The notes beneath the pieces are model-generated. The model saw only the letters and a program-made list of their open reading frames with translations, had not been told where the DNA came from and did not search any database. A stretch of DNA of 37,645 bases from Chiloscyllium plagiosum (lineage: Eukaryota). The stretch is from NCBI RefSeq assembly GCF_004010195.1, contig NC_057760.1:4223764-4261408 (forward strand), given 5' to 3'. Below are positions 1 to 37,645 of the stretch, one piece after another. Position 1 is the stretch's first letter. The number at the start of each line of letters is the position of its first letter. The position numbers were made by a program, and so were the translations under genes.

Positions 1-274
1 CTTTTTCCTGACCTCTCCGCCCCCACCCCACTCTGACCTATCACCCTCACCTTGACCTCTTTCCACCTATCGCATTTCCAATGCCCCTCCCCCAAGTCCC
101 TCCTCCCTACCTTTTATCTTAGCCTGCTGGACATACTTTCCTCATTCCTGAAGAAGGGCTCATGCCCGAAACATCGATTTTCCTGCTCCTTGGATGCTGC
201 CTGACCTGCTGCACTTTTCCAGCAACACATTTTCAGCTCTGATCTCCAGCATCTGCAGTCCTCACTTTCTCCTC
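1..274 (+). mobile_element. 3' end (pyrimidine-rich UTR plus pLTR) of a Penelope-like retroelement with a hammerhead motif at 148-175
   Basis: CTGAAGA-A-GGGC-TCAT-GCCC-GAAAC(A)TC at 148-175, followed by a ~100-nt tail that recurs at 24116-24253, 26818-27003 and 35577-35776; runs off the window start. Confidence 0.8.
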
Positions 275-995
275 GTGATAGACTTTACTTGTATGTGGCT
301 TAACAAAACTCCAACTCTATTCATCTTCGTGTGTCACATACTGGGGGAAATTGCTCTTTTCCTGAAGTAGGTAATTGGTTATAACGATCCAGATTGGTCC
401 GTAACCATCTATGTCTGGAACATTCTATAACTGATATTATTTTTGAACAGCTGAATGTCAGTTAATTGAACAAAAGATAAAATCTAGAGGGAAGAGACCC
501 CTTTCCATGGAGAAGGCGACATTGTTCAGGAACTTCCTCAGGCAGTTAAAGAGGTGGATAAGTTTTCCTTGTATGTAGGTTTCTTCACTACAGAGGATCC
601 ACCACAAGTTAGACATAAAGACAGAAATTTCTAACTTCAATTGGTATTGAAGGAAATGGGAGCGAATCCTTCAGAATGGCAATGTTTTCACCCTCTGTAT
701 TATGAACTGTGAAGACCTGACTTGCGTCTGCTTTCGAGTGATCAAATGTGTGGGAATGTTCCAGAAACCATCTGTTCTTATGGATGTGCGTATGTGTGTT
801 TGGGGAGGGAGGGTTTCTTGTGTTTTGCAGAATATTTTTGTCAGTAATTCAGAACGTATCATTTGTTATTTCAGTGCCAATTTCAATAAATCTCTGAATA
901 TAATGAGATATTTGAAAATCTTAAAAGGTCCTCAAACAAACTGGTAAATTTGCCTCCAGGCTGATGTATAATGTGTTTGCTTTCCTTCCTCACAG

Positions 996-1903
996 TTAAC
1001 GTAGTAACGATCTACGTCCTGCTTTATAAAGATTGTGGATTGTCTCGATGTGTCAGTCATTACCTGGTGGCCATGGCTGTGGCGGATCTACTGGTCATTA
1101 TCCTCGACGTGGTATGGAGACACTTTCCGATTCTTTATAGGAGACAGTTTAATTTCCTGTACTCCATCCCTGTGTGTAATATCCACGCTGTCCTGCTTCA
1201 TGCAACCACTGACTGCTCTGTCTGGTTCACCGTCACTTTCACTTTTGATCGATTTGTGGCCATTTGTTGCCAGAAGCTGAAAAGTAAGTACTGCAGTGAG
1301 AAAACAGCAGCTGTGGTTCTGGGATCAGTGACTGTGCTGAGCTGTTTAAAGAATATTTTCTGGTATTTTATGTTCACAGCTTGGTATTCACAGGAGAGCT
1401 CTCCCTGGTTTTGTGATGTAAGAGACAATGTTTATGACTCTTGTGTCTGGGTCACAATCGAGTTCCTCCACCACATTCTAAACCCGGCACTCCCATTTCT
1501 CCTGATTCTGCTGCTCAATATTTTCACTGTCAGGCACATTTTAGTGGTCAGCAGAGCCCGCAGGAGACTTCGGACTCACATCAATGGGGACGATCAGTCT
1601 GACACAGAAATGCAAAATCGAAAAAAATCCGTCATTTTACTGCTTGTGATCTCGGCCAATTTCATCCTGTTATGGTCAACGTTAATGGTGTGTTCTATAT
1701 GGAGACGGATGTGGCAGATTGGGTATGACTCTGTGTATCTTCATTGGTTCATGCTTGAATTAGGCTTCATGCTGCAGCTCCTCAGTTGCTGCACAAACAC
1801 CGCAATTTATGCCGTGACCCAGACTAAGTTCAGAAAGCAACTGAAGAATGTGCTGAAATATCCCTTTACCCAAATTCATCAATCAATCAAATTCACTCAT
1901 TAA
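996..1903 (+). CDS. Terminal coding exon of a class A (rhodopsin-like) GPCR, GPR139/GPR142-like shark-expanded family; 5' exon not in window
   Basis: Uninterrupted ORF with TM2 YLVAMAVADLL, TM3 Cys and TFDRFVAIC (DRY-type), ECL2 Cys, TM6 NFILLW, TM7 SCCTNTAIY and a helix-8 KFRKQL; polypyrimidine tract plus CAG acceptor ends at 995 (tttgctttccttcctcacag|ttaac); only the second half of TM1 is present. Confidence 0.9.
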
Positions 1904-3701
1904 TGACTCTATCCAGAATTTTCTAATTTCGGTTCAAAGTTTCAACCCTGGAGCAGACTGTTGCTATAGTAACAGACTGAGGACAGTGCTGGTTTGTTCA
2001 CCCTTTGCCACACTGGATTACAGGGACACATTTCATCGTTCTTCTCGACTTAAAGACTAGTGAGAAAAAGCATCGTTCCACTGACTGTATTGATAACTTC
2101 AATTTGGAGTGAACAAAAATGTTCATTACACAGTGCCTCAGGGAATACAGGAGCCCATGTTATGGGATGAAATCTCTCCGTCCTTGCTTTTTCCTCTTGT
2201 GTCACCCAATCCAACCTCGCGTCGGCAGAATTCATCTCCCTCCTTTGCTCCCTCTGCCTCCATAGCTCCCTCCTACTCTCGCACTGTCCCTCTTTCTCTC
2301 TTCCTCTCATTTCCTTACTTTTATGACTTTTCCAACCTCCCCATTCCCCTTGACTCCCTCTCCCTCTCACACATCCCTTACACTGTCCAGAAATATCTTT
2401 CTCGAATTCTCTCTCATCTTCCTCTGCTAGGGTAACAGATTGGGAATGGGTGCACATGTCCTACTATGGAACAGAGTGTGCATAATGATCACAGGCCATT
2501 GCTAGGGGAACAGAGTAGGAATGGATTGACAGGAAATGGATTGCTGTAGGAAAACTGTGAAGATGAGTTCACAAGCCATTGATCGAGCAACACAATGAGG
2601 TTGGGTTCACAAGTTGTTGAGAAGGCAACAGATGAAGTAGAGGTTCAGAAAACATTGCTAGGAAAGCCGAATGGGTTGCTAGGCCATTGGTAAAGGAACA
2701 GAGGGAGAATGGGTTCACAGATCATTGCAAGGGGAACAGGGAAAGAATTGGTTCATAGGCCCTTGGTAGAGGAACAGAGGGAGAATGGGTTCATATGCTG
2801 TTGCTAGGGGAACAAAGCGAGAATGGGTTTGCAGGGAGTTGCTAGTGGAACAGAGGGAGGATTGGCTCAGAGGCCGTTGCTAGAGGGATAGAGGGAGAAT
2901 GGATTGACAGGCCGTTGGCAATGGAACAAATGGAGAATGGGTTCACAGGCCATTGCTAGAGGAACAGAGGGAGAATGGGTTCGCAGGCCGTTGCTAGTGG
3001 AACAGAGGGAGAATGGGTTCACAGGCTGTTGCTAGAGGAACAGAGGGAGAATGGGTTCACAGACCGTTGCTAGACGAACAAAGGGAGAATGGGTTCACAG
3101 GCCGTTGCTGGAGGGACAGAGGGAGAATGGATTGACAGACCGTTGATAATGGAACAGAGGGAGAATGGGTTCACAGGCCGTTGCAAGGGGAACAAAGCGA
3201 GAATGGGTTCACAGGCCATTGGCAATGAAACAAATGGAGAATGGGCTCACAGGCTGTTGCTAGAGGAACAGAGGGAGAATGGGTTCGCAGGCCGTTGCTA
3301 GAGGAACAGAGGGAGAATGGGTTCACAGGCCGTTGCAAGGGAAACAAAGCGAGAATGGGTTCACAGGCTGTTGCTAGAGGAACAGAGGGAGAATGGGCTC
3401 ACAGGCTGTTGCTAGAGGGATAGATGGAGAATGGATTGACAGACCGTTGATAATGGAACAAATGGAGAATGGGTTCACAGGCCGTTGCTAGAGGAACAGA
3501 GGGAGAATGGGTTCGCAGACCGTTGCTGGAGGGACAGAGGGAGAATGGATTGACAGACCGTTGATAATGGAACAGAGGGAGAATGGGTTCACAGGCCGTT
3601 GCAAGGGGAACAAAGCGAGAATGGGTTCACAGGCCGTTGGCAATGGAACAAATGGAGAATGGGTTCGCAGGCCGTTGCTAGAGGAGCAGAGGGAGAATGG
3701 G

Positions 3702-3985
3702 NNNNNNNNNNNNNNNNNNNNNNNNNNNNNNNNNNNNNNNNNNNNNNNNNNNNNNNNNNNNNNNNNNNNNNNNNNNNNNNNNNNNNNNNNNNNNNNNNNN
3801 NNNNNNNNNNNNNNNNNNNNNNNNNNNNNNNNNNNNNNNNNNNNNNNNNNNNNNNNNNNNNNNNNNNNNNNNNNNNNNNNNNNNNNNNNNNNNNNNNNNN
3901 NNNNNNNNNNNNNNNNNNNNNNNNNNNNNNNNNNNNNNNNNNNNNNNNNNNNNNNNNNNNNNNNNNNNNNNNNNNNNNNNNNNNN
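3702..3985. other. Assembly gap (N run) inside the minisatellite
   Basis: Run of N. Confidence 1.
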
Positions 3986-4397
3986 AGAGGGAGAATGGGT
4001 TCACAGGCCGTTGCTAGAGGAACAGAGGGAGAATGGGTTCACAGGCCGTTGCTAGAGGAACAGAGGGAGAATGGGTTCACAGGCCGTTGCTGGAGGGACA
4101 GAGGGAGAATGGATTGACAGACCGTTGATAATGGAACAGAGGGAGAATGGGTTCACAGGCTGTTGGCAATGGAACAAATGGAGAATGGGTTGACAGGCTG
4201 TTGGCAATGGAACAAATGGAGAATGGGTTCACAGGCCGTTGTTAGAGGAACAGAGGGAGAATGGGTTCGCAGGCCTGTTGCTAGAGGAACAGAGGGAGAA
4301 TGGGCTCACAGGCCATTGCTAGAGGAACAGAGGGAGAATGGGCTCACAGACCGTTGCTAGAGGAACAGAGGGAGAATGGGTTCACAGACCTTTAATA

Positions 4398-4600
4398 CAG
4401 GAGGTAAAAACAATGACTGCAGAAGCTGGAAACCAGATTCTGGATTAGTGGTGCTGGAAGAGCACAGCAGTTCAGGCAGCATCCAAGGAGCAGCGAATTC
4501 GACGTTTCGGGCAAAAGCCCTTCATCAGGAATAAAGGCAGGGAGCTCTCTGCCTTTATTCCTGATGAAGGGCTTTTGCCCAAAGCGTCGATTTCACTGCT
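4398..4600. mobile_element. Short palindromic PLE-derived insertion with two opposed hammerhead motifs and a 9-bp TSD
   Basis: CCTTTAATA at 4389-4397 and 4601-4609; spacerless inverted repeat 4485-4604 centred on GAGCTC (4542-4547). Confidence 0.85.
4501..4528 (-). ncRNA. Minimal type I hammerhead ribozyme motif, intact core
   Basis: Minus strand reads auuc-CUGAUGA-A-GGGC-UUUU-GCCC-GAAA-CG-UC-gaau: conserved boxes, 4-bp stem II, 4-bp stem I, GUC cleavage triplet. Confidence 0.8.
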
Positions 4601-5491
4601 CCTTTAATAGAGGAACCGATTGAGAATGGATTCACAAACCATTGCAAGGGTAATGGAGAAATAATTGGTCCACAGGCCATTGCTAGGGAAACAGACAGAA
4701 TGGGGTAACAGGCCATTGCAAGGAGAAAAGTGTGGGAATGTTATAAAAGGCTGTTTCCTTGGCCAACAGAGTGGGCATGGGTTCACAGGCTGTTGCAAGG
4801 GGCACAGAGTGGGAACAGCATTACAGTCTTTTGCTATGGGAACAAAGAAGAGATCAGTCCAGAGGCTATTGTGGGGAGTAGTCAGTTGGAGTGGTTTCAA
4901 AGACCGTTGCTGGGGGAGCAGTGCGAGGTCTAGGTTCACAGGTTGTTGCGAGGGCTGCGGAGCAGAAATGGGTTCACTGGCTGTGTGAGAAGAAAATGAA
5001 GGAGTATGTTAAAAAGACCATTCCCAGGAGAAAAGCATGGCAATTGGATCAAAGGCCGTTGATATACGAACAATGTGGGGATGGGTTCACAAGCTGTTGC
5101 TGGAAGAAAGGAGTGAGGAATGGGTTCAAAAGGCAGTTGCTAGGGAAACCGTGTGTGGATAGGCACACAGTCCATTGTAAGGGGAACACAGTCGTGAGAA
5201 AAATATAATAAGGGTGAATTCACACGGCGTTGTGCAGGGAACAGAATGAGGGTGCAATCAAAGGCTGTTGGCTGGGAACAGTGTAGGGATTGGTTCAGTG
5301 GCCGTTCTTCGGTTAACAGAGTGGTGATGGTTTCACGTACCAGGTTAGGGCACCAGGTGAAGAAGAGGTTCACAGGCTGTTGCTGAGGGAACAGATTGGC
5401 GATGGGATCACAGGCCATTTCAAGGGTAACAGAGAGGTGATGGATTCACAGACCATTGTCAAGAGATTAAAATGGGGATGCATTCTCGAGA

Positions 5492-6352
5492 GAATTGAGG
5501 GCTAATGCAGGCTGCAGCGCGACATAGACAGGATGCAGAGTTGGGCTGAGAAATGCCAGATGGAGTTCAACCTGGATAAATGTGAAGTGATGCATTTTGA
5601 AAGGTTGAACTCGAATACTGAATATAGGATTAAAGACAGGATTCTTGGCAGTGTGGAGGAACAGAGGATCTTGGTGTTCAAGTACGTAGATCCCTCAAAG
5701 TTGCCTCCTAAGTGAATAGGGTTGTTAAGAAAGTATGTGGTATTTTGGCTTTCATTAACAGGGGGATCGAGTTTAAGAGCCGTGAGGTTTTGCTGCAGCT
5801 CTACAAGGGCCTGGTGAGACCACACTTGGAATATTGTGTCCAGTTGTGGTCACCCTACTAAAGGAAAGATACAGAGGCTTTGGAGAGGGTGCAAAGAAGG
5901 TTTACCAGGATGCTGTCTGGATTGGATGGCTTGCTTTATGAGAGAGGTTGACTAAGCTCAGACCTTTCTCTCTGGAGAAAAGGAGGAAAAGAGGTGACCT
6001 GATCGAGGGACACAAGGATAGAGTCAATTACCAGAGACTTTTCTCCAGGGCAGGATTGACTGGCGCAAGGGGTCAGACTTTTAAGATATTAGGAGAAAGG
6101 GATACAGGAGATGTCAGAGGAAGGTTCTTTACGCAAAGAGATGTGAATGGATGGAATGCATTGCCAACGATGGTGGTGGAAGCAGAATCATTAGAGACAT
6201 TTAAGTGACTGCTGGACATGCACACAGACAACAGTGAATTGAAGGGTGCGTAGGTTAAGTTATTTTATTTTACATTAGGTTTAATCCACAGCACAACATC
6301 GTGGGCCAAAGGGCCTGTTCTGTGCTGTATGCTTCTAAATTCTATGTTCTAT
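5492..6352 (+). mobile_element. 5'-truncated CR1-clade LINE (end of RT, C-terminus, 3' UTR)
   Basis: SWAEKCQMEFNLDKCEVMHF, LVRPHLEYCVQ and FSLEKRRKRGDLI peptides; 3' end gggccaaagggcctgtt...(ttctatg)n. Confidence 0.95.
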
Positions 6353-7016
6353 GTTCACAGGCCATTGCTACGTGAACAGAGCAGGGATGGGTGCACAGGC
6401 CATTCCAGAAAGAAAAGAGTTGGTCTCGGTTCAGAATGCCGTTGCTGGAGGAGTAGTGGACGGAAAGGTTCATGGGCTGTTGCGAATACTATATTGTGGA
6501 AATAGTTCACAGGCCCGTTGCAAAGGGATCAGATTAGGAATTGTTTATTGGTCATTACCAGATCAACACGTGGGCAGTGGTTGATAGACCATTGTTGGGG
6601 GAACAGAGTGGGGATAGGTTCACAGGCTGTTGCTGGGGTAACAGCATAAGGATTCTTCTGCAGATCATTGCGGGGAGAACAGATTGGGGGATATGAAGGC
6701 AGATTAGCATCACAGAATGGTTAAAACGCAGCAGGAGTTATTCAAACTATCATGTACTCCTGTAATTATATGATATTTAAAAGGAGTATGCTAATTCCTG
6801 AAGTGTTACAGATGGATTCAATTGACAGATAGTGAGGATTTTTTTTTATTGACTGAGCAAACAAGAAAATGCAACAGGAAAGAACAAAATCATGTAGTGT
6901 TACTTGAGGAGACAGACCTTCTGACAAAAGGTCTGAAATAGAATTTCAGCTGTTTGATGCGAGAGCTTAAAGTTTTAGAGATTCAATCCTAGGTATTTTA
7001 AGTACGGCAAGTAACT

Positions 7017-9685
7017 ATCCCAGGGATATCAGGTGGGATAAAGAGGGGGTAAGAGGGGTGAAGAAGTTCCAATACAGGTCGAAGAGGAGATCACAGCTGT
7101 GTTGAAGGAGGGAAGTATGGAAGACTCGAGCTGTGAGGCAATATGGGCAGAGCTCAGAAATAGGAAGGGTGCAGTAACAATGTTGAGGCTGTACTACAAG
7201 CCTCCCAACAGCAAGCATGAGATAGAGGTACAAATATGAAAAAAGACCATGGAAAGATGTAGGAGCAACAGTTTGGTGGTGGCCATGGGAAATTTTAATT
7301 TTCCCAACATTGACTGGCATTCACTTAGTGTTAGAGGTCTAGATGGAGCAGAATTTGTAAGGAGCATCCAGGAGGGTTTTCTAGAACAGTATGTAAATAG
7401 TTAATTTCGGGAAGGTGCCATACTGACTCTGGAAATGAGCCCGTCCAAGTGGCTGAAGTTTCAGTCAGGGATTACTTTGGGAATAGTGATCACAGTTCCG
7501 TAAGTTTTAGAATACTCATGGACGAAGACAAGAGTGAACCAAAATGAAGAGTGCTAAATTTGGGGAAGGCCAGCTATACCAAAATTCTGCAGGAGCTGGG
7601 GAATGTAGATTGGGAGCAGCTGTTTGAAGGTAAATCCACTATGATATGTGGGAGGCTTTTAAAAAGAGGTTGATTAGAGTTCAGGAGAGTATGTTCCTGT
7701 GTAAATGAAGAATAGAAATGCTACAGTTAGGGAACCATAAATGACAAGTGAATTTGAGAGACTAGCTAAGAGGAAAATGGAAGTGCACAGAAGTTCCAAG
7801 TGATTGAAGACAAAAGAAGCTTTGGAGAATATCAGGAATGTCAGATCAATCTGAAACAAGGTGTTAAGAGGCCTCAAAGGGGTCATGAGATATATTTAGC
7901 AAACAGGGTAACAAAAATCCCAAAGCCTTTTCTTCAATTATAAGTAGCAAGAGGATGACTAGAGAAAGTGTTGGCTCACTCAAGAACAAAGGAGGAATGT
8001 TAAGCGTGGTGTCAGAGAAAATGAGTGAGAGTCTTAATGAGTATTTTGCATTGGTATTCACTGTGGAGAGGGACATGATGGATGTTGAGGTTAGGGATAG
8101 ATCTTTGATTACTCTTGGTCAAGTCGGCATAAGGATGGAGGAAGTGTTGGGTATTCTAAAAGGCATTAAGGAGGACAAGTTCCGAGGTCCAGATGGGATC
8201 TATCCCAGGCTACTGAGAGAAGCAAGAGAGGAAATGGTAGGAGCTTTAACAGATATCTTTGAAGCATCCTTGAACATGGGTGAGGTCCCAGAGGACTGCA
8301 GAATTGCTAATGTTGTCCAATTGTTTAAGGAAGTTAGCAGAGACAATCCAGTTAATTATGGAGCAGTGAGCCTGATGTAGTGGTAGGGAAGCTGCTGGAG
8401 AAGATGCTGAAGTATAGGATCTATTCCCATTTGGAAGAAAATATGCCCCTCAGTGACAGGCAACATGGTTTTGTGCAGGGAAGGACATGTCTTACAAAAG
8501 TATTAGAATTCTTTGAGCAAGTGACAATGTTCATTGATAAGGGGAGGATGTTAATATCATAGACTTGGACTCTAGTAAGGCGTTTGATAAGGTTCTCCAT
8601 GATAGGCTGATGGTGAAGGTGAAGTTGCTTATGATCCAGGGTGTACTCGATGGATAAGAATTGTCTTGACAACAGGAGACAGAGAGTAGTAATGCAAGGG
8701 AGTTTCTCAAAATGGAAACCTGTGAGGATCCATGCTGGGACCACTTTTGTTTGTGATATACATAAATGATTGGAGGAAGATATTGGTCGTCTGATTAAAA
8801 AGTTTGCAGGTGACATTAAAATTGTTGGAGTAGCAGATAGTAAAGGGGACTGACAGAGAATGCAGCAGAATATAGATAGATTGGAGAGTTGGGCAGAAAA
8901 ATGACAGATGGAGTTCAATCAGGGTAATGCGAGGTGATGAATTTTGGAAGAGCCAATTCAAGAATGAACTGTACAGCAAATGGAAAAGTCCTGGGGAAAA
9001 TTGATGTACTGAGAGATCTGCGTGTTCAGGTCCATTGTTCCCTGAACATGGCAATACAGGTGAGTAGAGTGGTCAAGAAGGCATACGTCATGGTTTCCTT
9101 CATCAGATGGGGTATTGAGTACAAAACTGGCAGGTCATGTTACGATTGTATAAGACTTTGGTTCGGCCACATTTGGAATACTGCGTACAGTTCTGGTTGT
9201 CACATTACCAAAAGGATGTGGATGCTTTGGAGAGGGTGTAGAGGAGGTTCACCAGGATGTTGCCTGGTATGGAGGGTGCTAGATATGAGGAGAGGTTAAG
9301 TAAATTAAGATTATTTTCATTAGAAAGCCGAAGGTTGAGGGGATACCTGATTGAGATCCACAGAATCATGAGCAGTATCGGTAGGGTGGATAGGGGGGGA
9401 CTTAATTACGAGAGGGCATGATTTCAAAGTGAGAGGGGAAAAGTTTAGGGGAGATATACATGGAAAGCTCTTCATGCAGATGGTGGTGGGTGCCTCGAAC
9501 GGAGGAATTAGGGGCAGGAATGATAGATTCACTTAAGATGTATCTAGACAGATACATGAATGGGCAGGGAACAAAGGGACACAGATCACTAGAAAATAGG
9601 CGACAGGTTAAGAGAGAGGATTTGGATCGTCACAAGATTGGAGGACCGAAGGGCCTGTTCCTGTGCTGTAACATTTTGTCTTTCT
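7017..9685 (+). mobile_element. CR1 LINE, most of ORF2 (APE endonuclease plus RT) and 3' UTR, with many stops and frameshifts
   Basis: GNFNFPNIDW, GNSDH, GPDGIYPRLLRE, QHGFVQGRTCLT, FAGDIKI (decayed FADD) and the CR1 3' motif ggaccgaagggcctgtt. Confidence 0.95.
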
Positions 9686-10199
9686 TCATGATTTCACGCA
9701 AGTGTGAGAGTAGGCAGTAGGTTTAACTGACTGTGTTGAGGTGGGCCTGATGTTCAGGAACTCCCCCTCTATATCCCTACGCAACTCATTTTTAGATGCA
9801 ACTTAAAATGAAGGGCATGATCAGCCTGTCGTTCGCCGTTGTCAGCTTTAGTTCTAAAACTTTAATCTCAATTCTTTCTCATAACCTTGCAGAACAGCAG
9901 CTGGCAATGCTTGAGCTTATGATGCAGCAATACTGTTTCGGGTTCTAACTAACTAAGGTTTGTCTTACCTAAAAGTATTTTAATTTTCACCAGAGCGTAG
10001 CTAATTGTGCGGTTTTGCTAAACAATTTAACAAAATATGTCGATAAGTTTTCTCATTCCCTTTCTTATTTACTCACAAAGTCTTAATGCCACTTTTAAAG
10101 GAGGACAGTGTTTCATGGACTCGGCGTGCTCATTTATTCTGTTTCCCAGTGTGAATTGTAACACAGAAAGTATTTATGTTTATCGCCACACGCTGCAGT

Positions 10200-10500
10200 A
10201 ATGCATTCCCTAGATTCACGACATCTTGAGAAGAAATTTCTCCTCATTTGTTTTAAATCTACTACTCCTTAAACTATGATATTTCATTCTCGATTAACCA
10301 ACAAGAGGAAATAGCCTCTAAATCTTCTTTAACATCTTTGATATCCATATTATATCCCTAAACTCTAGGGAGCAAGAGTGTAAACGATTCAATCTTCTTC
10401 AACACACACGAAAAAGTGCGTGTCTAGAATCTTTCTCGTGAATTTTCTCTGTACTTCATTCAATGAAACTACACCCAACATCATGTAAGTGGACAGAGAC
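10200..10500 (-). mobile_element. Very old CR1 3' fragment shared by both duplication arms (partner ~23310-23600)
   Basis: Resembles a CR1 3' region (gagaagaaatttctcctcat, ctaaactct); a reverse-complement homologue is present in arm B. Confidence 0.55.
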
Positions 10501-11717
10501 GTCCAGAGGTGTCAATGATTTTATTTCCTGCAATCAACTTGAGTTATTTCGTATTAAGATCATTGTGTGAATATGTTCTGCGACAAACTAACATGTTAAA
10601 ACAAATTGGAAAAAATATAACTTATGAGCAATGAAGCAAGGTTTCACGCTGCAGTCTAATTTATCGACTATTGCCATCATCTGGGATAGTACTATTTATC
10701 GTGTTGCTTTTCTCTCGATGTCTACATAATGGCAAATGTTACAACTCAATGTTTGTTCAAGAGAAGAGCAGACACATTGTTGTCCATTTGCACCAATATC
10801 AGTGTCGCCCTGAGACTATGTTTCGTAAATCATGCTAAGTTAAGTCTTTTTTCCAATGACTTCAAATTACATTTGTGTAGAATTTAGAATTATCACACGT
10901 CCGTCAGCGATCTGAGTATTAATATGTAATGATGAGGTTCTCCACTGGAACTGTTTTACACGGGGTCCAATCTGACAAGACGCAGACGTGATGCAGTGGA
11001 AAATTGTCTTGCTGAAAAAGAAAACACTTTTGATATGATCATCTGGCTGGATGTCAGGACTTGTGCTGAATAAAACAGATTTTATCCAATCTTCATGGAT
11101 GGAAAGTCAACAGGGAAGTATTCAACAAAGAAACATAGTTGAAAAGCTGGCTATAAGAGGACGGTTTCAGGTCCATCTTATCCTATCTTTGACAACATAC
11201 TTGATTGATTGTTAATTTGTCTTTCTCATAAGGCATATCTGACATCATTGTTGATACATCAGATCCAAATAAACTGCAAAGACTTATCTTGTCATTACTT
11301 AAATCACGAATTTCCACTTGCTTAAGATCATTAAATGTGCTTTACTTTCCAGAGAGTAACGACGTCTTATGATAGGGAGTGTCAAAGTAAAGTGGTAGAA
11401 CCATATTCTGAGCTGCCAACATGCAGCTCAGAATATGGTTTACAACACAGGAGGGACTGTTCATATTGTAATGTATTCACAGACATTTAGAAAATATGTA
11501 TTATTTCCTGAGGTGTTACAGGTAACTAAAATATTCGATGTGATAGACAGTGACTTCTTTCAATCAACCGATGAACATCAAGAAATGAAAAATAGAGATG
11601 AAAGTAATTATGTGTGCTATGAGGTGGCAACAGTGGAGACAAATATCATGCAAGATGTCTCCAGTAAAACATATTGTAGGTGGTCACAATTCGGAGGTCC
11701 CGGTGATGGACTGGAGT

Positions 11718-12014
11718 GATTAGATTAGATTTCTTTCAGTGTGAAAATAGGCCATTTGGCCCAACTGATCCTCCAAAGGGTAACCCACCCACACCCACTT
11801 CCTTCTGACTAATGCACCTAACACTATGGGCAATTTAGCATGGTCAATTCACCTGACCTGCACATCTCTGAATGGCAGAAGGAAACTGGAAAACCCAGAG
11901 GAAACCCACGCAGGCACAGGGAGAATGTGCAAATTCTACACAGACAGACGCCCAAGGCACGGGGTCCTTGGTGCTGGATGTAGTAGTGTTGACTACTGAG
12001 GCACCGTGCCACCC
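11718..12014 (-). mobile_element. HE1-type tRNA-derived SINE
   Basis: Minus strand starts GGGTGGCACGGTGCCTCAGTAG, has the core TTTGCACATTCTCCCTGTGCCTGCGTGGGTTTCC and ends in (TCTAA)n; similar to 32643-32962. Confidence 0.9.
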
Positions 12015-12029
12015 GACAAAGTTAAAACT

Positions 12030-12223
12030 ACAAAGTAAAAAGGTTGTACAAAGATAAAAATCAGACAACACCAGGTTATAGTCCAACACGTCTATTTGGA
12101 AGCACTAGCTTTTGGAGCACAGCCATTTCATCAGGTCGTTGTGCACAACCATCTGGTGAAGGAGCAGCGCTCTGAAAGCTAGTGCTTCCAAATAAACCTG
12201 TTGGACTAGAACCTAATGCTGTC
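12030..12223. mobile_element. Palindromic PLE-derived element, distinct family (GAAAGCUA type), with two decayed opposed hammerhead motifs
   Basis: Inverted repeat 12064-12223 centred on GTGCAC (12141-12146); + arm CTGGTGA-A-GGAGC-AGC-GCTCT-GAAAGCTA. Confidence 0.8.
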
Positions 12224-12759
12224 GGCAGGCTGTCAATTAAAACCAGTAAGCCAAAAAGAGTTTTTTTTTGAGGTGAGTGTTTGAAGGTTTATAGAATTAA
12301 ATCCGGATAAAAGCAAATGAGGATTTAGGACCGGAGTGATTTCATGAAATAGTAGAAAAGATTTGAGGAGAGTATAGCAGGTACAGGAGGATGAGTAGGT
12401 AGGTCTAAAAGTCTGGAACTCCCTGTCTATATTCTGACACTGCTTTGTTCGACATCCTTTTAAAACAGAAGGATTATGGACAATATTTTGGCCTCCATTG
12501 TCAGTCATAATGTAAACATTCTTCATGACGTTTTCTCTTAATCTTGCAGAAGAGCACCTCGTGGTGTTTAGACCTGTGGTACAACAAAACACATCTGACT
12601 CCAGATCAGAAGTTTCCATCTTCAAACTATATTAGGCTGAAGAAGCTTTGCTTCACATCAAATTCATTCACTTTTTCTCTGGGCACAATTACTACAGGAT
12701 GTTACTTAGGAATATTTCTCAATAAATATTTTCGTTTCTGCGATTTCCCTTTAAGGTTT

Positions 12760-15248
12760 TTGTTTCAGCAGGAGGAACAGCTGGAGCATCAACTAGGGGG
12801 TTAATGGGAAGGTGAATCAGAGTTAAGAACATACCTTAAGCATCAGGGTCCGCTAGTTCTGGTTCAGCAGCAGTAAGAGCAGATGCGCTGGCTGGGAGGT
12901 GGGGGGGCGGAGGTGGGGGTGGGGGTGGGAGTGTGGGGGTTACTAGGAAGGTGAATCACTGATTTATGAACTGACCTCGTGAATAAGTGGATCACCCGTT
13001 GGGCAGGAGCGGACACGGGACTGCTGAGTAAGGTAGGTAATATATTTGGGTGGTTGTGTCAACCAAAACACGACTTAGGAAGTGTCTCCCACCAATCCTC
13101 CTCCTCTAAAAGAAAACAAAAACTTCTGTCTGCTGGACAGAAGGTGACAAGTTCTTTATATTTCTACAGTCTCTTTGGGAATTTAAAATACTGGGAATGT
13201 CAGATAGGCAGTTGAATGTTCCTCCTGCAGAATGTGGGAGGTAAGGATCACCACTAGTGTCCCTGCTAACTGCATTTGTGGGAAGTGCACCCAACTCCAG
13301 CTCTTCAAGAACTGTGTTACGGAACTGGAGATGGAGCTGGAGCTGGATTAATTTCAGATCTATCGGAAGGTGGAGGTGTTATTGAGAGGAATTACAGGGA
13401 GCAGGGCGGTAGTCAAAGCTCAGGTGCAAGAAAGAGGCAGATGGGTAATAGTCAGGGGACGGAAAGGGAAACGGCAGGTAGTGCAGGGAACCACTGTGGC
13501 CGTTCCCCTCAATGACAAGTATACCATTTTGGATAATGTTGTGTGGGGGGGACTTACCAGTGGTAAGCTATGAGTCCAGTCTCTGGCACAGAGTTTGTCC
13601 CCATTAATCAGAAGGGAAAGGGGGAGATGAGGAGAGCATTAGTCATTGAGACTCTATAGTTAGGGATACAGTGAGGAGATTCTGTTGGAATGAGAGATAC
13701 TCACAGTTGGTGCATTGCCTCCACCGTGCCAGGGTTCGGGATCTCAGATCATGTTTTTGGGATCCTAGAGGAGGAGAGCGACCAGCCCAATTTGTGGTCC
13801 ACATAGGTAGGAAAAATGATGTGGATTTAAGGCAGAAATTCAGGTAGCTTGGGCAAAACATCTGTACCAGAACAAACAGAGTTGTTATGTCTCGATGTTG
13901 CCCGTGTTATGTGCTAGTGAGGTAAGGAATAGGGAGAGAGAAGAATTGAACACGTGGCTAAAGGGATGGTGCAGGACGGACGGTTTTGGATACTTGCATA
14001 ATTGGGGCTCATTCTGGGTAGGTGGGAACTCTATAGACAGGATGGTCGACACCTGAACCCGGAGGGGTAACAAATTCCTTGGATTGACGGGGGTGGGATG
14101 GGGAGAATTTTGCTAATGTTCTTCGGGACGGTCTAAAGTAATTCAGTAGTGAGATGGGAAACTAAATTATAGTTCCAGTGTCCAGGAGATTGAGAGCAAT
14201 GAGGTCAGAAATGAGGTTTCAATGTTGCAAGAGTACTCTAGCAAGCAATAGGTGGTTTGGAGTGTGTGTCTTCAACACCAGGAGTATCCAGAATAAGGTG
14301 GACGAACTTGCAGAGTGGTACCTGGGATTTCGATTATGGCCATTTCAGAGACATGGATAGAGCAGGGACAGGAATGGTTGTTGCAGGTTCCGGGATTTCA
14401 ATGTTTCAGTAAGCACAAAGAAGATGATAAAAGAGGGGGATGTGTGGCATTGCTAGTCAAGGTTTAGGATTACGGTGGCAGAAGGGACGTTTGAGGACTT
14501 GTCTACGGACGTTGTATAGGCTGAGGTTAGAAACAGGAAAGGAGATGTCACCCTGTAGGGAGTTTTCTACAGGCCTCTGAATTGTTCCAGAGATGTAGTG
14601 GAAAGGACAGCAAAGATGATTCTCAATAGGAGCGAGTGTGACAGGCCAGCTGTTATGGGGGACTTCAACTTTCCAAACATTGACTGGCAGTACCATAGTT
14701 TGAGTACTTTAAATGGGCCAGTTTTTGTTCAAATTTTGCAGGAGGGTTTCCTGACATATTATGTAGAGGATGTCGAAGCTCTGGAAAGGGTTCAGAGGCA
14801 ATTTGCTCAGATGTTGCCTGGTATGGACGGAAGGTCTTATGAGGAAAGGCTGAGCGACTAGAGGCTATTTTCATTAGAGTGGTGAAGGTGGAGAGGTGAT
14901 TTAATTGAGACATATAAGATAATCAAAGGGTTAGATAACATGGACAGTGAGAGACTTTATCCTTGGATGGTGATGGTTAGCATGAAGGGACATCATTTTA
15001 AATTGAGGGGTGAAAGATATAGAACAGATATCAGAGGTGATTTCTTTACTCAGAGGGTAGTAGAGGCATGGAACGCACTGCCTGCAACAGCAGTAGGCTT
15101 GCCAACTTTAAGGGCATTTGAATGGTCATTGGAGAAACATATGGATGAAAATGCAAACGTGTAGGATAGATAGGCTTCAGATTGTTTCCACAGGTCGTCG
15201 TAACATCGAAGGCCGAAGGGCCTGTGCTGTTCTTTAATGTTCTATGTT
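12760..15248 (+). mobile_element. CR1 LINE with 5' UTR, ORF1 (Zn finger plus SGNH esterase), endonuclease and 3' end, with the RT domain internally deleted
   Basis: AVECSSCRMWE...CGKCTQLQL (~13208), VPLNDKYTIL, DGRHLN, FNTRSIQNKVDEL, MGDFNFPNIDW, then directly EALERVQR (junction ~14768); ends ggccgaagggcctgt...ttctatgtt. Confidence 0.92.
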
Positions 15249-15829
15249 GTCTGAGAGAGGATGATTGAATAATTAGGATGCTCTGTCATAGTTGGAAGAC
15301 AGGAGAGATTAAATAATAAAAAGGAGGATGGCGTAAGGTAGAATTGAATAAACAAAGAAAGAGAAGATGGGAGAGCCAACTTTTTGACTCACACAGAAGC
15401 ATCTCAAGCCTTCTGCTCCATTTTAGATTATAACCATTGTATTCGCCAAATCCACACAGGTCATATAGGAAAAAAAATAAATAATTGGACCGACGATAAT
15501 GTCCAGTAGGAATTTAGTAATTCGATTCCCCTACCCATCTGAATCCATTCATTCCAGGTTTGCTCCTTGTCAATTGGAGCCAGCACTGTCCTTCCCCAAA
15601 CAAACATTTCTCTCATTCTGTGACCTTGAGTGATTTTCTTTTTGTTCCAGTATCTGGAAAGGAACTTGGACTTTTGAAAGTTTCATCATTGATTGTACAT
15701 CAGATCACATGCAAACTGCATCCACAGCACCCTCTGACAGATTTGTGATCCTACCATTCTGGATTCTTCAGTATAATGTTTTCACTGATTTCACCAGTGG
15801 ATGCCACAACTATGTGAAAGTTTCTGACA

Positions 15830-16025
15830 TTTCTTTCTTAAGCCTTCAAGACTTATCTCTTAATTAAAGATGTTTGATCAATATAGTCTGTCCAATTAAC
15901 ATCTTTCCGCATGTCACATTCGGACTAGTTGTTGAATGCTTCTTCAAGAAACTGCTTTGGTTCGGCTTAAGACATTTTTATTGCATGAAGCATGTTACCT
16001 GAATACAAACTATAACTGTCACAAC
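15830..16025 (+). mobile_element. Possible highly decayed L2-type LINE 3' end
   Basis: Weak resemblance to L2 tails (cttcaagacttatctc...tttgatca; gacatttttattgcatgaagcatgttacctgaatacaaac). Confidence 0.3.
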
Positions 16026-16289
16026 ATCAGTTTGTGCACAGCAATGTTTAATGTTCATTAATCCAATGCCTGGCTGTTAAATCCTTTTGAATTATCTATT
16101 ATCTTGATGGTGTTAGTCAAAAGGTTAATGTTACTCACTATATCCTCTGAAGTGCCCTGCGCAAAATGTGTGGGGTTAAGGTCTCCTGAGCTAATAGTTG
16201 AGTTGATTGAGCTATCAGGACTACTTGAAAAAGTTGACATACAATTATTTTAGGTCGATTCTGTACATTCACTGATTCCTTTATTTTAT

Positions 16290-17080
16290 TTGATTCTGCT
16301 TTGAGTTATTGTTGTCACATATCCCGAGATACAGCGGTAAGTGTTGCTTCACGTGCTCTCTCAGCATGGCCTATGATATAAAGTGCTTCAGGTAGTTGAA
16401 CTGAATGCAGACTACAGTGAAACAACCACAGACAAGGTGCAAGAAGAGAGGTCAACATTAACATTTGACAGGTTCGTTCAAAAGACTTCTCACTGTGGGG
16501 AAGAAGCTATTCATGAATCTGGTCACTATATGTATTTAAACCTTTATATCTGTTGCTGGACAGTAGAGGATACAAGAGCGTATAACCGGAGTTCGAGGTA
16601 TCTTTGAATATATTGATTGTTTTCCAGAGATGACAGGAAGTACAAATGGAGTCAATGGACAGAAGGCCGGTTTGGATGATGGATTGCCCTATGTTCACGA
16701 CTCTTTGTAGTTTCTTGAGGTCTTCAGAATAGCAGTTGCCATTCCATACTGAGATGCTTCCAGATAGTATACTTGCTATGGTGCATCAAGAAAAATTGGT
16801 TAACTTATTTGTGGACAAGCCCAATTTCCTCAACCTGCTGAAGAAATCGAGGCATTGTTGTGTTTTCTTCACCGTCATGTTGACGTGGAAGGACCAGGAC
16901 TGATTTTTAGTGATAATATCTCCCACATACCTGACACTCTGGACCATCTCTACCTCAGCATTATTGATGCAGATGGGGGTGTGCCCTCCAGTCCACCTCT
17001 GCAAGTTAATGCCCAGCTCTTTCATTTTGCTGGTGTTGATGGATAGTTCGTTATATTTACACCACGCTGCCAAGCATGTT
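16290..17080 (-). mobile_element. Rex1/Babar-clade LINE 3' fragment
   Basis: WCKYNELSINTSKMKEL...HTPICINNAEVEMVQSVRYVG...VKKTQQCLDFFSRLRKLG...LTNF matches the post-RT region of Rex1/Babar elements. Confidence 0.85.
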
Positions 17081-17739
17081 AATCCATCAGTAAGGCAGAT
17101 CATGTTGAATGTTAATCATAATGTAATCTTTGGATCAAAATCTACAACTATTAAACTTTAAATGAGAAAGTTTGTGTGTTTATTATAATTGTTTTCGCCC
17201 ACAGAATGTTCCAAAATGACTCACTGTCCAGGATAGGGTTTCAGAGTGCTGAATGAGAAGAGGCTGAATAAAGTCAATATAGCGTATTATTAAAAGATAT
17301 TCACGAATACAGTCATTTGGGACTGCACAGTGAGGACAAGCTGATGAAGCTGGTCGAAAAATTTAATGAGTCTCTGTTCTCTCAGCTCAACTTTCCATTC
17401 ACTCCCATTCTTTAGTGGATAAGTCTCTCCTGCTTGGTCCTCCAGATCCATCTTGCATTGGCTACCATTGGTTGGACTGATTAATTGATGGCCTTCTCTA
17501 CTGTGTCAAGTGGATGCTTGAGCACGTGATGAAGTTCCAGAAATACCATGACTGTAGATGTAGCGGTTTCTGAGGATCGTAGAATAATGGGTATTCCAGC
17601 TGTCTATATCTGAATCAGGTGAAGGGATAGAGAGGGTGAATACATAACAACAAAGATGAAGATCTGTCTGCAACTGGCAGAACTCTACATTTATGAAGAA
17701 GTTAGCCAATCTAGACAATCATCCTCAATCTTTGCGAGC

Positions 17740-17872
17740 ACAGCAAGGTAGCTCAGTGGTGAGCACTGCTGCCTCGCAGTGCCAGGGAACTGGATTCGAT
17801 TCCAGATTCTAGCGACTGTCTGTGCAGTGTTTGCCCATTGTCACTGTGTCTTTGTGGTTTTGCTCCGGTTAT
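17740..17872 (+). mobile_element. HE1-type SINE 5' part
   Basis: Pol III A box (tagctcagtgg) and B box (ggattcgattcc), followed by the start of the HE1 core. Confidence 0.85.
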
Positions 17873-17877
17873 TTCAC

Positions 17878-17942
17878 ATGAAGGGCTAATGCCAGAAATG
17901 TCGGTTGTCCTGCTCCTCGGATGCTGCGTGACTGGCTGTGCA
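17878..17942 (+). mobile_element. Decayed PLE pLTR fragment (hammerhead remnant)
   Basis: atgaagggctaatgccagaaatgtcggttgtcctgctcctcggatgctgc aligns to ~150-200. Confidence 0.7.
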
Positions 17943-18794
17943 TGCTTGGTGTGAAGCATGGTACCAGAGACCCTCTCTGCACGGGGAGGCGAATCACCGA
18001 AGTGCCGGTCGATTACTGGAGGAGAAAGGCGCCGGGACCAGAGGTACAGGTACAGAGACGACTTGCCACCCACGAGTCCGAGCACCAGGCAACAGAGACC
18101 GACCAACAGGGAGAGAGAAGTGCCAAATAGTCATGCAGGCATGCCATGCAAATCGATGGCCAGCTGACCCTTTCCAACACTTTATTCACAACCAAAATAA
18201 AGCTTACTGGTCTATAATTACCAGGGTTGTCTCTACTCCTCTTCTTGAACAAGGAAACAACCTTTGCTATCCTCCAGTCTTATGGCACTATTCCTACAGA
18301 AAATGACAACTGAAGATCAAAGCCAAAGACTCTGCAATCTCATCCATGGCTTCCCAGAGAATCCTTAGATAAATCCCATTCCACCCAGGAGTCTTATCTA
18401 TTTTCACACTTTCCAGAATTGCTAACACCTCCTCCTTGTGAACCTCAATCTCATCTCATCTAGTAGGCTTTATCTGTGTATTCTCGACAACATTATCATT
18501 TGCCAGTGTGAACACATTCGAAACAGATTCAGTTAGTGCCTCTCCTATCTCCTCGGACTCCATGCTCAACTTCCTTCTATTGTCCTTGATTGGTTATAAT
18601 CTTACTCTAGTCATTCTTTTATTCCTAACATACCTATAGAAAGTTTTCGGGTTTTCCTTGATCCTACCTGCCAATGATTTCTCATTTCCCCTCCTAGCTC
18701 TTCTTAGGTTTCTCTTTAGGTCTTTCCTGGCTAACTAGGAACTCTCAAGCGCCCTAACTGAGCCTTCATGTCTCATCTTAACATAAACCTCCTT

Positions 18795-19177
18795 TCTGGA
18801 TGTAGGTTTGCTCGCTAAGCTGGAAGTTTCATTCCCAGACGTTTTGTCGTCCTACTAGGTAACATCTCCAGTGGTCCTCAGGCGAAGCACTACTGGTAAG
18901 TCCTGCTTTCTATTTGCATGTTTGGGTTTCTTTGGGTTGGTGATATCATTTCCTGTGGTGATGTCATTTCAGATGCGAAGTCACTTCCTGTTCTTTTTCT
19001 CAGGGGGTGGTAGATGGGGGTCTAACTCCATGTGTTTGTTGGTAGAGTTCCGGTGGGAATGCCATGCTTCTTAGAATTCTCATGCGTGTCTTTGCTTGGC
19101 TTGTCCTAGGATGGATGTGTTGTCCCAGTCGAAATGGTGCCCTTCCTCATCCTGGTTACAAATCTTCTCAAAACTCG
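18795..19177 (-). mobile_element. 5'-truncated Penelope-like element: GIY-YIG endonuclease C-terminal coding remnant plus pLTR with a decayed hammerhead
   Basis: Minus translation EEGHHFDWDNTSILGQAKQRHA*EF*EAWHS...NKHMELDPIYHPL; CTGGAGA-T-GTTACC-TAGTA-GGACGAC-AAAACGTC at 18871-18838; TSD ATAA(A/G)CCTCCTT at 18783-18794 and 19178-19189. Confidence 0.85.
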
Positions 19178-19293
19178 ATAAGCCTCCTTCTTCTTCTTGA
19201 CAAGAAATTCAAATTATTTAGTAAACCATGGCCTTCTTGCTCGACCACTCCCTCTGTGCTTGACAGGTACATACTTATCAAGAACACGCAGTA

Positions 19294-19460
19294 AGAACAT
19301 AGAACATAGAACATAGAACATAGAACATAGAACATAGAACATAGAACATAGAACATAGAACATAGAACATAGAACATAGAACATAGAACATAGAACATAG
19401 AACATAGAACATAGAACATAGAACATAGAACATAGAACATAGAACATAGAACATAGAACA
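19294..19460 (-). repeat. (TTCTATG)n heptamer microsatellite, about 24 perfect units, forming the CR1 3' tail
   Basis: Perfect AGAACAT repeats on + strand adjoining the CR1 3' UTR. Confidence 0.98.
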
Positions 19461-20180
19461 ATACAGTACAGAACAGGCCCTTCAGCCCACGATGTTGTGC
19501 CGAACATTTGTCCTAGCTTAAGCACCCATCCATGTACCTATCCAATTGCCGCTTAAAGATCACCAATGATTCTGACTCTGCCACTCCCACAGGCAGCGCA
19601 TACCATGCCCCCACCACTCTCTGGGTAAAGAACCTACCCCTGACATCCCCCCTATACCTTCCACCCTTCACCTTAAATTTATGTCATCTTGTAACACTCT
19701 GTTGTACCCGGGGACTGTTGACTGTTTACTCTATCTATTCCCCTGATCATCTTATAAACCTCTATCAAGTCACTCCTCATCCTTCTCCATTCCAATGAGA
19801 AAAGGCCTAGCACTCTCAACCTATCCTCGTACGACCTATTCTCCATTCCAGGCAACATCCTGGTAAATGTCCTCTGCACCCCCTCCAAAGCTTCCAGATC
19901 TTTCCTAAAATGAGGCGACCAGAACTGCACACATAACTCCAAATGTGGCCTTACCAAAGTCCTATTTAGCTGCAACATCACCTCACGACTCTTGAATTCA
20001 ATCCCTCTGCTAATGAACACTAATACACCATAGGCCTTCTTACAAGCTCTATCCACCTGAGTGGCAACTTTCAAAGATCGATGAACATAGACCCCAAGAT
20101 CCCTCTGCTCCTCCACCTTATTAAGAACCCTACCGTTAACCCTGTATTCCACATTCTTATTTGTCCTTCCAAAATTGACA

Positions 20181-20626
20181 NNNNNNNNNNNNNNNNNNNN
20201 NNNNNNNNNNNNNNNNNNNNNNNNNNNNNNNNNNNNNNNNNNNNNNNNNNNNNNNNNNNNNNNNNNNNNNNNNNNNNNNNNNNNNNNNNNNNNNNNNNNN
20301 NNNNNNNNNNNNNNNNNNNNNNNNNNNNNNNNNNNNNNNNNNNNNNNNNNNNNNNNNNNNNNNNNNNNNNNNNNNNNNNNNNNNNNNNNNNNNNNNNNNN
20401 NNNNNNNNNNNNNNNNNNNNNNNNNNNNNNNNNNNNNNNNNNNNNNNNNNNNNNNNNNNNNNNNNNNNNNNNNNNNNNNNNNNNNNNNNNNNNNNNNNNN
20501 NNNNNNNNNNNNNNNNNNNNNNNNNNNNNNNNNNNNNNNNNNNNNNNNNNNNNNNNNNNNNNNNNNNNNNNNNNNNNNNNNNNNNNNNNNNNNNNNNNNN
20601 NNNNNNNNNNNNNNNNNNNNNNNNNN
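20181..20626. other. Assembly gap (N run)
   Basis: Run of N. Confidence 1.
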
Positions 20627-23600
20627 ACTCCTCAGCCCAGCTCTGCATCATATCTAAGTCCCTTTGCAGCCGACAACAGTCCTCCTCACTATCCACAACT
20701 CCACCAATCTTCGGATCGTCTGCAAATTTACTGATCCACCCTTCGACTCCCTCTTCCAAGTCATTAATAAAAATTACAAACAGCAAAGGACCCAGAACTG
20801 ATCCCTGCAGAACTCCACTCGTAACTGGGCTCCAGGCTGAATATTTACCATGTACCACCACTCTCTGACTTCGACCGGTTAGCCAGTTCTCTATCCAACT
20901 GGCCAAACTGTTCCTTTAATACGCTTCACGTTTCAATTGTGCCCTTCTCCATTCTATGCATCCTAAACCTTGCTTAATCGCATCATAATTGCCTTTCCCC
21001 CAGCTCTAACTCTTGCCTTGCGATCTGTACTGACTCCTTTCCATCACTAAAGTAAAAATGACAGAATTGTGTTCAACAAAGTGCTCACTTACCTCCAAAT
21101 CTAACACCTGGCCGGGTTCATTATCCAGTACCGAATCTAATGTGGCATTATTGGCCTGTATACACATTGTGTCAGAAAACCCTCCTACAAACATTTGACA
21201 AAAACTGACCCATCCAAAGTATTCAAACTCTTGCATTTCCAGTCAATACTTTGAAAGTTAAAAACCCCATAACAACTACCCTGTCACTCTCACTCCTATC
21301 CAGAATCATCTTTGCTATCTTTTCCTCGACATTTCTGGAACTTTTCGGAGGCTGAAAAAAAATTCCCAACAGGGTGACCTCTCTGTTCCTGTTTCTAGCC
21401 TCAGCCTACACTATCCCAGTAGACGAGTCCTCATCAAATGTCCTTTCTGCCACTGTAATACTATCCTTGACTAACAATGCCACATCCCCCTTCTTTTACC
21501 ACATTCTCTGAAACATCTAAATCCAGGAATCTGCAACAACCATTCCTTTCCCTGCTCTATCCATGTCTCTGAAATGGCCACAACATCAAAATCCCAGGTA
21601 CCAACCCACGCTGTAAGCTCCCCCACCTTATTCTGGATGCTCCTGGCGCTGAAGTAAACACTATTTAGACCACCCTCTTGCCAGCAGGTGCATTCTTGTG
21701 AACTTGAAACCATATTTCTGACCTCACTGCTGTCAACCTCCTGGACACTGGAGCAACAATTTAGCTTCCCAACCCCCTGATGAATTAATTGAAACCCTCC
21801 TAAAGAACATTAGAAAATATTCCACCCTCTCAGGATATTGGTACCCCTCTGGTTCAGATGTAGACCATCCTGTTTGTCGAGGTCCCACCTACCCCAGAAT
21901 GATCCCCAATTATCCAGATATCTGAAACCCTCTATCCTGCATGCTCCCTGTATCCACGTGTTGAACTCCTTGTCTCCCTATTTCCCATCTCGCTAACCCG
22001 TGGCACGGATAACAAACCAGCGAAACTAACTTTTTTCTAGCTTTAAGCTTCCACCTGAGCTCAATGAATTCTTGTCTTAACTCCCTATTCCTTTTCCTAA
22101 CTATGTCATTGATGTCTACACAGACCATGACTTGGAGCTGCTCTCCCTCCCCCTTAAGGATCCTGGAAAAACAATCAGAAGCATCGTGAACCCTGGCACC
22201 TCTCTCGTTCATATAGAACCTCCTATCTGTTCCCCTAAGTATGGAATCCCCAATGACTAATGCTCTGGTCCTCTCCCCCTTCCCTTCTGAGCATCAGCGA
22301 CCGGTTATGTGGCAGACACCTTTAAACAATGGCCTATGCCTGGTAAGTCAACCCTCCACCCCCCAACAGTATGCAAGATGGTATACTTGTTATTGAGGAC
22401 AACGGCCACAAGGATCCCTATCCTGCCTGCCGGCTTTCTTTTTGTCCCCTGACTGTCACCCACCTGCCTTTTTCTAGTACCTGAGGTGTAACTACCTTCT
22501 TGTATATCCTCTCAATAACCCCCTCCACCTCCCAAATGATCTGAAGTTCATCCAGCTCCAGCTCCAGTTCTTGGTTCTCGAGGAGCTGGAGTTGGGTGCA
22601 CTTCCCACAGATGAAGTTAGCAGGGACATTAGTGGTGACTTTTACCTCCCACGTTCTTCAGGACAAACATTCAACTGCCCTAACCTTCATTCCCACTGTT
22701 CTAAATATTCAAAGATAGTGTTGGAAAATTAAAAAAAGAAAACTATTTACCTTTCCAATCCGACGCACAGAAACTTTCTTTTTGGTTAGAAGAGGAGGAA
22801 GGGTGGGAAACACTATCTACATGGTGTTTCGCATAAAGCGACCATCTAAATATATGACCTAACTTACTCAGCAGTCCCATGTCGGCTCCTGCTCAGCGTG
22901 TTCTTCGCCTATACAAGAGGTAAGTTTTATATTTTAAATTTATCTTCCTGACAGGCCCCTGGCCCTTACTGTCATTTCTCACACTGCTATGAGAAAAATG
23001 GAGACCGCTGAACACACAGGGTAAGTTTTTATCATTTCAATTTACCTTCCTGGTAGGGGTACGATTCCCTTCAACAAGGATCATATCAACTATTACCACA
23101 GCTGATCAGTAATTTTGGACGAGTCAGAATCCAGTGTGAAACCTTGCTTGACAGATGATAAGTTTTATTTTTACAGTTTGTTTTAATATGTTGGTTTGTC
23201 GCAGAACATATTCACACAGTGTCCTTTTTTAAAATAAATAAAATAATTGAAATGCTGCTTAATCTGTGCGAGGCATTAGTTAGTTGACACCTACAATACA
23301 GCATGGCATTTCTGCACTCTTACTTGATGTTGGGTGTAACTGTTTTCAAGGAAGTTCAGAGAAGATTCAGGAGAAAGATTCTGGAGAGGCGTTTTTTTGT
23401 GTGAACAGTTTAGGAGAATGCTGTTTGAGTTTAGAGGAGTGAGAGCAGATGCAATTTAGATATCAAAGATTTTAAAGAAGACTGAGAGGATATTTCCTCT
23501 TGTCGGCTAATTGAGAATTAAAGGTTTAAGAATGACTAGCACATTAAAACAGATGAGAAAAAGTTTCTTCTCAAGATGTCATGAATCTGGGAAATCAATT

Positions 23601-24115
23601 ATGATGGAGTGTGGCTCAACGGGGCGGCGATTGAACATGTAACAATACATACTTTCTGTGTTACCACTCACACTGGGAAATAGAACAAATGTGTTAATAA
23701 GCATGCCACACCCATGAAAAACTATTCTGTTTTAAAAGTGGCAATAAAAAATTTGTGGAAAAACAGAAAGTAGCAGTAAGGAGAATATTTATTGACAAAC
23801 ATCGTTAAATTAATCAGCAACTCCTCACAATTTCCTATGACCTGGTGAAAAATGGAGTAATTTGATTTATGACAGATCTTTGCAAGCCATATGTAGTTTG
23901 AACAATCGAGATCAATGTTTTAAAAATAGAGCTGACAACTGAGGACAACAGACTGTCCATAGCTTTTGTTTGAAGATGGGTCTGCAAATGGGTTGTGTAG
24001 GAATATAGACAAGGAGTTCCAAAACATGAGGCCCACCTAAACACAATCATATGCAACTGCTGTGTATTCTGAAATTTTTGTGAAATCATGTCTGACTTGA
24101 ATCCATACTTAATAT

Positions 24116-24253
24116 GAGGAGAAAGTGAGGTCTGCAGATGCTGGAGATCAGAGCTGAAAATGTGTTGCTGGAAAAGCGCAGCAGGTCAGGCAGCATCCAG
24201 GGAACAGGAGAATCGACGTTTCGGGCATAAGCCCTTCTTCAGGAAAGCCCTTC
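24116..24253 (-). mobile_element. Solo PLE pLTR insertion with a 14-bp TSD
   Basis: TCCAT(A/C)CTTAATAT at 24102-24115 and 24254-24267; reverse complement of ~146-274; absent from arm A. Confidence 0.88.
24215..24242 (-). ncRNA. Minimal type I hammerhead ribozyme motif, intact core
   Basis: Minus strand CUGAAGA-A-GGGC-UUAU-GCCC-GAAA-CG-UC; stem I very short. Confidence 0.78.
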
Positions 24254-25641
24254 TCCATCCTTAATATACTGAGAGTTGATTCTGTAAATCCTCACGCTCT
24301 CGAATCAAAAAGTTACAAATCTGTTTTAGTTTTTATTGGCAGCTATTCCTCAGAAGATTTGACAGGAGATATGCACAGCTTCCAATGTCTTGTATCTGGA
24401 GTACTGTCTCTTTAAATCACGCTACATGATTGTGCTCTTTTTTGTTCCATTCTCTTGTTTGTTCAGTCAATGAAAACAAATCCTCATTATCTATCAATTG
24501 AATCATTGTTAAACTTCAGAAGATAGCATATATCTTATAAGTTCATACGAATGCAGGACTACATGAGAGCTTGAATAGTCCCTGCAGTTCGTAATCATGA
24601 TATGATGATAATCTGTCCTTAAACATCTCACTCTCTTCTTGATGTAACGATTTGTGAAAGCATTCCCACTCTGTTACTCTTGCAACAGCCCGTGAATCTA
24701 TTCTCACTCTGCCCCCACCCCCACCCCTAGTAATGGCCAGTCAACCGCTGCCCATTTTGTTCACCTAGCAATGACCGGTCCATCAATCCCACTCTGTTCT
24801 CCTTGCAATGGCCTGTGATCAATTCACAATCTGTTCTCCCGCAAAGACCTCCACAACTATTCTACCAGCAATGCGGTTTGAATGCAGAGCCAACCTTTTC
24901 TCTTAGCAATGGTCTTTGAAAGCTTACTTCCTCTATTCCATTCCTCACATGATTGACCGAGGAACATCGTCTAAACCTATCCTTACTCTATTGCCCTTGC
25001 AAGGGCTTGTAAAACTATTCTCATTGTGTTGCAAGAGCCTGTGAACCAATCTTCACCGTATTCCTCCAGCAACAGCCTGTGAACCCATCCACACTTTGAT
25101 ACCTTTGATCATCATCCCCACTCCGTTCCCGAGTAAGTCATGGGAACCCATCCCCAATTGGTTACCCAAGGAAAGGAAGTTGAGTTTGATTTAGAGGCAC
25201 ATAAGTGTGGACAGCATGAGGGAAGCGGAAGGGGGGAGATAAAGGGTCTGCAAGAGGAATAGAGATTCAAGGGAATGGGCACGTAGCAACATGGAACAAA
25301 GAGAGAACATAGGAGGTCAAGAAAGAGAGGGAGCGTGTGAGAGTGGGACGGAGATATTGAGGGATAGGGAGCAAGGGAGGGAGGTGAATTCTGCCGAGGT
25401 CTGATCAGATTAGGTGGTACCAGAGGTGAAAGCAAAGGCAGGGAGACATCGACCAAACTTCTGAGCTCGCCACGGTTCCCTCCCCTTCCTTGAGGCACTG
25501 TTAAATGAACATTTTTGTTCTTTACTAGTTGAAGTTATAGATATAGTCAGTGGAATGGAGTCTTTTATCACTGGTTCCTAAGATGAGAGGAACATTGAAA
25601 TATGTCCCTATAGTCACCTGGGGGATAAGGTTGGACAAGCT

Positions 25642-25772
25642 GGCTCTGCTATTCGGAAGGGCGTGAAAAAGAGTGGAATGGCTATAGTCATAGGGGATTC
25701 AATTGTAAGGGGAGTAGATAGGCGGTTCTATGGCCGAACATGAGACCCTTGAATGGTATGATGTCTCCCAGA
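25642..25772 (+). mobile_element. CR1 ORF1 (SGNH esterase) fragment
   Basis: Encodes KKSGMAIVIGDSIVRGVDRRFYG. Confidence 0.85.
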
Positions 25773-25781
25773 TGGGTCGAC

Positions 25782-26107
25782 CGGACATCGGGACCAATGT
25801 GTCCACACCGACCGTCCAAGGTGCATCTTGTTCCTAAACATCCCCGTATGCTAACCCTGTAATCCTGCATCCCCCTTGGCTAAGACACTTAACCTAAACA
25901 TACCACAACAGTATGGGCAATGTTTCATGACTAATACAAATAAATTGTGCATATTTGGACTGTGAGAGAAAACTGGATCATGTGATGGAAACCCACGTAG
26001 ACACGGGGAGTACGTGGAAACTTCATGCAGGAAGGCACTTGTGGATTGAATTGAACCTGGGTCCCTGGCACTGTGAGGCAGCAGTGCTAACCACAGAGCC
26101 ACCATGC
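25782..26107 (-). mobile_element. HE1-type SINE, diverged
   Basis: + strand ends gaacctgggtccctggcactgtgaggcagcagtgctaaccacagagccaccatgc; contains the ggaaacccacgtagacacgggga core. Confidence 0.88.
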
Positions 26108-26817
26108 AACTCCTAAAAGCGAGGTCTAGAGCTTTTTCCACAGATAGGGATGGATTTAGGATCTGAAGGTTTCTAAAATAAGGAACTATGTAGAGACAGA
26201 AGATGGTTACAGAATCGAGAAGCACTGTAGGGGCTACAGGATGTTATGCAGCTGATTTCACAGTGCAGTAGGTTACATATTGTGGAAATTGTAGGGACTC
26301 GACGAAGTTAAAGAGATGTGCAGAGTTGTAGGTGCTGGTGAAAGTTGCAGATATAATGCACACTGTTGTAACTGGAGAGTTCATGGAGATACTACGACTT
26401 GTCAGAGCAGAAGGGACTTAGTGACATTGATGGTTGCATGGACTAGAAGACATTTTAAAGATTGGGATGTTTTTATGGATTGGAACAATTACAAAGAAAG
26501 TGAGAACAGTCAGCACTTGAGAAAGATTACATAGAGAGGGAGGATTGTCAGGGTTGGAGGAGATTGAGTCAGAACGGAGGGCTACATTGGCTGATGGAGG
26601 TTGTAAAGGTAGGGATGGATTGTACGGGGTCCATTCAGTTACAGAGAAAGCATGTTAATGGAGTTGGAGGACCCTCAATAGATCTTACTGAGCCACATAA
26701 AAGAATTGGCACAGATAATGTCATTTGGCACATGATATTTGCACCAGATCTTCAACTGAACTCATTATCTAGTAATAAACTCCCGCTTTCCCCATATCTT
26801 TACACATCATTATTGGT

Positions 26818-27003
26818 GATGAAAATGTGTTGCTGGAAAAGCGCAGCAGGTCAGGCAGCATCCAAGGAACAGGAGAATCGACGTTTCGTGCATAAGCCCG
26901 AAATGTCGATTCTCCTGTTCCTTGGTTGCTGCCTGACCTGCTGCGCTTTTCCAGCAACACATTTTCAGCTCTGATCTCCAGCATCTGCAGCCCTCACTTT
27001 CTC
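26818..27003. mobile_element. Palindromic PLE pLTR insertion with a perfect 15-bp TSD
   Basis: CACATCATTATTGGT at 26803-26817 and 27004-27018; inverted repeat 26820-26967. Confidence 0.9.
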
Positions 27004-29113
27004 CACATCATTATTGGTCCAATACTCAATCAATCCCTTCTTGAGTGTTTCCATTGAAAATATCCATGCACATCGTAACATCTCATCAAGTGAAAATGCT
27101 CTTACTCATTTCACTCTTTCTTCTTTTATGTATAATTTGAAATCCAAGCCCTCTCATTCTTGTTCCCTTTATGAACAGTAATAGTTCTATTTTATCTGTT
27201 CTATTCAATCTGCTTATGCGTTTGAAAACTCAATCATATCTCCTGTTAGCTACTTTCTGTCCAAAGACACTGTTTCCAACTTCACAGCGGAATTTGTTTA
27301 TCTTGGAACTATTCTTGTAAATAGTTTTTCACGTTTTCCAATGTATTAACATCCTTCTTTCAATGTGACACTCTGGACTGTATACAATACTCCAGTTGAG
27401 GTCTAACATGGGTCTAATGCAAGTTCAACATCACCTCCATGCTCTTATACCGCATAATGAATTTTTAAAAAGCCAAAAATACTTTATGCTTTACTTAGAT
27501 TTTATGTCCTGCAAATTTCAATGATCTGTGCACCTATACCTCCAGTCCTTTGCACCATAGCTTTTCAGATTTTACATCCTATTTTATAATGTCTTTTAAT
27601 GCTCTTGCTAGCAAATTGCATTGTCTTATGATGCTTTGCGCCAAACTTCAGCTACCACCTTTCTGCTCACTTTACCAACTTCTCAATGGTTTTTTTGGAG
27701 TTCTACAATACTTTCCACCTTGCTCAATTTGTTTAAGTTCTGTGATTTATGTAAAATTTGAAATAGCACCTTGCACACCAGGCATAGATTGTTCACACAT
27801 ATCCAAACGTGGAGGTGCCCAAAACTCAGTCCTGGGGCATTGCACTGAAAATCTTGCTCCAACTCAAAAAAAAATCTCGTGACGATTCCTTTCTATTTTC
27901 TATCAGCTAATTTTGTATTCACGTTGATACAGTCCCTTTTATTCCATGAACAAATGAATGAATTAATGAATGAATGATTTTGCTGTCAAGTTGATCGAGG
28001 AAAATGCAGTGAAACATGTTTTGTCACCTATTCCACACAGGTCTAGCTCACCAATATTGTACCATTCTTGTGATAGAGCTTCCATGGCATGGGTAGCTTT
28101 TCCCTCTTTTGTAAAGACAGAGAGAAAGTATTCATTTAACACTTAGCCAAATCGCCTTCTTTCAGTTATAAATACTGTTCCTTGTGTTGAATCAGACTTA
28201 CTCCATCGTTTAGTACTCTCATTATTAGGTATCCACAGAAGATTCTGGGATAGCTCTATGTTTGCTATCCGTTGTCTCATAATTCCCCCCTGCTCAATCT
28301 TCTCCCCTCTGAGTCGTCAACATTCCTCTTTGTTCCCATACGATTCTCTATCTGACACCTACTTTATTATTCTTCTTCACCTTAATTTCTTGCTTTATCA
28401 TCCAGAACGTTTTGGGTTTGCTTATCCTGCCTTTCTGATAGGAGGGAGAATTCCTTGACTCAACCCAAGCATTTCTCTTTGAAGGGAGTCCATTGTTCAG
28501 TTTTTGTTTTTCTCTCCAACTCGGTGTTCCAGTCTAATCTTCCCATCTTCATTCCTGCACCATTGAAACCACTCTCAGTCAACTGATGTTTCGCACTTTC
28601 AGTTGTTGCATGTCCTTCTCTAAAATCACCCTAAAATTTATAGTAAAATGATTACTATGCCCTAATATGTTGCCGAATGGCACTGGATCCAATTGCCCTC
28701 TCTCTTTTCCAAGGACCACGTCCAACACTGGGTTGGAGACATATTTCTGAAGTGAGCTTTACTCCGTGCAATCTAGAAACACTTACCCCTCATAGCCCTG
28801 GCACTGCCAGTATCCAAGTTTATATTTGAATCATTTAAGTTTCTCTGTATAATTGCTCTACGATGTTGCCACCTTTCTCTAATATCTCTGAGAATTTGTT
28901 CTCTCCATGTTTTGCATTGATTAGTGTCATATAGACTGTGCCTTACAGTGTAATTCTACACTTTTTGTTCTGTACCTCAAGCCAAAATCATTCTGACCTT
29001 GGAGGTAATGTCTTTCTCTCAGACTCATTAACTAACGCTACTCTAAACCTCGGCACTTCATCTCTTCCTTTCTGTCAACTGTGAATACTTTGTATAGAGC
29101 AATATTTAACATC

Positions 29114-29319
29114 AGTTGTGAATGCATGGAATGCATTGCCAGCCGTGGTGGTGGAAGCAGTGTCATTGGGGACATTTAAGCGACTGCTGGACAAGCACAT
29201 GGATAGTTGAAGGGTGCATAGGTTAAGTTACTATATTTGACATTTGGATTAAATCTCAGCACAACATTATGGACCAAAGGACCTGTTCTGAGCTGTACTT
29301 TTTTATGTTCTATGTTCTA
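29114..29319 (+). mobile_element. Short CR1 3' end, same subfamily as 5492-6352
   Basis: tggaatgcattgccagc...gacatttaagcgactgctggac...tatgttctatgttcta. Confidence 0.9.
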
Positions 29320-32021
29320 TCATGTCCTGACATTCCTTGAATTAACTCTCAGTAATCACTGCATCATCAGATTTCCACATACCAGTCAGCATCTGTAGCT
29401 CCCCAATCTTATTTACTGAAGTCCGAGTACTCCCATGCATGCAGAATAACTACAATGTAGATGTCATTTGCTTCCATATTCCGTCTTCAGTTATTGAACT
29501 AACTGTTGTAAACTTGCACCAGCTGCATTTCCAAGAGTTTTGGGGATCCTGGTAGTCTCCTCAACACTTCCTTTTGGTTCCCACACACCTACCAACTTAA
29601 TTTAAAACCTTCCCAACAGCACTAGCCAAATGTTCCCCAAAGAACTCAATCCTGGCACTCGGAGCAATCCAGCGAGTCCTGCTTGCTAACCTTCCATCTG
29701 GATCCCTAAATTCTGATTCCCAGACCTCATCACACTTCCTATCCACATCATTGTGACCAGCATGGACCATGACCTCTGACTGCTCATCTTCAAACAAAAG
29801 AATATTCTGAAGATGCTGTGACATTCTTGACCCCGTCATCCTGGAGTTATAGAGTCATCTGCACTGAAGAGTGGTGCATCTTAGGCCTGGGTTCAAGGAG
29901 TGGTTCAGACTGAAACACGGCATCACTGTAATGTTTCTTCCCTTCCTTCTCATCTAACCAGAAATAATGTGTAAAGAGACGTGTTATTGAAAAAAATGTT
30001 GGTCGCAGAGTAAGTAGTAAGGCTTTGGCCTAACAGGCTTCGGAGAGCAACTCTTCAGCAAGATGTACAGGTAAGCTCAGATAAAGTCCTTTTAAAATTC
30101 CACTTTAGTCTTAGAGCAGTTGAGATAGGAGTTAGGGCAATCACATGCTCCTCCTGCAGGATGTGGGAGCTCAGGCAGACCTCCGTCGTCCCTTGTGAGT
30201 AAACGTGTGTAGTGTGCACCCAACTGCATCTCCTCCAAGACTGTGTTATGAAGGTCGATCTGGCTGCACTCAGGATCATCTGAGATGTGGAACTCATCAT
30301 AGATCAGAGATTTAATGAGATGGTCACAACTAAGTTGTTGGCAGAGAGTGGCTGTGTAACCACCAGCAAAGGCAGAGGGAGTAGACAGAGAGTGTAGGAA
30401 TCTTCTGTAGCCAATCCCCTCGAAAACAAGTATGCTATTTTGGTCACTGTTGGAGGGATTATTGTTCATGGGAAAGCAGCAGTAGCCAGGTCGATGGTGC
30501 TACGAATGGCTCTGGAGCACAACAGGAAAAGGGTAAAGGTAGCAGGACCTCAGTGATAGGAGATTCGATAGCTAGGGGGACAGATAGCAGAGTTTGTGCC
30601 CGCAAACGGAAATCCAGGGTGGTGTGTTGCAAAACCACGTGCCAGAGTCCATGCTGTTTAGGAGTGGCTGCAGAACTTTCTCAGTGGGGAGGGTGAGCAA
30701 CTAGAAGTCATTGTGCACCTTGGAATAAATGGCATCGGTAGAAATAGGGATGAGGTTCTCCTTTTTTATACAGTTAGAAAAAAAGCTAAAAGCCCGGACC
30801 TCTATAGTGGGTTACTTCCAGTGTCACGTGCTGGTGAGGATAAAACAGGAGAATATGGAAAATATCTGTGGCTAAAGATATGCTGCGGGCAGGGATTCAG
30901 ATTTTCAGATCAGGGCTGAGGTGATCTGTTCCAGAAGGACGCATTGCACCTGAACAGGAGGGGGATTAGTATCTTGGCGGGAAGGTTTGCTAGTGCAACG
31001 AAGGAGGATTTAAACTGGATTGGCAAGGAATAGTTGGATCCTCAACAGCAGGCAGGCAACTGTGAAGCTGGATTGATGTAATGTAATCAGAAATAGTAAG
31101 ATGATGGGACTGGTCAGGCTGGAACATGGCAGGGAGCAAGGATTGACTTTTCAATGAAATTGCATCTATTTCAATGCAAAAGGTTGTCAGGCAAGGCCCA
31201 TGAACTCAAGGTATGGATACATATGTGGGACTGGGATATTATAGCCATTGCAGAAACATGGCTAAGAGAGGGAATGGATGGGCAGCTTTATATGCCAGTG
31301 TACAGATGGTTGAGGCGGGACAGAGGTGGTGGGGAAGGAATGTATGGGGAGTTAAATGCTTGATTAAGGTGAGCTTCACGGCATTACGCAGATATGAAAT
31401 AAATGAAGGATCATCCAGTGAGGCTTTGTGGGTGGAGCTAATAAATAAGAAGGGGATGGTGATATTATTGGGGTTGTACTACAGTACCCTAAATAGTCAA
31501 CAGGAAATAGAGGAACAACTATGGAGGGAGGTTGGGGAGTCTAGCAGGAGCAATAAAATTGTTAGAGTGGGGATTTAATATTTTCTAATATGGACTGGAA
31601 CTGCCATGGCGTTAAGGGCTTAGATGACGTGAAATTTTAAAATATGATTAGGAAGGTTTTCGCAAGCAGCATATACAGGGTCTAACTCGGGAATCACAAA
31701 ACTCCACTTACTCTTCGGACATTGGGCAGGGTTGGTTACTGAGGTGATGGTGTGGGCGCACTTTGGGACCAGTGTATTAATTTTAAAATCGTTAAAGAGA
31801 GGGACAAAACTAATCCACACTCTCAATTTCTAACTTTGGCCAAGGCAAATTTTGATAAAATTAAACAGGAGCTTGCAGGGGTTGATGGGAGTAGTTGTTT
31901 GCAGCCAAAGGGAGGCATTCAAATGTACAATAGCTGGAGTTTAATGTCCATATGTTCTTGTGTGCATGAAAGCAGGGTTAGCAGGAGTAGGGGACGCTGG
32001 ATGACAAGAAATGTTGAAGAA

Positions 32022-32094
32022 GTAGAGGTGCCGGTATTGGTTTTGGGTGGACAAAAAGCACACAACACCAGATTATAGTCCAACAGGCTTATTT
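32022..32094. mobile_element. Terminal fragment of the 12030-12223 PLE-derived family, inserted in CR1
   Basis: cacaacaccagattatagtccaacaggcttattt matches ~12064-12097. Confidence 0.75.
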
Positions 32095-32642
32095 GAGATC
32101 TTGAGCCTTTGGCGAGAAGAAAAAGAAGAAGGCATGGCTCAGCCAAAGGCAGCTGGGATCAAGGGAATCCCTGGAAGTATATAGGCAATACAGGAGGTGA
32201 CTGAACAATGAAATTAGGAGGATGAACATGAGGCACGAGATAGCCTTGGCTGAGAAGGTTAGGGTGAATCTATGAGGTTAGGGTGAAAGAATAACTCAAG
32301 ACAGAATAGGACCTCTCAAGAGCCATAGTGGACATGTATGTGTGATATTGCAGGAGATGAGTGAGATCCTTAATCAATATATCTCCTCTGTGTTTACCTT
32401 GGAGAAAGACATAAAGACTTGGGAAATCAGGGAAGTTTGTATTGATATCTTAGGGACAATACATATCTCAGTAGAGGAGGTGTTGGATGTATGAGAATGT
32501 ATGAAGTGGATAAGTCCCCTTAGTTTAACTAGATATGTCCAAGAATTGTGCAAGAGGGTAAAAAATAATTTGCAGTGCCCCAAGCTGATATATGTGCATC
32601 AGTTTTAGCCATGTATGAGATCCCAGAACTGGAGGGTAGCGA

Positions 32643-32962
32643 ATTAGATTAGATTAGATTAGATTACAGTGTGGAAACAGGCCCTTCGGCCCAACAAGTC
32701 CACACCGACCCGCCAAAGCGAAACCCACCCATATCCCTACATTTACCCCTTACCTAACACTATGGGCAATTTAGTATGGCCAATTCACCTAACCTGCACA
32801 TCTTTGGACTGTGGGAGGAAACCGGAGCACCCGGAGGAAACCCACGCAGACACGGGGAGAACGTGCAAACTCCACACAGTCAGTCGCCTGAGTCGGGAAT
32901 TGAACCCGGGTCTCTGGCGCTGCGAGGCAGCAGTGCTAACCACTGTGCCACCGTGCCGCCCA
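32643..32962 (-). mobile_element. Young full-length HE1-type SINE inserted in CR1 ORF2
   Basis: CpG-rich; intact A box (TGGCACAGTGG) and B box (GGTTCAATTCC); CR1-like tail plus (TCTAA)n; splits the host motif WRVA|NVVPL. Confidence 0.95.
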
Positions 32963-33017
32963 CCAATGTTGTACCCTTAACCAAGAAGAGATGTAAAGAA
33001 AAATCAGGGAACTGTAG

Positions 33018-34500
33018 ATCCCCAGGGCCAGACCAGATTTACCCTAGGTTGCTCCGGGAAACGAGAAAGGAGGTTGCTAAGCGGCTTCCTCACTCTCCAC
33101 GGGAGTCGTAACCTCCTAACTCAAGAAGGGAGATAGGGAAATCCCTGGCAATTACAGACAAGTCAGTCTTACGTCTGTAGTCAGCAAGATTTGGAAAAAA
33201 CTCTGAGGGATAGGATTAATGACTATTTGGAAAAGCATAGTGTGATTCAAGGCAGTCAGCATGGCATTGTGAGGGGCAGGGCATGCCTCACTAATCTTAT
33301 TTTGTTCTTTGAGGAGATGACGAGACAGGTCGACAAAAGTCGAGCAGTCGATGTGGTGTATATGGACTTCAGCAAGGCATTTGATAACGTTCCCCATGGT
33401 AGGCTCATTCAGGAGGTATGGGATACAGGGTGATTTGGCTGCCTGGATTCAGAATTGGTTGGCTGACAGAAGGCAGAGAGTGGTTGTAGATGGAAAGTAT
33501 TCTGCCTGGATGTTAGTGGTGAGTAGTGTCTGCAGGCCTCTGTTCTTGGGCCTCTGTTCTTTGTAGTTTTAATAAATGACTTGGGTGAGGAGGTTGAGGA
33601 GTGGGTTAGTACATTTGCAGATGACACAAAGGTTGGACGTGCCATTGATAATATAGAGGGCTATTGCAGGCTGCAGCGCAACGTAGACAGGATACAGAGC
33701 TGGGCTGAGAAATGGAAGATGGAGTTCAACCTGGATAAATGCGAAGTGATGCATTTTGGAAGGTCGAACTTGAATGCTGAATATAGGATTAAAGACAGGA
33801 TTCTTGGCGGTGTGGAGGAACAGAGGGATCTTGGTGTTCAAGCGCATAGATCCCTCAAAGTTGCCACCCAAATGGATAGGGTTGTTAAGAAAGCAGGGGA
33901 TCGAATTTAAGAACCGTGAGGTTTTGCTGCAGCTCTACAAGACCCTGGTTAGACCTCACTTAGAATATTGTGTCCAGTTCTGGTCACCCTATTATGGGAA
34001 GATACGGAGGCTTTGGATAGGGTGCAAAGAAGGTTACCAGGATGCTGCCTGGACTAGAGGGCTTGCCATACGAAGAGAGGTTGATTAAGCTCGGACTTTT
34101 CTCGCTGGAGAGAAGGAGGAAGAGAGGTGACCTGATTGAGGTATACAAGGTAATGAGAGGAATGGATAAATTCAATAGCCAGAGATTTTTCCTCAGGGCA
34201 CAATTGATGGCCCGAGGCGTCATAGTTTGAAGATATTAGGAAGAAGGTATGGTGGAGATGTCAGAGGTAGGTTCTTTACACAGAGAGTTGTCAATACATG
34301 GAATGCATTGCCAGCAGAGGTGGTGGGAGTAGAGTCATTAGGGACATTTAAGTGACTGTTGGACATGCACATGGACAGCAGTTAATTAAGGGGTGCATAG
34401 GTTAGGTTATTTTATTTTAGATTAGGAATAATCCTCGCCACAACATCATGGGCCAAAGGGCCTGTTCTATGCTGTACTTTTCTAAATTCTAAATTCTAAA
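33018..34500 (+). mobile_element. CR1 LINE RT domain plus 3' UTR, same subfamily as 5492-6352
   Basis: SPGPDQIYPRLL, QHGIVRGRACLTNL, VYMDFSKAFD, FADDTKVG; tail (ttctaaa)n. Confidence 0.95.
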
Positions 34501-35290
34501 TGGTAACAATGGCAGAGTTGAAACGTGAATGACAGTATTGAGATAGATAGAGTAGAGATGCTAAAAACGCTGGCAGCGGTCCAGACTGAGAAGTCACCAG
34601 ACTGAGGTGGATGCATCCAGATTGCGAATGAAGTTAAGGAACAAATCGCGGAGTGATGTCACCAACAACTGGAGGATTGTAAATGTGACACCGTTGTTTA
34701 CGAAACTGGCAAAGGATAACCCAGGAAACAGCAGAGCAGGACATGACATCAATGGTGGGAAAACAGATGGAGGCCACAAAACAGGATAATGCAGTTAACA
34801 TGATTTTGTCAAGGCCAGATCATCTGTAACAAGTTTAATTGAGTTCGATGATGAAGTGGCACCGGCGGTAGATGAGGGTACTGTTGCACATGTTATATAT
34901 TTGATCTTTCAGGAAAGGAATGATACTGGTGCAACATGGCACTGCGGTAGCAAACTAGAAATGCTTGGAATTCATGAGTCATTGCTAGCATGGATTCGTG
35001 TTTGACTAAAGGATCAGAAGTAGAGGATAGTGGCGGTGGGCATTTGCCAGATTAGAGATGAGTTGAAAGTGATGTTGCCCACAGATCTGGGTTTGGACCT
35101 CTGCTTTTCCTGATTGATGTAAAGGATTTGAAGATGGGTGTTGAAAACAAAATGCCTAAATTTGTAGATGATTTAAGGGTGGCAAGGCAAGTTGAAACAG
35201 TAGCAAAGAAATCTGATAGAATCCTTGGATTTATAAATTGAATTGTAGACCAAGGAAGCAAGGAAGTGATGCAACATGTCTACAAAAAGA
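34501..35290 (+). mobile_element. Old decayed CR1 RT fragment
   Basis: WRIVNVTPLFTK...DNPGN, decayed YLDFQK and KFVDD motifs. Confidence 0.75.
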
Positions 35291-35341
35291 GTCACCATTT
35301 GATAAAGTCATGTAGCACAGAAACAGACCTTTCAGTGCAAC

Positions 35342-35835
35342 TATTTAAGGTGAGAAGTGAAATATTTTAGGGGGATACATGCGGCAAGTACTTTATTCAG
35401 AGAGTGGTAGGTGCCTGGAACGCGTTGCCAGCAGAGGTAATAGAGGCAGGCACAGTAGATTCATTTAAGATGCGTCTGGACAGATGCATGAGTAGGTCGG
35501 GAGCAGAGGGATACCAATGCTTAGGAATTGGGCGATAGGTTTAAACAGTGGATTTGGATTGGCTCAGGCTTGGAGGAAGTGAGGACTGCAGATGCTGGAG
35601 ATCAGAGCTTAAAAATGTGTTGCTGGGAAAGCGCAGCAGGTCAGGCAGCATCAAAGGAACAGGAGAATCGACGTTTCAGGCCTGAAGAAGGGCTTATGCC
35701 CAAAACGTCGATTCTCCTGTTCCTTTGATGCTGCCTGACCTGCTGCGCTTTTCCAGCAACACATTTTTAAGCTCTAGCTTGGAGGGCCGAGAAGCCTGTT
35801 CCTGGGCTGTAAACTTTCTTTGTTCTTTGTTCTTT
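35342..35835 (+). mobile_element. Short CR1 3' end, itself interrupted by a PLE palindrome
   Basis: tggaacgcgttgccagc...gcttggagg[insert]gccgagaagcctgtt...(ttctttg)n. Confidence 0.88.
35577..35776. mobile_element. Palindromic PLE pLTR insertion with a 9-bp TSD and hammerhead motif (35682-35709, G12 mutated)
   Basis: GCTTGGAGG at 35568-35576 and 35777-35785; inverted arms span 35604-35775. Confidence 0.9.
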
Positions 35836-36523
35836 TTTGTTGTTTGACCATGTTTCTGAGGCAAGCTAATCCGATCTGGCTGTACTTGACCCATATCTGT
35901 TTAAACTTGTCCTAATAATGAAATTATCCAAATGTCTTTTAAACGTTGTAACTGTAACTACATTCACGACTTTCTTTGAAGTTCATTTCACACACGCATA
36001 TTTAAAATTTCCTTTTTAAATATTTCTCCAATCACCATAAAAATATACCACCTAGTTTTGAAGTTCCCAACCATAGGGAAAACACATCTGTCATTCACCT
36101 TATTAATCACGAATTGATTTTAGAAACCTCAATAAATCACCCCTCAATCCCCTGTGCTCCAGTGAAAAAAGTCTCTTCCTTTCCAGTCCATTCTTATATC
36201 TCAAAAATTCCAATCTTGGAAAAATCCTAGCAAATCTTTTCTGAACCCTCTCCAGTTTAGTAAAATTCTTTTTTATAAATAGCGTGACCAAAATAGTAAA
36301 CAGTACACCAGAAGTAGCTTGACGAATGCCCTGTATAACCTGAGAATGGCATCTGAACTCTTATGCACAACAGTCTGAACATTGAAGGCAAGCGTGATGC
36401 ACTGTCTACATCTGATGCCAATTTCAAAGAATTAATCCATGAATCTAATTGTCTGTCTGTTCTCCAATACCGGTCAAGGGGCTACCACTAATTGCAAGAG
36501 ATCTTTTGTGTTTTGTATTAGAG

Positions 36524-36797
36524 AGGCAATTACCTAGTGGTGTTATCGCTGGACTGGTAATCCAGAGACCCACATAATGTTCTGGGTACTGGGTTCAAAT
36601 CCCACCATGGCAGACAGTGACATTTGAATTCAATAATCATCTGGGTCACTAATGTCCTCCAGGGAAGAAAGCTGCATCCATACCTGGTCTGGCCTACATG
36701 TGACTCCACGCCCACAGCGATGTGGTTGACTCTGGACAATTAGGAATGAGCAACAAATGCTGTCCAGCCAATGATGCCCTCATTGTGTGAATGAATG
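36524..36797 (+). mobile_element. tRNA-derived SINE of a second family (L2-type tail; possibly SacSINE1/DeuSINE-related)
   Basis: A-box-like cctagtgg, B box ggttcaaatcc, tail aaatgctgtccagccaatgatgccctcattgtgtgaatgaat; family name uncertain. Confidence 0.75.
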
Positions 36798-37449
36798 TTA
36801 CAAAGCCACACGTCATACTTATCCATATTAATCTCCATCTGCCACTCAGCCTATTTACCCAATCAATTAAATCTCTGTGTCATCATACATAACCTTCTTT
36901 ACTGTCCACAACTTTGAAGGTTGTTTTGAACCCATGACCTACAAATCTACACTGTTGAGCATGACTGCATGAAAACCTACTGCTAAAGCAGAACCCATTT
37001 GAACCTGTCATAACGAGTCAATGGGAAGCCCACTCTTCAAGAGGCCATCTGCAATCAATTAATAGATCTGAAAGAAGCAAGTCCAAGGAGAAAAGCTAAA
37101 GACATAAGTACAATAAAAAAGTGAAGGGACCAACATAAGGCCACAATGAAATCAGAAGGCATTTCTAAGCCACTTGTAAATAATAGCAAAACTGATCAAA
37201 TGGTGATTTTTAATCTCAGATTGACTGATTAGCGTGTAGCACACCTGTTAAATGATGTTGGGGAAGTGATAAAGGCATTTTACTACAGTTTTCCATGGTT
37301 TGCAGCACACATATCTTATTCCTTTGTAAACTCGAATAATACAGTAATATGGAAATGTGAGCTGTTTTCATATTTCAATAAGCATGATTGAACCTGTTAT
37401 GACACAACATTACGGACATGGGGTCTTGAAATGTGGCTTTCTGTCACAA

Positions 37450-37645
37450 AGAGGGTAAGTCCGATCACGGACAGTAGTGGGAGACTGTGTATTGAGTCGG
37501 AAGAGATAGGAGAGGTCTTGAATGAGTACTTTTCTTCAGTATTTACGAACAAGAGGGACCGTATTGTTGAAGAGGAGAGTGTGAAATGGACTGGTAAGCT
37601 AGAGGAGATACTTGTTAGGAAGGAAGATGTGTTGGACATTTTGAA
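37450..37645 (+). mobile_element. CR1 ORF2 fragment running off the window end
   Basis: RVSPITDSSGRLCIESEEIGEVLNEYFSSVFT. Confidence 0.9.

What the first reader, a model, noticed from the sequence alone, without database searches (positions are those of the whole stretch)
148..35776. Dispersed set of tiny TSD-flanked, hammerhead-bearing Penelope derivatives (three to four families in 37 kb)
Seen: the motif CUGAnGA-N-stem II-GAAA-(CG/GC)-UH or a remnant of it occurs in seven separate insertions (148, 4501/4561, 12106/12153, 17878, 18838, 24215, 35682), plus a half-motif palindrome at 26818-27003. Stem II differs between families but stays paired (GGGC/GCCC with different loops; GGAGC/GCTCY; GTTACC/GGnnAC). 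Four units are only 138-203 bp, non-coding and bounded by 9-15 bp TSDs. Established: Penelope-like elements carry minimal type I hammerheads in their pLTRs, with a palindromic, near-absent stem III thought to need dimers; an extra nucleotide after A9 is known in natural hammerheads. Inference: these may be a non-autonomous ribozyme-carrying SINE/retrozyme-like class in sharks, mobilised by PLE RT/GIY-YIG, rather than mere truncations.
Basis: partly seen in the sequence, partly recalled or inferred. Interest (0 to 1): 0.75.

Follow-up and report, generated by a model that had tools for sequence, protein, structure and literature searches.

The report
Penelope retroelement start-site run-off stubs
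These short, often mirror-image inserts are end pieces of three very abundant Penelope-type jumping genes that carry a small hammerhead-ribozyme motif, and in two of the three families they stop just before that motif, likely because copying runs off the capped start of the parent RNA, so they are likely dead-end by-products rather than a new ribozyme-driven element class.

Summary
Family A is the terminal repeat (pLTR) of a Neptune-type Penelope-like element: a pLTR-RT-GIY-YIG-pLTR partial tandem exists in the genome. Family C carries a Poseidon-like endonuclease remnant. In a 1.15-1.34 Mb sample of the genome, lengths are continuous (45-720 bp), no whole insert recurs, 67 arm pairs are inverted and 0 tandem, and the hammerhead decays like its flanks: not a retrozyme or single-master SINE. 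The ends are not random either: 27 of 39 arms stop at 139-152, 1 of 54 at the predicted cut site. Genome-wide, 12,132 of 43,497 exact copies break at one base, A144, an initiator-like site 31 nt below a TATA-like motif; 61% of these have G before it (G:A 2.2 against 0.6 at a control site). Best reading: internal priming near the 5' end of the capped, uncleaved full-length RNA, run-off, then joining of two cDNAs. No RNA start was shown directly. Other agents of this scan reached the same reading on other DNA.

The parts
1..272 (+). Family A (Neptune-type) 3' pLTR of a ~1.8-kb copy that begins before the window. TATA-like TTTATC at 113, initiator-like A144, hammerhead motif 144-179 (predicted cut after 175), tail-less end ~238, tail end ~272; right TSD copy 271-285
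4403..4600 (-). Family A older subfamily, head-to-head pair of arms, 198 bp, 14-bp TSD; intact motif on the minus strand at 4528, broken mirror copy at 4561
12051..12215 (.). Family B head-to-head pair (GGAGC/GCTCC stem II, GCUA site); both motif copies mutated; no TSD found
17871..17938 (+). Decayed family A fragment (q153-211), CUGA lost, no TSD found
18795..19177 (-). Family C (Poseidon-like): inverted tail piece plus 5'-truncated body with endonuclease C-terminal remnant (19151-18984) and mutated motif at 18871; 12-bp TSD; inserted in a LINE RT fragment
24116..24253 (-). Family A solo stub, 138 bp, 14-bp TSD; q145-272 preceded by a 9-bp jump-back piece; intact motif at 24242
26818..27003 (+). 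Family A head-to-head unit, 186 bp, 15-bp TSD; inverted arm q235-156 joined to forward arm q164-272 through the 4-base stem II overlap (the half-motif palindrome)
35577..35776 (.). Family A head-to-head unit, 200 bp, 9-bp TSD; tail-bearing arm on the minus strand, tail-less arm q147-240 on the plus strand with G12 mutated

Best explanation
The short units are pieces of the terminal repeat of endonuclease-bearing Penelope-like elements, each with its own junction, and they are likely dead-end copies made when the element's reverse transcriptase primes about 95 or 130 bases inside the capped, uncleaved full-length RNA and likely runs off its start just before the hammerhead motif. Shown: the module is the pLTR of an RT/GIY-YIG element; two fixed 3' ends (q230-242 and q268-272); a sharp 5' break at A144; head-to-head arms; TSDs; passage through the predicted cut site. 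Inferred: A144 is the transcription start; the extra G is the copied cap; the endonuclease nicks both strands 9-16 bases apart and each nick primes a cDNA, one from each internal site; the two cDNA ends, or one end and the target, are joined by 1-4 base overlaps, sometimes after short template jumps. Long copies would come from priming at the same sites in the 3' pLTR of the RNA.
For: L194 is a pLTR-ORF-pLTR partial tandem, unit 3431 bp, with an RT match (RVT_1, E 1.7e-6, just under the curated cut-off), a CX4CX2C linker and a weak GIY-YIG match (E 0.007-0.08). Sample, 60 young arms: 27 of 39 at risk stop at q139-152 (0.084 per base), 13 of 52 at 153-169, 1 of 54 at 173-179, 6 of 60 at 180-200; 3' ends 31 at q230-242 and 29 at q268-272. 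Genome-wide exact counts of the base before A144: C (templated) 31,365, G 7,390, A 3,395, T 1,347; at an internal C|A step G 61, A 101 out of roughly 28,000 (scaled from 12 sample hits). TTTATY lies at -31 to -33 in 26 of the 29 upstream stretches that hold it, across subfamilies with diverged spacers. Family B repeats the pattern: up to 28 of 40 arms stop at -12 to +1, a TATAAAT lies 32 bases above A(-8), and 3 of 3 arms stopping at A(-8) have G before it. RNA reads show the same break as loose ends at q144 (122 and 152 reads). In vitro, Anolis Poseidon nicks and extends both strands, primes at two internal sites near the start of its ORF, and uses uncleaved RNA (PMC11167929).
Against: No RNA start was seen: no place where many molecules begin or end in the one informative run, a single-cell polyA library read at about 2%. 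In 34 of 48 G loci read by eye the G can equally be the partner's base (8 in the TSD, 12 from an inverted arm ending at q143-148, 8 elsewhere in the arm, 6 in jump pieces); only 8 are clearly extra and 6 unclear. Breaks are spread over q139-152, not one base, and 23,382 of the 31,365 C copies continue to q141. Family C shows no such cluster (2 of 16 arms). The control site is dominated by point mutations. The biochemical model comes from a Poseidon element, family A is Neptune-type. The cap-G signature is recalled from non-LTR elements; my searches returned no supporting paper.
Confidence: 0.68

Rival explanations
1. Short copies are themselves sources: a stub is transcribed from q144 by an internal or neighbouring promoter and is re-inserted in trans by the Neptune protein, a SINE-like second round with the same ends.
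For: Stubs hold the initiator-like base and both priming sites; pLTR sequences suffice for mobilisation in trans in a rotifer (PMC3846280 passage). Haplotypes TCT and CCT are 16 of 40 short arms but 1 of 10 random long arms (small, not tested statistically). A second-round copy would look the same as a first-round one.
Against: All five common short haplotypes occur in long copies. Stubs lose the -31 TATA-like motif. The motif decays like its flanks (7 of 695 against 51 of 2909 non-CpG changes, p 0.18; CpG 18 of 206 against 19 of 226). In Anolis the RNA must extend past the priming sites (PMC11167929), which stubs lack. 89-90% of RNA reads run on into unrelated sequence, on both strands.
Confidence: 0.13
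2. The q144 break is not the RNA start but a stall or processing point at the 5' edge of the hammerhead (a protein-bound or dimeric fold, a splice acceptor, or a nuclease stop) on a longer RNA primed in its 3' pLTR.
For: In families A and B the break hugs the hammerhead edge; in D. virilis Penelope an intron ends at the 5' end of helix I (PMC4209133); most G bases can be read as partner bases.
Against: No recurring upstream exon precedes A144; stem I is at most 4 bp and its 3' strand is already copied by then (inference); the TATA-like spacing and the G excess are unexplained.
Confidence: 0.13
3. The units are non-LTR retrozymes: tandem or dimer transcripts self-cleave at GUC/CUA, circularise and are re-inserted as unit-length copies.
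For: A hammerhead motif is present and 43 of 137 arms that span it are intact; retrozymes are reported to derive from pLTRs and to occur in one chondrichthyan genome (10.64898/2026.07.22.740005).
Against: 0 tandem pairs against 67 inverted pairs; 1 of 54 arms starts at the cut site; ends are the PLE tail sites; no unit length; no free RNA ends at the cut site.
Confidence: 0.03
4. Plain random 5' truncation and inversion of full-length PLE copies.
For: Continuous lengths and unique junctions; 5' truncation with an inverted copy and a 30-40 bp tail is the textbook PLE layout; it fits family C.
Against: For family A the stop rate at q139-152 is 5 to 30 times that of the stretches 3' of it, and G or A precedes A144 in 10,785 of 43,497 copies against about 0.6% at a control step.
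Confidence: 0.03

Closest known systems
EN+ Penelope-like elements, Neptune clade (family A, probably B) and Penelope/Poseidon clade (family C); insertion layout with pLTR, inverted 5'-truncated copy and 30-40 bp tail (10.1101/2021.04.23.441226; PMC3846280)
   Same: RT plus C-terminal GIY-YIG, CX2-5CxxC linker in family A, partial tandem, head-to-head inverted arm, tail on one end only, TSDs, TATA/initiator-like motifs in the pLTR.
   Different: Most copies are only the 95-130 base module and break at one base with a G excess; I did not find this described in the papers searched.
Minimal type I hammerheads of metazoan PLEs (PMC4209133)
   Same: Extra base between positions 9 and 10.1, G10.1-C11.1, 4-bp helix I, palindromic 15.2-16.2; widespread as single motifs and as opposite-strand pairs 100-700 bp apart, read there as truncated PLEs.
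   Different: Helix II is 4-6 bp here; sharks are not named in the parts read; activity untested here.
Anolis Poseidon (PAc) internal initiation (PMC11167929)
   Same: Two internal priming sites 30-40 bases apart downstream of the hammerhead, both strands extended, uncleaved RNA used, no RNA-seq ends at the cut site.
   Different: That work did not map the natural RNA start or describe run-off stubs in the parts read; different PLE clade from family A.
Non-LTR retrozymes (PMC7229834; 10.64898/2026.07.22.740005)
   Same: Small, non-coding, hammerhead-bearing, pLTR-related, dependent on PLE enzymes.
   Different: Retrozymes are tandem repeats, mostly with canonical hammerheads, expressed as unit-length circles; these units are solo or inverted, of variable length, and do not start at the cut site.

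Membership tests
EN+ Penelope-like element (family A) | RT with C-terminal GIY-YIG endonuclease in the parent element | tested here: met
   RVT_1 E 1.7e-6 (28.3 bits, cut-off 29.6) and GIY-YIG E 0.007-0.08 (below cut-off), in that order, upstream of the pLTR; reading frame broken in the copy examined
EN+ Penelope-like element (family A) | pLTR formed by partial tandem; inverted 5' copy; 30-40 bp tail on one end | tested here: met
   L194 partial tandem; 67 inverted pairs; 3' ends at q230-242 and q268-272
Neptune clade (family A) | CX2-5CxxC motif between RT and endonuclease | tested here: met
   CX4CX2C in L183; criterion
Neptune clade (family A) | RT phylogeny places it in the clade | not tested
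   no reference PLE proteins were held
EN+ Penelope-like element (family B) | link to an RT/GIY-YIG ORF | tested here: inconclusive
   an endonuclease-like C-terminal remnant lies upstream in L108 by eye but gave no tblastn match to the family A or C endonuclease; layout (inverted arms, ~35-bp tail) fits
Penelope/Poseidon clade (family C) | GIY-YIG endonuclease; clade placement | tested here: inconclusive
   window 19151-18984 matches the L143 frame at 58% (E 4e-16), which shows a Y-x-L...YIG motif by eye; Pfam gave no family; the clade label rests on recalled resemblance
Minimal type I hammerhead of PLEs | conserved core, paired stem II, extra base after A9, palindromic stem III | tested here: met
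   intact in 2 of 9 window copies and 43 of 137 sample arms
Minimal type I hammerhead of PLEs | self-cleavage as dimer or with protein | not testable with these tools
   needs in vitro assay
Non-LTR retrozyme | tandem repeats with a hammerhead in each unit | tested here: not met
   0 same-strand adjacent pairs among 278 arms in 1.34 Mb; no such array in the window; rare arrays elsewhere in the genome are not excluded
Non-LTR retrozyme | unit-length copies or RNAs bounded by the cleavage site | tested here: not met
   1 of 54 arms starts at q173-179; no free RNA ends listed in one run
SINE-like non-autonomous family | recurring whole unit copied from short master(s) | tested here: not met
   53 TSD-bounded inserts of 45-720 bp, none repeated as a whole
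SINE-like non-autonomous family | subfamilies private to short copies | tested here: inconclusive
   five common haplotypes shared with long copies; proportions differ; only three sites and 50 random arms

The most novel reading that the evidence does not exclude
Shark Neptune elements leave a fossil record of a retrovirus-like 'strong-stop' step: hundreds of thousands of stubs mark the capped RNA start, both internal priming sites and two-strand priming, and show that the hammerhead is uncut when the RNA is copied; some stubs may be re-transcribed and re-inserted, forming a Pol II, ribozyme-bearing SINE-like class with no master copy.
Probability: 0.13. Interest if true: 0.65.

Novelty: new member of a known kind. 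Interest (0 to 1): 0.36.

Why it matters
How Penelope-like elements transpose, and what their hammerhead does, is still open. These stubs give genomic evidence that fits the one in vitro study (internal priming, both strands, uncleaved RNA) in a second clade, and predict a transcription start to the base. They also warn that short palindromic, TSD-flanked hammerhead repeats in shark annotations need not be MITEs, SINEs or retrozymes. The elements themselves are of a known kind.

Tried and rejected
Rfam scan: only hairpin-type miRNA matches below gathering score, no hammerhead model. A 63-base tail query in the genome returned nothing because common words are skipped; evenly spaced 10-kb stretches of the large contigs were used instead (140 stretches). 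The top hits share the query's junction by selection and were not used for counts. The first break count (43 of 59) included at least 5 arms of other subfamilies whose upstream sequence differs; restricts to 60 arms of one group. PDB sequence search with the RT: nothing useful. Pfam on the RT-thumb and family C frames: no family. Run search: no RNA holder listed on record; run X20 laid no reads. A splice-acceptor reading of q144 was considered and found no recurring upstream exon. Literature searches that found no description of shark PLE stubs, of run-off at the RNA start or of a cap G in PLEs; most subscription papers, Repbase and Dfam were not searchable, and bioRxiv supplements and the PAc supplementary figures were not seen.
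Full report
Coordinates: q = window position 1-272, used as the family A reference.

Observation. The seven insertions and the palindrome are present. The bare motif pattern is not above chance (8 matches against 4.66 expected), but the copies are clearly homologous. Four units are 138-200 bp with 9-15 bp TSDs. The unit at 148 is the end of a ~1.8-kb copy with an inverted 5' arm, an assembly gap and a 15-bp TSD. The unit at 18838 is a 383-bp insert with an endonuclease remnant. Only 2 of 9 motif copies are intact (by eye). Rfam has no matching hammerhead model and monomers fold no better than shuffles.

Parent elements. Long family A copies run back into a coding region with RT motifs, a CX4CX2C linker and a GIY-YIG-like stretch; Pfam gives RVT_1 E 1.7e-6 and GIY-YIG E 0.007-0.08, all under the curated cut-offs. 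A protein search found 154 matches from 150 scored candidates of 69,822. Of 16 extended loci, one (L194) is a full partial tandem, pLTR-ORF-pLTR, unit 3431 bp, the 5' repeat with the tail and the 3' one without. The linker motif marks the Neptune and Nematis clades, and 5' truncation, an adjacent inverted copy and a 30-40 bp tail on one end are the standard PLE layout (10.1101/2021.04.23.441226, passages; PMC3846280, passages). Family C is tied to a different endonuclease (58% match to L143), Poseidon-like by recalled resemblance; family B has the same layout but its link to an ORF is by eye only. Single and opposite-strand minimal hammerheads from truncated PLEs were reported in many animals, with no monomer and low dimer activity (PMC4209133, abstract, results, discussion).

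Sample of the genome. In 120 evenly spaced 10-kb stretches (1.148 Mb without N) there are 104 tail-bearing family A arms, roughly 3 x 10^5 in the genome; 278 arms in 140 stretches (1.344 Mb) suggest about 5 x 10^5 insertions. The 53 of 104 with a TSD score of 12 or more are 45-720 bp long (median 193); the 46 printed have no repeated whole structure. A few junction types recur through short overlaps, also across subfamilies, which points to a recurring mechanism, not descent. Adjacent arms are inverted in 67 cases and tandem in 0. The motif decays like its flanks (non-CpG 7 of 695 against 51 of 2909, p 0.18; CpG 18 of 206 against 19 of 226), and 43 of 137 spanning arms are intact. The five common three-site haplotypes of short arms all occur in long copies, though TCT and CCT are 16 of 40 short against 1 of 10 random long arms. 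Retrozymes are defined by tandem units and unit-length circles (PMC7229834, passages; 10.64898/2026.07.22.740005, parts 1-3 of 5); these features are not met.

The ends are fixed. Among 60 young arms, 3' ends fall at q230-242 (31) and q268-272 (29); 5' ends fall at q139-152 in 27 of 39 at risk, and at the predicted cut site (q173-179) in 1 of 54. Exact genome counts of the base before A144: C 31,365, G 7,390, A 3,395, T 1,347; 23,382 of the C class continue to q141. At an internal C|A step the counts are G 61 and A 101 out of about 28,000 (scaled). A144 sits in a YYANWYY context (consensus recalled) and TTTATY lies at -31 to -33 in 26 of 29 upstream stretches that hold it (copies of one subfamily are not independent). 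Family B: up to 28 of 40 arms stop at -12 to +1 (some are other subfamilies), with TATAAAT 32 bases above A(-8) and G before A(-8) in 3 of 3. Family C does not show this (2 of 16). D. virilis Penelope has an internal pLTR promoter with the start 46 bases above an intron (PMC2377424, passages) that ends at helix I, so a hammerhead near the RNA start has precedent.

Caution on the G. Of 48 G loci (two duplicates dropped), 34 can be read as a one-base overlap with the partner (8 TSD, 12 inverted arm ending at q143-148, 8 elsewhere in the arm, 6 jump pieces), 8 are clearly extra and 6 unclear (by eye). An added C on the cDNA would select such G partners at many different positions, as seen, but palindromic joints alone supply a quarter of them. 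The cap reading is likely, not shown, and rests on recalled behaviour of other RTs (searches gave no paper).

RNA. In raw reads of one single-cell polyA run (about 2% read), depth is several hundred over q144-272 and 0-8 over the UTR and ORF unique to full-length copies; 89-90% of reads run on into unrelated sequence, on both strands; loose ends peak at q144 and q272-274; no place where many molecules begin or end is listed. This is read-through of embedded copies. It confirms the break positions and says nothing direct about the start site.

Mechanism. Anolis Poseidon protein nicks and extends both target strands, primes at two internal RNA sites whose spacing is the tail, and uses uncleaved RNA (PMC11167929, main text). 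In a transcript starting at A144 of the 5' pLTR those sites lie about 95 and 130 bases from the start, so priming there can only give stubs of those lengths; two stubs joined at their 3' ends give the head-to-head units, one gives a solo unit, and run-off followed by a jump gives pieces such as the 9-bp repeat in 24116-24253. The palindrome at 26818-27003 is such a joint through stem II. I put this at 0.68; secondary mobilisation of stubs 0.13; a stall or processing point 0.13; retrozyme 0.03; plain random truncation 0.03.

Verdict. New members of a known kind, with a mechanistic signature that I did not find in the papers searched. After I had recorded this reading, the scan's notes showed 25 findings with these words and eight listed reports with the same conclusion, two in this genome; these are unchecked AI notes and add no evidence. 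Interest 0.36.

Noticed in passing
window 965-1903 (+): Single open frame of 312 aa matching rhodopsin-family 7TM receptors (7tm_1, E 2.6e-17).
   Followed up: partly
window 2669-4387, degenerate copies to ~6660: 38-bp minisatellite with an assembly gap; the family A unit at 4403-4600 is inserted into it.
   Followed up: no
window 2000-2348 and 25271-25631: Inverted, 72-75% identical non-coding blocks, possibly an old local duplication of the receptor-gene flank.
   Followed up: no
window 19294-19460: Perfect (AGAACAT)n array of 24 units at the end of a LINE RT fragment.
   Followed up: no
window 11816-11952, 17743-17868, 25903-26107, 32752-32956: Related dispersed repeat that looks tRNA-derived (SINE-like by eye).
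   Followed up: no
L194 3691-3770 (q161 onward): In young family A copies an ATG lies in loop II of the hammerhead and opens a 26-codon frame ending at a TGA before the tail; older subfamilies lack the ATG.
   Followed up: no
genome-wide, e.g. G000:C1:13016586-13016629: A perfect palindromic joint in which both arms end at q144-145 with a 4-base overlap recurs in about a fifth of the first 100 rows; a jump-back joint (q153-160 placed before q145) recurs among the hits.
   Followed up: partly
family C arms in the sample: The Poseidon-like family lacks the break cluster at the hammerhead edge seen in families A and B (2 of 16 arms), a possible clade difference.
   Followed up: partly
L031 7681-9000 and many long copies: Long copies with inverted arms are often interrupted by assembly gaps, so full-length elements are probably under-represented.
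   Followed up: no
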